Shown here: positions 1 through 51,217 of the stretch, one piece after another
How positions within the stretch are numbered: the stretch's first letter is position 1
Layout: each line of letters starts with the position of its first letter
Assembly (NCBI GenBank): GCA_963826785.1
Contig: CAWGYD010000007.1
Coordinates: forward strand, 1-51,217
DNA length: 51,217 nucleotides
Source: an uncultured delta proteobacterium
GTDB taxonomy: Bacteria; Desulfobacterota; Desulfobacteria; Desulfobacterales; Desulfosalsimonadaceae
Direction: 5' to 3'
Made by a program: the position numbers and the translations under genes
The notes under the pieces: model-generated
Told to the model about the DNA's origin: nothing
What the model saw: the letters and a program-made list of their open reading frames with translations, nothing else
The model's database searches: none

Positions 1-2
1 CA

Positions 3-2810
3 TTGGCATCTGCACTTGAGCAGGTCAAATCCGAACGGATGAAGAAAGACCAGGCGATTGCCGAGAAAAAAACGCAGCAATCGGAAATGCATCGCAGTAT
101 CGACAAACTCGAAACCGACATCCAGCATGCCGGAGACGATGAAAAACGCCTGACCGAGGAAATTGGTTCTCTTGAAGCCGCCCTGGCAGACCTTGGGGAA
201 AAAAACGTCCGGATCGACGATGAAATGGCCCTGGAACTCAGCCGAAAAGCCGACCTTGAAGAAAAGATTCACCATATCGAGGCCGAGATCGAAAAGGAGG
301 GCTGCGCGTTTGCCGATATTCGAAAGCAGCGGGATGAGCGATCCGCCCAGCTGGAAGCCGACAAGAAACAGCTGATGCAACTGATGACCCAGCAGGTGCG
401 ATTCCAGAATATTTTCGCCAATGCGGAGACCACCTCTAAAAATATCAAACAGCGCCTCCGGCAGATCGAAAAGGAAGCGGCGCAGGCCGGGGAAAAAGTT
501 CTGGAACTCGAACGGACGGAGGAAGAAGCCCGGGTCCATCTTGCATCGAAGCAGTCGGCGGCGGAGGAACTCACCATTCGCATCGGCCGGGCAAAACGGC
601 TGCTGGAGGAAAAGACCGGCGCACTGGGCCAGCAGGTCAAAAGCGTCAACTCCCTGCACAATGAAAAGAATCAGGTGAAATCCAGATATGCCGCCTTGAA
701 GAAGATGGATGACAATTACGACTGGTATAAGGACGGCGTCAGGGCCGTCATGAAAAACAAAATGGCCGCACAGGCCGATGGGACACCGACGGAATCAGAC
801 GGTGTGGTCGGATTGACCGCGGACTGCCTGGAGCCTGCGCCCGGGTATGAATTTGCACTGGAAGCGGTTCTGGGCGAAACGCTGCAGTATATTCTGGTAA
901 GGGATGCCCAGCATGGTGCGGCTTCCATCAATTTTCTCCGTAAAAGCAACGCCGGCCGAAGCGGGTTTATTCCGCTGACGGCCTTTGCCGGCGATTCCGG
1001 AGAAAACCTTCCTGCGGGGCCGGAAAATCTCCTGCAGAACCATGTCCGGATTCAGCCCGGTTTTGAAAACGCGGCGGCCATGCTCTTAAAAGATATCGTC
1101 GTGGTGGAAAGCTTCGAGGAGGCCCTTGAATTATGGCATCACCCGAACGGTTTCAGGAAGGTGGTCACCAAAAGCGGTGACCTGATCCATGCCGAGGGCA
1201 TCATGGTGGGAGGGAGCAAGGACAAGCTTTCCGGGATCTATGAGAAGAAATCCGAGCTGCGGCAGCTGGGGGAAACCATCCGGCAGCTGGATGAATCCCT
1301 AAAATCCGAACACGAGGTCCAGGAATCGCTCGAAAACGCGGTCAAGTCCATTGAAACCGACATCCAACATCTGACCGTCGAAAAAAACCAGGTCCAGTCA
1401 ACCCTCTTCGAAGCGGAAAAATCGCTTTACCGGATAGCAGAATCCCTGAAGCATGCCCGCCGCCACCTGGAAATCACCGAGCTGGAAAAGGATAAACTGA
1501 CCGGTGAAAAGACCGATGTGGATGCGCAAATCGCCCGCCACGATTCCGCCCTGGGGCAGGTTACCCGTGAAGTGGAATCAATGGAGCAGCGCGTCGCCTC
1601 CTCTGGGGATGAAATCGCGGAAATGTCTGATCGGATAATGGAATTTGACCGCCAGCAGGTGGAATTAAAACTTCAGTCCACCCGCTTTCATGCCCAGCTG
1701 GAAAATGCGATGCAGACCCTGAGGCGCCTGAAAACCTTCAAGGACGAAGGCATCAGCCAAGCGGGCCAGTATCAAAAAGATATCGAGATCAAAAAGAAGA
1801 AAAAGGATCAGGCCTCCTTTTCCGTCACGGGCAAACAGCAGCACCTGGCAGCGGCCCGATCCCGTATGGCCGCCATTGACCAGGATTTGAAAGCCGAGCA
1901 GACGGCGTATCAATCCATCGAGGAGCAGATCGAATCCACCGGCAGCCAGATGTCTAAAACCCAGGCGGTGATCGACGACACCCACCGGCAGGTTCATGAA
2001 CTGGAACTGGAACTGTCCCGCTATCAGCTCAACCGGGAGCACGTGGTGGGCCGGTTTCTGGAAAAATACAGCCACTCTTTTTCCGAATATGCCGATGCCC
2101 ACCGGGAAACCGTCACCGCGCCGGGATTTTTAATCGAAAAAATGGAAACAGACCTGGAAGGCTGGAAAAAGAAAATGGCGGCCATCGGGGACGTGAATCT
2201 GGGGGCCATCGAAGCCTATGAGGAACAGCAGTCCCGCCATGATTTTCTGGTCAAGCAGCGCGACGACCTGGTCCAGGCGCTGGAGGATCTGGAAAACGTG
2301 ATCCGCAAAATCAACCGGATTACCCAGAAGCTGTTCATGGAAATGTTTGAGACCATCAATGAAAAATTTTCCGAACTGTTTCCCCGCCTGTTTGCCGGCG
2401 GGTCCGCCTGGCTCGAATTGACCCAACCCAACCAGCCGCTGGAAACCGGCGTGGAGCTCATGATCCATCCGCCGGGGAAAAAAGTGACCCGGCTGTCACT
2501 TCTATCGGGCGGGGAGAAGGCACTTTCCGCGATTGCCTTCATCTTCTCCATCTTTCTGATCAATCCGGCATCCTACTGCCTGCTCGACGAAATCGATGCG
2601 CCTCTGGATGAAGCCAATACCCATCGCTTTAATGAACTGCTGCGGATCATCGGGGAAAGATCCCAGATCATCATGATCACCCATAACAAGCGCAGCATGG
2701 AATTTGCGGACGTGCTTTTCGGCGTTACCATGGGAGAAAGCGGCGTATCCAGGATCGTGTCCGTTGATATTGAAAAAATCGCCCGTCATTCCGACCTGAT
2801 GAAAAATTAA
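3..2810 (+). CDS. smc: Chromosome segregation protein SMC (N-terminus lies outside the window)
   Basis: Long coiled coils, hinge region (GVVGLTAD...ALEAVLGETLQYILV...GRSGFIPL) and C-terminal ABC head with LSGGEK signature, LLDEIDAPLD Walker B/D-loop and ITHN. Directly upstream of ftsY. Confidence 0.97.
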   Translation: MASALEQVKSERMKKDQAIAEKKTQQSEMHRSIDKLETDIQHAGDDEKRLTEEIGSLEAALADLGEKNVRIDDEMALELSRKADLEEKIHHIEAEIEKEGCAFADIRKQRDERSAQLEADKKQLMQLMTQQVRFQNIFANAETTSKNIKQRLRQIEKEAAQAGEKVLELERTEEEARVHLASKQSAAEELTIRIGRAKRLLEEKTGALGQQVKSVNSLHNEKNQVKSRYAALKKMDDNYDWYKDGVRAVMKNKMAAQADGTPTESDGVVGLTADCLEPAPGYEFALEAVLGETLQYILVRDAQHGAASINFLRKSNAGRSGFIPLTAFAGDSGENLPAGPENLLQNHVRIQPGFENAAAMLLKDIVVVESFEEALELWHHPNGFRKVVTKSGDLIHAEGIMVGGSKDKLSGIYEKKSELRQLGETIRQLDESLKSEHEVQESLENAVKSIETDIQHLTVEKNQVQSTLFEAEKSLYRIAESLKHARRHLEITELEKDKLTGEKTDVDAQIARHDSALGQVTREVESMEQRVASSGDEIAEMSDRIMEFDRQQVELKLQSTRFHAQLENAMQTLRRLKTFKDEGISQAGQYQKDIEIKKKKKDQASFSVTGKQQHLAAARSRMAAIDQDLKAEQTAYQSIEEQIESTGSQMSKTQAVIDDTHRQVHELELELSRYQLNREHVVGRFLEKYSHSFSEYADAHRETVTAPGFLIEKMETDLEGWKKKMAAIGDVNLGAIEAYEEQQSRHDFLVKQRDDLVQALEDLENVIRKINRITQKLFMEMFETINEKFSELFPRLFAGGSAWLELTQPNQPLETGVELMIHPPGKKVTRLSLLSGGEKALSAIAFIFSIFLINPASYCLLDEIDAPLDEANTHRFNELLRIIGERSQIIMITHNKRSMEFADVLFGVTMGESGVSRIVSVDIEKIARHSDLMKN

Positions 2811-2829
2811 ATGCACCTGAGGGGTTCTC

Positions 2830-4101
2830 ATGTTTGAACAGCTGATTCACCAGATACTCGAATTCTTAAACACCGCTGCGGCCCAGTATTCCGGGGAGGC
2901 CATAGGGGCGGTGATCATTCTTCTTCTGCTGGTTGCCGCCTCCCGTATCCGGCGGCGGCAGCATCGTCAGATCCGGGAGGATATCGACCGGCTCGATGAA
3001 GAGCTCCTGTCCGAAGAAGAGATAGAGGCCGAATTAGAGGCGGCAATGGAAACTGAAGAAACAGAGGAGAAAATTCAGCCGGTCATATCTGAGCCGCCGT
3101 CCCCAGGGGAAATCATCAGCCCGCCGGAACCTGCCCCACCGGCGGCAAAATCCGCCCGGAAGCCCGCCGAAGCGTTTAAAGCGCCCAAAGAGACCCCCAC
3201 GGGATTTTTCAACCGGCTCAAGTCCGGCATGACCAAAACCCGGCAGAATCTCTCCGGCCGGTTTGATGCCATTTTTGCGGGAAGCCGCAAGATGGATGCC
3301 GAAATGCTGGAGGAGATCGAAGAGACGCTGATTACCGCCGATGTGGGCGTACCGACCACCATGGAACTGATGGACCGAATTTCGCAAAAATCGTCTTCCA
3401 TACATAATGCCGAAGATTTCAAGCGGCAGCTCAAGTCGGAAATGGCCGAATTTCTCGAATCTTCAGGTCCGACAGGCGTCCCCCAGGGAATCAAACCCTA
3501 TGTCATCCTGATGGTGGGCGTGAACGGCGTGGGCAAAACCACCACCATCGGCAAACTGGCCGCCCGATACCATGCCGAAGGAAAAAAGGTCCTGCTGGCG
3601 GCATCGGACACCTTCCGGGCAGCTGCCGTGGAGCAGCTGGAAATCTGGGCCAAACGTTCGGATGCCGACATTGTCATGCACCGGGACAAGGCGGACCCGG
3701 CGGCAGTTGCATTTGACGGCGTTGAAGCGGCCATGGCCCGCGATGTGGATGTCGTCATCGTGGATACGGCAGGAAGGCTGCATACCAAGGTGAACCTGAT
3801 GGAGCAGTTAAAAAAGATCAAGCGAAGCATCAGCAAGAAATATCCGTCCGCACCCCATGAAATCCTGCTGGTGCTCGACGCCACCACCGGGCAGAACGCC
3901 CTTTCCCAGGCAAAGTTGTTTCATGAAGAAATCGGGGTGACCGGCATCATCTTAACCAAGCTGGACGGCACCGCCAAGGGCGGCATCGTTTTGAGCATCT
4001 GCCACATGTTAAACATCCCCATCCGCTATATCGGCATCGGGGAACAGATCGATGACCTCCAGAAATTCGATCCGAAGCTGTTTGTCGACGCCCTTTTGTA
4101 A
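2830..4101 (+). CDS. ftsY: SRP receptor FtsY with hydrophobic N-terminal segment and acidic/Pro-rich linker
   Basis: SRP-GTPase motifs GVNGVGKTTTIGKLA, DTFRAAA, DTAGR, TKLDGTAKGG and GIGE. Confidence 0.97.
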   Translation: MFEQLIHQILEFLNTAAAQYSGEAIGAVIILLLLVAASRIRRRQHRQIREDIDRLDEELLSEEEIEAELEAAMETEETEEKIQPVISEPPSPGEIISPPEPAPPAAKSARKPAEAFKAPKETPTGFFNRLKSGMTKTRQNLSGRFDAIFAGSRKMDAEMLEEIEETLITADVGVPTTMELMDRISQKSSSIHNAEDFKRQLKSEMAEFLESSGPTGVPQGIKPYVILMVGVNGVGKTTTIGKLAARYHAEGKKVLLAASDTFRAAAVEQLEIWAKRSDADIVMHRDKADPAAVAFDGVEAAMARDVDVVIVDTAGRLHTKVNLMEQLKKIKRSISKKYPSAPHEILLVLDATTGQNALSQAKLFHEEIGVTGIILTKLDGTAKGGIVLSICHMLNIPIRYIGIGEQIDDLQKFDPKLFVDALL

Positions 4102-4352
4102 GCCGCCAGAATCAAACCGTTATTGAAGAATCATCATGATAACATACTGTTTTAATTATGACTAAATCAATAAACAGAAATTCCGCTCTTCGCTCATCCT
4201 CAGCCATCGACTGGTATGCAATGCCGTCCGAAGGCGTTTTCAAGATCAAGCCAACCCTGTATCTTCTCCCCTTGTCTGTTTTAAATTGGCTGTGCATGCC
4301 GGTTTACCCAATAAAAATATTCATAAAAATGCTGAAAATCGCATTTTAGTTA

Positions 4353-4381
4353 TTGACAAGCCTAAAAGCCTACTTTAAGGT
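4353..4381 (+). promoter_or_regulatory. Putative sigma70 promoter for the HU gene
   Basis: TTGACA (4353-4358), 17 bp spacer, TAAGGT (4376-4381). A GGGAGG-type RBS precedes the ATG at 4436. Confidence 0.55.
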
Positions 4382-4435
4382 TCTAAATAATCAGGTTTTT
4401 TTTAAAACCAAACACAACAAGAGAGGGAGGGAGTC

Positions 4436-4708
4436 ATGACCAAAGCAGAACTGGTGGAAAAAATGGCCGCCGATGCCGGAGTTTCCAAGGTTGCCGCAAC
4501 AGCCGCTCTGAATTCTTTCATGGACGGTGTTTCCAAGGCGTTGAAGAAAAAAGACGGTAAAGTGACACTGGTAGGTTTCGGAACCTTTCAGAAAGTCCGC
4601 CGCAAAGCCCGCACCGGCAGAAATCCCCAGACCGGCGATCCGATCAAAATCAAGGCGCGCAATGTGATCAAGTTCAAGCCCGGCAAAGGATTGAAAGACG
4701 CTGTCTGA
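4436..4708 (+). CDS. hup: HU family DNA-binding protein
   Basis: 90 aa: MTKAELVEKMA...VTLVGFGTF...RKARTGRNPQTG...FKPGKGLKDAV. Confidence 0.95.
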   Translation: MTKAELVEKMAADAGVSKVAATAALNSFMDGVSKALKKKDGKVTLVGFGTFQKVRRKARTGRNPQTGDPIKIKARNVIKFKPGKGLKDAV

Positions 4709-4733
4709 TATCAGATAAAACGCAACGAATTCC

Positions 4734-4772
4734 AAAGGGCTGCATGACTGGAAACGGTCTTGCAGCCCTTTT
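4734..4772. terminator. Bidirectional intrinsic terminator between the convergent HU and acylphosphatase genes
   Basis: Inverted repeat AAAGGGCTGCA...TGCAGCCCTTTT with A/T tails on both sides. Confidence 0.75.
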
Positions 4773-4779
4773 CATTTTA

Positions 4780-5064
4780 TCAGGTATAGCGGATACTAAA
4801 ATCGTCATATTTGTGGGCATAGGATTCGTCGCTGATCTCCAATCCGGCCACCTCGGCCATGGACGGTCCTTTGCGGCACCATTCCAGAACCCGGTCCACT
4901 TTGTCCGCATCGCCTTCGAAGAATGCCTCCACCTTTCCATCCCGCCGGTTCCGGACCCAGCCGGTGACCTGATGAAGATCTGCCGTCTCCTCGGTTCTTT
5001 TCCGAAAAAACACGCCTTGGACACGTCCGCTGATGATAACCCGCACCGCCTTTTTATCCGACAT
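4780..5064 (-). CDS. acyP: Acylphosphatase
   Basis: ISGRVQGVFFR and VTGWVRNRRDGKVE motifs; 94 aa. Confidence 0.93.
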   Translation of the reverse strand: MSDKKAVRVIISGRVQGVFFRKRTEETADLHQVTGWVRNRRDGKVEAFFEGDADKVDRVLEWCRKGPSMAEVAGLEISDESYAHKYDDFSIRYT

Positions 5065-5145
5065 ACCTGGCCTTTCAATTTTCTGTCTCTATTTTGAAAT
5101 CGTTTTATCGGGCCGCATTGATAAGCAACAGACCATAAGTATACG

Positions 5146-5173
5146 TTGACCCCGTCTCAAATATTGTTAACAT
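5146..5173 (+). promoter_or_regulatory. Putative sigma70 promoter with extended -10 upstream of the crotonase gene
   Basis: TTGACC (5146-5151), 16 bp spacer, TGnTAACAT (-10 at 5168-5173). Confidence 0.45.
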
Positions 5174-5303
5174 GATCAACCTGACTGTCAACGCAGCCGT
5201 GCGGGCACCCCATCATTACAGCGGGGCTCACAATCCGATTGACATGAACATGCATTCACATTCACGGGTTTGCTTCCCTTCTTTAGGCGCAGGAGAAGAT
5301 GAA

Positions 5304-6137
5304 ATGGCATACGAACACATCGAATACGAGAGAGTTGGTGAAATCGCTGTTATCCGATTTAACCGGCCGGAAGTCATGAACTGCATCGGAATACAGACCC
5401 ACCGGGAGTTGGTTGCCGCGTGGACGGATTTTAAAAACGACCAAACGGCTAAGGTCGCTGTCATCACCGGCGCAGGCGAACATGCATTCTGCGCAGGCGG
5501 GGACCTTAAAAGCCCGCCGGACATTCTACCGTTGACCCGCTCGGAAATCGATGCCCATAACCGGGGGGAAAGACCCGGCATCCTGGGCCCGAGCCGGTGG
5601 ACGGATATTTATAAACCCATTATTGCCGCCGTCAACGGGGTGGCATATGCGGGGGGTCTGGAATGGGCCTGTTTTGCCGATATCCGCATCGCCGAAGAAC
5701 ACGCCACTTTCGGGGTCACCTGCCGGAGATGGAATATCGGGCTGGCCGACGGCGGCACCCAGCGCCTGCCCCGGATCATCGGTATGGGCCGGGCAATGGA
5801 GCTGATCATCACGGGAAGGGTCATCGATTCGCAAGAGGCCGCGCGCATCGGCCTGGTCAACGAAATTGTTTCCACGGGAAAATCCCTCGAACGCGCCATG
5901 GAACTGGCGGAATTTATCTGCACCCTGCCCCAGCCGGCTATCCGCACGGACAAGGAAGCGGCTTTGCGCGGTTTTGGGAAACCGCTGGACGAAGGCTTGC
6001 GCATCGAAGCCCGATGCTTCAACCGCCTCATCGGCGGCAACGAAATGGCCGAAGGCGTCCGGCAGTTCCGGGAGCGGGATCATCCCGACCGGAAAAGGCA
6101 AAGCGCGCCCAAAACCCCCGGGCTCAAGCGAAGCTGA
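5304..6137 (+). CDS. Enoyl-CoA hydratase/isomerase (crotonase) family protein
   Basis: Motifs FNRPEVMN, AFCAGGDL, KPIIAAVNGVAYAGGLEWA and DGGTQRLPRIIG. Start moved to ATG 5304 (MAYEHIEY) after an AGGAGA RBS. Confidence 0.92.
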   Translation: MAYEHIEYERVGEIAVIRFNRPEVMNCIGIQTHRELVAAWTDFKNDQTAKVAVITGAGEHAFCAGGDLKSPPDILPLTRSEIDAHNRGERPGILGPSRWTDIYKPIIAAVNGVAYAGGLEWACFADIRIAEEHATFGVTCRRWNIGLADGGTQRLPRIIGMGRAMELIITGRVIDSQEAARIGLVNEIVSTGKSLERAMELAEFICTLPQPAIRTDKEAALRGFGKPLDEGLRIEARCFNRLIGGNEMAEGVRQFRERDHPDRKRQSAPKTPGLKRS

Positions 6138-6188
6138 ATAAGGCGCTTATGGACAGGCATTTGCAAACCAGTGGGGCCGTGTTGATAT

Positions 6189-8288
<2,100 letters not shown>

Positions 8289-8298
8289 TTACCACCGG

Positions 8299-9021
8299 TC
8301 AAGCGCAAAACCCGGCGATCAAGGCGGCGATGCGCTCGCGCTGCTCGACAAATCTTTTCGCCTTGAATCCGGGCACCCATTTGAGCGAAGATAGTTCATC
8401 TGAAACGATGAGCATGCACCCGATGTTCACATTCCGAAAGGCGGCAACAGTGAAGAGGGCCGAAGCCTCCATTTCCACGCCCAGCACCTGCTTTTCCTGG
8501 AATGCGGCGATTTTTTCCGGTGTTTCCCGGAAGATGGCATCCGTCGTCCAGACGGAACCTCGGTGCACATCGATATGTTCGGCAAGGCAGGAATCGACAA
8601 GCTGCTGCTGGAGGATTGGCGATGGCAATGACGAGAAAATCCCCGGTTGGCAATAATGGCCCGAGGTGCCTTCGTCGATGTATGCCCGGTCGGGGATGAT
8701 CACGTCTCCGATGTGCACGCGCTCCGATACCGCCCCGCACCATCCGATCATGATGACCTCGCGTACGCCCCATGCAATCAACGTCTCCATCAAGATGACC
8801 GCATAGGGGGCCCCGATGAAGGGTCCGGCCAGGCTGCAGGCGTTTTGGGGGCCATCTTTGAAATGCACACGGCTCATCAACAGGCGACGGTTTTTATCCA
8901 GCCCCATGCAGCCCGCCAGACGCGCCGCATCATCCGGATGGGATGCCATCACGCAGCGGTGTCCCAGATGTTTCGGATGTCTTCCCTTCGCGGGTAAAAT
9001 AACGCCGTCTGTTATTTCCAT
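8299..9021 (-). CDS. Nucleoside phosphorylase (PNP/UDP family)
   Basis: Motifs IGAPYAVILMETL, IGWCGA, DEGTSGHY, VWTTDAIFRET, GVEMEASALF and VSDEL. Confidence 0.88.
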   Translation of the reverse strand: MEITDGVILPAKGRHPKHLGHRCVMASHPDDAARLAGCMGLDKNRRLLMSRVHFKDGPQNACSLAGPFIGAPYAVILMETLIAWGVREVIMIGWCGAVSERVHIGDVIIPDRAYIDEGTSGHYCQPGIFSSLPSPILQQQLVDSCLAEHIDVHRGSVWTTDAIFRETPEKIAAFQEKQVLGVEMEASALFTVAAFRNVNIGCMLIVSDELSSLKWVPGFKAKRFVEQRERIAALIAGFCA

Positions 9022-9067
9022 TCAAATCCGTTTAACTGAATCGCAGATGCCTCTTGTTAAAAAAAAT

Positions 9068-9328
9068 TTACTCCATCGGGTCGACCCGGGACGCGAGTTC
9101 ATCCTTGATCTCGTCAATGTTTTCATACAGCCAGATGATGTCCTCCACGGTGAGGCGGCCCGCTTTCACCGGCCGGCCCTGTGTGCCATCTTTTTTGGTC
9201 AGCACCCGGGGACCGATCTGAAGCTTGGGCTCGCCCTCGCCATATTGATTAATCGATATCATCAATCCGGTTTCCTCGCACCGCCACTGCTTTAAAACCT
9301 TGTCCATCTCCGGATCATAACCTGCCAT
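9068..9328 (-). CDS. Small 86-aa hypothetical protein, possibly PC4/YdbC-like ssDNA-binding fold
   Basis: ATG at 9328 preceded by an AAGGAGG RBS. Sequence MAGYDPEMDKVL...LMISINQYGEGEPKLQIGPRVLTKKDG...KAGRLTVEDIIWLYENIDEI. The fold call is by eye. Confidence 0.8.
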   Translation of the reverse strand: MAGYDPEMDKVLKQWRCEETGLMISINQYGEGEPKLQIGPRVLTKKDGTQGRPVKAGRLTVEDIIWLYENIDEIKDELASRVDPME

Positions 9329-9362
9329 GCTGCCTCCTTGTATATGTTTTAAACGATAATTT

Positions 9363-11441
9363 TTAAGTGGATAACTTTGAAAAATCGGCCAAACGCTCAA
9401 AGAGCCCGGATATTCCGCCCAGCAGCGCCAGCCGGTTCTGCCGCAGCGCCGCATCTTCGGCCATAACGAGCACGTCGTCAAAAAAACGGTCCACATGGCC
9501 CCGCAGGGAGGCGATTTCGGAAAATGCCGTTTCGACATCCCCCTTTGTCAAGCATTCCCCTACCCTGGATTTCACCTCCACAAAGAATTCATGCAGAATT
9601 TTTTCCGAATCGTGTTCAAACAGGGCGGGATTCACCTTTGCAGTCGATAGCCATTCCTCGTTCGATTTTCTTATAATATTCACCACCCGTTTGAATGCCA
9701 CCGCAAGGATTTCAAAATCCGGCAGCGATTTCAACTTCTGCAGGGCATGGGCCCTTTTCCAGATATCGGAAATATCATCGCCGGGAGCGGCCAGGACCGC
9801 CGCCACCGCATCCCGGGAAATCCCCTCATCCTCGAGCAGGGAAGCCATGCGCCCCTTGAAAAAGTCGTAGATGCCTTCCTTGACGCCCGTATCCGGAGAT
9901 ACATCTGAAAAACCGGCAAGGCTTTCTGCAATCATATGTTTCAATGAAAAGGAAAAATTTTCTTTCAGGACGATCTGGATAATGCCGATCCCCTGACGGC
10001 GAAGGGCATACGGGTCGGAAGCCCCGGTGGGAATCATTCCCACATGAAAGCACCCGCAGATGGTGTCGAGCTTGTCGGCAACGGCGACTAACGCCCCTTC
10101 AGTGGATGCCGGCAGCGGGCCGCCGGAAAAGGTGGGGCGGTAGTGTTCTTCTATGGCCCGGGCCACGTTTTCGGGTTCTTTTGCCACCCGGGCGTAGATG
10201 CCGCCCATGATCCCCTGCAGTTTTGGAAATTCCCCCACGACGTGGCTGACCAGGTCCGATTTGCACAGGAGAGCCCCTCGTGAGATATGCGCTTTCTCAG
10301 CGGCAGAGAGCTGGAGCGCATCGGCCAGGATACCGGCCATTCTCTGAATTCGGGTGGTCTTGTCGTAGACCGACCCGAGATCGGCTTGAAACAGCACGGA
10401 TCTGAGTTTTTCCCTCATGTCATCCAGCGAGCTTCGGATGTCTGCCGTATAAAAGAATCGGGCGTCTTCCAATCGGGCCCGGAGGACCCGTTCGTGCCCC
10501 TTCACCACCAGCCCCATGTCGGGGGGGCGGGTGTTGTTCACCGCTACGAAATGGGGCATCATCTGGTTGTTTGCGTCCACAACGGCGAAATAGCGCTGGT
10601 GCTCCTTCATGGCCGTGATCAGGATGGGCGCCGGCAGCTGCAGGAACTTTTTATCGAAACTGCCCACCGCCACTGCGGGATATTCCACCAGGTTGGTGTT
10701 GGTCTCCACCAGTTCGGGATCGGTGATGATGCTGCCGCCCACCTGGTCAACGGCCGTTTCCATCTGGTGAAGCAGCATTTTCCGGCGCCGTTGAATATCC
10801 GCCAGCACCCATGCGGATTCAAGCGCATCGACATAGTCGGCCGAAGCGGACAACCGGATGCGGCCGGGCGCCATGAACCGGTGGCCGAACGTATATCTCC
10901 CGCTTTTGATATCCCCCAGCTGAAAGGAGATGACCCGCTCTCCCAACAGGGCGACGATGGAATGGATGGGACGTGCAAATTCGATGCGCAATCCGGCCCA
11001 TCGCATGGTTTTGGGAAACGGGAGGGACAGGATCAGTTCGGGAAGCATCTCTTTTAAAATGCGGATCGATGAAAACCCTTTTTCCATTCTGGCCGCAAAG
11101 AGGTAGCGCCCTTTTTCAGTGTCCTTTAACCCCAGTGATTTGACGGACACCCCGTTTTTTTCCGCGAATTTAACGGCGGCGATGGTGAATTTCCCGTCCG
11201 CATCCACGGCCACTTTTTCCGGGGGCCCCGATATTTCGATGTTGAGTGGCGCCTGCCGGTCGGCCAGGTTATCGATGACCACCGACAGCCGTCTGGGCGT
11301 TCCGAAGGTGGAGGCCCTGCCGCAATCGATGCGCGCATCGGCCAGTCGTTTCACCAGCCGGGCAGCCAGCGCATCCAGCGCGGGGATGATGTACCCGGCG
11401 GGGATTTCTTCCGTTCCAATTTCGACCAGTAACCGGTCCAT
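9363..11441 (-). CDS. glyS: Glycine--tRNA ligase beta subunit
   Basis: Motifs LLVEIGTEEIP, TPRRL, PKTMRW, ARLEDARFFY, EFPKLQGIMG, DPYALRR, FFDDVLVM and RQNRLALL. Confidence 0.98.
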   Translation of the reverse strand: MDRLLVEIGTEEIPAGYIIPALDALAARLVKRLADARIDCGRASTFGTPRRLSVVIDNLADRQAPLNIEISGPPEKVAVDADGKFTIAAVKFAEKNGVSVKSLGLKDTEKGRYLFAARMEKGFSSIRILKEMLPELILSLPFPKTMRWAGLRIEFARPIHSIVALLGERVISFQLGDIKSGRYTFGHRFMAPGRIRLSASADYVDALESAWVLADIQRRRKMLLHQMETAVDQVGGSIITDPELVETNTNLVEYPAVAVGSFDKKFLQLPAPILITAMKEHQRYFAVVDANNQMMPHFVAVNNTRPPDMGLVVKGHERVLRARLEDARFFYTADIRSSLDDMREKLRSVLFQADLGSVYDKTTRIQRMAGILADALQLSAAEKAHISRGALLCKSDLVSHVVGEFPKLQGIMGGIYARVAKEPENVARAIEEHYRPTFSGGPLPASTEGALVAVADKLDTICGCFHVGMIPTGASDPYALRRQGIGIIQIVLKENFSFSLKHMIAESLAGFSDVSPDTGVKEGIYDFFKGRMASLLEDEGISRDAVAAVLAAPGDDISDIWKRAHALQKLKSLPDFEILAVAFKRVVNIIRKSNEEWLSTAKVNPALFEHDSEKILHEFFVEVKSRVGECLTKGDVETAFSEIASLRGHVDRFFDDVLVMAEDAALRQNRLALLGGISGLFERLADFSKLST

Positions 11442-11495
11442 GTCTGCTCCTGTCGACCTCAGCTTTTATTTTGCATGCACGTGTGGGTGCACGAT

Positions 11496-12383
11496 CTAAG
11501 ATGTTTCTTCAGTTTCGCGGGATAGCAGCGGATATCCCATCTCCTCCCGCTGCCGGACATACGCCTCGGCACAGATTCGGGCCAGGTTCCGGATGCGGGC
11601 GATGTACCCGGTCCGTTCGGTGACGCTGATGGCGCCACGGGCATCCAGCAGGTTGAACACATGTGAACATTTCAGGCAGTATTCGTAGGCGGGCAGCACC
11701 AGCCCCGCCTTGACGATGCGGCTCGATTCGCCTTCGAATTGGGCGAACATGTCAAAGAGCATTTGAATATCGGCCACTTCGAAATTGTAGGTGGACTGCT
11801 CCACTTCCTGCTGATGATGCACCTGCCCGTAGGTGATGTCATCGTTCCATTTCAGGTCGAACACCGAATCCACGCCCTGCAGGTACATGCAGATCCGCTC
11901 CAGCCCATAGGTGATTTCCACCGGTACGGGGTGCACGGCGATGCTGCCGGCCATCTGAAAATAGGTAAACTGGGTGATTTCCATCCCATCCAGCCAGACT
12001 TCCCATCCCAGCCCCGAAGCGCCCAGGGTGGGAGATTCCCAGTCGTCTTCCACGAAACGGATGTCATGATCCGACACCTCTATCCCCAGGGTGCGCAGGC
12101 TGTTCAGATACTGCTGCTGAACGTCCATCGGGGAAGGTTTCAGGATCACCTGAAACTGATAGTAGTGCTGCAGCCGGTAGGGATTGTCCCCATAACGGCC
12201 GTCCGTGGGGCGGCGGGAGGGCTGTACATAGGCGACTTTCCAGGGTTCCGGCCCCAGCGCGCGCAACAGCGTGTCCGGATGGAAGGTACCGGCGCCGACT
12301 TCAAGGTCATAGGGTTGGACCAGGAGGCATCCCCGGCCGGCCCAGAAGTTTTGAAGCTTTAGGATCACCTGCTGAAAATTCAT
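11496..12383 (-). CDS. glyQ: Glycine--tRNA ligase alpha subunit
   Basis: Motifs [51 protein letters not shown] and EITYGLER. Confidence 0.99.
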
Positions 12384-12404
12384 ATCGTTTTCATCCTTAT
12401 AATT

Positions 12405-13493
12405 TTACGCGATGGTCTTTTCGTTTCGCTGCAAATCGCCTGTACACGTCAGGCCGGCGGCATCCACCTTCACCTCCAGCAGGCAAGCCGCATCATGACA
12501 GGAGATCACTGCGCCCCACTGGTCTTTCAAACGGGCGACGGTGTCCGGCTCACCCAGTGCCCAGACGCATCCGCCGCCGCCGGCGCCGGTGAAGCGGATT
12601 CCGCAGCTCAGATGGTATGCCGCATCCGCCAGCTTTTTACCGATAGGGTCGAAAACATCCGGCGTCAATTCCAGGCGAACGGCGGTTTCGAGATTCATCA
12701 GCCGGGCCGCCTCATTATACTCCTTTTTTGAAAAGGCGCTGACAAACAAATGGGTGTAGCGGGCGATATCCGTCCACTGGGAATGAAACGCGCCGGACAA
12801 AAACTGCCGGATCCATCGACCATTGATATCGCTGGACTCATGGGGCGCCCCGCAATAGGCCACCAGAATACGGGAATTGACATCCCGGCAAACCGAATGA
12901 TCCCCGATGGCCTGTCGGGCAAATGGGGTATCCCCCGGAACCCCTCTCCAGAACCAGGCATTGATCCCGCCGTAAAAAGCGGCCAGCTGGTCCTGTATGC
13001 CGCAGGGGACCCCGGCGGTACTCTCCTCGATGGCATGGGCCAGCAGTGGAATCCGCTCATAGGGCATCACGGCCCGGCCTGAATTTTTCAGGAGTTCATG
13101 ATAGGCTCCGATCAGGGCCACGGCTGCGGACGAAGATCCGCCCAGGGCGCTTCGGGGCGGGGAAGTCGATTCGATATCGATATGAAGGCCGTCTACTTGA
13201 AAATACGCGGCCACAGCAGACATCAGGCCGAGGGGATGGTCAAAGGAAACCGAATCCAGGCAAAACCGGATTTCATCAAATCCTTTGGAGGTAATCTTGA
13301 CGAACCCTTCGTCAAATGGACGCAAGCACACCTTCGTCCGCATGTCGATGGCGATATTGAATGTGCAGGGATTCAGATGGGCAAGCGGGTAGTAGAAGGT
13401 GCTGATATCCAGAGTCCCCCCCATGTCCAGGCGGCAGGGGACGCTGGTCTCGATGCCCCTTGATTCCAGTATCTTGCTTGCAGACAATCGCAT
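12405..13493 (-). CDS. GHMP-family kinase (heptose-7-phosphate kinase/galactokinase-like)
   Basis: Motifs PCRLDMGGTLD, PPRSALGGSSS ATP loop, CGIQDQLAA and RFTGAGGGGC. Confidence 0.88.
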   Translation of the reverse strand: MRLSASKILESRGIETSVPCRLDMGGTLDISTFYYPLAHLNPCTFNIAIDMRTKVCLRPFDEGFVKITSKGFDEIRFCLDSVSFDHPLGLMSAVAAYFQVDGLHIDIESTSPPRSALGGSSSAAVALIGAYHELLKNSGRAVMPYERIPLLAHAIEESTAGVPCGIQDQLAAFYGGINAWFWRGVPGDTPFARQAIGDHSVCRDVNSRILVAYCGAPHESSDINGRWIRQFLSGAFHSQWTDIARYTHLFVSAFSKKEYNEAARLMNLETAVRLELTPDVFDPIGKKLADAAYHLSCGIRFTGAGGGGCVWALGEPDTVARLKDQWGAVISCHDAACLLEVKVDAAGLTCTGDLQRNEKTIA

Positions 13494-13507
13494 ATGATCA
13501 AACCCAT

Positions 13508-14293
13508 CTATCGGTTGGCCGCATGGCCCTGTGACCGCAATTCCCTCAAAAATTTAAGACTTCTGGGCTCCCGGCCCAGGTGGTAGGGGATAAAGGCCTC
13601 CACCAGCTTCAACGACTCGGAAACCGCTGCACGGCTGAACTTGAGTCGTGCGATACATGTCAGTTCACTGTCCCGGGCCCACAGCAGCTGCTTGAGGGTT
13701 CCCCGGGACAGGACAAATTGGCCTAAACGGGATGTCGAACATCCTTGGCACAGGATGCTCCCCTTTTCAAGATCAAAAAAAAACCGGTCGGTGTTTATAT
13801 TTTCAACTTCAATCCGGCATGCCGCACATTGGGCGAAATTCGGGAACAGGCCGGCAAGCAGAAGAAATCGGATCTGAAAAATGATGCTGACGGTCTCATT
13901 TTCCATGAGATCGGCATCAAGCGCTTTCAGGCAGAAACGAAACAGCTGAAAAACAAGCGGCTGGGCCTGTTTTTCTTCCAGCCAGATGTTTAAAATTTCC
14001 GCCCAGTAGCTGGCATATGCCATTTTATGCACATTTCCCCGTATGTTTGAAAACGGATGCTGCAGGGAGGCTTCCAAAAGCACCGGCAGCCCCCCTCTCT
14101 TAGGGGATTTCAATACGATCTGGACCAATGAAAACAGTTCCAGAATACCGGCAAACCGTTTGCGGCTCTTCTTGGCATTCTTGGCAATCACGGTGGTCTT
14201 GCCCTGGGTCAGACTGAAAAAAGTGATGATCAGGTCGAAATCCCCGTGGTCAATTCGCCGGATCAGGATGGCGGGTGTGGAAAAACCGGGCAT
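13508..14293 (-). CDS. recO: DNA repair protein RecO
   Basis: N-terminal OB fold (DLIITFFS...GKTTVIAKNAKKSRKRF), Zn motif CAAC...CQGC and C-terminal HLGREPRSLKFL. The recO-glyQS neighbourhood is a known arrangement. Confidence 0.95.
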   Translation of the reverse strand: MPGFSTPAILIRRIDHGDFDLIITFFSLTQGKTTVIAKNAKKSRKRFAGILELFSLVQIVLKSPKRGGLPVLLEASLQHPFSNIRGNVHKMAYASYWAEILNIWLEEKQAQPLVFQLFRFCLKALDADLMENETVSIIFQIRFLLLAGLFPNFAQCAACRIEVENINTDRFFFDLEKGSILCQGCSTSRLGQFVLSRGTLKQLLWARDSELTCIARLKFSRAAVSESLKLVEAFIPYHLGREPRSLKFLRELRSQGHAANR

Positions 14294-14366
14294 GGGGTCA
14301 TATCATCAGGATGGCAATGTGCAACAATTAAAAGGGTACAAGACAGGCAAAGGTTCCATGAGGACC

Positions 14367-15086
14367 TCACTTCTGGCTGGATGAAGGGACCGGCAGTTCG
14401 ATATTGACCACTTCCCCGCTTGTCCCGGGGACAGCCACCGGTTCATCATTTAACCGCATGTTCAACCCGCCTGCATTTCCGATGAGCATGTTGATCCGCG
14501 ACCGGGCTTCCAACTCGATATGGTCACCTGGATTCAAAAGATAATCCAGCGCTTCTTCCCCGTCGATATTGACTTTGATCCAGGTCTTTTCCACTGCATC
14601 GATCTGAAGCATCCAGGGCCCCTGCTGCCGGATAGCAGGCGGCATTGGATCAGATGCCGGCGTGTTCCCGGTGTGAGCCGGGTGAGGCGGGGCCGGCAGC
14701 GGCTGATATTTCCAGACGCCGTATATTGCACAGGACATTACCAGGATCGCCCCGAGGGCCAAAAGCCATACCCGGGCACCTTTAAGTCCCATAAAACCGG
14801 AACCGGCCCGGGACCTGGAGTTCTCATCAGATTCAAACCGGTTGAGCAGGTACCGCTCGACAATATCATCGCCATCGACACCGATGCAGCGGGCATATGC
14901 CCGAAGAATTCCCTTGACGTAAATTTCATCCGGCAGCCGGGAATGGTCTTCGCTCTCGATGAGCGTCAGCTGCCCCACGCCGACCCTGATCTCCCGGGCG
15001 ACCGATTCCAGGTCAATGCCTCTTTGAATGCGAATCGCCCTTAAGTATCGGCCAAATGAAGATGAACACGGTGCCGGATTCATCAA
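14367..15086 (-). CDS. rodZ: RodZ-like protein (HTH, transmembrane helix, DUF4115-like C-terminus)
   Basis: FGRYLRAIR...IYVKGILRAYARCIG, one TM helix, and C-terminal EKTWIKVNIDG...IGNAGGLNMRLND. Confidence 0.85.
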   Translation of the reverse strand: MMNPAPCSSSFGRYLRAIRIQRGIDLESVAREIRVGVGQLTLIESEDHSRLPDEIYVKGILRAYARCIGVDGDDIVERYLLNRFESDENSRSRAGSGFMGLKGARVWLLALGAILVMSCAIYGVWKYQPLPAPPHPAHTGNTPASDPMPPAIRQQGPWMLQIDAVEKTWIKVNIDGEEALDYLLNPGDHIELEARSRINMLIGNAGGLNMRLNDEPVAVPGTSGEVVNIELPVPSSSQK

Positions 15087-15098
15087 TACGCTCTTTTG

Positions 15099-16095
15099 TT
15101 ATAAAATGATCTGAATGTGTGCGTTCTCCCGGAGATTTTGGATCCACTCCTGAAATTTGGCATTGACTTCCTGTTCATAGAGTTTCTGTTCGATTTCATC
15201 AGTGACATCCAAAAGCGGTTTGCCGTCGGTCTGGACGATTTCCTCCACATAAAAGATCTGAAATCCCTGGTCCGTTTCGATCACGGCGGAAAAGTCACCG
15301 GGCTGCATTTGGCTGACCGCATCCCGTATGATCTCGGACAGGTCATCCAGCGCAAACAGGCCGAGTTCGCCCCCCTCCTTGGCATTAAATGCCTCGGAAT
15401 GGGCACGGGCCAGATCTTTGAAGGACTGGCCCGCTTCAAGCTGATCCCGGATGGCTTCCATCTTTTGTTTTGTTTCCGCTTTGACCTGCTCATCGGCATA
15501 CGGGGGGAGTTCCATGATGATGTTGCACAGCCGGTATTTTTTTTTGCCGGAATAAATCTCCGGATGGTCATTGTAATAGGACTGAACGTCGGATTGGGTG
15601 ATGATGATATTGGATTTCACACGCATGTTGACCAGCTTGTTGCGCATGATCTGTTTTTTTAACTCCTTTCGGTACTCTTCCAGACTCATTCCACTGGCGG
15701 TCAGAGCTTGCCGCAACTGTTCATCGGTGTAGTAATTCATCGACTTCACCCGTTCAACGGCCTCATCCACCTCCGCGTCGCCGACGATGATGCCGGATTC
15801 CCGAATTTCCTGATCGGTCAGTGCATCATCGATCAAATTGTTGAGCATCTCTTTTCGGGCTTCAAAGAGGGCCTTTTCTTCTTCCTGAGGGGATAAATGC
15901 CGGGCGCGGATTTCCTTCTCAAAAGGGCGTCATGGCCTTGTTTAACTCCACCAGCCGGATAATGTTGTCGTTGACCACGGCCACGATCCGATCCACCGTT
16001 TCTGCGGAATGGGCGGCAGATACCGTCAATCCGATCGCCAGAAGTCCGGCAAGGCCCCAAACTCCGATCCTGCGCGCTGCTGCGTATATAATCAT
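15099..16095 (-). CDS. surA: SurA-like parvulin PPIase/chaperone, split by one +1 frameshift at 15921-15924
   Basis: The ATG 16095 frame gives a signal peptide plus ETVDRIVAVVNDNII...MTPF*. Removing one T from CCC-TTTT-GAG joins it to PFEKEIRAR...EMLNNLID and the parvulin domain (SFKDLARAHSE...GGELG...TDQGFQI). Confidence 0.88.
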
Positions 16096-16150
16096 TTTAT
16101 ATCCATCCTTGTGACTTTGGAAAACTTCCCGATTTTACTTCAAAAAACTT

Positions 16151-19100
16151 TTAGTGGTTAACATGTTCACCGATCTGGATCAAGATATTTTTGGACTGGG
16201 CTAAAATCGCGCCCCATCTACCCGCTTTTAACCGGACCCGGAGGGTTTCGTCCGCCGTGAACTGGAAATCAGAGGGAGAAGATGCCACCAGGTCCAGAAT
16301 TTTAAAGGGGTGTTTTTGGTGCATTTGCGAAAATGTCAGATACATCAGGTTCTCGTTCAAATCGAGCTTCTTCACGCCCGCCTTTATGGCAAGGATCCGC
16401 AGCATGATTTTTAACAGCAGGTTTTTGGCTTCCTCCGGCGGTTCGCCATACCGGTCGGTGAGTTCGGACTTGAAATCGGCCGCTTCCTTCAATTCCGTCA
16501 TCTTTGACAGGCGCCGGTATGCCAGCATCCGCTGATCGATGTCCGGGATGTAAGATTCGGGGATGAAAACAGACAGGGGCACATTGATTTCAGGCTCGAG
16601 TTTTTCCACCACGGTTTCGCCCTTCATGCGCGACACCGCATCGGAGAGGAGCCTTAAAAACATGTCGTAGCCCACGGCCGCGATTTTTCCGGACTGGGCA
16701 ACCCCCAGGGCGGCGCCGCCGCCCCGGATCTTGAGGTCATTCATGGCAATCTGGAATCCGGCGCCGAGATCGGTATGCTCCATCAGCACCTTCAGCCGTT
16801 TGTAGGCGTCTTTGGACAGGGCAGCCTCTTTGGGGACAAACAGGTAGGCATACGCCTGCTCGTCTGAGCGGCCCACCCGGCCGCGCAGCTGGTAAATCTG
16901 GGCCAGTCCGAAGCGGTCCGCCCGGTTGATGATCATGGTATTGGCATTGGGAATGTCCAGGCCGGACTCGATGATGGTGGTGCAGACCAGCATGTCGATT
17001 TCGTTGTTTAGGAACTTGAACATGACCTCTTCGAGTTCATTTTCGCTCAGCCGTCCATGGGCGACGCCCAGGCGGACTTCGGGGACCAGGTCCTGGAGAT
17101 GCCGGGCCATGTTCCAGATGGTGTGGATATTGTTGTGAACGAAAAAAATCTGGCCGCCCCGGGCGATTTCCTTGCGTATGGCTTCCGTGATCACCGCAGG
17201 ATCGAACTCGGAAATATAGGAGATGATGGAGCGCCTGAATTCGGGTGGGGTCTGAATGACGCTGATATCCCTCACCCCCAGCAGGGACATGTGCAGGGTT
17301 CGGGGAATGGGAGTGGCGGTCATGGACAGAACGTCCACGGAACTTCGCATCCTTTTCAGCTTCTCCTTGTGCTTCACCCCGAACCGCTGTTCTTCATCGA
17401 TGACGATCAGACCCAGGTCTTTGAATGCAATATCCTTCTGCAGCAGGCGATGGGTCCCGATCACGATATCCGACCTTCCGGTTTTCATCCGCTCCAGGAT
17501 ATCGCGCTGTTCTTTCCGGCTGCGAAACCGGCTCAGGCAGTCGATGATAATGGGATACCGGGAAAACCGTTCGGCAAAGGTCTTGCCGTGCTGTTCCGCC
17601 AGGATGGTGGTGGGCACCAGGACGGCGACCTGCTTGCCTTCACTGACAGCCTTGAAGGCGGCGCGGATGGAGACCTCGGTCTTGCCGTACCCCACATCTC
17701 CGCAGATCAGCCGATCCATGGGGATTTCGCTTTCCATGTCTTCGTTGACATCGCCAATGGCATTGAGCTGGTCCGGAGTTTCCTCATAGGGGAACCCGGC
17801 CTCGAAATCGGCGTAATTGCGATCCGCTGGTGAGAACCGGTGGCCGGGCATGACTTTCCGGGCCGCATAGAGATCCAGCAGTTCCCCGGCAATTTTTTCC
17901 ACCGACTGCTCTGTTTTGGCTTTGACCTTCTGCCAACTCTTGCCGCCCATTTTATCGATAACCGGCTCGATGCCGTCGATCCCCAGGTATTTCTGAACCA
18001 TCCCAAGCCGGTCCACCGGTATGTAGAGCTTGTCTCCGCCCTGATACTCGATCAGGAGATAATCATTTACCGCCCGTTCGATGGACAGCTTTTCAAGACC
18101 GCGGTACACACCGATACCATGCTCGGTGTGTACCACCAGATCCCCGGCATTGAGCTCTCCAAAATCGATGAAATCCGTATGTACATCAAATTTTCGTTTC
18201 CGGGTTCTGCGGGGATGGGATTTTGCGCCGAAAATCTCTTTTTCGACGATAAGCGCAAACCGTTCTTCCTCCCAGACGAATCCTGCGGAAAGGGTGCCAA
18301 GGCTGATCACCGCTTCGGGGCGGCGCCTGATGCGGGGAAAGGGAGACTCGGTGATCCGGGCATCGATATCATAGGGCACCAGCAGGGATTTCAGCCGATC
18401 CGCCTGGCTCCTGGTGCCGCAGACCATGACCGTCAACAGCCCCGTGCTCTGCATTTTGGTGATCCAGTCCGCCAGCGGTCGAAGCACCTCCTCATGTTTT
18501 TTGTCGCCCAGCAGCTTTGCCGACACTTCCGCATTGTCTTTGACATCGAAAGATATCCGCACCGCGTCTTTATCGCCCGGAGCGGCGAGGGCAAGCGGTT
18601 TGAAAACCAGACGGGCACGGCGGGACAGTTCCGCTTGTGCGGTCGCCCAATTGATGTACAATTTTTCCGGGTTCACACAGATCCGGTTTTCATCGCATGC
18701 GGTCAGGTAATTGCGGGATGACTGATTCTCCTTTTCCAGAGCGGCTTTTTCCATTTCGCCGGGGTTGACCGTTGTCCACAGGGTCGCATCCGGCACATAA
18801 TCAAAAAGGGAATCGGTTTGTTCGTAAATCAAGGGAAGCAGACTCTCGATTCCCGGGAAATTCCCCTGCTGAGAGATCTGATCGATCATCTCTTCCGACT
18901 GCTTCCGGGTGAGGCCGAATTGATCACCGTATTCACGGATCCTCGAAATCGCTGCGACCAGTCCGGCCCGGCCCAGAACCGCTTCCTTTGCAGGAAGGAT
19001 AATGGCTTCATCGGCATGCTGGAGTTTTCGCTGGGTTTCGGCGGAGAAAAAACGGATCGATTCCACCATGTCGCCGAACAATTCCACCCGGACCGGATCC

Positions 19101-19684
19101 GCATACATGGGGCTGAAAATATCCATGATGCCGCCCCGGATTGAATATTCGCCGGGCTCTTCCACCAGGGAGACCTGTGTGTATCCGCCGGCCTGGAGTT
19201 TTTCAATGAGGCCGTCCCGATCGACTTCTTCGTTGATCATCAGGAGCTCGGCATAATCCGTCAAAACCGATTTGGGGATCAGCCGCTGCAGCAGTGTTTC
19301 AACAGGCGTGAGCACAATGAGGGGGCGGCTGCCAAGGGCCATTTGATACAGGATGCGCAGCCGGCGGGCGGCGGTTTCGCTGTGATAGGAAAGCCGCTTG
19401 AAAGGCAGGACGTTATACGGCGGGAAAATCACCGCCTCGACCATATCCGGTCCCGTGAAGAAACTCAGATCTTCGGCCAGTTTCTCACAATCCGCCATGG
19501 CAGGAAGCACCACGGTAAATGATCGTTCCAGGTGCCGGATGCCATAGGAGAGCAGATAAGCGCCCTGCGCATTTTCGATGCCTTCACATATGCAACGGGA
19601 ATGCGGCTCGGTTAAAGCTTGAATAACCGACAGGATTTTCTTGTCGGCTGGAAATATGGCATTATTATCTTTCATATATTTCAT
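16151..19684 (-). CDS. mfd: Transcription-repair coupling factor
   Basis: UvrB-homology segment (PGEYSIRGGIMDIF), RID (GDLVVHTEHGIG), CGDVGYGKTEV, DEEQRFGV, QLRGRVGRS and C-terminal TRCF domain. Confidence 0.98.
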   Translation of the reverse strand: MKYMKDNNAIFPADKKILSVIQALTEPHSRCICEGIENAQGAYLLSYGIRHLERSFTVVLPAMADCEKLAEDLSFFTGPDMVEAVIFPPYNVLPFKRLSYHSETAARRLRILYQMALGSRPLIVLTPVETLLQRLIPKSVLTDYAELLMINEEVDRDGLIEKLQAGGYTQVSLVEEPGEYSIRGGIMDIFSPMYADPVRVELFGDMVESIRFFSAETQRKLQHADEAIILPAKEAVLGRAGLVAAISRIREYGDQFGLTRKQSEEMIDQISQQGNFPGIESLLPLIYEQTDSLFDYVPDATLWTTVNPGEMEKAALEKENQSSRNYLTACDENRICVNPEKLYINWATAQAELSRRARLVFKPLALAAPGDKDAVRISFDVKDNAEVSAKLLGDKKHEEVLRPLADWITKMQSTGLLTVMVCGTRSQADRLKSLLVPYDIDARITESPFPRIRRRPEAVISLGTLSAGFVWEEERFALIVEKEIFGAKSHPRRTRKRKFDVHTDFIDFGELNAGDLVVHTEHGIGVYRGLEKLSIERAVNDYLLIEYQGGDKLYIPVDRLGMVQKYLGIDGIEPVIDKMGGKSWQKVKAKTEQSVEKIAGELLDLYAARKVMPGHRFSPADRNYADFEAGFPYEETPDQLNAIGDVNEDMESEIPMDRLICGDVGYGKTEVSIRAAFKAVSEGKQVAVLVPTTILAEQHGKTFAERFSRYPIIIDCLSRFRSRKEQRDILERMKTGRSDIVIGTHRLLQKDIAFKDLGLIVIDEEQRFGVKHKEKLKRMRSSVDVLSMTATPIPRTLHMSLLGVRDISVIQTPPEFRRSIISYISEFDPAVITEAIRKEIARGGQIFFVHNNIHTIWNMARHLQDLVPEVRLGVAHGRLSENELEEVMFKFLNNEIDMLVCTTIIESGLDIPNANTMIINRADRFGLAQIYQLRGRVGRSDEQAYAYLFVPKEAALSKDAYKRLKVLMEHTDLGAGFQIAMNDLKIRGGGAALGVAQSGKIAAVGYDMFLRLLSDAVSRMKGETVVEKLEPEINVPLSVFIPESYIPDIDQRMLAYRRLSKMTELKEAADFKSELTDRYGEPPEEAKNLLLKIMLRILAIKAGVKKLDLNENLMYLTFSQMHQKHPFKILDLVASSPSDFQFTADETLRVRLKAGRWGAILAQSKNILIQIGEHVNH

Positions 19685-19839
19685 CTGTCATTGTGATTGG
19701 ACAAAGGTTGGGCAAAAAGTTGCGCTGTCCATCCACGCCGGGTTGCAGCGCACAAAGATATTTCAGGGCGAATTTGAACCAAAAAAGCGCTTGACCGCCT
19801 GATTTCACCATGTTAATGACGTTTGAGATTTTACGGTGC

Positions 19840-19915
19840 GCCGACGTAGCTCAGATGGTAGAGCAGCTGATTCGTAATCAGCAGGTCCGCGGTTCGATTC
19901 CGCGCGTCGGCTCCA
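19840..19915 (+). tRNA. tRNA-Thr (anticodon CGT)
   Basis: 76-nt cloverleaf: acceptor stem GCCGACG/CGTCGGC, anticodon arm GCTGA-TTCGTAA-TCAGC, T-loop GGTTCGATT and encoded CCA. Confidence 0.97.
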
Positions 19916-20011
19916 GGAAAAACCCCAATCTTTCAAGCCTTTCCAGCGATACGCCGACTCACCTTATTCTTCAAAATATGTCTCAGATTGTCCCCTGCCG
20001 GACATTTTTTA

Positions 20012-20031
20012 CGTACAAAACGCGTACAAAA
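20012..20031 (+). repeat. Tandem direct repeat CGTACAAAA x2 (11-bp period)
   Basis: CGTACAAAA at 20012-20020 and 20023-20031, about 100 bp downstream of the tRNA 3' end. Confidence 0.6.
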
Positions 20032-20242
20032 ATTTTTACGCACCTCAAACCCTTCATTAAATTGTTCAGGCTTTATGGCTCCCGGATTTAAAATTTGCCT
20101 GCAACATAAGGTCTTCCACTCTTAAAATCAATCCCCTTGATATTGCCCCCTCTATAAATTGACTGCCTGGGAAATCCTTTTTCGGTTATCCATTTTTCAG
20201 TTGGTAAAGCCCATGTACGGCAAAAAAGACATCTAAATGGCT

Positions 20243-21770
20243 TTAGACCGGCACGCGGCTGATTTTGATTTTGAGCTTTCGCATTTTTGCCCGCAGCGTG
20301 GACGGATTCATCCCTAAAAGTTCGGCGGCCCCTCCCCTTCCTTCGATCCGGCCATTGGCCAGATGCACGCTTTTTTTGATATGGAGGGTGATCATTTCCG
20401 CCATTGTCGGGAAATGATCCGGTTGCCTGAAAGATGCTTCACCCGGCAGATTGCCGGGGCATGCGGACAGGTCCGGAAAGTGAAGCGGTTCGCCCCTGCT
20501 GAGAATCAATGCCCGTTCGATGACATTCTGAAGCTCCCGCACATTTCCCGGCCAGTCATACGTTTTGAGCTGTTCCATGGCGTGGGGGGCAAATTCATGA
20601 GGATAGGGAAGATTCATATCGACAGACTGCCTCGAAGCAAAATATTCGGCAAACTCCGGGATGTCGTCTTTTCTTTCCCGCAAGGGGGGAATGCGGATGG
20701 GGAAAACATTGAGGCGATACCAGAGATCTTTTCGAAATCGCGCGTTTATCACCATGGTTTCAAGGTCCCGGTTGGTGGCCGAAACGATCCGGGTGTTGAC
20801 GGAGATGGTGCGTGTGCCCCCGACCCGGCGCAATTCCATGGACTGGAGGAATCTCAGCAGCTTGACCTGGGCCTGAACCGATAATTCACCGATCTCATCC
20901 ATGAAAACCGTCCCGCCGTCCGCCTGTTCGAAATACCCCCGCTTCATGCCGTCTGCGCCGGTAAAGGCCCCCTTTTCATATCCGAACAGTTCGCTTTCCA
21001 GCAGCGTTTCAGGTATGGCCCCGCAGTTAAAACTGACCAGAGGGCCTTTTGACCGCTTTGAGCGCAGGTGAATGGCATTTGCAATCACTTCCTTGCCCAC
21101 ACCGGTTTCACCCGACAGCAGGATCGGGATATCCAGTTCCGCCACCTGCTGAACACTGTGGATGACCTTCTTCAGGCCCGATTCCGCGCCGATGATCCGA
21201 TACCCCAGTCTTTTTTTGAGTTCCTGGTTTTCGGTGATCAGCCGTTCCCGCTGACTGGTGATTTCCAACTGCGACAGGATATGGCGGATACTTCCGGCAA
21301 CCGGTCCAAACATGTCTTTGATGAACCGGAGGTGTGTTTTCGTATATCGATTTTCTCCCCAGGCCACCAGTCCCGATGACGCCGAAGCGATTCTCATTGA
21401 TCTCGGTTCGGATGATCAGCGTCGAGGCATTTTCACGAATGGCGAAGTAATTGGACACATCAATGGTAATCGGATCGCGTGAGGTATTTGGAATGTTGCT
21501 GATCATCCTTGAACTGATTGCCAGCGCTGATTTGAATCCGGCATCGGAGAGTTTCACCTTCTCATCCACCAGCATCACGCCCTCATCGTTGACCATGGCC
21601 TTGTAATGCAGCCTGCCCTCATTCACATCGAAAATAGGAATATTAAGAAAATCCAGCGGGATATACTTTTTGAAAAAGTTATAGATCTTACTGATCGCAT
21701 TTTCAACGTCCGTACTGGTGATCATTTCAAGTGCGAATTCTTCAACGCGCTCGCTGGCGGGAGAAATCAT
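20243..21770 (-). CDS. Sigma54-dependent enhancer-binding protein (GAF-like, AAA+, HTH), split by one +1 frameshift at 21372-21374
   Basis: ATG 21770 (MISPASERVEE) after an AGGAGA RBS. Removing one G from ATC-GGG-ACT restores ...ENRFGVIGLVAWGENRY.... Motifs [39 protein letters not shown] and HTH GAAELLGMNPSTL. Confidence 0.9.
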
Positions 21771-21816
21771 ATCGCTTCTCCTTCGGGTATGGGGAAAGTG
21801 GATGGGGAAGAGTTGC

Positions 21817-21832
21817 CCGTCAAATATAACGG
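21817..21832. promoter_or_regulatory. Candidate upstream activator site for the bEBP
   Basis: Imperfect palindrome CCGTCAAATATAACGG about 95-110 bp upstream of the -24 box. It resembles the CGTCAATATATTGAC site at 37490. Confidence 0.4.
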
Positions 21833-21923
21833 TTCTTTCAATATTCATAAAGATATTTATTATATTTGGCGGTCCACGCCCTGCAAAAATATGTAACAAC
21901 TTAATTTTACAATTAATTATTTA

Positions 21924-21940
21924 ACGGCATGCCGATTGCA
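21924..21940 (+). promoter_or_regulatory. Sigma54 (-24/-12) promoter of the activator/dehydratase operon
   Basis: CGGCAT-GCCGA-TTGCA: GG at 21926-27 and GC at 21938-39 with exact N10 spacing, AT-rich upstream tract and a divergent bEBP. Confidence 0.8.
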
Positions 21941-21988
21941 TTAAATTTGGCGAATATCTATGCTTTTTATTCATTACGGAGGTTCCAC

Positions 21989-22756
21989 ATGCTCACAGTC
22001 GGATTGGATATTGGCTCGATCACCACGAAAATTGCCGTCATGGAAGACCGCAAACTGCTTTTTACGGATCTTTCCTTCACCGGTTATGATGCCGAAAGGG
22101 CGTGGAAGGACATTTTGGAAAAAACACGGGACCGTCTTCGGCTGAAAAACGGTTCAGTGGACCGGATTGTGTCCACCGGATACGGGCGGAACAATGTGGA
22201 TGTCGCACACAAAAAAATAACGGAAATCATGTGCCACGCTGCAGGTGCCCGGTATTTTCTCCCCAAGACGAAATGTGTCATCGATATCGGCGGACAGGAC
22301 AGCAAATTTATCCGGCTCGCAGAGAACGGCTCGGTTTCAGATTTCGTAATGAATGACAAATGCGCAGCCGGAACCGGCCGCTTTCTCGAAGTCATGGCAA
22401 GGGCTCTGGAACTCAACCTGGCGGATTTCGGAGAACTGTCGCTGATGTCAAAAAAACCATCAAAAATCAGCAGTATGTGTACGGTCTTTGCCGAATCGGA
22501 GATCATTTCGCTGATCTCCAAGGGCGAAACCCGGGAAAACATCATCGCGGGCATCCATGAGTCGATCGCCTCCCGCATGAGTTCCATGATGGGCCGTTCC
22601 GGTATTCTAAAACCAGTGGTCATGACCGGCGGGGTGGCAAAGAACATCGGCATCCGAAATGCCCTTGAAAAAAAGCTCAATTTAAAAATCGAAGTTCCGG
22701 CAACGGCCCAGGTCAACGGTGCCATCGGCGCGGCGATCCTCGCCCAAAACGAATAA
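21989..22756 (+). CDS. ATP-dependent CoA-substrate-specific enzyme activase (HgdC/HadI/BcrA-D ASKHA family)
   Basis: Motifs GLDIGSITTK, STGYGR, EIMCHA, DIGGQDSK, MNDKCAAGTGRFLE, SSMCTVFAESE and TGGVAKN. Start moved to ATG 21989 after a GGAGG RBS. Confidence 0.95.
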   Translation: MLTVGLDIGSITTKIAVMEDRKLLFTDLSFTGYDAERAWKDILEKTRDRLRLKNGSVDRIVSTGYGRNNVDVAHKKITEIMCHAAGARYFLPKTKCVIDIGGQDSKFIRLAENGSVSDFVMNDKCAAGTGRFLEVMARALELNLADFGELSLMSKKPSKISSMCTVFAESEIISLISKGETRENIIAGIHESIASRMSSMMGRSGILKPVVMTGGVAKNIGIRNALEKKLNLKIEVPATAQVNGAIGAAILAQNE

Positions 22757-22777
22757 GGGATTTGAAATCAAGGAGAG

Positions 22778-23815
22778 ATGTTCATGAAAACATTTGCTTA
22801 TTTTGACACGGGTCATGAGTTTCCCGAGGAGATCGTCATGGCAGCGGGCTTTACCCCCTATAAAATCCTGGGGGATATTCACGAATCGACCGATCCCGCG
22901 GACAGCTACGTCCATAATTATATCTGCCCTTTTTCCAGGAGCGCGCTGACCGAAGGGATGGCCCGCTCCGAAGGGTGGGCCGGGATCGCATTCTGCCACG
23001 GATGCGATGTCACCAACAACCAGTACGACATCTGGAAATACCACGTAAAGACCGATTTTCTGTACTGGATCAACACGCCGGCCAACAACAACAATGCGGG
23101 AAGATCGTTCCACAGGCGCGAGCTCCTGCGATTCATCGATCATCTGGAAAAGAAATTCAAATTCCGGATCTCGACAGAGGATCTGGGCAACGCCATACGG
23201 GTTTCAAATACCATCAAAAGTTTGTTGCGAACAATGGCGTCCCTTCGTTCGACAAAAGACATTTCCAATGCTGAATACCACGATGTCATCCGCAAATGCC
23301 TCCAGTCCCCCAGGGCAGAAACGATAACGGAATTAAAAAGCGCTTTGGATGACTGGCGGAAAAGGCCTGCATTCCCGGACGACAAAATTCCCGTTCTGGT
23401 GACGGGTTCGGATATCACATACGGCGAAGCCATGGAGGTGTTTGAAACCGCGGGGCTGAGAATCGTTCGCGATGACATGTCTCTGGGTGAGCGCTACTTT
23501 GCCGAATCCATTTCCGAGGACGGGGATCCGGTCGAAGCGCTGGTGGACTACAACTGCCGTATCCCCCAGCCCCCCACCCGATTGCCGTTCGAAGCGAGAC
23601 TGGACTTTCTGCGCAAATGCCTGAAGGAAACGCCCGTAAAAGGGATCGTGTACCAGATGCTTAAATTCTGCGAACCCCACGCCCTGGATATGCCTTATAT
23701 GACCGACCAGCTCAGAAAGGACGGTTACAAGGTACTGGTCATCGAGCGGGAATACACGCCCACCATGGATCAGCAGTTGGTCAGCCGGCTTGAAACCTTC
23801 AAGGATATGATCTGA
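22778..23815 (+). CDS. 2-hydroxyacyl-CoA dehydratase / benzoyl-CoA reductase family subunit (HgdB/BcrC/BzdN-like)
   Basis: FPEEIVMAAGFTP, three Cys-containing motifs (YICPFSRS, HGCD, LKFCEPH) and C-terminal QLVSRLETFKDMI. Confidence 0.88.
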   Translation: MFMKTFAYFDTGHEFPEEIVMAAGFTPYKILGDIHESTDPADSYVHNYICPFSRSALTEGMARSEGWAGIAFCHGCDVTNNQYDIWKYHVKTDFLYWINTPANNNNAGRSFHRRELLRFIDHLEKKFKFRISTEDLGNAIRVSNTIKSLLRTMASLRSTKDISNAEYHDVIRKCLQSPRAETITELKSALDDWRKRPAFPDDKIPVLVTGSDITYGEAMEVFETAGLRIVRDDMSLGERYFAESISEDGDPVEALVDYNCRIPQPPTRLPFEARLDFLRKCLKETPVKGIVYQMLKFCEPHALDMPYMTDQLRKDGYKVLVIEREYTPTMDQQLVSRLETFKDMI

Positions 23816-23829
23816 TCAGGAGGAAAAAT

Positions 23830-25188
23830 ATGATACGCATAACCAAATTTATCGCTCAGAATCCAAAGCTTTTCATCAACGGCATCAAAGGGTACCTCAA
23901 CCAGCCGCTCACCCCCCGGATGTTTCAGATCATCATGCAGTACATCAACCGGACCAAGCTCATGAAACTCTTCCCCTGGGTCAAAACCGGTTCATTTTCC
24001 GCCGGGTTCCCGGTGGAGTTCGCCCGGGCGTTCGGCATCTTCCCATATTACCCGGAAGCTTACGCGGCATTGACCGGCGCTGCGGAAAGCACGCAGCCCT
24101 CCATTGAACATGCGGAGAGCCTTGGCTACAGCCGGGATTTGTGCAGCTATATGAAAACCAGCATCGGCGCCTCCCGGTTGAACTGGCCGGAAGATTTCGG
24201 CGGAAGCGAGCCGACCGATTATTACTTCTCCGGCAATCTCGTATGCGACACCCACATGAAATGGTTTGAATCCGAGGCCAAGATTTTCGGCAAACCCCAT
24301 TTCGGCCTGGATGTTCCCAGTCTGGTGGCCGGCGAGAGCGAAGAAAGGCTTGAAGAATATATTGATTATGTTGAACAGCAGCTGTGGGACCTGATCAAGT
24401 TTCTGGAAAATGTCACCGGTAAAAAATTCAACGAGAAAAAATTCCTCAAGACCATCGACCGGTCAACGGAGATGAGCCGCCTGTTCATGGACCTCTATGA
24501 ATACCGGAAACGGCACCCCGCCAACCGCTACTTCGAATGGGTGAGACTGTTCATGCTGCCCATGGTCCCCCAGTGGAATGAGAAAGCCGGGGTGAAATTT
24601 TACCGCAAGCACCTGAAGATGGCCCGGAAACGGTACGGAGACAACAAGGTGATCGAATCCGGCCGGGAAAAGTACCGGGTCCTGTGGGAAGGGATCACCA
24701 TCTGGTACAAGGTCGACCTCTACCAGAAAGTGCTGGCCGAAAAGGGGGCCAAAGTGGTGATGGAGCCCTACACCTATTCCTTTGCGGTACGGAAAAAATC
24801 AGGACTTCCGCTCAGGGAAACCCTGCGCCAGGTGGCCAGGGAACTCATGACCATTCCTTTCACGCTCAATCTCGATGAAAGAATTAAATATTTTAACGGT
24901 CTCATTGATGAGTACGACCTCGACGGCATCATCCTGTTTGCCAACCAGAGCTGCCGTCCCAGCAGCACCGGCCTGCTGGATTTGAAGGAGGCGCTTGTCA
25001 GGGAAAGGGGCATTCCGGTGCTGATGCTCAATACCGACCACTGCGACCCCCGGGCTTATGCAGAGGGGCCCATCAACACCCGGATCGACGGGTTTGTAGA
25101 GATGATGGAAAACTATAAGGCAACAAAAAGCCGGCAGCCCAAACAGCCGGCCCAGACCTCGGCAAAGTTGGCGGAAACCGTATATTGA
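23830..25188 (+). CDS. 2-hydroxyacyl-CoA dehydratase / benzoyl-CoA reductase family subunit (HgdA/BcrB/BzdO-like)
   Basis: Motifs PVEFARAFG...YPE, AESLGYSRDLCSY, LVCDTHMKWF, LDVP, RVLWEG, DGIILFANQSCRP, DHCDPR and TRIDGFVE. Confidence 0.9.
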   Translation: MIRITKFIAQNPKLFINGIKGYLNQPLTPRMFQIIMQYINRTKLMKLFPWVKTGSFSAGFPVEFARAFGIFPYYPEAYAALTGAAESTQPSIEHAESLGYSRDLCSYMKTSIGASRLNWPEDFGGSEPTDYYFSGNLVCDTHMKWFESEAKIFGKPHFGLDVPSLVAGESEERLEEYIDYVEQQLWDLIKFLENVTGKKFNEKKFLKTIDRSTEMSRLFMDLYEYRKRHPANRYFEWVRLFMLPMVPQWNEKAGVKFYRKHLKMARKRYGDNKVIESGREKYRVLWEGITIWYKVDLYQKVLAEKGAKVVMEPYTYSFAVRKKSGLPLRETLRQVARELMTIPFTLNLDERIKYFNGLIDEYDLDGIILFANQSCRPSSTGLLDLKEALVRERGIPVLMLNTDHCDPRAYAEGPINTRIDGFVEMMENYKATKSRQPKQPAQTSAKLAETVY

Positions 25189-25295
25189 CAGGTTTTACCC
25201 GACAAAACCGAATGAAGGACGAGGGCATCGTGAAAAATATCCATCAAAAATGAACTTTAACTTATTTAAAAAAATACTGATTAAGGGAGAACGCC

Positions 25296-26159
25296 ATGAA
25301 TAACGACCAATTTAGAGGAAAGACCGCCCTGATCAGCGGTGCCGGATCGGGTATCGGGCTGGAACTCGCAAAAAAACTCGGGCAGGAAGGTTCCATTATC
25401 ATTGGAACCGACATCAATTCCGCGCGGGTAGAGAAGATGATGAACATCCTGCAGGATATGGGGATCCGTGCGCATGGATACACAGTGGATCACACGGATG
25501 TTTCCGCAGTCGAGGCGCTTGCGCACAAGATTGAATCGGAAATCGGTCCTGTTGATATTCTATGCTGCAATGCCGGAGTCGGCCATGGCGCAAAAATCGA
25601 CACCATCCCCTTAAAAGAGTGGAAATGGGTAATGGATATCAATCTCTGGGGGGTCATTTACATGATCCACGTTTTCCTTCCCGCCATGATTCAACGCAAG
25701 CAGGGACAGATCCTCATCACGGCGAGCGGCGCCGGGCTTTTCCCCCTTGCCGGCATGGCCCCCTACTGCATGTCCAAATCGGCCCTGGTGACATTGACCA
25801 ATGTCATGCGGATGGAACTGAAGATCCATGATATCAACGTTTCCGCCCTCTGTCCCGGCATTATCAACACCAATATCATCCGGGACGGAATCATCCAGGG
25901 GGAAGACAACAAGACATACGCCCAGAAATTTTATGCCGCCTGGGGAACCCATCCTTCCAAAGTGGCTAAAGCAGCCGTTAAGGGCCTCAAAAGAAACAAG
26001 GGGATCATCATCACGCCCCGATACCAGATCCTGATGAATTACCTGATGTATCGCCTATCGCCGGCATTGATCGTCTGGCTGGGAAGCGCACTGTTCAAAA
26101 GGGGATGGAATTTCATCGGCCCGCTGCTGAAAGAAAAAGATAAAAATGAGGTCAACTGA
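25296..26159 (+). CDS. Short-chain dehydrogenase/reductase (SDR)
   Basis: SGAGSGIG Rossmann motif, CNAGV, catalytic YCMSK and CPGII. Confidence 0.93.
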   Translation: MNNDQFRGKTALISGAGSGIGLELAKKLGQEGSIIIGTDINSARVEKMMNILQDMGIRAHGYTVDHTDVSAVEALAHKIESEIGPVDILCCNAGVGHGAKIDTIPLKEWKWVMDINLWGVIYMIHVFLPAMIQRKQGQILITASGAGLFPLAGMAPYCMSKSALVTLTNVMRMELKIHDINVSALCPGIINTNIIRDGIIQGEDNKTYAQKFYAAWGTHPSKVAKAAVKGLKRNKGIIITPRYQILMNYLMYRLSPALIVWLGSALFKRGWNFIGPLLKEKDKNEVN

Positions 26160-26283
26160 AAACCAGATGGAAATTCGTGAGGCGAACTGACCTTGATTAT
26201 CAAAAGGCATTGAATCTGCCTGCCCGGTATGGGAGACGGGGCAGTCCGCTGCCTGTGTGGTAAATGCTTGTTTATTTACTAAC

Positions 26284-26688
26284 TCATTTGGATAATACGC
26301 CCCATCGCGCGAGTTTCAGATACAATGGCTTCATCCAACCTCGCCGGTTCAGCCATGCCGTGAGATTATAATAAAGGTTCGGCGTCAGCCGCTTGTTGAG
26401 CCACAGCATCCTGCCGAAAAACATGGGCACCGCATACAGTTTGTTCTTTGCCACCGCCTGGACGAGTTTTCTGGCGATCCTGTCCGCCTGATAGCCTTTT
26501 TCAAAAGCGGTTTTTGCGACCTCGGATATCCATGGATCGGTGCTTTTCAGGGTTTCCCTGGCTCCGGCATCATTGATATCAACGAGGCCGATCCTCCATC
26601 CCAGTTTGGCAAATTCCAGTGACAACGCCCTTCCCAGGCCGCTTCCCCCGCCGGTGATCACCACTCTCTTGTTCGGAAATCTTTTCAT
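26284..26688 (-). pseudogene. SDR with an in-frame internal deletion (catalytic core missing)
   Basis: 134 aa. The N-terminal VVITGGGSGLG...LVDINDAGARETLK joins directly to a C-terminal-type segment (ADRIARKLVQAVAKNKLY...). No NNAG and no correctly placed catalytic YxxxK. Confidence 0.75.
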
Positions 26689-26853
26689 GAGTATATCCCT
26701 AAAAATCTATGGATTTGTACTTCATTTTATCTCAGACCTCCCGCCATCCTGGAAAAACATCTTCATTTACTTCTTTTACCGATTTCCCGGTAATCTTCGA
26801 TTTGGTATTTTATCAATTTGCTCTCCTCTTTATTTATTACTGATGTACAAATT

Positions 26854-27171
26854 CTACAGGCGTGGCGGCAGCAGCTTTCCCCGATCAATGGTTTTGAAAT
26901 ATCCCGTATATTCATACCCTTTGACAAGAGCAATGGCATCTTCCGGGCATATGGCCATACAGTCACCGCATCCCATGCATTCATTAATATGATTTTCCGG
27001 CATTTTGGACAGTTTGTTTTCAATAACGAGCGCATCCGCCGGACATGCTTTGACACAAAAACCGCAGCCGGAGCATTTCTCATTATCGATCTCCACAATG
27101 CCGTTGTTGATCTGATCCGGATCATCGTAAATCGGTATCCGTCGTTTTTCAGAAAAACTTAAATTTTTCAT
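26854..27171 (-). CDS. 2x[4Fe-4S] dicluster ferredoxin-like protein
   Basis: CSGCGFCVKACP and CMGCGDCMAICP; GGGGAGG RBS. Confidence 0.92.
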   Translation of the reverse strand: MKNLSFSEKRRIPIYDDPDQINNGIVEIDNEKCSGCGFCVKACPADALVIENKLSKMPENHINECMGCGDCMAICPEDAIALVKGYEYTGYFKTIDRGKLLPPRL

Positions 27172-27198
27172 AAAATGCCTCCCTGCAATATTTCAGGA

Positions 27199-27915
27199 TT
27201 AATAATTTATTTTTTTAGAACCATTTTCATACCAGTCCACGGCATGGGTGGCCCGCTTGACCATGCCGTCCGGCTCTCCCACCGGCCATCCAACGGCGAT
27301 GCTTGAAGCGAATTTATACGGATAGGAAATTCCAAAGAATTTTTTCCATTTTAAAACATATTGAAACGCCAGCTTGACAAAACCGACCCAGCAGGTGCCA
27401 AGTCCCATGCTGTGGGCTGCCAATACCATATTTTGTCCGGCAATCCCGCAATCCAGGTCCGGATTGGAAACACCCCGAACATCCTTAAATATCAAGATAA
27501 CCGTCGGCGCGCCGTGAAACAGGCCCAGCTTGCCGTCCGCGATCAATGTGCAGGCGCCAAAGGGGACCGGATGCAAATCGCGAGGCTTCATCTTGATATT
27601 GAATTTTGCAATGGGAAGACGCCATCGTTTTCCGGAAATCCGGTAATCAATCAGGGATTTAAATAGTTTGCAGATCTTGATCGTTGTATCGGTCAGCCCT
27701 TTGATGATTTCAGGTTCCCGAACCACAATAAACTTCCAGGGTTGGCTGTTTCCGGCGGACGGGGCAAACCGGCCAGCTTCGATAATCCGGCTAATCATAA
27801 ATTCCGGGACCTGTTCTTTTTTGTAAAGCCGGACGCTGCGGCGGCTGAGAATAACTTCTTCCGTCGGCGTCCACTCATTTTGCAGTTTTTCAGCGAGTTG
27901 TGTTTGTTTGCCCAT
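27199..27915 (-). CDS. Nitroreductase-family flavoprotein
   Basis: Motifs SRRSVRLY, AGRFAPSAGNSQPWKF and DCGIAGQNMVLAAHSMGLGTCWVG. Start ATG 27915 after GGAGG. Confidence 0.92.
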   Translation of the reverse strand: MGKQTQLAEKLQNEWTPTEEVILSRRSVRLYKKEQVPEFMISRIIEAGRFAPSAGNSQPWKFIVVREPEIIKGLTDTTIKICKLFKSLIDYRISGKRWRLPIAKFNIKMKPRDLHPVPFGACTLIADGKLGLFHGAPTVILIFKDVRGVSNPDLDCGIAGQNMVLAAHSMGLGTCWVGFVKLAFQYVLKWKKFFGISYPYKFASSIAVGWPVGEPDGMVKRATHAVDWYENGSKKINY

Positions 27916-27966
27916 GATATGCCTCCATCGCATTGGGGGTTTAAAATAACGGGGATTTTTTATCCC

Positions 27967-28062
27967 TCAATTTACGGACATGGGTTCAGCCGGGAAGCAG
28001 ATACCCGATGCTGCTCCGGTTATAATGCATACCTTGCCGTTATAAATATTCATCCCCATCAT
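27967..28062 (-). pseudogene. 5' remnant of an SDR gene (below the ORF-track cutoff)
   Basis: AGGAAGG RBS, then MMGMNIYNGKVCIITGAASGI (SDR TGxxxGIG start) followed by unrelated sequence and a stop. Confidence 0.7.
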
Positions 28063-28083
28063 TGACCTTCCTTTCGTCTTTAG

Positions 28084-28470
28084 TTATTTAATCGTATCTA
28101 AAACCTGTTTAAATAAAACAGCAAAAACAAGGTCAACGCAGCCTGCCATAAAGAGCAGCCAGGTAATATCGCCTTTTATCATATAAATAAGGAACAGCAG
28201 GAAAACCAGCATCTTGCCGATTATACCCATTTTAATGATGTCCCGGTTTCTTTCTACATCCTTGCTGATCCAGTAATATCCCAGTCCAAAAATGAATATC
28301 GCCCCTGCTACGATAAAAAACCACAGCATGCTTTCCGGAACTGTAAGGAATAATTCAAGGATATTGACATTGATAAAATACAAACCGACAAATAAAAGAG
28401 CGGCCCCCCAGTTCCATAGCGCGCCAATAAAAAATAAGTTCTTTTGATATGATTCACTCTGTGCCATCAT
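28084..28470 (-). CDS. Small integral membrane protein (about 4 TM helices), unknown function
   Basis: 128 aa with four hydrophobic stretches, AAGGA RBS, AT-rich coding sequence. Confidence 0.8.
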   Translation of the reverse strand: MMAQSESYQKNLFFIGALWNWGAALLFVGLYFINVNILELFLTVPESMLWFFIVAGAIFIFGLGYYWISKDVERNRDIIKMGIIGKMLVFLLFLIYMIKGDITWLLFMAGCVDLVFAVLFKQVLDTIK

Positions 28471-28560
28471 ATATTTCCTTTCTGATAAATAGTTGACCTG
28501 ATTTTAGATCCGCTTCCGTCTATTCCTGAACCTGAGTTCGGGTTTGAGTCACTACTTTCA

Positions 28561-29520
28561 TTATGCGAGTTCCTTTTTAAACGCGTCCGTCAGTTCCGGC
28601 ACTATCTTGAACAAATCCCCGGCCAGGCCAAAATCCGCTACTCCAAAAATCGGTGCTTCTTCATCCTTGTTGATGGCCACAATTACCTTGCTGTTTTTCA
28701 TCCCCGCCAGATGCTGAATGGCTCCGGAGATGCCCACGGCGATATACAGGTCCGGGGCAACGGTTTTTCCGGTCTGGCCCACCTGGAAGTCATTGGATAT
28801 CCAGCCGGCATCCACGGCGGCCCGACTGGCGCCCACCGCGCCGCCGAACAGATCGGTCAACTGCTCGATGAGCGCAAAATTTTCCGGGCCTTTCATTCCT
28901 CTGCCCCCCGTCACGACAACACGGGCCTCCGTCGGGTCCGGCCGGTCGCTGCGGGTCTCCCGCATGTCCACAAACCGGGTTTTTGCCTTGTGCGCGGGTA
29001 TCTGGAGCGGGGATATGACGCTTTCTTTTCCGGCAGGTTGGCAAGCGGCAAATGCGGTTCCCTGGATGGTCGCCACGGTCACTGGTGTTTTCACTTCAAG
29101 GGTGGCCTGAGCGTTTCCGGCCCACATTTCCCGTATATAACACTGGCCATCAAACCCGATCAGGTCTGTCACCATTCCGGCGCTGAGTTTCGCCGCCACT
29201 CTGGGCATCAGGTCGCGCCCGGTGGTGCCGGAATTCATGCCGACAAAAACGGCATCGCATTGTTTGGCGACTTCAGCAACGACATGTCCCCAAGTCTCGG
29301 CTGTATAATTGGTAAACGATGGGTCATCCAGCAGAAAAATCGTATCTGCGCCATAGGGTTTTACTTGATCCGCAACCCCGGCCACGCCATGACCGATCAC
29401 CAGCAGATTCAATGGAGCGCCGCGGTTTTCAGCCATCTGGCGGGCAAAGGTCAAGGCATTTAAGGTGGCGTTTTTAAGTTTTTGTTTCTGATGTTCAACG
29501 ACCAAAAGTACACTTGGCAT
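28561..29520 (-). CDS. etfA: Electron transfer flavoprotein alpha subunit
   Basis: Motifs VVVTGGRGM, GASRAAVDAGW, QVGQTGKTVAPDLYIAVGISGAIQHLAGM and AINKDEEAPIF. Confidence 0.96.
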   Translation of the reverse strand: MPSVLLVVEHQKQKLKNATLNALTFARQMAENRGAPLNLLVIGHGVAGVADQVKPYGADTIFLLDDPSFTNYTAETWGHVVAEVAKQCDAVFVGMNSGTTGRDLMPRVAAKLSAGMVTDLIGFDGQCYIREMWAGNAQATLEVKTPVTVATIQGTAFAACQPAGKESVISPLQIPAHKAKTRFVDMRETRSDRPDPTEARVVVTGGRGMKGPENFALIEQLTDLFGGAVGASRAAVDAGWISNDFQVGQTGKTVAPDLYIAVGISGAIQHLAGMKNSKVIVAINKDEEAPIFGVADFGLAGDLFKIVPELTDAFKKELA

Positions 29521-29535
29521 TTATCTTCTCCTTAT

Positions 29536-30282
29536 TTAGATCACCCTGGCCTCTTCTTTGAGCGCCTGGACAAGTTCATTCACATCAGCAACGATCCGGC
29601 CGCCTTTTCGTTTCGGCGGCTCCGACATTTTCCGGATCAATACTTTTGGTGTCATGTTTACGCCCAAATCCGCGGGCGACAGAGTTTTGATCTCCTTTTT
29701 CTTTGCTTTCATGATGGCCGGAAGCGCGGGGTATCGGGGTTCGTTTAAACGCAGGTCGGCGCTGATGATTCCGGGCAGATCGATCTCCACGATTTCAATG
29801 CCGCCATCCACTTCTCTTTCAACTCTGGCGGTTGCACCGTTGATCTCTATTTTGGAAGCAAAACAGGCCTGCCCCCATCCCAGGTATTCAGCCAGGAGCT
29901 GGGCCACCTGATTGTTGTCGTCATCCACCGCCTGCTTGCCAAGTATCACCAGATCCGGCTGTTCGCTGTCGATGACGGCTTTTAAGATGTTTGCCACCGT
30001 ATCCGAATCCGAATCTCCTTCCACCTGAACATGGATACCGCGGTCGGCCCCCATGGAAAGTCCATAGCGGATTTCCGTCTGGGCCTTCTGGCTTCCGATA
30101 CCAGCCACCACCACCTCACCGCCCTTATCCTCCTTGATGCGAAGGGCTTCTTCAATGGCGATCTCATCAAATGGATTGACCTTGAAGCTCATGCTGGACA
30201 GATCGATGCCCGAACCATCTTCCTTGATTTTTATTTTCATATCCGGGTCCGTGACCCGCTTGGCTGTGACCAGAATTTTCAT
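29536..30282 (-). CDS. etfB: Electron transfer flavoprotein beta subunit
   Basis: Motifs NPFDEIAIEEALR, MGADRG, GKQAVDDDNNQV and LRLNEPRYPALPAIMKAKKK. Confidence 0.96.
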   Translation of the reverse strand: MKILVTAKRVTDPDMKIKIKEDGSGIDLSSMSFKVNPFDEIAIEEALRIKEDKGGEVVVAGIGSQKAQTEIRYGLSMGADRGIHVQVEGDSDSDTVANILKAVIDSEQPDLVILGKQAVDDDNNQVAQLLAEYLGWGQACFASKIEINGATARVEREVDGGIEIVEIDLPGIISADLRLNEPRYPALPAIMKAKKKEIKTLSPADLGVNMTPKVLIRKMSEPPKRKGGRIVADVNELVQALKEEARVI

Positions 30283-30285
30283 AGA

Positions 30286-31536
30286 TCAAACCTTTTCCAG
30301 GATATGAATGCCCATGGCCGCCTCTTCATACGCCAGATTCCCGCCGCCGTTTTCCGCCATGGCAAGACGGCAGCCCTGAACCTGCCGCGGGCCGGCTTCA
30401 TGTCTTAATTGGGTGACTAGTTCGTGAATCTGCCCCAGGCCGGACGCACCAATGGGATGACCGCGGGACTCCAAACCGCCAGAAGTATTAATGGGTATTT
30501 TCCCACCAAGTTTTGTTGCTCCGGATTCCGCAAACACACCACCTTCGCCCATCGGGCAAAACCCCAGCGATTCGCTTTGGTGCAATTCACCAAAAGCTGT
30601 CGCATCATGGACTTCGGCCACGTGAATATCTTCGGGTCCGACTCCGGCCATTGCATAGGCTTTTTGTGAAACAAGACAGGCAATATCCTTGTTTTCTTCC
30701 TCAATTCTGCGATCCGTGCCAGACCCCAGAACAGACGCCCTTATTTTTACAGGACGGGCGTTTTTTATCTTTTTCAAAAAATCAGCAGAACACAATACCG
30801 CCCCGGCGCCGCCGTCACCAACCGGTGCGCACATGGGAACCGTGAGCGGCCAGCTGACCGATCGGGCAGCCAGAACTTCGTCCACACTTATTTGATTCTG
30901 ATACTGGGCATTCGGATTCATGGAACTATGAAAATGGTTCTTGGAAGCAATCACGGCCAACTGTTTTTGTGTGGTCCCGTATTTGTTCATGTGATATCTT
31001 GCAAAAGCCGAATACACATCCATAAACGCGCTGCGATTTTGTCCGGCACCGCCAGCGTCGTCTTCTTTCGGGATTTCAAGATCGATGTTTTTGCTCACTG
31101 CCTGGAGCATTTCCATGTGAGGAACCATGTTTTCAACATCAATGCCGGTCCAGAAGGCTTTAAACATTTTCACCTTGTCTTCGTCATACATTTTCTCGGC
31201 ACCCAGGGCGATCACACATTCATAAACACCGGATGCGACACCCATCCATGCACAATGGAAACCGGTGGCTCCCCCGGCGCAGGCATTTTCCAGATTGTAT
31301 ATGGGCAACCCCATAACGCCCAATGGCCGCAATGCCACCTGGCCCCTGATACAGTGCTGGTTCGATTGATATCCCCAGTTGGAGTTGGAAAAGTAAATTG
31401 CATCTAAAGCATCCTGACCGATGTCGGCATCAGCCAGCGTTTTTTCCAAAGCTTCAGCAGCAATACTTTTAATCGACCGATCCCAGTACCGGGCAAATTT
31501 TGTCATCCCAACACCGATTACAAATACATCATGCAT
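30286..31536 (-). CDS. Thiolase family protein, SCP2-thiolase-like (HDxF-type)
   Basis: Motifs GVGMTKF, ENACAGG, DGGAGAVL, EVHDAT, NTSGGL, GHPIGASG and ENGGG. Start ATG 31536 after AGGAGA. Confidence 0.92.
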   Translation of the reverse strand: MHDVFVIGVGMTKFARYWDRSIKSIAAEALEKTLADADIGQDALDAIYFSNSNWGYQSNQHCIRGQVALRPLGVMGLPIYNLENACAGGATGFHCAWMGVASGVYECVIALGAEKMYDEDKVKMFKAFWTGIDVENMVPHMEMLQAVSKNIDLEIPKEDDAGGAGQNRSAFMDVYSAFARYHMNKYGTTQKQLAVIASKNHFHSSMNPNAQYQNQISVDEVLAARSVSWPLTVPMCAPVGDGGAGAVLCSADFLKKIKNARPVKIRASVLGSGTDRRIEEENKDIACLVSQKAYAMAGVGPEDIHVAEVHDATAFGELHQSESLGFCPMGEGGVFAESGATKLGGKIPINTSGGLESRGHPIGASGLGQIHELVTQLRHEAGPRQVQGCRLAMAENGGGNLAYEEAAMGIHILEKV

Positions 31537-31612
31537 GATATCTCCTATTTCTTTTCGCTCATTGTAAAAAGTGGCTGCCATTTTTATGATTGTGTTTAAA
31601 AATTAATATCCT

Positions 31613-32462
31613 CTATCTCTTCTGCAGCTTTTTTAGCCTTTTCCTGTCCAAGCGGTGAAAGAATCTCAACATACGCAGATACCCCATTGGCCAGATTCGA
31701 TAATTCCACCAGAACAACCTGCCGATCTTAGGCACAAAAGCGATGGTTTTCTTTTTGATCACAGCCTTGAGTATTAATTTTGCACAGACATCAGGGGTGA
31801 TGGCGGATAATTTTTCAAACAGGATAGCCAGATAAGAGCTCAACACATTTTCCGAGGTCGTGTTGACCGTTTCGCTATCGGTAAGCAATGGTGTCCGAAT
31901 ATATCCGGGACAGATGATTGTAAGATCGACGCCCGTATCAGCGGCTTCCACCCATAAGCTTTCCGTTAATCCGAACACGGCGTGCTTGGTTCCCACATAG
32001 GATGCTGTAAGGGGAAATGGAAGAACTCCTTCCACGGAAGACAGGTTGATAATATGACCGCTACCCTGTTTGACCATGAGATGGTAGGCGTGATAAGTGC
32101 CGTAGAGAAGGCCGTTTAAATTCACGTCAAGCACCCTGGTCATATGGTCCAAATTAATGTCCCTCACTTCTCCAATTATTACAATTCCAGCGTTGTTAAA
32201 GAGATAATCCAGTTTGCCATACTCGGCCGCCGTGTCTTCAATAATCTTTTTGAAAGCAAATTTATCCGTCACATCCAGTTTAACGGCTTTGACTTTCAGC
32301 CCATTTTTAAGTAGTGCTTCAGTGGCTTTTTCAACCTGTTCAAAATTTATGTCAGCCATGACCACATAGGCTCCTTGCCGGGCCAGTTGATCACAAAGAT
32401 TTCGGCCAATGCCTGAAGCGCTCCCAGTTACAATGGCAGATTTTATCCTTGAAAATGCTCAT
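31613..32462 (-). CDS. SDR oxidoreductase, split by one +1 frameshift at 32441-32444
   Basis: ATG 32462 after AAGGAG. Removing one A from GAT-AAAA-TCT gives MSIFKDKSAIVTGSASGIGRNL...VVMAD, continuing into NNAGI, NLSS, YVGTK and CPGYI. Confidence 0.88.
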
Positions 32463-32571
32463 TGAATCTCCTTTTCCCCCACGGTTTTAATGTTTCTAAA
32501 AATTCCGTGTTTGGCGAAACGTCGCTTGCCGGCTCCTATGATATATACATCGCGCATGATTTAGCTTTTGG

Positions 32572-33930
32572 TTATTTTTCTTCATAAGTTTTTTCAAATG
32601 TCTGCCCTTTGTAATGGCTCCGTTCCAGGCTGCCGGCTTCCGCCCAGAGGATCGCCGGATTGATCTTTAACCGCTTAGTCATTGCAGCGACAATTTCCCC
32701 CTCAAGGGTTTTGAGTTGTTCTCCGGCAAGACCTGCCGCATGTTCAACACGCAATTTTAACGGCGGCACCACGCGGGGCGGTTTTTCATCAAGGACAATG
32801 CGCATTTCACCCGTCACTTTTGGCACAAATTCGTTAATCACCCCTTTGATATGACTGGGATAGACCATTACCCCTTTGACTTTCAGCATGTCGTCTGACC
32901 GCCCAATAACTTTGTACCGGAACCCGGACCGGCCGCAGGGGCAGGGTTCGGTGAATACCTGGTGGATATCGCCCATGCTCTGGCGGACCATGATCCATCC
33001 GTCCCCTTCAAGGGAGGTAAACACCGCTTCCCCTTTGGCGCCGTTTTCCATGGGAATCGGGGCTTTGGTTTCCGGGTCTACCAGTTCGTAATACGCAAGA
33101 TCATCTCCCAGCCAGTGCATGCCCTGGTATTCTTTATGATCACAGGAACATCCGAAACCAGCTCCGGCATCAAAAATTCTGCACCCGTAAGCCGATTCAA
33201 TCTTGGCTTTGACTTCCGGTATCCCCGCGCCCGGTTCACCGCCGCACAATAAGGCCTTAAACCCCAGTTCCTTCACGGTTTTATTCAATAATTTAGGCGA
33301 CTGTTCGATCAGATACTCCGCCAGGGAAGGCGTGCCCACATAGACGTTTCCTTTAAACAGGCCCTGCATCAGCAGTATCCGTTCACTTTTGGCTTCGGCA
33401 CCCACCGGTATCATGGTTGATCCCATTTTTTGCATCCCCATCATCGTGGGGATTCCGGCAATCACCATTGACAAGGCAAAGCAGAACAATACCCGGTCCT
33501 TCGGCCGGATTCCCGCCCGCCAGCCGCCCCGGACCATGACCTCCCCCCAGATATTGTGGATATCGTTATTGGTCATGGGGTAAGGTGTGGGGATGCCGGT
33601 TGTCCCGGTGGTGGTGGCAATATAATCAAGGTCGTCAACTGAGATGGGCATGATCTGATCCAGCGCTTTGATAAAATCGCCGCCGCATTCCATGACCAGT
33701 GCCCGCAGATCTTCCTTGTTAAACAAACCGATCTTGTCCTTGAATTCATCCATGCTGCTAAGAGAATCCGGATCGCATTTACTGCCTTCGATCATTTTGG
33801 CGTAAAATGGCGCATTGGCCTTCAGCCGGTTCAACATTTTTTTCAGTTTTTCAAACTGGACTTTTTCCATCTCCGGGGTATTGAGAAACGGTTCGATATC
33901 CATGTTCCAGTAGGGTCTGTTTTGATCCAT
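32572..33930 (-). CDS. Phenylacetate-CoA ligase (PaaK)-like AMP-forming enzyme, atypical
   Basis: P-loop TTTGTTGIPT, YVGTPS, GGEPG, YELVDPET, CPCGRS and GRSDDMLKVKGVMVYP. Start ATG 33930 (MDQNRPYW). Confidence 0.88.
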   Translation of the reverse strand: MDQNRPYWNMDIEPFLNTPEMEKVQFEKLKKMLNRLKANAPFYAKMIEGSKCDPDSLSSMDEFKDKIGLFNKEDLRALVMECGGDFIKALDQIMPISVDDLDYIATTTGTTGIPTPYPMTNNDIHNIWGEVMVRGGWRAGIRPKDRVLFCFALSMVIAGIPTMMGMQKMGSTMIPVGAEAKSERILLMQGLFKGNVYVGTPSLAEYLIEQSPKLLNKTVKELGFKALLCGGEPGAGIPEVKAKIESAYGCRIFDAGAGFGCSCDHKEYQGMHWLGDDLAYYELVDPETKAPIPMENGAKGEAVFTSLEGDGWIMVRQSMGDIHQVFTEPCPCGRSGFRYKVIGRSDDMLKVKGVMVYPSHIKGVINEFVPKVTGEMRIVLDEKPPRVVPPLKLRVEHAAGLAGEQLKTLEGEIVAAMTKRLKINPAILWAEAGSLERSHYKGQTFEKTYEEK

Positions 33931-33964
33931 CGATTGATAGCCTCTATGATGTGCAATTTTTATG

Positions 33965-34801
33965 TTATTCGGGAATGTCTTCGTCTCCGAACACACCCCG
34001 GTATCTCATGATCTTTTCATAGGCCTTTGCCTGGCAATTCACGTCTTTTTCAACAAAGGTCTCATCGGGCTCCACTTTCAGGAAAGTCGGATCTTCCCAC
34101 CATTTCGGTTTTGTTTTCAGGATGGGATTGCCGCCGCCGGAAAAAGCCATCCACAGTGAGGGACCGCCGGCCATCTGGGTCATCATTTTCTGTTCAAAAC
34201 TCAAAATGTCTTTCCAAGCCTCCCGGTCAAACCACAGATTTTTTCCTGAAGGCCCGACAGGCAGTCCCAGGACCATCGACGCGTCCTCCATGTGTCCCAG
34301 CAGCATGGCAATGGCCCCGATGCTGAACATAATCCGCGCTTCCGCCCGGTGCTGGGCCGCGCACGCGCAGGCAAAATCACAGGCCGTGCCGTAATCGATG
34401 GCCTTCCAGACGCAGCTGGGTCCGTAGCAGCCGACCCCGACCCCTTTGTTCCGGCTGGTGTATTTCGCATACTCGCCGCATGTTTTAAATCCGCAGGCGC
34501 CGCAATCCCAAAGGGCCGGCTGGGTCAGGTCCGCCCCGATCAATAAAACGGGCGGCAATTTCTTTTTATCGGCCAGGCCCTTTAACGCCACCGCGTCATG
34601 AAGCTGAAATGCGGAATTTTCGCCCAATGTCGCCAGCACATCAATGATCGGATAGATATCCTCATCAGTAATAATTTCCGTCATGATCTCAAGACGATGG
34701 GAGACCCCCGGCGCTCTACCCGCCGCCAGAGCGCAGGCCTTTGCGACATCCAGAAGGTGGTCGGCAACAGCATCCTGTCCATTATATACGGCCATGGTCA
34801 T
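33965..34801 (-). CDS. DUF2148-like Fe-S (ferredoxin-motif) protein, paralogue 2
   Basis: VAKACALAAGRAP and DCGACGFKTC...GPSCVWKAIDYGTACDFA match the DUF2148 pattern CGxCGxxxC...GPxC...D(L/Y)G. Overlaps the upstream paralogue by 4 nt (ATGA). Confidence 0.8.
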   Translation of the reverse strand: MTMAVYNGQDAVADHLLDVAKACALAAGRAPGVSHRLEIMTEIITDEDIYPIIDVLATLGENSAFQLHDAVALKGLADKKKLPPVLLIGADLTQPALWDCGACGFKTCGEYAKYTSRNKGVGVGCYGPSCVWKAIDYGTACDFACACAAQHRAEARIMFSIGAIAMLLGHMEDASMVLGLPVGPSGKNLWFDREAWKDILSFEQKMMTQMAGGPSLWMAFSGGGNPILKTKPKWWEDPTFLKVEPDETFVEKDVNCQAKAYEKIMRYRGVFGDEDIPE

Positions 34802-35583
34802 TCCTCCTTTCCGGAATTATCGGGTCTTTTTTTCTTTGCCGGATCAAACGTATGATAAGGATGATTCGGTATCTGCCGGGTAATCGTGGTGATCTTTCGG
34901 ATGCCATCCACCTGTTTGGCCATATTGGTGAGATGATAATTCGGCGGGGTATCCGCATAGGGGTTCTTGGATGCCACCCCCAGGAGAATGCCGACCACGA
35001 TTTCCGAGTTCATGCAGATATCCAGGTTCCTGCCGGCAAGTCCCACCGAATAGCAGGGTTTGGCGTCAATAAAATGATTACCGGCCACCCACAACGCAGA
35101 CCCGACGGCATATCCGAGGTCATGCGCCCGGATCACACAGACCGGACCCCGGATGGCCGTGTCCCGCCGTCTGTCCGTGGCGTCGATAAGTCCGTTAAAA
35201 TGATTCAAGCGCTCATAGACAAAAGAGCAGTTCGGCTCTCCGCCGCACAACCCGCACCCCACATCCATTGGGGTTTCGTGGGCGCGCTTGTTTCCCAGAA
35301 ATACAATCGCATCGCTTTCCCGCACCATTACCGCTTCATATAAAAACGGTTTTTTCAGCCGTTCCGGAACCTGTTCATGGGCCAGGCGTTCCATCTCCCG
35401 GGCGATCAGTTCCAGTTCCTTCTGGCCGTAGGCGATTTCCGCTTCATGGCCGGGAACTCCCCCGGTAAACGGAGCGGTTAATGCGGCATTGACCATCAGC
35501 TTCGCGGCGATCAGTACATTTTCTTTTTTGGCCTGATCCGGCGGCGAATACGGCGGCCATTCATCGATATGGATTCTTGTCAT
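34798..35583 (-). CDS. DUF2148-like Fe-S (ferredoxin-motif) protein, paralogue 1
   Basis: AAKLMVNAALTAP, CGLCGGEPNC...GPVCVIRAHDLGYAVGSA, YSVGLAG and SKNPY; GAGGAGG RBS. Confidence 0.8.
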   Translation of the reverse strand: MTRIHIDEWPPYSPPDQAKKENVLIAAKLMVNAALTAPFTGGVPGHEAEIAYGQKELELIAREMERLAHEQVPERLKKPFLYEAVMVRESDAIVFLGNKRAHETPMDVGCGLCGGEPNCSFVYERLNHFNGLIDATDRRRDTAIRGPVCVIRAHDLGYAVGSALWVAGNHFIDAKPCYSVGLAGRNLDICMNSEIVVGILLGVASKNPYADTPPNYHLTNMAKQVDGIRKITTITRQIPNHPYHTFDPAKKKRPDNSGKEE

Positions 35584-35654
35584 TTTTCCTCCTCGATTTT
35601 AAATGCAATCGGGATAAAACCGGATTCGTGCGGACACCGGTTATTTGTGCCGGG

Positions 35655-36908
35655 TCAGAAATCGAGCGGCGCCCGTGGATAGGTTTCCATCAGGATATGT
35701 CCGCCATGACGGGACAGGGTCTCGTTATTTCCGTCTTCTATCAGCGTAGACCTTGCGTCCCGGAACAGCTTTTCCGTCAGATATTCACGGGTGAGGCCGT
35801 TTCCGCCCAAAAGCTGAATGGCTTCATGTGTATTTTTAAAGGCCATCTCCGTGCACTGGGTTTTTGCAACCAGGGAATATTCGACCAGCGGCGGCGAAAG
35901 GTTTAAATTCAGGTTCATGCCCGCCCGGGCAATTGCCCGTCCGGTCTCGATCCGTGCGAACATGTCGAAAATCCGCTGCTTGGTGGTATAATGTTCAATC
36001 AATGGTTTTCCGCCCTGAACCCGTTCCTTGGTGTAATTCAAGGCTTCGTCGAATGCAGCCCGGGACAGGCCGTTAGACCAGGAAGCCATGCACAGATTGG
36101 CCGCCGCCAGAATAATATCGAAAATCGGTACATAAAAATCCGGGTCGACAAACATGTAGTCTTTGGGGATCCGCACATCATCAAAATAGATTTCCCCCTG
36201 GTTTAAGTCTCTCTGGCCGATCTTCTCCAGCGGTTTTCCCTTGGAGACGCCCGGAAGATCGAGCGGAACGATGCACACCCCGTTGCCGGAAAATCCTTTG
36301 GACGGATCAATCTGCACATGAAGCATGGTGTGGGTGGCGATGGTGCCGCCGGAAACCCACGCGGATTTCTGACCGTTGACCACCCATTCATCACCATCAA
36401 GCTTTGCCCGCACATTTCCTTTCATCTTGGGAGATTCAAAATACTCTTCTCCCACTGCAATCACATCAGACCCGTGCTCGGGCTCGGTGATTCCCCAGCA
36501 CCCCCGAATGCTTCCATCCGTGCAGTCGCAAAACGGTTTCACAAATTTTTCGATCAATTCATCATTGTTGGTCATGCAGATGCAGTAGAAGGGAAAACAG
36601 ACCACGGTGGTCAGAAGCGCAAGACCGAAACTTCCCCATGCCAGCTCCTCGAAGATGATGTTCGTCTGCAGCGGTGAGAGTCCGAGGCCGCCATAATACT
36701 CGGGCAGAAGGATTTTATGATATCCCAGCGAATAGGCTTTTTTCAGAAATGGCCACAAAGGAGAATCCGGTGCGATCCCCTCTTCAGCCGTCATCCGGTC
36801 CAGCAGTTTGGCCACCGGCCGCATTTCCTGTTCCGCAAACTGACGGGCCGCATCCTTCAAGGCAATATCGTCTTCACTCAAATCAAGATTGATGTCGAAA
36901 TATTTCAT
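35655..36908 (-). CDS. Acyl-CoA dehydrogenase
   Basis: Motifs LPEYYGGLG, WGITEPEHGSD, VVNGQKSAWVS, IYFDDVRIP, ERVQGGKPL, AIQLLGGNGLTREY, EKLFRDAR and IEDGNNE. Confidence 0.96.
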   Translation of the reverse strand: MKYFDINLDLSEDDIALKDAARQFAEQEMRPVAKLLDRMTAEEGIAPDSPLWPFLKKAYSLGYHKILLPEYYGGLGLSPLQTNIIFEELAWGSFGLALLTTVVCFPFYCICMTNNDELIEKFVKPFCDCTDGSIRGCWGITEPEHGSDVIAVGEEYFESPKMKGNVRAKLDGDEWVVNGQKSAWVSGGTIATHTMLHVQIDPSKGFSGNGVCIVPLDLPGVSKGKPLEKIGQRDLNQGEIYFDDVRIPKDYMFVDPDFYVPIFDIILAAANLCMASWSNGLSRAAFDEALNYTKERVQGGKPLIEHYTTKQRIFDMFARIETGRAIARAGMNLNLNLSPPLVEYSLVAKTQCTEMAFKNTHEAIQLLGGNGLTREYLTEKLFRDARSTLIEDGNNETLSRHGGHILMETYPRAPLDF

Positions 36909-36926
36909 GAATACCCCCTGTTTGGA

Positions 36927-37319
36927 TTACATCGGTAAATTGAATTTCTTGCAGTATTCCGGATAGAGCGCCTGACCGGGCTTGAGCAGCGGGAGCAGCT
37001 GCAGAACCTTTCCGACCGGTCCTTTTGCCTTGATCTGCCGGGTTGCCAGCGCCTTGGGGATGAACACCTGCTTCAGCCAGAATTTATGAACCGTGTCGCC
37101 ATCCATCTTCATGGTGACCGTTGGCACCTTGGCCCTTGCTTCCTCCTCGAAAACCGGTCCGTTTCCGTCCACGAACATGGTCACCTCCGGATCATCCACC
37201 ACAAACAAAATGCTCATATTGGATGCTTTCAGATTGGGGCCGAATTCGGTTTCGTTGATCATTTTCATCCAGAGTTCACCAAACAATTCGGTTGCGACCT
37301 CTTTTGTAAAAATCGGCAT
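36927..37319 (-). CDS. SCP2 sterol/lipid-carrier domain protein
   Basis: 130 aa with PTVTMKMDGDTVHKFWL...IPKALATRQIKAKGP, an SCP2-like pattern. Start ATG 37319 after AAGGAGG. Confidence 0.8.
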   Translation of the reverse strand: MPIFTKEVATELFGELWMKMINETEFGPNLKASNMSILFVVDDPEVTMFVDGNGPVFEEEARAKVPTVTMKMDGDTVHKFWLKQVFIPKALATRQIKAKGPVGKVLQLLPLLKPGQALYPEYCKKFNLPM

Positions 37320-37380
37320 GACTTCCTCCTTAGTGCATTGAGGTGGGTTGATATTGAACACAGAGAACACTGTTTTACAC

Positions 37381-37397
37381 AGCAAACAATGTGCCAA
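37381..37397 (-). promoter_or_regulatory. Sigma54 (-24/-12) promoter of the long minus-strand catabolic operon
   Basis: The minus strand reads TTGGCAC-ATTGT-TTGCT, a near-perfect TGGCAC-N5-TTGC consensus about 60 bp upstream of the SCP2 start. Confidence 0.9.
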
Positions 37398-37467
37398 GGT
37401 GATCTAAATTATAATGGACTGGTTTTATGATACAATTTAATAACTGAACTTGATCCGGAAATTGAAT

Positions 37468-37505
37468 CGTCAATATAATGCCACTATGGCGTCAATATAT
37501 TGACA
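37468..37505. promoter_or_regulatory. Tandem palindromic upstream activator sites for a bEBP
   Basis: Perfect palindrome GTCAATATATTGAC (37491-37504) plus a degenerate copy GTCAATATAATGCC (37469-37482) 22 bp away, both upstream of the sigma54 promoter. Confidence 0.7.
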
Positions 37506-37563
37506 TCCATGCATAGTCTGTTATGATGCCGGAAGCAAATCACCACAGAAAGGGATCCCGACC

Positions 37564-40377
37564 ATGAAATCAGACCAACCCGCCCGCCCGGGCAATCCTC
37601 TTGTAAATCGAAAACAAGCCGGTTTGAGAGATATCGACATCGCTGAAAAATACCTGCGGGCAGACGATAAAGAACAGGCATGGCATTCCTACAGGCAGGC
37701 TGCAGACCGGCTGTACCCGGCGCTGAAAAGGGATATGGACGCCGAATCTTTCTTTATTTCCGCCGCCCTCCATCTCTCCGGCCTTTCCTTCGCGCTGGGC
37801 AAGGGATTCAAAAATATGGCGAAATACCTTCACCGTGCCCATGAAGCCGCCGCGACACTGGGTGATCGGAGATCCCATGCCATGCTGAACATGCACCTGG
37901 GAAGACTCTATTATTTTTCGGACCGCCGGGCCGACGCCATGGTGGCGCTGTCCATGGGTTTGAGTGAAATCGAAGAGCTGGGAGATGAGGATATCCTCGA
38001 ACAATCCGCCGAGTTTCTGGGGATGTTCTATTTTATGCAGGGCCTGTTCAAGGAAGCCCTGCCTCACCTGGAAAGGGCCGAACGGATACTGATCAAGCAG
38101 GAACGGAATCAGTCCTTCAGTTCCATCGCCCCCATTCTGCTCGGTTACTGCCTGGCCTACCTGGGAGAATTTCACCGTGCCATCGGCACGCTCGATTTCC
38201 ATTGGCGAACGGCAAGAGAAAGTTGTGATCACAATATGGCCATGACCCTGCGGATCATCATGGGGACCGTGCTGATATTGATCAAAAGGGAAAAGGAAGG
38301 CTATTTCCATGTGGATGAAACGATAAAGGAAGCCCGGTTGCAAAAAAATTATCTGGCCGAATACCTGGCTGCCGGACCGGTCGCACTCCGCTTTCTCTCC
38401 ACCGGACATGCCGCCAAAGCCCATGAATACTTAAAAAAGACCTTTGAAAGCGGTCTGGTTACGGGGATCGTCCGCCAATATGCCTCCCCCTGGATATTGG
38501 AAATGATATCCGAATTCGAACGGCTCCGATTTGAACCTATTCTGGGGCTCACCCTTCACCAGGCAATGGAGCGGGCCGTCAATGAAAACAACATTCATCT
38601 TCACGGAACGGCCCTGCGGTTAAAAGCCCTCTATGAACTTGCGGAAAATATGCCGATGGAATCCGTTCTGGCGGATCTGGCGCTAAGTGAAACGCTGCTC
38701 GACAAATCAGGTGACATCATCCAGTCCGCCAAAACCAAAATAGAGATCGCCAGGCTCGAGTTATCCAGGGGGGACCGCAAGGAAGCCGCCCGGAAAGCCA
38801 GGGGGGCCTGGCAAATTCTGGGCGGATACGCCGAACAGTTCTTCCCGGATGATCTGCACCATCTCGTTAATCCGGAGACCCATAACCTCAAGTCGGTTGA
38901 TGCATCACGCGATTCGTTTGAGCGGTACATCAAGCTTACCGAAGCCATGTTCCCGGCAGACAGCGGAGAAGATGTCCTTGCCTGCGCGATTTGTGCCACC
39001 AACCGCTTTTTCGGAGCGGAACGCGGCGGGCTCTTCTGGTTCCCCGGCGGGAAATTCATCAATCCGCCCAAGCTGCGCGCTTCCTGCAATTTAAGCGAAA
39101 AAGACATTATCGGCGAAGATTTCAAACGAAATTATAACCTGATTTTAAAAGCCTTCAAAGAAAACCGCCCCATATGGAAACGGAATCAAACCGGCAAACT
39201 CGATCCATCCGGGCGGCCGGTCAGGTCCATACTGTGTCTTCCGGTGGAAGTCAGGGGGAAGATCCGCGCCGTGATTTATCACGACAACTCGTATCTTGAA
39301 GACTGTTTTGATTTTCTGGATGACAGCACCCTGAAAAAGGTGGCCGATCATGTCAGCCGGCAATCGGCCAGAATTTACGAATATTACCGGCTCCGGGACG
39401 AGCGCAACGAACTGATTACCGAAAAGAGCTTATATGAAACCACTCTGGAAGAAAAAGGCCTGATCTATAAAAGCCGGGACATGGCCGATCTGATTGAGCA
39501 GATAGACCGGGTGTCCAAAACGGATTCAACTATTTTGATTCTCGGCGACACCGGGGTTGGAAAAGAGCTTATGGCCCGGCGCGTCCATACCATGAGCCAC
39601 CGCAGAGAACGCCCTTTTGTGGTCATAGACGCGACAACCATACCTGAAGCACTGTTTGAGAGCGAATTGTTTGGACACGAAAAAGGCGCATTCACCGGTG
39701 CGGACCAGCAGAAAAAAGGGCGGCTGGAACTGGCCGACCGGGGGACATTGTTTATCGATGAAATCGGTGAACTCCCGCTTTCCATACAGGTCAAGCTGCT
39801 TCGCGCGATTCAGGAGCGCAGCTTCATAAGGGTCGGCGGAACCCGCACCATTGTCTCGGATTTTCGATTGATTGCCGCAACCAACCGCGACCTGTCAGAA
39901 GAAGTGTTCGCCCGTCGGTTCCGCCAGGACCTGTACTATCGCTTAAATGTCATTCCATTTACAGTTCCGGCCCTGCGCGAGCGCACCGAAGACATCGTCC
40001 TGCTGGCGAATCATTTTCTAAACCGGTTTGCCAGAAAATATCACCGGCACGATCTTGTGATCGATCCTGAAACCGAAAAGCTGCTGAAGCAATATGATTG
40101 GCCGGGCAATGTCCGGGAACTGGAAAACATCATCGAACGTGCCGTATTGCTGTCTTCAAAAGGAAGACTGAAGGTCGACCTGCCCTTGAACGCGATGATA
40201 AAAGCAGACGAATTCTTTTCCGATACCCCCACCCTCAATGATCTGGAACAGCGCTATATCCGCTACATTCTTCAAAAGACCGGCGGAAAAATAGGAGGCC
40301 CCGGCGGCGCCGGTGAAAAATTGGGGTTGAAACGGACGACACTTATCGCCCGAATGAAAAAACTCGGGATACGGTAA
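37564..40377 (+). CDS. Large sigma54-dependent enhancer-binding protein (helical/TPR-like N-terminus, GAF-like, AAA+, HTH)
   Basis: Motifs [49 protein letters not shown] and HTH LGLKRTTLIARMKKLG. About 440-aa helical repeat-like N-terminus. Confidence 0.93.
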   Translation: MKSDQPARPGNPLVNRKQAGLRDIDIAEKYLRADDKEQAWHSYRQAADRLYPALKRDMDAESFFISAALHLSGLSFALGKGFKNMAKYLHRAHEAAATLGDRRSHAMLNMHLGRLYYFSDRRADAMVALSMGLSEIEELGDEDILEQSAEFLGMFYFMQGLFKEALPHLERAERILIKQERNQSFSSIAPILLGYCLAYLGEFHRAIGTLDFHWRTARESCDHNMAMTLRIIMGTVLILIKREKEGYFHVDETIKEARLQKNYLAEYLAAGPVALRFLSTGHAAKAHEYLKKTFESGLVTGIVRQYASPWILEMISEFERLRFEPILGLTLHQAMERAVNENNIHLHGTALRLKALYELAENMPMESVLADLALSETLLDKSGDIIQSAKTKIEIARLELSRGDRKEAARKARGAWQILGGYAEQFFPDDLHHLVNPETHNLKSVDASRDSFERYIKLTEAMFPADSGEDVLACAICATNRFFGAERGGLFWFPGGKFINPPKLRASCNLSEKDIIGEDFKRNYNLILKAFKENRPIWKRNQTGKLDPSGRPVRSILCLPVEVRGKIRAVIYHDNSYLEDCFDFLDDSTLKKVADHVSRQSARIYEYYRLRDERNELITEKSLYETTLEEKGLIYKSRDMADLIEQIDRVSKTDSTILILGDTGVGKELMARRVHTMSHRRERPFVVIDATTIPEALFESELFGHEKGAFTGADQQKKGRLELADRGTLFIDEIGELPLSIQVKLLRAIQERSFIRVGGTRTIVSDFRLIAATNRDLSEEVFARRFRQDLYYRLNVIPFTVPALRERTEDIVLLANHFLNRFARKYHRHDLVIDPETEKLLKQYDWPGNVRELENIIERAVLLSSKGRLKVDLPLNAMIKADEFFSDTPTLNDLEQRYIRYILQKTGGKIGGPGGAGEKLGLKRTTLIARMKKLGIR

Positions 40378-40464
40378 ACAATGTCTTGAAAGATTTCGCT
40401 GAAAATTTGGTTCTCCATGAAGCAAAGGCATGGTTTGCCTAAGTTCATTTCCTTTCACAAACAG

Positions 40465-40615
40465 ATGAAAACATCGGGTGCAGCTAAAAGAGGTTGCAAG
40501 CCAATTTGATATTGCCTATACGTACCTGATCATTGTTTTGAATGGCCGTGCAACACCGTCACCGGATTTGAAAAAGAGGATCAATGGCGTACCAATCAGT
40601 GAGGTTTTTGTGTGA
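40465..40615 (+). pseudogene. XRE/Cro-like helix-turn-helix ORF or remnant (not in the ORF track)
   Basis: 40478-40615 reads VQLKEVASQFDIAYTYLIIVLNGRATPSPDLKKRINGVPISEVFV*. ATG 40465 comes into frame if one A of AAAA (40468-71) is removed. Confidence 0.55.
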
Positions 40616-40875
40616 GGCCTCGCACATAACAAACATCCGTCAATGACATCAATCGGAATTTGAAAAGTGCGGGATTTTGGAAAGAATCGGGGCCGGCAGG
40701 AGAAAATGATGAAACAGCAGATTTCATATACCCCTTTTTTTACACATAAAATGTCTTGACATGAACGTTAATTATATTTATTCATAATAAAATTAATGAT
40801 ATTTGATTGACATTGATTAAGTTTCCTATTATTTCTTGCAGTTAGTGACGTTACTGAAAGAAATTCTTTTTTGCT

Positions 40876-51217: not shown

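Follow-up and report, generated by a model that had tools for sequence, protein, structure and literature searches.

This locus raises the question of whether an island of about 21 kb in an oxygen-avoiding bacterium, whose contents are two convergent operons, encodes one self-contained pathway for a hydrophobic acid, as an initial annotation proposed. We analysed the island within its window, the whole 51,217-nucleotide stretch of DNA. It holds two separable modules, a left one resembling the 2-hydroxyacyl-CoA dehydratases (HAD) and a right one containing a pair of DUF2148 proteins. Our main reading, to which we assign a probability of about one half, is that this tRNA-Thr island joins the two modules and that its likely role is the breakdown of a hydrophobic acid bearing a substituent at C2 or close to it.

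A two-operon block at tRNA-Thr(CGT)

The two-operon block is an insertion at a tRNA-Thr(CGT) gene (19840..19915, + strand; ARAGORN), which marks the left island edge and the likely insertion site. The gene lies downstream of mfd in all seven family relatives, with ihf directly next in five, and the site is empty in five of the seven. At the right edge, host sequence picks up again at about 40746 in three of six relatives, near a short HTH-like relic identified by eye (40469..40612, +), and the island edges coincide with the block. The insertion had escaped the initial annotation.

The left operon (+ strand) encodes an activator (PF01869), two HGD-D subunits (PF06050) and a short-chain dehydrogenase (SDR). 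The right operon (− strand) encodes an SCP2-like protein, an acyl-CoA dehydrogenase (ACAD), two DUF2148 proteins, a PaaK-like ligase, an SDR, an SCP2-type thiolase, EtfB, EtfA, a four-TM protein, a nitroreductase, a 2x[4Fe-4S] ferredoxin and an SDR fragment. No crotonase, dienoyl-CoA hydratase or ring hydrolase is encoded inside the block. This layout and content, including the missing crotonase, had been described correctly, but the damage to several genes described below had been overlooked.

Each operon has its own sigma54 (−24/−12) site and a divergent sigma54 enhancer-binding protein (bEBP), as originally claimed. The right-operon element (37381..37397, −) matches 12 of 13 consensus positions, the only site in the window to score that well, and a site of at least 10/13 is found in 11 of 18 orthologous upstream regions. 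The left-operon element (21924..21940, +) scores 10/13, a level at which the window holds eight sites; it aligns with a TGGCA..TTGA element whose position is kept in 4/4 orthologous promoters. A similar GTCAA-AT motif lies 5' of both promoters and has 10 copies in the window, making it weak evidence. bEBP1 (20243..21770, −) has its N-terminal part in another frame, following a one-base frameshift near 21370 that is possibly an assembly error; the intact 514-aa orthologue from G401, a genome of another class, maps here in two frames (66% and 34%). bEBP2 (37564..40377, +; 937 aa) is divergent to the right operon and has a large N-terminal region with no family match; 12 of the 16 close DUF2148 loci have a divergent orthologue. 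Both proteins contain a GAFTGA motif.

This copy of the block is mosaic, as is the right operon by itself, and some of its genes have decayed; two SDRs and a thiolase have been lost or damaged here. SDR2 (31613..32462, −) has a one-base frameshift after codon 7, near 32441, again possibly an assembly error, and is intact in locus L009 (99% identity across the final 250 aa). The SDR3 pseudogene (26284..26688, −) has lost about 140 internal aa without a change of frame: residues 49–188 are gone, and orthologue residues 1–48 and 189–283 abut. An N-terminal stub of a lost thiolase (32459..32557, −) is common to L009, and that of a lost SDR lies at 27967..28062 (−). SDR1, at the end of the left operon (25296..26159, +), is intact.

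The right operon and its DUF2148 pair

The first gene of the right operon encodes a stand-alone SCP2-like lipid carrier of 130 aa (36927..37319, −); its earlier assignment finds no Pfam match and rests instead on Atlas features (SCP2 clusters, 0.94–0.95). The ACAD (35655..36908, −) carries Asp392 at the usual catalytic-Glu position. The site reads IEDG/IADG, not the Glu of the C-terminal YEG motif, in all 23 rows of at least 51% identity that cover it, a set including some copies of the same gene fetched twice. Its best PDB matches are ordinary short/medium-chain ACADs. ACAD10, ACAD11 and LvaC are Asp-base acyl-CoA dehydrogenases for 4-hydroxy acids (PMC11342911); they share the Asp at that position, but unlike those systems the block has no kinase gene and does have an Etf.

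The acyl-CoA ligase (32572..33930, −) belongs to an uncharacterised PaaK-like family, with 1853 relatives at E≤1e-40, and does not reach the PaaK equivalog cut-off (136/646 bits). The usual substrates of PaaK-like ligases are aryl acids. The best PDB match is 2-hydroxyisobutyryl-CoA synthetase (E 6e-41), a weak pointer to a 2-hydroxy-acid ligase, and the 14 rows of at least 49% identity have a shortened pocket loop following the A5-type motif, without the Glu. In the thiolase (30286..31536, −), catalytic-type Cys85 and the HDAT and GHP motifs are present, which we take to be the N-terminal catalytic Cys and loops of SCP2-thiolase type 1, its best PDB match (E 4e-63); the block contains no gene for an OB-fold partner. 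SCPx/SCP2-thiolase type 1 serves branched-chain beta-oxidation. The block resembles the SCPx system (PDB 6HSJ) in thiolase type and motifs, an SCP2 in the same operon and an SDR as candidate hydroxyacyl-CoA dehydrogenase, but here SCP2 is a separate gene, ACAD-Etf stands in place of the oxidase, no MaoC hydratase is found in the block and the DUF2148 pair is added.

EtfB (29536-30282, −) lies directly 5' of EtfA (28561-29520, −), together spanning 28561..30282, and in relatives EtfAB is accompanied by a membrane Fe-S oxidoreductase. The small four-helix membrane protein (28084..28470, −; four TM by hydropathy) has no family match and has homologues in 4 of the 16 close DUF2148 loci. The nitroreductase (27199..27915, −) shows canonical RRSVR and APSxGN motifs, and the ferredoxin (26854..27171, −) is fused to it in three relatives.

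For DUF2148a (34798..35583, −) a nitroreductase fold is predicted, into which an Fe-S site of four invariant cysteines (110/113/119/149) is inserted. Its model (pLDDT 82) matches nitroreductases (Foldseek; VIA Z 14.1), with Z of 12–14 over 127–152 residues at 12–16% identity. DUF2148b (33965..34801, −), which also has four invariant cysteines, is homologous to DUF2148a (HHalign 99.4%), and its nitroreductase fold is assigned by homology only. Together the two are predicted to form a nitroreductase-fold Fe-S heterodimer and are putative flavin binders. The predicted fold of DUF2148a is shared with the nitroreductase superfamily (3GFA; iodotyrosine deiodinase, 5KO7; FbiB C-domain, 4XOM), whereas the inserted 4-Cys site and the two fixed paralogues are not. 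Nor does the DUF2148 consensus contain the RRS-type motif, which is the phosphate motif near the N-terminus of nitroreductases. A TAP/RAP turn falls opposite the APS/APN motif in an alignment that is not significant. DUF2148 is named in no paper of the searchable literature.

A dehydratase-like left module

The HgdC/HadI-type ATP-dependent activator (21989..22756, +; 255 aa) is a single gene with two cluster cysteines (Cys125 and Cys164), and scores above the NCBIfam cut-off for TIGR00241 and below those for BzdQ, BcrA and BcrD. The HAD definition in PMC8473912 includes an activator that is a homodimer of a single gene product and carries two cluster cysteines. A single activator is present in 14 of 15 HAD-clade loci, the remaining one being truncated; tandem activator pairs sit beside other HGD-D clusters (L049, L144). 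The accessory beta subunit (22778..23815, +) has cluster cysteines 50, 76 and 298, and the catalytic alpha subunit (23830..25188, +) has Glu76, Cys105/139/375 and His142, giving three cysteines for one [4Fe-4S] cluster in each, as in HADs. HadB is the best PDB match of alpha both by sequence (E 1e-38 vs 6e-28 and 1e-25) and by model (TMt 0.86, rmsd 3.4 vs 0.77–0.79, rmsd 4.1–5.3). Alpha, beta and their single activator thus resemble a HAD rather than a benzoyl-CoA reductase (BCR).

Like HadBC/HadI ((R)-2-hydroxyisocaproyl-CoA dehydratase, PDB 3O3M; Hgd/Fld family), the module has a single ASKHA activator, three cluster cysteines per subunit and a conserved active-site Glu. It differs in its identity of about 28%, a His at Cys+3, an ATP-dependent ligase in place of a CoA-transferase, and a setting with thiolase and SCP2 that suggests oxidative use. 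Alpha and beta fall far below all curated family cut-offs (HadB 162/750 bits, HadC 99/700 bits), and the module forms its own clade of 12 rows (SH-aLRT 99) in a quick tree built without characterised references, a clade whose products seem to enter oxidation, not fermentation. None of the block proteins scores as high as the NCBIfam cut-off for any characterised HAD, BCR, PaaK or ACAD equivalog, and all matches to characterised enzymes are below 35% identity, in agreement with the proposal of an uncharacterised CoA-dependent pathway; close orthology of all members to a known pathway, which would have counted against that proposal, is thus not seen.

It has also been suggested that such subunits might dearomatise, and the left module could be an ATP-driven, class I BCR-like aryl- or dienoyl-CoA reductase in a block degrading an aromatic or cyclic acid. 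The PaaK-like ligase and the ferredoxin would suit this, as would the subunit families and catalytic Glu common to BzdNOPQ (8S02) and MbdONPQ (9G87). His142 matches BzdO His131, is absent from HadB and occurs in all 11 alpha rows of at least 44% identity; it does not discriminate, since MbdO carries Phe at the same position. The [8Fe-9S] double-cubane ligands of BzdN are Cys36/73/100/263/293/327 (PMC11971306), and the beta subunit lacks the distal-cubane cysteines, with no Cys equivalent to 36, 263 or 293 in it or in 9/9 orthologues. This speaks against a BzdN-like enzyme, but such a single-cubane subunit is compatible with the MBR type, since the two distal cysteines that the alignment covers are missing from MbdN too. 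Class I BCRs have two different ATPase subunits, e.g. MbdPQ, and BzdPQ or BcrAD (PMC11971306, PMC7317905), whereas the block has one ATPase gene, a lower structural match, an alpha closer to HadB and no hydratase, hydrolase or other downstream ring-cleavage genes. We consider this reading improbable: the single activator and the HadB match weaken the dearomatising option.

Coupling of the modules and a possible route

SCP2-ACAD-DUF2148a-DUF2148b is kept in 15-16 of the 16 close loci, with the thiolase in 13 and a ligase in 12. The two modules usually occur apart. The HAD module adjoins the close DUF2148 operon in one of 16 loci, the other 15 having no radical enzyme nearby, and in none of 23 distant ones (at least 40% identity). 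Among 13 genomes with a close DUF2148 operon, two have a close HAD orthologue (adjacent in one), and DUF2148a has no match in three of six other genomes carrying the HAD clade. These counts do not support a single obligatory, self-contained pathway. They contradict the idea that the radical enzyme generally replaces the missing hydratase, since HAD loci without DUF2148 carry their own crotonase and SDR. That crotonase is 57–62% identical to the one in DUF2148 operon L008, which fits an oxidative direction.

Permanent separation of the operons, which would have spoken against the original proposal, is not what we find: HAD and DUF2148 operons are adjacent in G401, and HAD lies next to a bEBP2-thiolase operon in L051. 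The metagenome contig L055 has in one run activator-beta-alpha-ligase (81%)-thiolase (75%)-nitroreductase (89%)-ferredoxin (74%), its alpha being the nearest tree neighbour of the block alpha. Given modules mostly apart, yet adjacent in G401 and merged in L055, coupling is plausible, not obligatory.

tRNA sites gather unrelated cargo, and the modules may have arrived independently at this tRNA-Thr and act on different substrates, HAD feeding the general beta-oxidation enzymes of the genome. The separate promoters and regulators (a point also against coupling), the convergent orientation, the mosaic right operon, the rarity of adjacency and the HAD-clade genomes in which DUF2148a has no match agree with this. 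It is harder to reconcile with the independent co-location in another class, the operon-level merger in L055, the genes common to both locus kinds (crotonase, membrane protein, nitroreductase/ferredoxin) and, weakly, the motif near both promoters, and we regard it as rather doubtful. Very improbable, in our view, is that the block runs reductively like clostridial Had/Fld, an SDR making an (R)-2-hydroxy acid, HAD dehydrating its CoA ester and ACAD-Etf reducing the enoyl-CoA as electron sink. HAD, SDR, ACAD and EtfAB are all in the block, and it is in this branch that HADs are known to work physiologically (PMC8473912). However, thiolase, ligase (ATP-dependent) and SCP2 suggest that chains are shortened catabolically, EtfAB has a membrane Fe-S oxidoreductase in relatives, and ACAD and Etf are not beside HAD in most HAD loci.

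In the coupled, oxidative reading that we prefer, an unstudied fatty-acid-type breakdown operon is joined to an ATP-powered Fe-S enzyme likely removing 2-hydroxyl groups, so that with the island the cell can probably use as fuel a greasy acid beyond ordinary beta-oxidation. The ligase would make the CoA ester, SCP2 would carry it, and the Asp-type ACAD would oxidise it to 2-enoyl-CoA, passing electrons to EtfAB. DUF2148a/b, an SDR and probably a crotonase encoded elsewhere in the genome would raise this to the 3-oxo level for cleavage by the thiolase. The left module would be an optional side entrance, presumably co-induced: the ferredoxin-reduced activator would inject one electron into alpha/beta, which would eliminate water from (R)-2-hydroxyacyl-CoA by a ketyl-radical route, delivering 2-enoyl-CoA to the same spiral. 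Counting against this reading are the usual separation of the modules, the aryl acids normally used by PaaK-like ligases, the BzdO-like His of alpha, the low identity to characterised enzymes, the missing RRS-type motif of DUF2148 and the damaged SDRs and thiolase of this copy. If the reading is right, it would account for the recycling of hydroxylated or branched lipids by anaerobes with no need for oxygen-dependent alpha-oxidation.

A bolder version, which we think unlikely, makes DUF2148a/b a new beta-oxidation flavin/Fe-S oxidoreductase that converts enoyl- or hydroxyacyl-CoA into the 3-oxo form and dispenses with the usual hydratase/NAD-dehydrogenase pair; combined with the Asp-type ACAD and an oxidatively used, new-clade radical dehydratase, it would constitute an anaerobic route, so far undescribed, for lipids in sediments that carry a 2-hydroxyl or another C2 substituent. 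Three testable leads emerge: the DUF2148 fold and cofactor hypothesis, the Asp-base ACAD subfamily and the HAD clade seemingly feeding oxidation. The operon family is widespread in uncultured Desulfobacterota and Chloroflexota, and long-form DUF2148a occurs in 14 of 25 genomes of the host family and in 16 of 400 other genomes of the phylum.

Operon content, promoters and gene integrity

ORF calling and family scans bore out the gene list and layout of the initial annotation. The left operon (+ strand) encodes the activator (true start 21989), the beta and alpha subunits and SDR1, and the right operon (- strand) an SCP2-like protein, an ACAD, DUF2148a, DUF2148b, a PaaK-like ligase, SDR2, a thiolase, EtfB, EtfA, a four-helix membrane protein, a nitroreductase, a ferredoxin and an SDR fragment. 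The SCP2 assignment stands in part: the Atlas puts the protein with SCP2 clusters, but it is without Pfam support. The nitroreductase and ferredoxin likely act as one unit, since they are fused in three of the compared loci (L012, L014 and L020). The proposed -24/-12 promoter for each operon was also upheld. The right site matches the sigma54 consensus at 12/13 positions, a score equalled nowhere else in the window, and of 18 orthologous upstream regions, 11 carry a match of at least 10/13. The left site scores 10/13, a level reached by eight sites in the window, and its position is kept in 4/4 orthologous promoters, with GA there at -12. Inverted motifs of the form GTCAA-AT...AT-TTGAC are alike in both promoter regions (21819-21875 and 37469-37505). 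Partly conserved in orthologues, and with a half-site that occurs ten times in the window, they are candidate activator binding sites that could permit cross-regulation of both operons.

The genes for bEBP1 (the left enhancer-binding protein) and SDR2 each contain a one-base frameshift within a short base run. Probing 83 gene places of the host genome (98 kb) turned up frame changes in nine, at least one of them an artefact of tandem genes, so these two may be assembly errors; at this rate about two such changes are expected per 20 kb, and we therefore rejected pseudogene status for both. The in-frame deletion of residues 49-188 in SDR3 is real. Stubs of one thiolase and one SDR are left in the block, the former also in L009, and the right operon is a mosaic in which 30290-33920 has 93% DNA identity to L009 and 33964-37320 has 87% to L007. 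A SurA-like ORF at 15099-15848 aligns with the latter half of the SurA N-domain only, which suggests another frameshift upstream.

Genomic setting of the block

Judged by gene order, the two-operon block (approximately 20243-40377) is an island at tRNA-Thr(CGT). This tRNA gene comes after mfd in all seven family relatives fetched, and in five of them the site is empty, with ihf and the two-component genes, here to the right of the block, coming straight after tRNA-Thr(CGT). One of the other two has two small genes between tRNA-Thr and ihf, and one has different genes. At the right edge, host sequence picks up near 40746 in three of six relatives compared. The GC content is 0.505 in the block versus 0.549 to its left and 0.472 to its right, so composition says little, and a search for an integrase or att repeat at the island found none. 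Among 25 family genomes, one has a close DUF2148a, 14 have a long-form DUF2148a of any kind and none has an alpha-subunit orthologue; among named records, MAGs assigned to Desulfobacterales, Desulfobacteraceae and Desulfomonilia are the nearest. Elsewhere in the window, an enoyl-CoA hydratase is encoded outside the island, 14 kb to its left (5172-6137), and a tRNA-Ala/tRNA-Ile pair (49301-49462), probably an rRNA operon spacer, is soon followed by the contig end.

The left module as a predicted dehydratase

Sequence and structure modelling predict that the left-module enzyme most likely functions as a 2-hydroxyacyl-CoA dehydratase (HAD), and its sequence relationships indicate that it is not an orthologue of any characterised HAD. 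Its scores all lie far under curated cut-offs, and in a quick tree of X-free rows with at least 300 aligned residues and no more than 560 aa, the alpha subunit falls in a separate clade of 12 rows. This subunit is nearest HadB by sequence, and its model superposes on HadB with a TMt of 0.86, against 0.77-0.79 for the others. ATP-driven ring reduction by the left module is, by comparison, quite unlikely. Retention of the BzdO-type His at Cys+3 in the alpha subunit counts against the HAD reading. Passages of PMC11971306 assign the BzdN double cubane to Cys36/73/100/263/293/327 and one cluster per subunit to HADs; our beta subunit, like 9/9 orthologues, retains equivalents of Cys 73, 100 and 327 only. 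This pattern rules out BZD- and DCCP-type enzymes but is compatible with the MBR type, because MbdN also has no Cys at 263 and 293; for the same reason we rejected the absent double cubane as proof against all class I reductases. The activator gene count is a stronger test of HAD versus reductase than the cluster Cys. HAD activators are described as homodimeric in a passage of PMC8473912, class I reductases as having a two-subunit activator pair in passages of PMC11971306 and PMC7317905, and there is one activator gene in the block and in 14 of 15 HAD-clade loci. A reductive branch of the Had/Fld kind appears very improbable. Crotonase and SDR genes come after the HAD genes in three other genomes (G547, G424 and G587), an order consistent with dehydration and then hydration and oxidation of the ordinary kind. 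The suggestion that the radical enzyme stands in for an absent hydratase thus fails, since HAD is followed by its own crotonase in these genomes.

HAD operons at L045:6029-11838, L051, L053 and L148 carry varying subsets of extra genes, for an alpha/beta hydrolase, SDRs, a glyoxalase-family protein, a CMD-family protein, a membrane-anchored protein and a 441-aa Cys-rich protein without a Pfam match. A sister HAD clade (44-50%; L046:9081-13714 and L047:6793-11266) is surrounded by housekeeping genes; a FabH-like gene, encoded on the other strand, separates alpha from activator there, an assignment checked with Pfam in L046.

The right module and its possible coupling to the left

The structure model of DUF2148a (pLDDT 82) matched nitroreductases, this being the fold of all Foldseek rows shown and all 50 VIA rows (best VIA match Z 14.1, rmsd 3.3, 151 residues), and a PDB sequence search with DUF2148a gave no match at E<0.04. 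DUF2148a and DUF2148b are homologous to each other and would form a heterodimer with bound flavin; four Cys invariant in each fit a putative electron-transfer [4Fe-4S] site. The ACAD has IEDG in place of the short-chain ACAD IYEG, with an Asp that all 23 rows at ≥51% identity share. ACAD10, according to a passage of PMC11342911, has Asp at the equivalent position, but the block lacks a kinase gene. The thiolase is nearest to SCP2-thiolase type 1. Among PDB entries the ligase lies nearest 2-hydroxyisobutyryl-CoA synthetase (E 6e-41), with PaaK next (E 8e-36), matches too distant for a substrate to be named from them.

Sixteen close loci were compared, 15 from the homologue search plus L115, several being short contigs; L054 duplicates L142 (99.9% identical DNA) and the two were counted once, and contig G872:C23 was taken as the L008 record from its equal length and equal DUF2148a identity. 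DUF2148b follows DUF2148a in all 16, with SCP2 and ACAD in 15, thiolase in 13, bEBP2 (the right-end regulator) in 12, PaaK-like ligase in eight, CaiC-like ligase in four and an L008-family crotonase in three, a tally from one query family that misses others such as the L001 crotonase. In 23 more distant loci we found the DUF2148 pair in 22, thiolase in 15 and PaaK-like ligase in 10. Partner families there, taken from 95 of 130 candidate ORFs scanned, include OB-fold thiolase partners, MMPL, BNR-repeat proteins, old yellow enzymes and aldehyde oxidoreductases, with a MaoC hydratase and a 3-hydroxyacyl-CoA dehydrogenase once each. These partner genes place the DUF2148 pair, by predicted function, in ligase-thiolase pathways that usually have no adjoining hydratase. 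Plasmid records hold short single DUF2148 genes only (n=3). After a DUF2148-pair operon at L129:6528-17118 come an archaeal-type HMG-CoA-synthase-like gene, another thiolase gene and a member of the HpaB/4-hydroxybutyryl-CoA-dehydratase family.

We infer, with a probability of about one half, a beta-oxidation-like operon for a hydrophobic C2-substituted acid, in which the HAD module would be an optional entry point for 2-hydroxyacyl-CoA into the right-module spiral. Close HAD orthologues are rare (two of 400 other phylum genomes, at 50-53% identity; four of 350 in the order; two of 122 in the class of genome G401; seven of 34 metagenome loci at ≥72%). Coupling is favoured by G401, where both operons and both regulators adjoin in a different arrangement; by L055, with activator, beta, alpha, ligase, thiolase, nitroreductase and ferredoxin in a single run; by L051, where HAD adjoins a bEBP2-thiolase operon without the DUF pair; and by genome G850, with a paralogous DUF operon 43 kb from HAD. 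Insertion together of two unrelated modules is a less probable explanation, though one with some weight. Against coupling, a close HAD orthologue occurs in two of 13 tested genomes with a close DUF operon (adjacent in one), and three of six other HAD genomes (≥67%) have no DUF2148a match, one of the three being 65% complete; these genomes are samples and kin, and the counts carry no statistic. A single self-contained pathway, as initially proposed, is not supported: the modules are joined in G401 and partly in L055 and L051, but HAD is present at one of the 16 close DUF loci.

No searchable paper named DUF2148, PF09918, COG4739 or IPR019224, literature on ferredoxin-like product names with thiolase and ligase gave no match, and we found no title or abstract describing the joined gene combination. 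A literature search for an Archaeoglobus phenyllactate-to-beta-oxidation precedent found none, and no argument here draws on one; the passages of a phenanthrene (PMC13365417) and a benzene paper (PMC13416013) contain no matching cluster. New here are the presence of both modules on a single island, evidence for their partial coupling and a test of HAD versus reductase.

The host genome carries its own paralogous DUF operon on contig C3 (176000-196000, L001), of a type common in the host family, which could supply steps absent from the island. It encodes bEBP2, SCP2, a CaiC-like ligase, DUF2148a/b (50%/36%), ACAD, thiolase, EtfA, a 680-aa membrane Fe-S oxidoreductase, EtfB, an SDR, an old yellow enzyme, USP and a crotonase. 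Contig C6 (438000-446000, L002) bears a third, related cluster that lacks the DUF pair and comprises a split thiolase, TetR, a nitroreductase (55%), a ferredoxin, a CaiC-like ligase, an SDR and two ACADs.
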